Shown one piece after another: positions 1-21,724 of a DNA stretch of 21,724 bases. A program made the translations under genes and the position numbers. The stretch's first letter is position 1; each line of letters opens with the position of its first letter. Location: assembly GCA_043797665.1 (NCBI GenBank), contig JAZDPL010000083.1, forward strand, positions 1 through 21,724, given 5' to 3'. Under the pieces are notes generated by a model. The model was given only the letters and a program-made list of their open reading frames with translations. It searched no databases and was not told the origin of the DNA. This DNA comes from Candidatus Omnitrophota bacterium. Lineage in GTDB: Bacteria; Ratteibacteria; UBA8468; MWAK01.

Positions 1-18
1 AACCTACAGGAATTTATA

Positions 19-66
19 CCCCTCACCCTTACCCTCCCCCTCAAGGGGGGAGGATGAAGGTGGGGG
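19..66. repeat. GC-rich REP-like palindromic element (CCCCTCACCC...CCTCCCCC-TCAAG-GGGGGAGG...GGTGGGGG)
   Basis: CCTCCCCC (33-40) pairs with GGGGGAGG (46-53); imperfect outer arms CCCCTCACC / GGTGGGGG; intergenic, upstream of the TA promoter. Confidence 0.6.
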
Positions 67-85
67 TAGACAGGGTGGGGGGGAC

Positions 86-121
86 TTGACAAAGCGATAA
101 CGGTATGATAAATTGTAATAC
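86..121 (+). promoter_or_regulatory. sigma70-type promoter of the TA operon with an overlapping imperfect palindrome (candidate antitoxin operator)
   Basis: TTGACA 86-91, 17-nt spacer, TG-n-TAAATT 106-114; GTATGATAAATTGTAATAC (103-121) pairs at 7 of 9 positions. Confidence 0.65.
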
Positions 122-137
122 TGGAGGTGATAGGAAA

Positions 138-380
138 ATGAGTACGGCAAAAGTAGCCATTACTATTGATGAAAACCTGCTCAAACGGTTGGACCGGTTC
201 GTTCGGACCCGTTTGTTCGAAAACCGCAGCCGAGCCATTCAGGAAGCGGTGAGCGAAAAACTATCCAGGATGGATCGGAATCGGCTGACGCGGGAATGCG
301 CTAAATTGAACAGGGAAACCGAACAGTCCATGGCCGAAGAAGGCCTGGCGGCGGGGAGGGCGGAATGGCCCGAATACTGA
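138..380 (+). CDS. CopG/ribbon-helix-helix antitoxin
   Basis: [19 protein letters not shown]...[13 protein letters not shown] pattern, acidic tail ending WPEY; GGAGGT SD at 123-128 favours ATG 138; overlaps the toxin start by 16 nt. Confidence 0.85.
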
Positions 381-703
381 GAGGCGATATCGTCTGGGCT
401 GATCTTAACCCCATCCGTGGAAGCGAGCAAGCCGGACGTCGGCCGGTACTGGTGATCAGCCAGGATGTATTCAACGACCACTCCGGCACGGTGATCGCCG
501 TCGCCTTGACCAGCCAGCCACCCGCGGCTGATTTTCCGTTGTCGCTGGAATTGTTCCATGCCTGTCTTCCGAAAAAATCATGGGTTAAAATCAGCCAAAT
601 CCGAACTCTTTCGGTCGAACGGCTGGGCCAAAGGATAGGATGCGCAACGGATGAAGAACTGAACCTCGTCGTTGAAGGCTTGAACGAGATAATCTGTACA
701 TAA
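365..703 (+). CDS. mazF: type II toxin, PemK/MazF family endoribonuclease
   Basis: [28 protein letters not shown] and SQIRTLS motifs. Confidence 0.9.
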
Positions 704-722
704 TAAGAGGAGGAAGACCTAT

Positions 723-1865
723 ATGGATAAGGTGAGGTTGGGGCTGGTGGGCTGCGGAGGGATGGGCCAGGGACACCTCGCCGCGATGAAGGAATTGACG
801 GAGGCACAACTGACTGCGGTCTGCGACGTGGATGCCGAAGCCGCCAAAAAAGTGGGGACCGAGAACGGCGTTCCCTATTTCAACGATTACCAGAAGATGA
901 TAAAAAGCGGTCTGTGCGATGCGGTTCTGGTCGTCACACCCCACTACTTCCATCACGAAGTCGGTATCGCTGCCTTTAAAGCCGGACTCCACGTCCTTTC
1001 GGAAAAGCCGATTACGGTTACGGTGAGCGCGGCCGATGCCTTTATTGCCGCAGCGAAGAAGAGCAAGAAGGTTTTCGGGGTGATGTTCCAGCAGCGGACC
1101 CTGCCGGAGATGAGACTGGCTCACCAGATTGTTAAAAGCGGACGGTTAGGTGAGATTAAACGGACTCTAATGGTTTATGCAGATTACCGGAGCCAGGCTT
1201 ATTATAACAGCGCCGGCTGGCGCGGGACATGGTCAGGTGAGGGCGGCGGTGTCTTGCTCAACCAGGCACCGCACGGTATTGACCTTTTTATGCGCCTGGG
1301 CGGCCTGCCCTGCCGGGTAACCGCCAGAACCAGAACGAAATTGCACAAGATCGAAGTGGAAGACGAAGCATGCGCGCTTTTAGAGTATCCGAACGGAGCC
1401 TGGGGATACTATTATGCCTGTACCTGCGAAGCGCCCGGGGGGCCCGGGATGGAGATTACCGGTGACCGGGGAAGATTAATCTGGAGAAACGATGAATTAA
1501 AGCTCTTTTCTTTTAAGCCCTCAACCTCGGAACACAATGCCACCTGTAAGGTGATGTGGGGTGGACCGGAGGTATCTGAGGAAAAACTGGAATTGCCCAA
1601 GGCAGAAACCGGACATAAGGAAATTATCCGGAACTTCTGTGCGGCCATTCTCCGCGGAGAGGAATTAATCACACCGGGCGTGGAAGGCATCTGGTCGGTG
1701 GAGTTTATCAACGCGCTGATTCTTTCCGGTAAGAAGGGGAAGCCGGTTGACATTCCGGTGAACCGGCAGGAGTATGACCGGATTCTGGAGAAACTGAAAA
1801 AGGGGTCAAAGGCGAAGAAGACGGTGAAGGTAGCGAGGGTTACTGACCCCAAATTTGCCAAATGA
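723..1865 (+). CDS. Gfo/Idh/MocA family oxidoreductase
   Basis: GLVGCGGMG Rossmann motif, HVLSEKP, GGGVLLNQAPHGID; GAGGAGG SD upstream. Confidence 0.9.
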   Translation: MDKVRLGLVGCGGMGQGHLAAMKELTEAQLTAVCDVDAEAAKKVGTENGVPYFNDYQKMIKSGLCDAVLVVTPHYFHHEVGIAAFKAGLHVLSEKPITVTVSAADAFIAAAKKSKKVFGVMFQQRTLPEMRLAHQIVKSGRLGEIKRTLMVYADYRSQAYYNSAGWRGTWSGEGGGVLLNQAPHGIDLFMRLGGLPCRVTARTRTKLHKIEVEDEACALLEYPNGAWGYYYACTCEAPGGPGMEITGDRGRLIWRNDELKLFSFKPSTSEHNATCKVMWGGPEVSEEKLELPKAETGHKEIIRNFCAAILRGEELITPGVEGIWSVEFINALILSGKKGKPVDIPVNRQEYDRILEKLKKGSKAKKTVKVARVTDPKFAK

Positions 1866-1872
1866 CGTATTT

Positions 1873-1992
1873 TGTCATCCTGAGCGCCAGCACGGGTTCC
1901 CTTTCCATAGGATTGGAAAGGGAGGATCTAAAAGAGAGATTCTCCCTAACCAGAGCATTGGTTAGGGTACCCGTGTTTCACTCAGAATGACA
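1873..1992. repeat. TGTCATCCTGAG...CTCAGAATGACA inverted-repeat (REP/MITE-like) element with two internal 32-nt hairpin modules
   Basis: Termini 1873-1884 and 1981-1992 are complementary with 1 mismatch; central GGATCT/AGATTC stem; modules at 1891-1922 (+) and 1944-1975 (-). Confidence 0.8.
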
Positions 1993-2032
1993 GGTAGTGT
2001 CAATTTACATTTTACAATCTTTAATAATTTTT

Positions 2033-3220
2033 ATGGGTGTAACTTATCCGAAGGGTTTTCTATCTTCCGGGATTTCTGCCGGTATCAAAACCGGCGGAAA
2101 GAAGGATTTAGCCCTGGTTCTTTCCGAAGAACCTGCGTCTGCCGCCGGCGTGGCGACCACCAACAAGTTTAAAGCCGCCTCCTTAATCCTGAGTTTGAAA
2201 CATCTCCGTAATAAATACCACCGGGCAATCCTCATCAACAGCGGTAACGCTAACGCCGTCAACGGAAAGGAAGGGATTGCCATTACCCGGCGGCTGGTAG
2301 CAGGTCTGGCGGCCGGACTCAAGATAAAACCGGAAGAGGTTCTCTTTGCCTCCACCGGAAAAATTGGTCTTGTCCTGCCGGAAGATAAGATTAAAAAGGC
2401 TTTGCCGGAATTAGTGAAGAACCTCTCCCTTGACGGTCAGCCGGCGGCTGAGGCTATCCTGACCACTGACCTCCGGATTAAGGAAATAAGTTTAGAGACC
2501 GGCATACCGGGCCGGAAAGGTTTGGTGCGTATCGGCGGTATGGCAAAGGGTGCGGGAATGATTAAGCCGGAATTAGCCACGATGCTGGTAATCTTAACGA
2601 CCGATGCGGTGATTGAAAAGGAAGCCCTCCAATTAGCGTTGCACGAAGCGGTGAAAGAATCCTTTAATTTAATTACGGTGGACGATGACCAGTCCACCAA
2701 CGACTTTGTGGTTGTTTTGGCCAACGGGAAGGCAGGGAACCACCGGATTAAAACAGGAACCCAGCCCTTCTTGCTCTTCCAGGATAGCCTGAGAGACGCC
2801 TGTCAACAGTTAGCCAGGAGTCTGGCGGCGGACGGCGAAGGGGCTCAGAAACTGATTATCGTCAGGGTGACCGGCGCCTGGTCTAAGAAGGACGCCAACC
2901 GGATAGCCCGAAGGATAGCGGGCAGTAACTTAGTTAAGACAACGGTCGCCGGCAACAATCCGAACTGGGGCAGAATTCTGGCTGCCGCCGGCAGTTGCGC
3001 CGCCCGGATAAAGTCGGAAAAGGCCACCCTTTCCCTGGCGAAAACGCTGGTCTTTGACCGGGGCGAACCAATAAGTTTCCCGGAAGAGGCGGTAGCGAAA
3101 GAACTTCAGAAACCGGAGGTGGAGATAGAACTTGACTTAGGTATCGGCAACTTTTCCGCCACCTCCTACGGCTGTGATTTAACCGAAGAGTACGTCAGAA
3201 TAAATAAAGCCTATTCGTAA
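2033..3220 (+). CDS. argJ: ornithine acetyltransferase / N-acetylglutamate synthase
   Basis: PKGF..GI.AGIK, NSGNANA, STGKIG, ILTTD, GMAKGAGMIKPELATML autocleavage motif, STND, DGEGA, PNWGR, GCDLTEEYVRIN; ATG 2033 preferred to GTG 1997. Confidence 0.95.
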   Translation: MGVTYPKGFLSSGISAGIKTGGKKDLALVLSEEPASAAGVATTNKFKAASLILSLKHLRNKYHRAILINSGNANAVNGKEGIAITRRLVAGLAAGLKIKPEEVLFASTGKIGLVLPEDKIKKALPELVKNLSLDGQPAAEAILTTDLRIKEISLETGIPGRKGLVRIGGMAKGAGMIKPELATMLVILTTDAVIEKEALQLALHEAVKESFNLITVDDDQSTNDFVVVLANGKAGNHRIKTGTQPFLLFQDSLRDACQQLARSLAADGEGAQKLIIVRVTGAWSKKDANRIARRIAGSNLVKTTVAGNNPNWGRILAAAGSCAARIKSEKATLSLAKTLVFDRGEPISFPEEAVAKELQKPEVEIELDLGIGNFSATSYGCDLTEEYVRINKAYS

Positions 3221-3230
3221 ACATCCTGAA

Positions 3231-3282
3231 GTAGCGGTGCGATTTATCGCACAAAATACTGTGGCATAAATGCCACCGCTAC
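3231..3282. repeat. GTAG-family REP doublet (REPIN-like) between convergent genes; probable bidirectional terminator or stabiliser
   Basis: GTAGCG-GTGCGA-TTTA-TCGCAC (3231-3252, +) and GTAGCG-GTGGCA-TTTA-TGCCAC (3261-3282, -), inverted, with an 8-nt spacer. Confidence 0.85.
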
Positions 3283-3290
3283 CTGTTACC

Positions 3291-4103
3291 TCAACCTAAG
3301 ATCCGGTCCATCGCCCGGCAGGTCTGGAAAAGAACCATCTCCGGATAGTCCCGGTAGGGTCCCATCTCCGCGGTCAGATAACCGTCGTAACCCACCTCTT
3401 TCAGCGCTTTTATTACCGCCGGGTAATTGACGTCACCCTCCAGAAGGTCGCAGAAACCGGTGATATTGCCCACCGAAGTCTTGAAATCCTTAAGGTGAAT
3501 TCTCTTGATCAGTTTTCCCAGGATGCGAATCCATTGTTCCGGATAACCGGATACTAAAACGTTACCGACGTCAAAGTATGCGGCAACAAAAGGAGAGCCT
3601 ACTTCGGTGATAAACCTTTTCATCTCTAAAGGCGAAAGGAGCATCTTGTTCCAGACGTTCTCCACGCCGATGGAAACCTTTAGTTTTTCTGCTGCCGGAG
3701 CGGCTTCCTTAATTGCTTCCTGACTGCGCCGGTAGGCAACGTCATAGGGCGTAACGTCATCCACCGTTCCGGGTACTACCAGAATGGCATCGGTTCCCAG
3801 GTCGGCAGCCACCGTAAGCATCTTCTGCAGAACTTCTTTTGCTTTGTTCCGTACTTCGTCCTTAAGGCTGCTTAACGGATATTTCCAGAAAAGACCGCAA
3901 GAAAGGCTGGCTAATTCCAGACCTGTTTTACGCACTATATCCGCGGCTTTTTTTACGTCCTGGGGGGTGGAGGTAAGGGTTAGGACTCCCTCTTCCGCCA
4001 GGTTCAGCTCCATCGCTTCAAAACCCGCTTCCTTTGCCAGACCGGCGCACTTTTCCAGGGGCCATTCCCCGGGAAATGCCCAGTGGTTCACACTCTTCTT
4101 CAT
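3291..4103 (-). CDS. sugar phosphate isomerase/epimerase (xylose-isomerase-like TIM barrel)
   Basis: GFEAMEL, GVENVWNK, YFDVGN, IHLKDF and LTAEM metal-binding E/D/H/E pattern; GGAGG SD. Confidence 0.9.
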   Translation of the reverse strand: MKKSVNHWAFPGEWPLEKCAGLAKEAGFEAMELNLAEEGVLTLTSTPQDVKKAADIVRKTGLELASLSCGLFWKYPLSSLKDEVRNKAKEVLQKMLTVAADLGTDAILVVPGTVDDVTPYDVAYRRSQEAIKEAAPAAEKLKVSIGVENVWNKMLLSPLEMKRFITEVGSPFVAAYFDVGNVLVSGYPEQWIRILGKLIKRIHLKDFKTSVGNITGFCDLLEGDVNYPAVIKALKEVGYDGYLTAEMGPYRDYPEMVLFQTCRAMDRILG

Positions 4104-4159
4104 CCTGCCTCCAGTATGTTAAAAGTAACACGAAGTGTCATCGCAATGACCTTAATGTT

Positions 4160-4222
4160 ATTATATTCCTTTTGTTGGACCAAAGTCAAAATTTTGACAC
4201 TGGGAGGGAGAAAAGTTAAAAT
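4160..4222. promoter_or_regulatory. back-to-back divergent sigma70-type promoters
   Basis: + strand TTGACA 4194-4199, N17, TAAAAT 4217-4222; - strand TTGACT 4189-4184, N18, TATAAT 4165-4160. Confidence 0.7.
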
Positions 4223-4240
4223 AAGGCAGGTGGCGAAACG

Positions 4241-4720
4241 ATGGACGAACTTCTAAAATTGGCAGAAGAGGTTGGGGATTTATTGCGGGCAAAGGACTTG
4301 ACCTTAGGCCTGGCAGAGTCATGTACCGGCGGACTTTTAGGTGCGGTGATTACGGAAATTCCGGGAAGTTCTGAATACTTCCGGGGCAGTATCGTTGCCT
4401 ACCACAATAAGGTCAAGAAGAAGGTGTTAAAGGTGCCCGGTACCTTCCTCAGGAAGTTCGGTGCGGTCAGCCCGGAGGTTGCCTCCGCGATGGCCAGGGG
4501 CGCCCGTAAGGCAACCGGAGCCGGAATAGGGCTCTCCGTTACCGGTATCGCCGGACCTTCCGGCGGAAGCCCGGAAAAGCCGGTGGGCTTAGTCTATATC
4601 GGCCTGGATGCGAAGAGGGTTCAACAGGTCCACAAGTTTAACTTTTCCGGAACCCGTTCGGAAATCAGGCAATCCGCCTGCACCCAGGCCCTGCGATTGT
4701 TGCAGGAATTCTTTTCATAA
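4241..4720 (+). CDS. pncC: CinA C-terminal domain protein / nicotinamide-nucleotide amidohydrolase
   Basis: AESCTGG, PGSSEYF, GAVS, SVTGIAGPSGGSPEKPVGLVYIG. Confidence 0.9.
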   Translation: MDELLKLAEEVGDLLRAKDLTLGLAESCTGGLLGAVITEIPGSSEYFRGSIVAYHNKVKKKVLKVPGTFLRKFGAVSPEVASAMARGARKATGAGIGLSVTGIAGPSGGSPEKPVGLVYIGLDAKRVQQVHKFNFSGTRSEIRQSACTQALRLLQEFFS

Positions 4721-6421
4721 CTTTTCCAGTTCAATCCTTGCCACATCGGCAAAAATGTAGCCGTAAGGCATAAAAGTTGGCTTGAGCCTCAGGCGTAATC
4801 TGCCTTTACCCAGGGTAACCCTGCCTACTTCCCGGCGTTGAAAATGGTCAAAAGAGTTTGTATCCGGAACAACCCCTTTTATCTTCTGCGAGTCTACCTC
4901 AATGATAAATTTGGACCCCGCATATATTTTGGGACAACTTAAAATGATGAACACCCTGTATTTCCCGGGTTGAAAGCATTCCAGGTGCCAGTCTGCGGTT
5001 TGTTCTAACCCATACCACCGGGAAATACACAGATTTTTATCCTTTCCGGTTTGAGCATCTTCCGCAGCAATTTGCCGGACTTCTAAAGAAGACCCTTTGA
5101 CCCAGCGGCCGCTGAGGCAGGCGGCTCCCGCAGTCAGCCGGACCTTCCCCGGCCGGTTCAGGGTTGTTACCGGCCTGGACCGCCCCGGCGGGAAAGGAAG
5201 AGTGAGGCGGGCCGGCTTTTTAAAGCAAAGCCTGATAACGTTCACCGAGGTGTTTGCCGGAACGGGCGGCAGGTTTCTTATTTCCAGGCCCCCACCTGTT
5301 TTCTGCACCCGGAGGCTGTGTCGGGAACCCAGAAGCATTGCTTTCCCGGGCAGAGATTGAATGGATGGGATAAGGATGCGGTTTTCCGAAGGCCAGTGCA
5401 GAAGGTGAAGATACAGGTTGTTGCCTGTTTTTGTCGTTAGTACGTCTTCCGGTTTTTGCCTGAGAGGAACCGGTTGAGTCCGATAGACGGACTCGCCGTT
5501 GATACGCAGCCAGGCACCTATTTTTTTCATAATCTCGGCCTGTTCCGCCGGTATCGTTCCGTCCGGTTTCGGCCCCACGTTGAGCAGGTAATTCCCGCCC
5601 GCCGCCGCCATCCGCACCAGACTTTGCATCAAATGAGGAACGGAGTGAGAAGTCCTGTCCTTCGTATATCCCCATTGTGTGACGCTGACGGATTCACAGG
5701 CTTCAAACAGGTAACCGGTAAGGTCTTCCGGAAGAGAACGCTCCGGTGTGAAGAAATCTCCGTATTGGGCACGGTCGTTGACCACGGCCGCGGGCTGGAA
5801 ATGCTTTATCAGCCGGTAAAGTTCTTTGCCGTGCCAGTCCTTTTCGGTTTTATGGGAACCGTCAAACCAGATGCCGTCAATCCTCCCGTAATTGGTAACC
5901 AGTTCTCCGACCTGATCCTTAAGGTATTCCAGATATTTCGGCCAGTCCGGCCGGTCGGTTGGCGGAGGATTCTGCAGGTCCTTCCAGACACCCTTGCGGT
6001 GCACGAAATTTGGGTGATGCCAGTCCGGCTGGGAATAGTACAGGATGATGCGCATGCTTTTCCGGTGGCAGGCATCTACAAGTTCTCCGATGAGGTCGCG
6101 CTTAAATGGTGTGTTGGTTATCTTGTAGTCGGTGAGTTTGCTGTCAAAAAGGCAGAAGCCGTCATGGTGTTTTGCCGTTACGTTGATGTAACGTGCGCCG
6201 GCGGCAATTGCCAGGTCAACCCATTCGTCGGCGTTGAAGCGAAACGGGTTAAAGCGGAGCATCAGTTTTTCGTACTCGGAGCGCGGGATATTTTCATTGT
6301 ACATTACCCACTCACCCCGGCCCAGCAGGGCATAAAGGCCGAAGTGGATAAACATCCCAAAGCGCGACTGGTCAAACCACCTCAATTTGAGGTCGGTTTT
6401 ACTGCTTTGTCTTACGAGCAT
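4715..6421 (-). CDS. alpha-L-fucosidase (GH29) with an extra C-terminal beta-sandwich/CBM-like domain; no signal peptide seen
   Basis: WF...RFGMFIHFGLY, TAKHHDGFCLF, YYS..DW, IWFDG nucleophile motif, VVNDR, LLNVGP..DG. Confidence 0.9.
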   Translation of the reverse strand: MLVRQSSKTDLKLRWFDQSRFGMFIHFGLYALLGRGEWVMYNENIPRSEYEKLMLRFNPFRFNADEWVDLAIAAGARYINVTAKHHDGFCLFDSKLTDYKITNTPFKRDLIGELVDACHRKSMRIILYYSQPDWHHPNFVHRKGVWKDLQNPPPTDRPDWPKYLEYLKDQVGELVTNYGRIDGIWFDGSHKTEKDWHGKELYRLIKHFQPAAVVNDRAQYGDFFTPERSLPEDLTGYLFEACESVSVTQWGYTKDRTSHSVPHLMQSLVRMAAAGGNYLLNVGPKPDGTIPAEQAEIMKKIGAWLRINGESVYRTQPVPLRQKPEDVLTTKTGNNLYLHLLHWPSENRILIPSIQSLPGKAMLLGSRHSLRVQKTGGGLEIRNLPPVPANTSVNVIRLCFKKPARLTLPFPPGRSRPVTTLNRPGKVRLTAGAACLSGRWVKGSSLEVRQIAAEDAQTGKDKNLCISRWYGLEQTADWHLECFQPGKYRVFIILSCPKIYAGSKFIIEVDSQKIKGVVPDTNSFDHFQRREVGRVTLGKGRLRLRLKPTFMPYGYIFADVARIELEKL

Positions 6422-7385
6422 AAAAAGTCCCTCCCGAAAACCACTTCTTTATCCTTATCTTCCCAATGATGAAGGAGAAGGCTTTTGCCTGTGATTCGTG
6501 CGTCACGCCGCCCATGTGCGGCGTAATAATGAGATTGTCGTGCGTCCGCGCATAGCGGATCAGCGGGTTCTCCGCCGTCCTTTCCTGTAATTCATCCGCC
6601 AGCACGTCTAATCCGGCGCCTTTCACTGTGCCGTCATTCAAAGCGGCCAGCAACGCCTGTTCGTCGATCACGGCGCCCCGCGAGGTATTGATCAAGAAAA
6701 CGCCTCGCTTCATCACGGCGAATTCCCTCGTTCCCAGCAGACCGCGCGTCTCCCCGTTGAAGATGACGTGGACCGAAATCGCGTCGGCCCGCCGAAGAAG
6801 AACCGGCAGGGCGACCTGGCGTACCCAGGTATCCTTCACCTTCCGGTAGGAATCGTACGCGAGAATTTTCATGCCGAAGGCGCGTCCGTACCGGGAGACC
6901 ATCTCGCCCAGCCGGCCGTACCCGATGATGCCGAGGGTTTTCCCTTTAAGTTCGTTCCCCCGGAAGTCGGCGCTCTGCCATACTCCGCTCCTCACCGCGT
7001 CAAAAGCAAACGGGATTCTACGGGAGACCGAGAGCAGGAGACCGAAGGCAAGCTCGGCGGTTGCCGACACCTTCTTGAGAAATCGGTACTCCCCGCGAAG
7101 GGAGAGAACCGCGATTCCCCGTTCCCGCGCCGTATCGCAATCGATGTGGTCAATCCCCGTCGATGGCGTGGCGATCGCCTTCAGCCGCCCCGCCGCCTCC
7201 AGCATTCTCCGGTCAAGCATGATATCAAGGGAAGGGATCAAAATATCGTAGCCGCCGATCTTCTTCAGGAGGGCGTCATAGCCGAATCTGCTGTAATCGA
7301 CCGTTCCCAGTTCCTCCAGAAGACGCCTGATTTCCGCCAGGTGAGCGACCGGCGTGTTACAGAGAATCCGAAGTTTGTGCTTCAT
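6399..7385 (-). CDS. D-isomer-specific 2-hydroxyacid dehydrogenase (SerA/GhrB-like catalytic core)
   Basis: GIIGYGRLG, LINTSRGAVIDE, GAGLDV, ITPHMGG. Confidence 0.9.
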   Translation of the reverse strand: MKHKLRILCNTPVAHLAEIRRLLEELGTVDYSRFGYDALLKKIGGYDILIPSLDIMLDRRMLEAAGRLKAIATPSTGIDHIDCDTARERGIAVLSLRGEYRFLKKVSATAELAFGLLLSVSRRIPFAFDAVRSGVWQSADFRGNELKGKTLGIIGYGRLGEMVSRYGRAFGMKILAYDSYRKVKDTWVRQVALPVLLRRADAISVHVIFNGETRGLLGTREFAVMKRGVFLINTSRGAVIDEQALLAALNDGTVKGAGLDVLADELQERTAENPLIRYARTHDNLIITPHMGGVTHESQAKAFSFIIGKIRIKKWFSGGTFYARKTKQ

Positions 7386-8127
7386 GAATGTAACATCCCG
7401 TCGTAGGGAGTAATTTCGCGGGGTCTTGTTCCTCGGAGAGGTATCCGCATCCCGTTTTCTTCCGCGCCGCCGCGATCGCCTCGCGGTAGGCGATGAGTCG
7501 TTCCGTAAAGAACGCCCGGTCGGCGTTTTGCCGACCCCCCGCGATCACTTCGAAGCCGGCTCCCATCACGAGAGCGCCGCTCTCCACGTAGGAGGGGATT
7601 CGTTCCAGCGTCACGCCCCCGGTATAGAAGATCGGAATCACCCCGTGGGTCGGCGACCGCATCATCTTCAGGTATTCCGGGGAAACGCCGACGAACTTGA
7701 TAAGGTCGGCGCCGAAGCCGAGATGTTCGATTCCCTCTCCGGGCGAAGCGACACCGGGGATCAATAATTTCCTTCCGGCGAAACGCCGGTACGTCTCCGC
7801 ATGGAAAGGGACCATCGAGACGAATCCGTCCGCGCCCATCTCCGCAAGTTCCTCCAGCGAATAGAAGGTCCGCCTCTTCTTCAAAAACGAGACCATTGCC
7901 GGATGGTCAAAGGTACTGCCGATCAAAAGGCTCAATCCGGGGAACTCTTTCCGGATGAGGGGGATATTCTCGATATCGTTTCGCCGCAGGGTGAACTCGA
8001 CCGCGGGAACCCCCGCGTCGACAACCGCCCCGCACAAGACGAACGGGTCGAAGTCATCGTCAACGAGAATCGGCACAAACCCGGTCCGGATGAGCGAGGC
8101 AAGTTTTTCCTGCAGGGTCCGATTCAT
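7357..8127 (-). CDS. divergent KDPG/KHG aldolase (Eda)-like protein
   Basis: VEFTLR, IGST, IPGVASPGE, DLIKF (candidate Schiff-base Lys), TGGVT; ATG 8127 has a GAGGT SD. Confidence 0.7.
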   Translation of the reverse strand: MNRTLQEKLASLIRTGFVPILVDDDFDPFVLCGAVVDAGVPAVEFTLRRNDIENIPLIRKEFPGLSLLIGSTFDHPAMVSFLKKRRTFYSLEELAEMGADGFVSMVPFHAETYRRFAGRKLLIPGVASPGEGIEHLGFGADLIKFVGVSPEYLKMMRSPTHGVIPIFYTGGVTLERIPSYVESGALVMGAGFEVIAGGRQNADRAFFTERLIAYREAIAAARKKTGCGYLSEEQDPAKLLPTTGCYIHEAQTSDSL

Positions 8128-8134
8128 GACAACC

Positions 8135-9178
8135 TCACGAAAAATAATACCGTTCACAGTCGTTTCGGCAGGGGAAACCGCAGGTTACAGAAAGGGTCAT
8201 CTCCTGCAAGTCAGCCACCAGGGACCATGTAGTCAGAAGAAATGTTCCGTTCACATCGGCTCCGTGGCAGCAGATGGAATTCGGCAGGTGCCGATGGTCT
8301 TTCAGCGCGGCCAGGCAATCCTTGACGGTGAGTACGCCTAATTTTTCTTGTAGTAGTACGCGCAGCCGCTCCTGCCGGTTCTCTGACTGTTTCCGCCGGT
8401 GCTTAAATGCTTCACGGGACTGCAGTTCCGGGTCCAGGACATGGTTCGCATGAACCACGATGCCGGTCCCGGCGGCCGGGACCCGGCGTGTTTCCCCGAG
8501 AACTTCAAGGCACGCGACCGTTCCTTCACGGTCCGCCATAGTATAGTTCGCCGGCGAGAACTTTAAAATGTCTTTTAACGCCGTTATCCCCGCGTTCAGC
8601 CCCGTACTTTCAAGGAGCACCCGCCGCACGAGGTTGTGCGGAGCGCCCCCCGGCCAGGTCGCCGGATAAATCGCGTTTCCGAATACGGCGACCCCGTTAC
8701 TTCCCATGCCGACCGGGCCGATCTCTCCGGGATAGGTAAGTCCTATAATTGCGGGCCGGTTCCGCGGTTTCATGCGCACGACGAACATCTTCTCCAGCGC
8801 CTCCGGCGTTGTATCTTTATTCTGGCCGGCAAGCGCAGACCCGCTCGCGGCCGCATCCCTCCCGGCCGCGAAAGAAGTGCATCCGCCGGAAAGTCCCTGC
8901 ATTTCCGGCCGGACATTGAGGAAGATGGTTTCGTCCAGGGTAATTCCGGCGCCTTCCGCGATCCCCTTGAGTTCCTCAATGAGATGGTCGAACTTCGCGA
9001 AGAACTGCAGGTATAAGCGCGTCCGGGAAAGGGCATCGCGTTCAGAGGTCTTCCACCGGTCCGCCAGGCAGGAGACGCCTTCCCGGACCGCGGTCCGGAT
9101 CTGCTCTCTCCGCTGCTCCCCGTGGGAACAACCTATTTGATGCGGCGTTCCCGCAATATCAATGCTCTCGGATTTCAT
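8135..9178 (-). CDS. C45 family peptidase (acyl-CoA:6-APA acyltransferase-like Ntn hydrolase)
   Basis: G.PHQIG..HG, EELKGIAEGAG, GGCTSF nucleophile Cys, GQNKD, HANH. Confidence 0.85.
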   Translation of the reverse strand: MKSESIDIAGTPHQIGCSHGEQRREQIRTAVREGVSCLADRWKTSERDALSRTRLYLQFFAKFDHLIEELKGIAEGAGITLDETIFLNVRPEMQGLSGGCTSFAAGRDAAASGSALAGQNKDTTPEALEKMFVVRMKPRNRPAIIGLTYPGEIGPVGMGSNGVAVFGNAIYPATWPGGAPHNLVRRVLLESTGLNAGITALKDILKFSPANYTMADREGTVACLEVLGETRRVPAAGTGIVVHANHVLDPELQSREAFKHRRKQSENRQERLRVLLQEKLGVLTVKDCLAALKDHRHLPNSICCHGADVNGTFLLTTWSLVADLQEMTLSVTCGFPCRNDCERYYFS

Positions 9179-9182
9179 GAGT

Positions 9183-10580
9183 TCATGGCCGGACGTTTCG
9201 CAGCCGCATCATTTCGATGCCGGCAAGCAGAACCGGACCGGACGTAGTGTCCGTGTACGGACGCGAGAGATAAAACTGCGGGTCCAGCGAGGCAGACGTG
9301 CCCCGGCACACGGAAAGCAGGCGGTCGTCGCAAAAGAAGAACGCCTTGATCGCCCGCCAGGCGTTCAACAACATACGTTCCGCGTCCTCTGAACGGAGCC
9401 ATCCGTTCCGCAGCGCCCGCGCGTACACCTGGGTGAAGATACAGGTACAACTCGCCTCCGGACGGCTGCGGGAATCATCGAGGACATTGCGCCAGAACCC
9501 GCATTTGTCCTGGACAGGCATAATCCCTGCGAGGATTTTTTCGAGAAGACCGGTGAGATACGGACGATTCGAATCTGTGGGTTTGAGTTCATCAAGAACG
9601 CCGGTGATGCCCAAAAGAACCCACCCCAATCCTCTGCCCCAGAAGACCGGCGTGTGCCTGCCGGGCATTCCTGCATGATACCACAGGCCGGAAGGAGCCG
9701 CACATAGTTTTTCCGTCACCCGTATCTGGCGGAGGGCTTCGTCCAGGTATCTGCGGTCACCGGTAATTCGTGCGAGACACGCCGCAGTCGGACAGAACAT
9801 CGCAAGAACTTCAACCCAGAGCCAGGCGTCCCTTCCCGGCTGGTGCACCATTGCCCCGGAAATTCTCGGGAATTCCGCAATCGCCCGGTCAACGCGGTCT
9901 TTCGCGTAAGAAAGGTAGACGGGGTCCCCGGTTTTTTCATACCGATGCAGTACATATCTCAACGGTGCGAGATTATCGGTGTTTTCGATCCGGTTCGGGG
10001 TTTCTTTCATGAACAGAACGATAGTCTTTTCAAAAACTTTATCCAGCGACCGGTCACCCAGGTATCGCACGGTTTCTTCAGTAGGTCGCCAGTACTGGTA
10101 AGCGGTCGCATCGTTCCACGCGCGGTAAAAAACCACCTCCTTTCGGAGTACGCCGGCCAGTCGCCGGATGAGCCGGTTATCTGAGGCGCGGTCGCCGGAA
10201 GCGAGAATGTCTTCATAGTCCGGCGCGAGGGATGCGTTCAATTCCAGCGTCTCAACGGAGTTCCGCAAGGCGTCTTCCGGAAGCCAACCCCGGTCCGGCA
10301 AGTCGAGCGGGAGGATATAGACGCCCCTTTTCCGGAACGCTTCCACCTGCCGCGAAAATTTTCGCGTGGTTTTTTTCCGGAGGACGACGGCTTTCACACC
10401 GCGGATGTCATGCGGAAAAGATGCGGGCAGGTCAAGAGTGCCGGTACGGTACAAGGGAATTCCCTTTTCGAGTAACAGTCCTGCGAAGCGAACCAGATGC
10501 GCCTGCGTGTTTCCGGCGGAGGCAGGAATCAGGACGGCGGCGCGGCCACGGTGCGGTTCTCCCGGCGGGTGGTAGTTCAT
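9183..10580 (-). CDS. GH105/GH88-like (unsaturated uronyl hydrolase) protein with an N-terminal extension
   Basis: GLWYH, FWGRGLGW, QDKCGFW.NV, EASCTCIF; start uncertain (10580 vs 10634). Confidence 0.75.
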   Translation of the reverse strand: MNYHPPGEPHRGRAAVLIPASAGNTQAHLVRFAGLLLEKGIPLYRTGTLDLPASFPHDIRGVKAVVLRKKTTRKFSRQVEAFRKRGVYILPLDLPDRGWLPEDALRNSVETLELNASLAPDYEDILASGDRASDNRLIRRLAGVLRKEVVFYRAWNDATAYQYWRPTEETVRYLGDRSLDKVFEKTIVLFMKETPNRIENTDNLAPLRYVLHRYEKTGDPVYLSYAKDRVDRAIAEFPRISGAMVHQPGRDAWLWVEVLAMFCPTAACLARITGDRRYLDEALRQIRVTEKLCAAPSGLWYHAGMPGRHTPVFWGRGLGWVLLGITGVLDELKPTDSNRPYLTGLLEKILAGIMPVQDKCGFWRNVLDDSRSRPEASCTCIFTQVYARALRNGWLRSEDAERMLLNAWRAIKAFFFCDDRLLSVCRGTSASLDPQFYLSRPYTDTTSGPVLLAGIEMMRLRNVRP

Positions 10581-10590
10581 GGGGAAGGCA

Positions 10591-11298
10591 TTATTGAAAT
10601 TTCTTCTTGGTGATGAACAGTCCGGATATGACACCGGAGAAGTACTCGCCTTTTCTCGCGTCGGGGTCCCCCTGTTCTCCGCCGATGGCGCCTTCGGCGG
10701 GAATGGTAAAATTCATCTGCGGCGGACAATTCGCCATACCGTCCTGATTACCGTCAACGAAGAGAAAAAACAACTTCTGCTCCGGGTCTTTCACCACAAG
10801 AATCCGGTGCCACGCTCCGTCGCAGACGTTTATTTTTCCTGCGAACCAGAACGGTGTTTTTGAAGAGACATCAAGCAGGTTGAGTCTCACGTTGCCGCCC
10901 TCCCGTCCGCGCAGTTCAAGTCCGAACGCCTGATGGCTATATATCTGCATGGTGGAGAGTTCTTTGGCGGGATTTACCTTAAAGGAAACGTCCAGGGTAA
11001 ACGTGTCTTCCGGCGCGATGGTTACGGTTTTTCCTCCTTCGATAAGAATTTTTCCCGAAATGCCGTCGAATGCAATCCCGGAATCATTGGTCTCTTTGAC
11101 CCACTTTGTTCCGACCGTCAGTTTTCCGCGCTGTTCCCCGTTCGCCTTATTGTATGTATATTCACCGGTTCCTTCCTCGAAAGCCCACAACGCAATAGTG
11201 TCTTTGTCTGCCTGCCAGGCTTTGTCGCCGGCGGCAAGCCGTGAACTTTGAAAACAAAGAAGCATCGAAACTATGGTCCACATCAATATTCTTTTCAT
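10591..11298 (-). CDS. secreted LamG-like jelly-roll (ConA-like lectin) domain protein
   Basis: N-terminal signal peptide MKRILMWTIVSMLLCF...; ALWAFEEGTG, AFDG, DGAWHRI, LFVDG, YFSGVI; AGGAGG SD. Confidence 0.75.
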   Translation of the reverse strand: MKRILMWTIVSMLLCFQSSRLAAGDKAWQADKDTIALWAFEEGTGEYTYNKANGEQRGKLTVGTKWVKETNDSGIAFDGISGKILIEGGKTVTIAPEDTFTLDVSFKVNPAKELSTMQIYSHQAFGLELRGREGGNVRLNLLDVSSKTPFWFAGKINVCDGAWHRILVVKDPEQKLFFLFVDGNQDGMANCPPQMNFTIPAEGAIGGEQGDPDARKGEYFSGVISGLFITKKKFQ

Positions 11299-11322
11299 GA
11301 CATCCTCCTTTTTTTAAACGGC

Positions 11323-11979
11323 TTAACGGAAAGAGACCTTCGCCATGTTGGCTAAAGCGGCCCAGTTGGCAGTATACTCCGTTTGGCTTAGCCAGCCTAC
11401 ATGCAAACCGCCGTAGAGAAAGTTTGCTCCGTTGCTGTGGATTGGAATTACCTGATCGGATCCCGGAGGGCTGGCATCATGATCAAGATAAGTTCTACCC
11501 CCAAGAGCATCCGCCACCAAGATGGTACCTGACGGTATCCTGTTCAGTTTAGACGGGGAGGCGTCACTCATCAGGCCAAGGACGTCTCGCGGCGCAGCGT
11601 AGGTATAGCGGTTATAGTCGCTTGTTAGCTTGGGCGGAGCCGATGGGCACCTCATATACGTAGAACCAAAAATGTCTTCGGTGGTACGGCCCAGGTAGGG
11701 TGACAGGACCGTCAGCCATGCTCCCTCAGTGCCATAATCGGCCGGGAGAAGGCCGCGGGCAAGCGGCGCCCAGTCCTCGTAGTCGTTAGCGTACATCGTA
11801 AAGGCAAGCCCAAGTTGTTTCAGGTTGTTTATGCATGCCGCCGCTCTGGCTTTTGCTCTTGCCTGGCTGAGCGCCGGTAATAACATCGCCGCCAGTAGTG
11901 CGATGATGGCGATGACCACCAGCAGTTCAATGAGGGTGAACCCATGTCGGGGAGGGCGTGATACAATCTTACGAACCAT
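11323..11979 (-). CDS. prepilin-type N-terminal cleavage/methylation protein, DUF1559-type
   Basis: Basic leader, then [33 protein letters not shown]...[18 protein letters not shown]; degenerate H-X9-DG tail; GGAGGT SD. Confidence 0.92.
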
Positions 11980-12020
11980 ATGCCACCTCCAGATCCGAAG
12001 GGTGTTTCATAAGCGTATTC

Positions 12021-12063
12021 ATATTGTAACGATACAATATCACGCAGAAGGAAATTTTGTCAA
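12021..12063 (-). promoter_or_regulatory. promoter of the prepilin-led operon with palindromic operator copy 1
   Basis: - strand TTGACA 12063-12058, N18, TATTGT 12039-12034 preceded by TG-n; palindrome ATATTGTA-ACGA-TACAATAT 12021-12040. Confidence 0.8.
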
Positions 12064-12064
12064 G

Positions 12065-14881
12065 TCAGTTTTTTCCGGGCGCCGGCGCCAGCATCATTTC
12101 CTTAAACTGCTGCTCGGTTACCGACGGAAAGACCTCCACGGAGAATTGCCATGTCTTCTGCCGGCCGAGGGCGAGCGTCACCGGAGCGGACATCCATTCC
12201 AGGGTGGCAGCGGTCGGCTGTTTGTCGCCTCCATATCGGTAAATCTGGAGAAAGTCGTCCGGAATCCGCAGCATGATACCCAACCGGTGGTCGGTAAAAT
12301 ACTCTCCGAAGACGTTCCAGCTCTTTCCGTTGACCGCTTCTTTCATGACGTCTTCCGCAAACAAATCCCCGTTCTTTTCGTTGGCCATGACATATCCATG
12401 CGAGCCATACGGATAGATACGCACGCCGTCCGGGCCGGTAACGAGAAAATCCCTGGGTCCGGTACTGATTTGCGTTCCGCCGAACCAGTTGTGCGACCAG
12501 TAGGAGAACATTCGGGGTTCCGGCGCTACCGCATTGGTATTGGTGCAGGTGGTGGAGACGTACACCACCGTTTTATCAAATGGTATCCGGTACGTCTTCT
12601 CAATGTCAACCCGCACGGTGTTGAAACTTCCCCCGTAGACAAGCACGGCCTCATTCCCGGTGTTCTCCGCTTTTTTAAGCGTCATTCCGGTCATTCCGTC
12701 CCCGCTCCACCTTCCGAGCGCCGGCAGCCAGAAGAGGTCAAGGCCCACGCCTCCATACGTCAAGTCCCCGTTAATCACGATATCGTTCCCGTTCACGACC
12801 CATTTCCAGATTCGCGCGCCGGAATCGGTGAAACTGACCGTTTGGCTGGGAGTTACAACCTGGAGACACACCTGCTTGTCGTTTTTATCATTAACGACCT
12901 CTTGATAACCAAGGGTGATGTTCCCCTTTTTCCCAAGCGGGATTGCCGTCAGGTTTTTTGCAAACGTACTCTTCCTCTGCAGCAGTTCCTGGCGCAGGCT
13001 TTCCGTGCTGACCGGCGCGCACCCCGTGAGCGCTTTTCGGTCTCCGGTAACAAACCATAACCCGGGCCGCAGTGCATTCACTTTAATCAGAACCCCCTCG
13101 CGAAAAGCGGCCGGTGGCAACAACGCCTCGCCGCCCGCCGTTACGTACTTTTTCTCGTACGGGTTGACCAGATACCGCCCGTCGGAAAACCCGGCATTCT
13201 TTATCTCCGCGTAGACGTTTTCCGTGTCATGGAAATTCAAAAGGGTAATGAGCGTTTCTCCCTTAAGTTTATGCGCCAGAGAAACAAGGTAATTCTTCCA
13301 CTCCGGCTGGGAAAGGTCTATGGTCGCGCTTCCCACGCGGATGCTCTTTTCCGCAAAGGGTATGCCGCGGACGGAAAAATCAACGGACGCCTTTCCGTCC
13401 CGGTAGAAGTCTTCGCCGAAGGCAAGCAGACGGCTGCCTTCGTACAGTTCGTATATCTGGCCGCCGTCGAAGTCGGGGAGTCCGTTGAACACACAGAAAC
13501 CGCAGCCGTTGATTCCGGCGCTCATGTAATCCAGAAGGAGTTTTCCGTAATTGTAGGCCTTGACGCGCCATATCGGCGCGTCCGCAACAGCCGGAATCAG
13601 TTTCTTCCGCCCGACATAGTCGGCCATTTGCCTGGTGTTGTTGTAGAAATCAAGGCAGGAATCGGTGTAAATCATCGGCATATGATAATCGGCAACTTCA
13701 TCGTACGCCTTGTAATCAAGCAACTCTCCGATAGGAAGACCATTACCCTGGCAGATGAACAGGGGTATTCCCGGCCGCACCGAATGGACCATCTTTTCCA
13801 GTGCCGATACCGGCATTCCCATCAGTTTCATCCGGTAATCGTAGTATTCTTTGGCATACCGCGCTTTTATCTCTTCCGGGGAAATCTCCGGCCGGCCCTT
13901 TTCCCGGCAGAATGCTTTAATCGTTTCACGGTCGTCATATCCCGGGTGTACTGCCGGCCCGTCCGGTTCCAAATCCCAGATGAACCCGTCAACGCGCTCT
14001 GCGCCGGAACTGATGAACGTCTCTTTCTCCACGGTAAGCATTTTGTCGGCGAAATCGCGTACGGAATTGTACAGGCCTACCTTCTTATAAACCGGCCCTT
14101 CCGGAAGGTATTGCTCCATCAGGTCAATGAAAGAACCGCTCCTTTGCCCGATGAGCTTGATGCCGGCGTCCTTGAGTTTTTTCTCAAATTGTTGCCCGTA
14201 GCGGTTTTCCGTCACATGCGTGATGCCGATCCGGCGGTAAAGAGACACAACTTCATCCACGACTGCCGGGGGAGGGTTTCTGTCGCCGTAGTAGGCATAA
14301 AGAATGGTATCTTTTGGCAGCGGGGCCTGGTTGTCTATTGCGCCGGTTGTTTTGATGAAGGTCTGGACGTCCGCCAGCACCCTGGAACCCTGCCTCATCT
14401 GCCAATAGATGCTACCCTGCAGTTTCCGGAGCGATTTTATCCACACGTCAACGCTGTAGAGCTCGGAGTTGTTGACCCTCTTCAAAAGGTTCCCGGTATT
14501 CAGGGAGACGGTGTACCTTGCGTATGCCGCGCCGTTGTGCGTTATCGGTTCAACATTTACTGCGTCGAGGGTCGGCAACTCTTCGGTGGTACCGATATAC
14601 CGGACGTCTGAAGGTAAATCCACCAACAGGAAAAGGTCTTTCGCCCCCTGGCCGGTTTGCAATCCCTCAACCTTGTATTTTCCCTTGACCGCCCAGGCGT
14701 CGGGAATGAAAAGGAACCTGATCTTGTCGATTTCTCCCTCAATACAGTAAACCGTGTTGTCGCTTCTTGACGAACCGGGGAAAATTTGAACGGTGGCGGA
14801 ATGTGCCATGCCGCTTATTACGAAAATAAGCGCCAGCCATACTGCCTGCGCAATCAATCTCCTTATTCCAAATCTTCTCAT
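12065..14881 (-). CDS. large secreted hypothetical protein (~938 aa), possibly glycoside-hydrolase-like
   Basis: Long ORF with GGAGGA SD before ATG 14881 and a signal peptide ending near AHS-A; central alpha/beta region (DGFIWDLEP, YHMPMIY) and beta-rich C-terminus; function is inference. Confidence 0.75.
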   Translation of the reverse strand: MRRFGIRRLIAQAVWLALIFVISGMAHSATVQIFPGSSRSDNTVYCIEGEIDKIRFLFIPDAWAVKGKYKVEGLQTGQGAKDLFLLVDLPSDVRYIGTTEELPTLDAVNVEPITHNGAAYARYTVSLNTGNLLKRVNNSELYSVDVWIKSLRKLQGSIYWQMRQGSRVLADVQTFIKTTGAIDNQAPLPKDTILYAYYGDRNPPPAVVDEVVSLYRRIGITHVTENRYGQQFEKKLKDAGIKLIGQRSGSFIDLMEQYLPEGPVYKKVGLYNSVRDFADKMLTVEKETFISSGAERVDGFIWDLEPDGPAVHPGYDDRETIKAFCREKGRPEISPEEIKARYAKEYYDYRMKLMGMPVSALEKMVHSVRPGIPLFICQGNGLPIGELLDYKAYDEVADYHMPMIYTDSCLDFYNNTRQMADYVGRKKLIPAVADAPIWRVKAYNYGKLLLDYMSAGINGCGFCVFNGLPDFDGGQIYELYEGSRLLAFGEDFYRDGKASVDFSVRGIPFAEKSIRVGSATIDLSQPEWKNYLVSLAHKLKGETLITLLNFHDTENVYAEIKNAGFSDGRYLVNPYEKKYVTAGGEALLPPAAFREGVLIKVNALRPGLWFVTGDRKALTGCAPVSTESLRQELLQRKSTFAKNLTAIPLGKKGNITLGYQEVVNDKNDKQVCLQVVTPSQTVSFTDSGARIWKWVVNGNDIVINGDLTYGGVGLDLFWLPALGRWSGDGMTGMTLKKAENTGNEAVLVYGGSFNTVRVDIEKTYRIPFDKTVVYVSTTCTNTNAVAPEPRMFSYWSHNWFGGTQISTGPRDFLVTGPDGVRIYPYGSHGYVMANEKNGDLFAEDVMKEAVNGKSWNVFGEYFTDHRLGIMLRIPDDFLQIYRYGGDKQPTAATLEWMSAPVTLALGRQKTWQFSVEVFPSVTEQQFKEMMLAPAPGKN

Positions 14882-15009
14882 GCAATCCTCCGTAAAAATC
14901 CGCCGGGCCAACACCAAAAACTTTATTGACTTTTACCGTTTCTTATTTGACACTACCCCTTGCGCACCGTTGCGCCGGACGTCAGTTCCGGCTTAACCGC
15001 CTTGTTTCC

Positions 15010-16143
15010 CTACCGCACCGATTCGCCTTTCCTGAAGTTTCTTTCTCCTTTCAGAATATCCGGGATATCCATACGAAAATTGAGTCTGGTAACCTCCGGG
15101 ACCGGTCTTTTTTCCAAAAGATTACCCAGGATGCGCGCAACTTCTTTTCCCAGTTCCGCCGAGGGCTTCACCAAACCGATAATTGGTGCCATAACATAGT
15201 CTTTATAGTCTTCCTCCACCACACTTATTACCACCACTTCCTGGGGGATTCTGAGCTGTTGCTCATGGATGTACCGGAGCACTTTAGGCAGAATGTGAGG
15301 GTTGGCAACGAAGAGGACCGCCGGCTTTGGGGCGGCAAAATATTCCCTGGGGAGAGAGAAAGAAGGAGAACCAGGCTCCAGATACACCACCTTTATATTT
15401 TCTTTTGGTACCTGCGCTTCCTGGAGGGCTTGTTTGAAGCCGCTGAATCTTTCGGCTCCGGGGAGACTTTCCGGGGGCCCAAGGAAGATAAGCCGGCCGG
15501 CGTTGAGGGAGCGAACCGCCCGCAAGGTAACTTCGTAAAAAGTTTTACGGTTATCAAACCCGACAAACGGCGCGTTGACGTGAGGAATTATAATATCAAC
15601 AATGACAAAAGGGCACTCGCCGCTTTTGTTTAAATTCACAAAATACTTCCCGTACTCGGGGTTGTAAACATTTTGGGTGAGGGGATTAATGATGAGGCCG
15701 TCTATGTTTTTCTTCAGGGAATGGATGAGGTTGAGTTCTTTATCAAACTCGGTGTATCCATTACAGACGATTATCCGGTGGTTTTCCTCAGACAGCGCCT
15801 GTTCTATTCCCTTGATGAGAAGAGTACAGAACCGGTCGGTAATATCCGAAACGCAGACTCCGACCAGCCGTGTCTTTTTCCGTCTCCGCCCCTTTGGATT
15901 GACGTATATTCCACTACCCCATCTTCGGGAGATTAGATTTTCCTCTTCCAATTCCCGTAGCGCCCGGTCAAGCGTAGACTGACTTACCGAAATATTTGCC
16001 ATTATCTCCCGCATCGTCAGAATTTTATCCCCGGGTTTCAAACGAAGAATCTCTTTTTGCAGCAGGTCCTTGACCGCTAAATATTTGGGCGTCTTTATCC
16101 AGGAATTCAATACATTTTGGGATGAAAGAAATTGTTTCTCCAT
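15010..16143 (-). CDS. GntR-family transcriptional regulator with LacI-type periplasmic-binding-protein sensor domain (AraR-like architecture)
   Basis: PKY..VKD.L, LKPGDKI, VSQSTLDRALRELEEENLISRRWGSGIYV winged HTH; then GIEQAL, IDGLII, VGFDN, ERFSGF, LRIPQEV. Confidence 0.9.
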   Translation of the reverse strand: MEKQFLSSQNVLNSWIKTPKYLAVKDLLQKEILRLKPGDKILTMREIMANISVSQSTLDRALRELEEENLISRRWGSGIYVNPKGRRRKKTRLVGVCVSDITDRFCTLLIKGIEQALSEENHRIIVCNGYTEFDKELNLIHSLKKNIDGLIINPLTQNVYNPEYGKYFVNLNKSGECPFVIVDIIIPHVNAPFVGFDNRKTFYEVTLRAVRSLNAGRLIFLGPPESLPGAERFSGFKQALQEAQVPKENIKVVYLEPGSPSFSLPREYFAAPKPAVLFVANPHILPKVLRYIHEQQLRIPQEVVVISVVEEDYKDYVMAPIIGLVKPSAELGKEVARILGNLLEKRPVPEVTRLNFRMDIPDILKGERNFRKGESVR

Positions 16144-16162
16144 TGTTTTCCAACTGTTTTAT

Positions 16163-16204
16163 TATTGTAACGATACAATACTATATAGCCATATCCCGTG
16201 TCAA
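16163..16204 (-). promoter_or_regulatory. regulator promoter with palindromic operator copy 2
   Basis: - strand TTGACA 16204-16199, N18, TATTGT 16180-16175; TATTGTAACGATACAATA 16163-16180 is identical to 12022-12039. Confidence 0.8.
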
Positions 16205-16257
16205 GTCCCCGTACCGGAAGGGGGCCTGCACCCTGGTCGGCAAATCCTAATCGGAGT

Positions 16258-16286
16258 TTTACAATTGCCGGGAATTATACTAAAAT
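16258..16286 (+). promoter_or_regulatory. sigma70-type promoter of the URO-D family gene
   Basis: TTTACA 16258-16263, N17, TAAAAT 16281-16286. Confidence 0.55.
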
Positions 16287-16310
16287 ATTAAGGGGGAGCA
16301 ACCTTTAAGG

Positions 16311-17420
16311 ATGCGCGGAGAAAAATCCCAACCGGACTGGAAGGAGTTTAAGGAGGTTATCCTTCGGCAAAAAATTCCTTCCCGGGTGCCTCTCTTTGAA
16401 CTCCACATAGATAAGGAGGTTGTCCGGTATTTTGTGAAAAACCTATTGGGAAGGGAATGGGTGGAGCCGGGTCTGGCGAAAGAACGCCGGGACCAGGAAA
16501 CGGTTCTGCAGAACAATATTCTGGTTTGGCGCCAATTAGGTTACGACTATCTCAGGCTTACCGCGGACTTCCGTTTTTCCGCCTCGCTTTCTTTTGCTTC
16601 CCGGAGCCGGGCCACCCGGGATACCGCTGACCTTAGCCGGGGAACCAGAAAGTGGGTGGAAGAAGGGAAAGGGGCCATCGCTACCCGGGAAGATTTCGAA
16701 AAGTTTCCCTGGCCATCTTTAGAAGAGGTGGACCCCTGGCCCTTTGAGTTTCTCTCTAAAAATCTACCTTCCGGACTGGGTTTCTTTGCCACTTTTTCCC
16801 AGGGAATCTTTGAAATACTTACCAACGAACTCTTTGGTTTAGAATCATTGGGGTACCTTATCTATGACAACCCTGAGCTGGTGGAGGCGGTTACCGATAA
16901 GGTGGGCGAACTGATTTACGGATGTTACCGGAAGGTCCTCGGACTGGATAACCTGTTGGGTTTTGTCCAGGGAGACGATATGGGTTTTAAGACCGCCACC
17001 CTGGTTTCACCGCAGTTTTTGCGGAAGTACGTCCTGCCCTGGCACAAAAAATTGGCGCAGTTTGCCCACAGCCACAACCTCCTTTATATCCTCCACAGTT
17101 GCGGGAACATAGAGCCGATTATGGAGGAACTGATATCCGAGGTAAAAATAGACGCCAAGCACTCTTTTGAGGATGCCATTATGCCGGTGGCCGGGTTTAA
17201 GAAAAAATACGGGGAGCGGATTGGGGTTTTGGGCGGGGTGGACGTCAACAAACTCTGCCTTCTGAAAGAGGCCGCACTGCGTCAATACGTACGTAAAATT
17301 CTGGATGAGTGTATGCCGGGCGGCGGTTACGCCCTGGGTACCGGCAATTCTGTCGCAAACTACATACCGATAGAAAATTACCTGGCAATGCTGGACGAAG
17401 GCACTAAGTGGAAGAGGTAA
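16311..17420 (+). CDS. uroporphyrinogen decarboxylase superfamily protein (MtaA/CmuA-like branch; not clearly HemE)
   Basis: GDDMGFK, LHSCGNI, DAKHSFED, VLGGVDV, GGGYALGTGNS. Confidence 0.85.
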   Translation: MRGEKSQPDWKEFKEVILRQKIPSRVPLFELHIDKEVVRYFVKNLLGREWVEPGLAKERRDQETVLQNNILVWRQLGYDYLRLTADFRFSASLSFASRSRATRDTADLSRGTRKWVEEGKGAIATREDFEKFPWPSLEEVDPWPFEFLSKNLPSGLGFFATFSQGIFEILTNELFGLESLGYLIYDNPELVEAVTDKVGELIYGCYRKVLGLDNLLGFVQGDDMGFKTATLVSPQFLRKYVLPWHKKLAQFAHSHNLLYILHSCGNIEPIMEELISEVKIDAKHSFEDAIMPVAGFKKKYGERIGVLGGVDVNKLCLLKEAALRQYVRKILDECMPGGGYALGTGNSVANYIPIENYLAMLDEGTKWKR

Positions 17421-18334
17421 AAGGCGCGGAGGCTGACCATAACTGCATTGTCAAGACAGAGGGCGATAGGCGGGATACGTAATTCCACCGTGTTCTCTTC
17501 GGCCCATACTTTTAGTAGGTTCCGGATAAAATTGTTTGCCAGAACCCCCCCTCCGGTCAGGACCGACCGGACCGGCTCTTTCCGGTAAGCGTAGTCTAAC
17601 TTCCGCACCAATCCTTCGGCTACCGATTGCTGAAAGCCTGCGGCGACCTCCGCCTTCTCCGCATCAGGGTGTTCCTTCAGATAATAAGCCACCGCGGTCT
17701 TCAGACCGCTGAAACTGAAGTCGTAGGAATTGCGGACCCCGGGCAGGGGAAACCGCACCGGATTTTCTGATTCTTCCGCTAATTTTTCTACTTGGGGACC
17801 GCCGGGATAAGGCAGAGAAAGGAGCCGGGCTACTTTGTCAAACGCCTCGCCGGCCGCATCGTCCCGGGTTTCACCCAGGACTTCAAAATTGTTCGGACCG
17901 GTTACCAGGAAGATGGAAGAATGTCCTCCGGAAACAACCAGTCCTAAGGCGGGGAACGGCGAAGGTTCCGGTAAGAAATTGGCGGATAGGTGTGCTTCCA
18001 GGTGGTCTACGGGAAGGAACGGGATTTCTAACGCCGAGGCGATTGCCCGGCCAAAATTTTCACCAATCAGCAGGGAACCGGAAAGACCCGGCTTGGTTGT
18101 GGCCGCAACCGCAGAGATGTCTGTTTTCTTAATTTCAGCCTTCTTAAGGCAAATGTTAAAGAGAGGTACGATTACTTCCAGGTGCCTCCGGCTGGCTAAT
18201 TCCGGAACTACTCCGCCGTAAAGGGAATGAATATCATTCTGGCTGGCCACCTCGGAAGCCAGGATTTTATTTCCGTCTGCCACCAGGGCAATTGCGGTCT
18301 CATCGCAGGAACTCTCTATGCCTAAGATAACCAT
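17378..18334 (-). CDS. tsaD: tRNA N6-threonylcarbamoyladenosine (t6A) transferase
   Basis: ILGIESSCDET, GGVVPELASRRH, HLEAH, VSGGHS, GETRDDAAGEAFDK, FSFSGLKT, DNAVM; start 18334 or 18352. Confidence 0.95.
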   Translation of the reverse strand: MVILGIESSCDETAIALVADGNKILASEVASQNDIHSLYGGVVPELASRRHLEVIVPLFNICLKKAEIKKTDISAVAATTKPGLSGSLLIGENFGRAIASALEIPFLPVDHLEAHLSANFLPEPSPFPALGLVVSGGHSSIFLVTGPNNFEVLGETRDDAAGEAFDKVARLLSLPYPGGPQVEKLAEESENPVRFPLPGVRNSYDFSFSGLKTAVAYYLKEHPDAEKAEVAAGFQQSVAEGLVRKLDYAYRKEPVRSVLTGGGVLANNFIRNLLKVWAEENTVELRIPPIALCLDNAVMVSLRAFYLFHLVPSSSIAR

Positions 18335-18394
18335 AGACTGACTACTTCTCATTAAGATTTACGCTCGCTTTTCTATTCTACCATATACCGTATA

Positions 18395-18439
18395 ATCCTA
18401 TACAATTAACTTGACTAATTGTATAGGATGTTATAAGAT
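18395..18439 (+). promoter_or_regulatory. promoter of the AAA/DUF4143 gene with a perfect 14-bp inverted repeat
   Basis: ATCCTATACAATTA (18395-18408)-N7-TAATTGTATAGGAT (18416-18429); TTGACT 18411-18416, N17, TAAGAT 18434-18439. Confidence 0.75.
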
Positions 18440-18463
18440 TAGAAAGGTTAAAATGGGGGTATA

Positions 18464-19843
18464 ATGAGAATCAGATACAACACGATAGGTACAGATGGAC
18501 TCTGGGGAACGTTTAATGAGTTGAAGGTTGATACTGAGCAGATAGTCTCCAGAGAATCCCTGAAAAATATCGTTGAGCGGTTGGATAAGAATGCGGTCGA
18601 AGTTCTGTGTGGTCCCAGGCAAAGCGGAAAGACAACGCTTCTGTATCTTTTAATGATAGAAATTACAAAAAAGAATGTGCCCCCGGAATATATTCACTAT
18701 CTTAACATAGACACCCTTCCAGACTACGCAATTTTTGAAAATCCGGTTAGATTCTGCCAGGCTATCCGGGAGAGTCATCAAAATAACAAGGAACAGAAAG
18801 TATATCTACTATTGGACGAAATACAACGATTAAAGAATCCCGGGCTGTTTCTTAAAGCCATTTACGATAGTTGCCCGGATATAAAACTGATTGTTTCCGG
18901 TTCCTCGTCTCTGGAAATAAGAGCCAAAACCAAAGAGTTTTTAACTGGCCGGAAGTATGAAACTTTGCTCCTTCCCTTGTCTTATCGAGAAATAGTACGT
19001 TACTCAAAAAAGTTGCCCCCCAATTTTTTTGAAGAAAAGGTGACCGCCGATAACATTGAACTCTGGAAAGAACGTCAACAGATATATGGCCAGTTTTTAG
19101 TTGAACAGATGATGGAAATGGCAATTCATGGCGGTTATCCCGGTGTCTTTATGGCAGAAAACAAAAAAGACAAAGAAGGGATACTCTATGAACTATATAA
19201 TTCCTACGTGAAGAAAGATATTACAGATTTCTTGAAGGTGGAGAACCTTTCTCTATTTAATAACTTAGCAAAAACGCTTGCGGCTCAAATAGGGGGTTTA
19301 ATCAACCTTTCCCAAATTTGTTCTTTGTTGGGAGGGAACCGGATTACTATCAGTAAGTATCTTAATATTCTTGAAGAAACATACGTAATTAAGGCTCTGA
19401 CTCCGTTCGTTAGAAACAAAAGGAACGAAGTCAAATATGCCAAGAAATGTTTTTTTAATGACTGCGGATTTCGTAATCTTCCCCTTAATCAATTTGGAAA
19501 AGTTTCAGAGAGGTCTGACTTTGGTAGTCTTCTGGAAAATATGGTTGCCCAAGAGAGTATCAAATCGCTGGGACCGTTTAACAACCTCTATTACTGGAGA
19601 ACCAAGGCGGGAGCAGAAGTTGATTTTGTGATTGAATCGGCCGGGGGAATCATACCGGTGGAGGTAAAGTTCTTATCGGCAAAAATTGGCACATTATCCC
19701 GAAGTTTCCATAGTTTTCTTGAGGCTTATCATCCCCCAAAATCTTTCTTTCTGAATCGCGACCAGGTCGGTTGCTTGAAGAAAAACAATACTGAAGTCTT
19801 TTACCTCCCTATCCATTGGTTTCTTCTTGGTTGCGCTATTTAG
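18464..19843 (+). CDS. ATP-binding protein, AAA_14 + DUF4143 family
   Basis: Walker A GPRQSGKTT, Walker B LLLDEIQ, SGSSS, GGYP, YWRTKAGAEVDFV...PVEVK PD-(D/E)xK-like tail; visibly AT-richer than flanks. Confidence 0.9.
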   Translation: MRIRYNTIGTDGLWGTFNELKVDTEQIVSRESLKNIVERLDKNAVEVLCGPRQSGKTTLLYLLMIEITKKNVPPEYIHYLNIDTLPDYAIFENPVRFCQAIRESHQNNKEQKVYLLLDEIQRLKNPGLFLKAIYDSCPDIKLIVSGSSSLEIRAKTKEFLTGRKYETLLLPLSYREIVRYSKKLPPNFFEEKVTADNIELWKERQQIYGQFLVEQMMEMAIHGGYPGVFMAENKKDKEGILYELYNSYVKKDITDFLKVENLSLFNNLAKTLAAQIGGLINLSQICSLLGGNRITISKYLNILEETYVIKALTPFVRNKRNEVKYAKKCFFNDCGFRNLPLNQFGKVSERSDFGSLLENMVAQESIKSLGPFNNLYYWRTKAGAEVDFVIESAGGIIPVEVKFLSAKIGTLSRSFHSFLEAYHPPKSFFLNRDQVGCLKKNNTEVFYLPIHWFLLGCAI

Positions 19844-20832
19844 GAAATGATTTGCTGGTAGAGAAGGGGGATGGAGACCTTGTGGTCAATACAGAAGTGA
19901 AAGCCTTTGCCGCCCAAACTGACCGGCCGGCTGACGATGTTCTTCCAGGGCCGGTAATAGTAGTGATAGATATTGTGTCCGTTTAGAGTCCGGTAGTTAC
20001 CCAGGTCAATCAGGTCAAAGTTGGCGGTGGTAAACTTCTTCACCTTAAACCCCAGGTTTCGGGCAATGGAAAGCGCCTTTAAGAAGACCTCCGGACCAAT
20101 CATCGCGCTGCCAAAGTTTAAGAAGACTCCGCCTTCTAATTGGGAAACAGACCGGCAGTACTTTTTGAAGTCAATCCCGGCGGCTCCACCCAAAGCAGAA
20201 AAGTCGACGTCAGGATGCTGGTGGATGATGTCGGTCCCCAGGGCGATATGAAAGGTGGCTGGGATTCCGCATTTGTATGCCTGGTAAAGGACGGAAATAT
20301 CCCGGTAGGGAAACCGCTTGGGATGTTTGTCTATGTAGACCGCTAAACTCTCCCCGTAGCCTGAGCGTTGAGAACGCCCGGTGCGTTGAGAACGTTTTAA
20401 CCAGCCATCCCTGATAGCCTGGTTCATCCATCTGCCGGTCTCCTCCCACATCCCGAATGAGCCATCCTCAAGGGCTGAAGATACGTCTTCCGAGGTTCCG
20501 CCCAAATAGGCTAATTCAAAGTCGTGGATACTGACCGCACCGTTTCCCGCCAGGTGCTGAACAAAACCCGCCTTCATCAATTCAATCAGATAACGGGAAA
20601 GTCCGGATTTGATTACGTGACCACCTAAAGACCAGATAATGGGCCGACACTTCCTTTTCGCCTGCCGGATTCGCTCCACCAGTTCCTCAAACTCCGGACT
20701 TTCCTGGAGACCCTTGACGGTTTCATTCCGGGGCAGTTGGTATTTACCCGGCACCAGAATATTCTTCCGGTCTACCAGGTTCTTCCGGTCCCGGGCAGAA
20801 AATGTCCTGATTCTGGCGAAATCAAATTCCAT
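19840..20832 (-). CDS. deoxyhypusine-synthase-like hypothetical protein
   Basis: LGGHVIKSGL, NGAVSIHDFELA, TSEDV, DGSFGM, LGTDIIHQHP, NFGSA..GPEVFLKAL; family recalled from motif pattern. Confidence 0.65.
   Translation of the reverse strand: MEFDFARIRTFSARDRKNLVDRKNILVPGKYQLPRNETVKGLQESPEFEELVERIRQAKRKCRPIIWSLGGHVIKSGLSRYLIELMKAGFVQHLAGNGAVSIHDFELAYLGGTSEDVSSALEDGSFGMWEETGRWMNQAIRDGWLKRSQRTGRSQRSGYGESLAVYIDKHPKRFPYRDISVLYQAYKCGIPATFHIALGTDIIHQHPDVDFSALGGAAGIDFKKYCRSVSQLEGGVFLNFGSAMIGPEVFLKALSIARNLGFKVKKFTTANFDLIDLGNYRTLNGHNIYHYYYRPWKNIVSRPVSLGGKGFHFCIDHKVSIPLLYQQIIS
20359..20394. repeat. in-frame 18-bp tandem duplication
   Basis: GCGTTGAGAACG at 20365-20376 and 20383-20394; encodes RSQRTG-RSQRSG. 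Confidence 0.8.
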
Positions 20833-20850
20833 AGAATTCTCCTAACTATT

Positions 20851-21636
20851 TTACTTGGCGGTGTAGCCGCCGTCAACCGGGATGTTGGCGCCGGTAAGGT
20901 AGACTGAGGCGTCTGACGCCAGAAACACAACGGCACCCATCAGGTCGGTCTCGTTAGCCAGCCGGCCTAAGAATGTCCGGTCGCTGTACTGCCGGACAAA
21001 GGCTTCCGGCATCTTGGCGGTCCACAGTCCACCCGGACTGACGCAGTTGCAGCGGACACCGCTGGAACCGTAGTAACTGGCGATGAACCGGGTAAAGTTA
21101 ATCATACCGCCCTTGTGGAAAAAGTAGTCCGGAGCCCAACCGCTCATATCCGTGCCCCGGTAGATTGTCGGGTCCGGTCCAATTATCCCGTGGATGGAAC
21201 CGACATTAATGATGGAACCGTTTTTTTGTTTAGCCATTACGCCACCAAACGCGCGGGTGACGATAAAGAGACCGGTTGCGTTAACCTGCATACTTTCCGC
21301 AAAGGTCTTGGCATCATCCTGGAAACCTTTTTTCATCGGCCGCAGGACCGCATTATTCACCAGAACGTCTATCCGGCCGCTCCGGTCCATAATCTCGTCT
21401 TTCAGTTTCAGAATAGAGATTTCCTCGGCAAGATTCAATTCTAACGCCGTAACGTCTTCTCCTCTGGAACGGTGTTCCTCTGCCAGTACTTCCAGGGTTT
21501 TTAAATTCCGGGAGGCGACGTAGGTTTTGGCGCCGGATTCGGCTAAGGCGGAGACAACCTGCCGGCCGTATAATCCGGCACCGCCGGTTGCTAACGCCAC
21601 TTTTCCTTTAAGGCTGAACTTTTCCAGGATACCCAT
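20851..21636 (-). CDS. SDR family oxidoreductase
   Basis: TGGAGLYG, DVLVNNA, NVGS, YFFHK (YxxxK), SPGG, TGANIPVDGG; AAGGAG SD favours ATG 21636. Confidence 0.92.
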   Translation of the reverse strand: MGILEKFSLKGKVALATGGAGLYGRQVVSALAESGAKTYVASRNLKTLEVLAEEHRSRGEDVTALELNLAEEISILKLKDEIMDRSGRIDVLVNNAVLRPMKKGFQDDAKTFAESMQVNATGLFIVTRAFGGVMAKQKNGSIINVGSIHGIIGPDPTIYRGTDMSGWAPDYFFHKGGMINFTRFIASYYGSSGVRCNCVSPGGLWTAKMPEAFVRQYSDRTFLGRLANETDLMGAVVFLASDASVYLTGANIPVDGGYTAK

Positions 21637-21663
21637 TTGACTCCTTTTGTTCTGCGACCACCC

Positions 21664-21714
21664 GCAGGCTAAAGCCTGCACGGGTCCCCTTCCCTTAGGA
21701 TAGGGAAGGGCTAC
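21664..21714 (-). repeat. GTAG-family REP interrupted by a 32-nt hairpin module
   Basis: + strand GCAGGC-TAAA-GCCTGC (21664-21679), module CACGGGT-C-CCCTTCCCT-TAGGAT-AGGGAAGGG (21679-21710), then CTAC (21711-21714). Confidence 0.8.
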
Positions 21715-21724
21715 CTTTGTCATT

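Follow-up and report, generated by a model that had tools for sequence, protein, structure and literature searches.

REPs and REPINs with RAYT enzymes, such as those of the GTAG and CGTC families (PMC8266576, PMC3733652, PMC3116915), are hairpins of 20–50 nt with a short unpaired 5′ tag. They occur in many intergenic copies and some stand in frame in genes. REPs inserted in other palindromes are also on record (PMC3733652). In IS200/IS605 and TnpA-REP systems, a short leader lies 5′ of a hairpin and cleavage is guide-chosen (PMC8266576). For repeats of REP size, cleavage by RAYT has been shown in vitro but the mechanism of dissemination has not (PMC8266576).

IS200/IS605 elements and PATEs carry a hairpin close to their ends, with possible guide bases at its foot; they lack terminal inverted repeats and do not duplicate the target. 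The small dispersed repeats (SDR) of Nostoc (Elhai et al. 2008, Genome Res 18:1484) reportedly measure 21–27 nt and nest. They are very small mobile repeats and, according to the citing passages available, have no known mover. One such passage places SDR5 insertions exactly between the third and fourth bases of HIP1 (PMC4390886). SMR-A of Haloquadratum, in the portion of text seen, lacks a transposase, makes no target duplication, strongly prefers palindromes of other mobile elements and has no known mover (PMC3119063). IS607 inserts at GG without duplication, as far as the excerpt consulted describes it (PMC6188088).

Here, we describe a hairpin element, referred to as the module, starting from three copies in a 21,724-nt contig of a Candidatus Omnitrophota bacterium (the window is this whole contig). 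No published description of the family was found in a search that covered the main texts of papers, with a minority of the subscription journals.

Results

Three copies in the window belong to a large family

The original prediction placed three copies of the module between genes, and their positions, sequences and intergenic setting all hold. The search pattern matches three times in the window, where 0.08 matches are expected, and 0 of 100 shuffles reach three. Copy A (1892..1922, + strand) is a 31-nt element with leader A-CGGGT-T, a 9-bp stem and loop TAGGAT; it replaced a GA target. Copy B (1944..1974, − strand), also of 31 nt, replaced GA too and has the loop variant ATGCTC, the dominant class in sister genus g3. 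These two different variants occupy the two arms of one host (1873..1992), identified by its fold and empty relatives as an inverted pair of TGTC-tagged REP-like repeats. This host is kin to CGTC/TGTC REPs and has 25 + 25 empty relatives. Copy C (21680..21710, + strand; 31 nt) stands in a GTAG-tagged REP-like hairpin (21663..21714, − strand) that is broken beside its tag and has 19 empty relatives. The target of copy C was presumably GA; for this host, empties of both the GA and the GG type are present.

As context only, a Gfo/Idh/MocA oxidoreductase gene (723..1865, + strand) lies upstream of copies A and B and argJ (1997..3220, + strand; the true start is probably the ATG near 2033) lies downstream. 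Copy C is in the upstream region of a short-chain dehydrogenase gene (20851..21636, − strand). The start of contig C58 carries copy C too, and a 141-nt overlap with the window end makes this the same locus. Among contigs of sequencing runs, covered in small shares, there was no joint across the window site.

Further copies do exist, about 137 in the genome, comprising the 31-nt form and two 26-nt subtypes. Of 65 genomes of the phylum, seven were found to carry the module (G000, G001, G003 and G005–G008); they belong to two genera, g1 and g3. Two patterns gave no matches in viral contigs, and Rfam gave none at gathering score in the window. Orientation relative to flanking genes is weakly biased (40:25).

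Pairing is maintained while stem sequences vary

The unit had been described as 32 nt long with an invariant leader CACGGGT. Both descriptions need correction. The true unit is 31 nt, or 26 nt in the subtypes, and the first C is host DNA (in 137 copies, this position is C in 39%, T in 34% and G in 26%). Contigs from other sequencing runs match exactly over 1892–1922 and diverge beyond, which marks the element ends. The first base of the unit also varies, being A in 104, G in 39 and T in 2 of 145 distinct 31-mers; T-first copies number three. Across 194 distinct events the leader reads RCGGG(T/G)N. The termini comprise this asymmetric 7-nt leader, with no terminal inverted repeats or target-site duplication of the MITE kind.

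The shared geometry of the three window copies stands, since each folds into a 9-bp stem with a 6-nt loop (z −3.8, −4.8 and −2.1). In 19 hand-picked variants, 171 of 171 cells are paired and 5 of 9 pairs show double changes. Pairing is perfect in 95 of 103 metagenome matches, for which the search pattern had left four stem pairs free. Among 16 listed hairpin variants, 11 were found both A-first and G-first. The hairpin variant shows a weak association with the first base (z 3.1); the value for element-borne position 7 is 2.6 and for target position +1 is 4.0. Neither circularly permuted copies nor inverted copies with a TNGRAT loop were present in the sequences examined. Tandem copies of period 31 were not seen; two tandem dimers were found, with period 24, the net length.

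Host repeats exist without the module

A tiny, non-autonomous inserted unit had been proposed, and copy number, enrichment in repeats and empty hosts all support this. Exact empties number 6 for copy A and 11 for copy B; for copy C there are four of GA type and seven of GG type. For these host repeats, empties are more numerous than filled ones. At orthologous sites, the A-first copy at C85:49567 corresponds to GA in L161, and G-first copies (L164, L186, L028/L150) correspond to GG. In uppP, the insert splits a CCG codon that five of five relatives have. Empties inside genes were sought by protein searches, of which only uppP was informative; divergence was too great at the sites in the LysM gene and mfd, and G001 also has the insert at the C92 site. 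When 662 kb of G001, roughly half of that genome, was compared, 21 of its 132 contexts in one set and 18 of 36 in another could be aligned. Orthologous sites there mostly hold a different repeat or none, and clean filled/empty pairs are few. At tRNA-like sites, ARAGORN called no tRNA gene after restoration. Overall, empties were found for 28 of 216 distinct sites, with host families that are not independent samples.

Two target bases appear in reversed order around the insert

Comparison of filled and empty sites gives a simple footprint. A target X-G-R-Y becomes X-R-CGGG...GG-G-Y, a net gain of 29 or 24 nt. The product thus reads X-R-CGGG(T/G)N-stem-loop-G-Y, with the two target bases in reversed order around the insert. 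At GA targets, the majority (about 70% of copies), the left side misses the G before the A.

The first base follows the target. In 23 of 24 empties, an A-first copy corresponds to a GA target and a G-first copy to a GG target. With fuzzy flanks, the counts were A/GA 13, A/GG 1, G/GA 0 and G/GG 10 (Fisher p 5.6e-6). Of 37 sites with at least one empty, exact 9+9 flanks showed A/GA at 15 and G/GG at 8. The rule was also obeyed by all nine insertions into an exactly restorable copy of the element itself (seven A/GA and two G/GG; 250 contexts). Exceptions among the 28 sites with empties were one A/GG, two A/AA, one A/TA and one unreadable. A test of the junction by host-stem symmetry produced artefacts and was dropped.

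Taken jointly, we are highly confident that copies are discrete insertions at the GR step within RRB-GR-VD, with a net gain of 29 or 24 nt and the product form given above, and that what is conserved is pairing rather than stem sequence. We could match the footprint to no described transposition mechanism.

Target choice and location of the copies

The target consensus RRB-GR-VD fits 73% of 137 copies, compared with 16% of GR sites in repeats. REP-like repeats hold 90 of 137 copies, compared with about 24–26% of non-coding GR sites. Hence, the predicted nesting in REP-like repeats is borne out as an enrichment, but not as a constant; 26-nt forms occur in coding genes and some 31-mers in non-repeat DNA. 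Targets include GTAG repeats, other hairpins, coding DNA and the element itself, which nests up to three deep. The 26-nt subtypes (net +24) stand in frame in genes such as uppP. Purifying selection accounts for part of the excess in repeats, since +29 shifts reading frames while copies of net +24 persist in genes. Pairing between leader position 7 and the +1 target base is avoided, with 18 cases observed and 48 expected of 174 (18 and 38.7 of 136 after collapsing hosts).

Genes flanked by the module are ordinary

A RAYT/TnpA or GIY-YIG gene flanked by the module had been suggested as the mover. None was found, and mobilisation by such enzymes is unsupported. In G000, the RAYT gene (C47:11213-11644), three small GIY-YIG genes, DUF559 and the DGR RT are not bracketed by modules as an autonomous unit, and the same applies to two serine and six tyrosine recombinase matches. 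The C47 RAYT and its relatives have GTAG repeats as flanks; for one RAYT of G006, the module occurs only inside a GTAG-like repeat upstream (assemblies 70–91% complete). The C47 RAYT clade is present at 52–57% identity in G009, G011 and G013, all without the module, and the C47 query had no match in module-bearing G007 and G008 (77% and 83% complete). Small GIY-YIG matches also occur in G002, G009 and G012, which are without the module. Presence and absence across relatives single out none of Y1, GIY-YIG and the C47 RAYT.

No autonomous partner was found among genes with modules on both sides, all of which are ordinary (named by eye: V-ATPase D-like, rpL18-like, SecG-like, glycosidase-like and a giant protein), or among repeat-flanked small genes of low GC. 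The genome also has a DGR-like avd/RT locus at C50 and small GIY-YIG genes with GTC-tagged repeats on their flanks. Two Resolvase matches lie in frames of 560–674 codons, not IS607-sized genes, and an IS607-sized TnpA had no match in G000.

Discussion

The module resembles REPs and differs from them in several respects. Its tag is RCGGG(T/G)N, compared with the GTAG or CGTC/TGTC tag at the foot of a REP stem. Its mobile unit is a singlet with fixed ends, that of the REPIN an inverted doublet. Its target is GR, with the two bases reversed; REPs involve cleavage at CT/CA. Unlike the REPtron, it has no cognate tnpA-REP in its flanks. IS200/IS605 elements and PATEs have two ends or subterminal palindromes where the module has one hairpin and does not keep the target base order; for the module, no strand bias relative to local GC skew was detected (49:51, in a 93-contig assembly) and no autonomous partner was found. 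Targets of the module are mostly GA, unlike IS607, and 31 nt is too short for the IS607 subterminal repeat arrays. SMR-A is archaeal, has about 110 bp and terminal inverted repeats, and shows no base reversal in the text seen (PMC3119063). The Nostoc SDR, known here from citing passages, belong to another phylum and differ in sequence and target; the novelty of the base reversal depends on their junctions. The module also lacks the GTC start of SRM, and the reconstructed empty host of copies A and B fails the published degenerate SRM string, which 133 other genome sites match.

We tentatively favour, while allowing that it may well be wrong, spread of the 31-nt hairpin and its 26-nt subtypes as a non-autonomous element by ssDNA transfer, with an HUH-type enzyme acting in trans. 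The element would travel in single-stranded form, probably closed into a small dumbbell, and the end-to-start junction of that dumbbell, AGG-G/R-CG, would fit the target consensus. A candidate HUH-type (Y1/RAYT-like) strand-transfer enzyme, encoded elsewhere, would open the junction between G and R and cut the target on either side of a matching GR. X would join R and G would join Y, a reversed order that would follow from strand polarity. Leader position 7 would face the first downstream target base and may help in target choice. Precise HUH cut-and-join does not yield the footprint seen at GA sites; because standard HUH exchange keeps both target bases (+31), an extra cut must be assumed.

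An unlikely alternative is that the mobile unit has 29 nt (24 in short forms) and that the target's own G and R are kept but redistributed by multi-step strand shuffling. The G would move to the 3′ end, completing the stem by pairing with guide C8, and the R to the 5′ end. The net gain is then exactly 29 or 24 with no base lost, C8 is an obvious partner for the invariant target G, and a hairpin variant could be both A-first and G-first, as in most listed variants. This route would have to cut a single target strand three times and make about four transfers. The variant is weakly linked to the first base, much as it is to position 7, but target position +1 shows such a link too and the models are not separated. 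Tandem dimers of period 24 also suit this model, but fit re-insertion into a terminal GG equally well. A nuclease, for example an Ssn-type GIY-YIG enzyme serving host repeats, could instead cut at GR, with loss of two bases and host repair patching the gap with a hairpin oligonucleotide or by copying an existing module. Ssn enzymes cut single-stranded DNA near their own repeats, according to the part of the source available (PMC11893778), and GIY-YIG genes with GTC-tagged flanks are present, as are many targets in such repeats. We consider this distinctly improbable. It leaves unexplained why the first base equals the lost purine and why the ends are base-precise without donor flank; targets extend beyond such repeats, and small GIY-YIG genes occur in genomes free of the module.

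Spread via RNA and reverse transcription by the DGR RT, or by a serine transposase that uses a 2-bp core in the manner of IS607 at GG, is less probable still. The avd/RT locus exists and G-first copies do resemble clean insertions into GG. However, most copies lie in GA with the order reversed, which neither target-primed reverse transcription nor exchange of identical 2-bp cores gives; the Resolvase frames are of the wrong size, and the orientation bias is weak. We give next to no weight to the reading that host repeats include the hairpin as an integral and variant component, spread only by host copying. About ten copies do occupy the same position in a multi-copy host of ~270 bp, whose duplication probably passed them on. 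As a general account, this reading is ruled out by empty alleles and gene insertions: empty hosts exceed filled ones, and the distinct events occur in unrelated contexts, with an in-frame insertion in uppP and nesting of up to three levels.

How REPs spread is a long-open question, for which this family offers a base-precise footprint, a target consensus, a co-varying structure and a position-specific correlation between element and target. Together, these make REP spread addressable by oligonucleotide assay with 31-nt substrates. The 26-nt forms add in-frame inserts of eight residues to housekeeping proteins. If the base reversal is real chemistry, it would point to a strand-transfer reaction outside the known classes. 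It is possible, but on balance doubtful, that the integration chemistry is new, with target bases redistributed to the ends of a 24–29-nt insert or replaced by the matching pair of the dumbbell, and with a mover family not yet tied to mobile DNA. If so, the element would be a near-minimal replicator encoded in structure and parasitic on all the other repeat families of its host, with single leader bases steering its targets.

The hairpin belongs to a large family

The original prediction described three hairpins in the window, and these were recovered as three matches against a chance expectation of 0.08. All are 31-nt elements: A (1892–1922, +), B (1944–1974, −) and C (21680–21710, +). One TGTC-tagged pair of inverted repeats, located between argJ and an oxidoreductase gene, holds A in one arm and B in the other; C is in a GTAG-tagged repeat. 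An Rfam search of the window gave no match for the hairpins. The window has further REP-like repeats that lack the element: a GTAG-tagged inverted pair (3231–3282) and a C-rich/G-rich hairpin (19–70) whose family is a frequent target elsewhere. Positions 105–703 encode a probable type II toxin-antitoxin pair, a small antitoxin-like ORF (no Pfam match) followed by a PemK/MazF-like toxin.

The search for further copies yielded about 137 in the source genome (2.69 Mb, 93 contigs, 86% complete). A relaxed leader-plus-stem scan gave 147 matches; each of two Markov-4 control genomes gave far fewer (9 and 14), none with the ACGGGT leader. A fixed-geometry scan gave 150. Dropping 4 unrelated hairpins and 7 opposite-strand double counts left 139, and removing one chance match and a contig-overlap duplicate of copy C left about 137. 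The 31-nt subtype has leader RCGGGTN, a 9 bp stem and a 6 nt loop (mostly TNGRAT). Two 26-nt subtypes, with leaders RCGGGTN and RCGGGGW, have a 7 bp stem and 5 nt loop. Among 145 distinct 31-mers, stem pairs 13/26 and 16/23 show all four Watson-Crick combinations. In a hand-picked set of 19 variants 171/171 cells were paired, with double-sided changes at 5/9 pairs. Unselected metagenome matches, found with four stem pairs left free, were perfectly paired in 95/103 cases, with one mismatch in 4 and 4 chance matches.

The element occurs in 7/65 genomes of the phylum, all belonging to g1 or g3, two genera within a single family; an eighth pattern match was due to chance and was removed. Two other members of that family, G002 (86% complete) and G004 (85%), gave no match to the pattern. 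The 26-nt forms are abundant only in g1. A narrower pattern found 42 loci in 185,579 species genomes, assigned, where a taxon is named, to Ca. Ratteibacteria or Ca. Omnitrophota. Viral contigs gave no pattern matches.

The hairpin is an inserted mobile micro-element

Exact empty alleles of the host repeats, which the original prediction had proposed seeking, number 6 for A and 11 each for B and C, and empty orthologous sites are present in relatives. A CCG codon of uppP, intact in 5/5 relatives, is interrupted by a 26-nt copy that adds 8 residues. Copies also lie inside copies, up to three deep at locus L081, and contigs from unrelated runs match 1892–1922 exactly with unlike flanks. The element is thus an inserted mobile micro-element. 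Some copies were inherited by host duplication, as would be expected of a passive part of the hosts, a reading that we consider highly improbable.

At one orthologous site (C68:~38900 in the source genome and L164), 31-nt-type elements differ in stem and loop, which suggests a hot spot with repeated insertion or replacement. A 26-nt subtype forms head-to-tail dimers (period 24) at L297 and L177; the L297 site corresponds to C92:91542 of the source genome, where the copy is single. At L020:560–650 (similarly L030 and L031) the element lies in the apparent T-arm of a tRNA-Leu 3′ half; these sites have no callable 5′ half, and ARAGORN called no gene even with the insert removed. Host repeats of the source genome (e.g. 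C40, C47, C27, C77) also contain insertions of at least two further kinds of small leader-plus-hairpin module, CCCTGC...GCAGGG and CCGCC...GGCGG, whose junctions resemble simple insertions.

Target choice

By a conservative 13-mer rule, 90/137 copies lie in repeats, compared with 24–26% of non-coding GR sites. Hence, the predicted preference for REP-like repeats stands. The claim that nesting is invariable does not: by visual inspection many of the remaining copies also resemble repeats, and others lie in genes or in unique DNA. Crude ORF calls contain 47/139 copies, many such ORFs being spurious extensions. Credible gene-internal copies are mostly 26-nt forms, or lie within in-frame host hairpins. 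Repeat preference is thus genuine without being absolute, and is probably shaped by selection against frame shifts. A further frequent host is a ~270-bp multi-copy element, bounded by a direct repeat, that is inserted in frame within an mfd-like gene (L282:~430–700, contig C61); it has 25 long matches in the source genome, and G001, G006 and G008 also carry several copies.

Events inherited through host duplication were collapsed, leaving 164–194 distinct events for statistics. The consensus RRB-GR-VD fits the flanks of 73% of the 137 copies, compared with 16% of GR sites in repeats, and 24/40 out-of-sample sites in g3. Self-insertions within a loop were seen only in TTGAAT loops; the common TAGGAT loop, where a disfavoured A precedes GR, contained none. 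Watson-Crick pairing between position 7, the last leader base, and the first target base downstream (+1) was below expectation: 18 observed against 48 of 174, or 38.7 of 136 after host collapse, an effect size possibly inflated since host families are non-independent. In g3, G or T predominates at position 7, and +1 is G at 35/40 sites. Such avoidance suggests either that insertion involves a folded single strand or that longer-stem copies are lost.

The integration footprint

The 31-mer replaces two target bases, and its first base is identical to the second of them. With fuzzy flanks, empties were found for 28/216 distinct sites (first base/target: A/GA 13, G/GG 10, A/GG 1, G/GA 0, A/AA 2, A/TA 1, unreadable 1). 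With exact flanks, 37 sites gave 15 A/GA and 8 G/GG, the remainder being mostly within variable host loops. The rule held in 9/9 self-nestings, in which the original target is given by the outer copy. In g3, only 5/40 sites had any empty, which included the predicted dinucleotide in 3. At one site common to the source genome and G001 the element begins with A in one and G in the other, showing that there is later mutation or repeated insertion as well.

At GG targets the product resembles a clean 29-nt insertion. At GA targets clean insertion is impossible, because X-G-A-Y becomes X-A...G-Y. Established HUH chemistry involves a 5′-phosphotyrosine and a 3′-OH (PMC8266576). Exchange at one phosphodiester preserves target order, so the footprint needs something more: removal of the target GR with a matching element pair, or a rearrangement of the bases already in the target. 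Mutual information fails to discriminate between the two: the link between first base and hairpin variant is weak, much like that of positions 7 and +1.

Candidate movers and mechanism

No mover was found in the source genome (86% complete). The original prediction suggested seeking a RAYT or GIY-YIG gene flanked by the element; neither the RAYT-like gene nor the small GIY-YIG genes are enclosed by copies in the manner of an autonomous unit, and nor are the Y1-domain fusion, DUF559, diversity-generating retroelement (DGR) reverse transcriptase, and serine and tyrosine recombinases. The RAYT-like gene is flanked by GTAG repeats and the small GIY-YIG genes by GTC-tagged repeats; neither tracks the element across relatives. 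The fusion gene (L001, C3:3356–4708) joins a Y1/RAYT-like N-terminal domain to a C-terminal part that is unrelated and probably anchored in the membrane; nested hairpin modules are inserted in frame. The reverse transcriptase (Pfam; L360:612–2328, contig C50) is in a DGR-like locus, beside what we take to be a small Avd-like gene and a template-repeat-like stretch.

Our tentative first choice is single-strand transfer: an HUH-type enzyme would act in trans on a 31-nt dumbbell intermediate whose junction, AGG-GR-CG, resembles the target. A 29-nt unit that redistributes the target bases is somewhat less likely. Nuclease action plus repair, for which the GIY-YIG genes might be considered, is unlikely, and movement by a reverse transcriptase or serine transposase is more doubtful still.

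A literature search of incomplete coverage found no description of the hairpin family or base reversal; Elhai 2008 may describe similar junctions. The element fails membership tests for GTAG/CGTC REPs, REPINs, PATEs, MITEs, SRMs and IS607. It behaves like tiny non-autonomous elements of the REP/SDR/SMR type.
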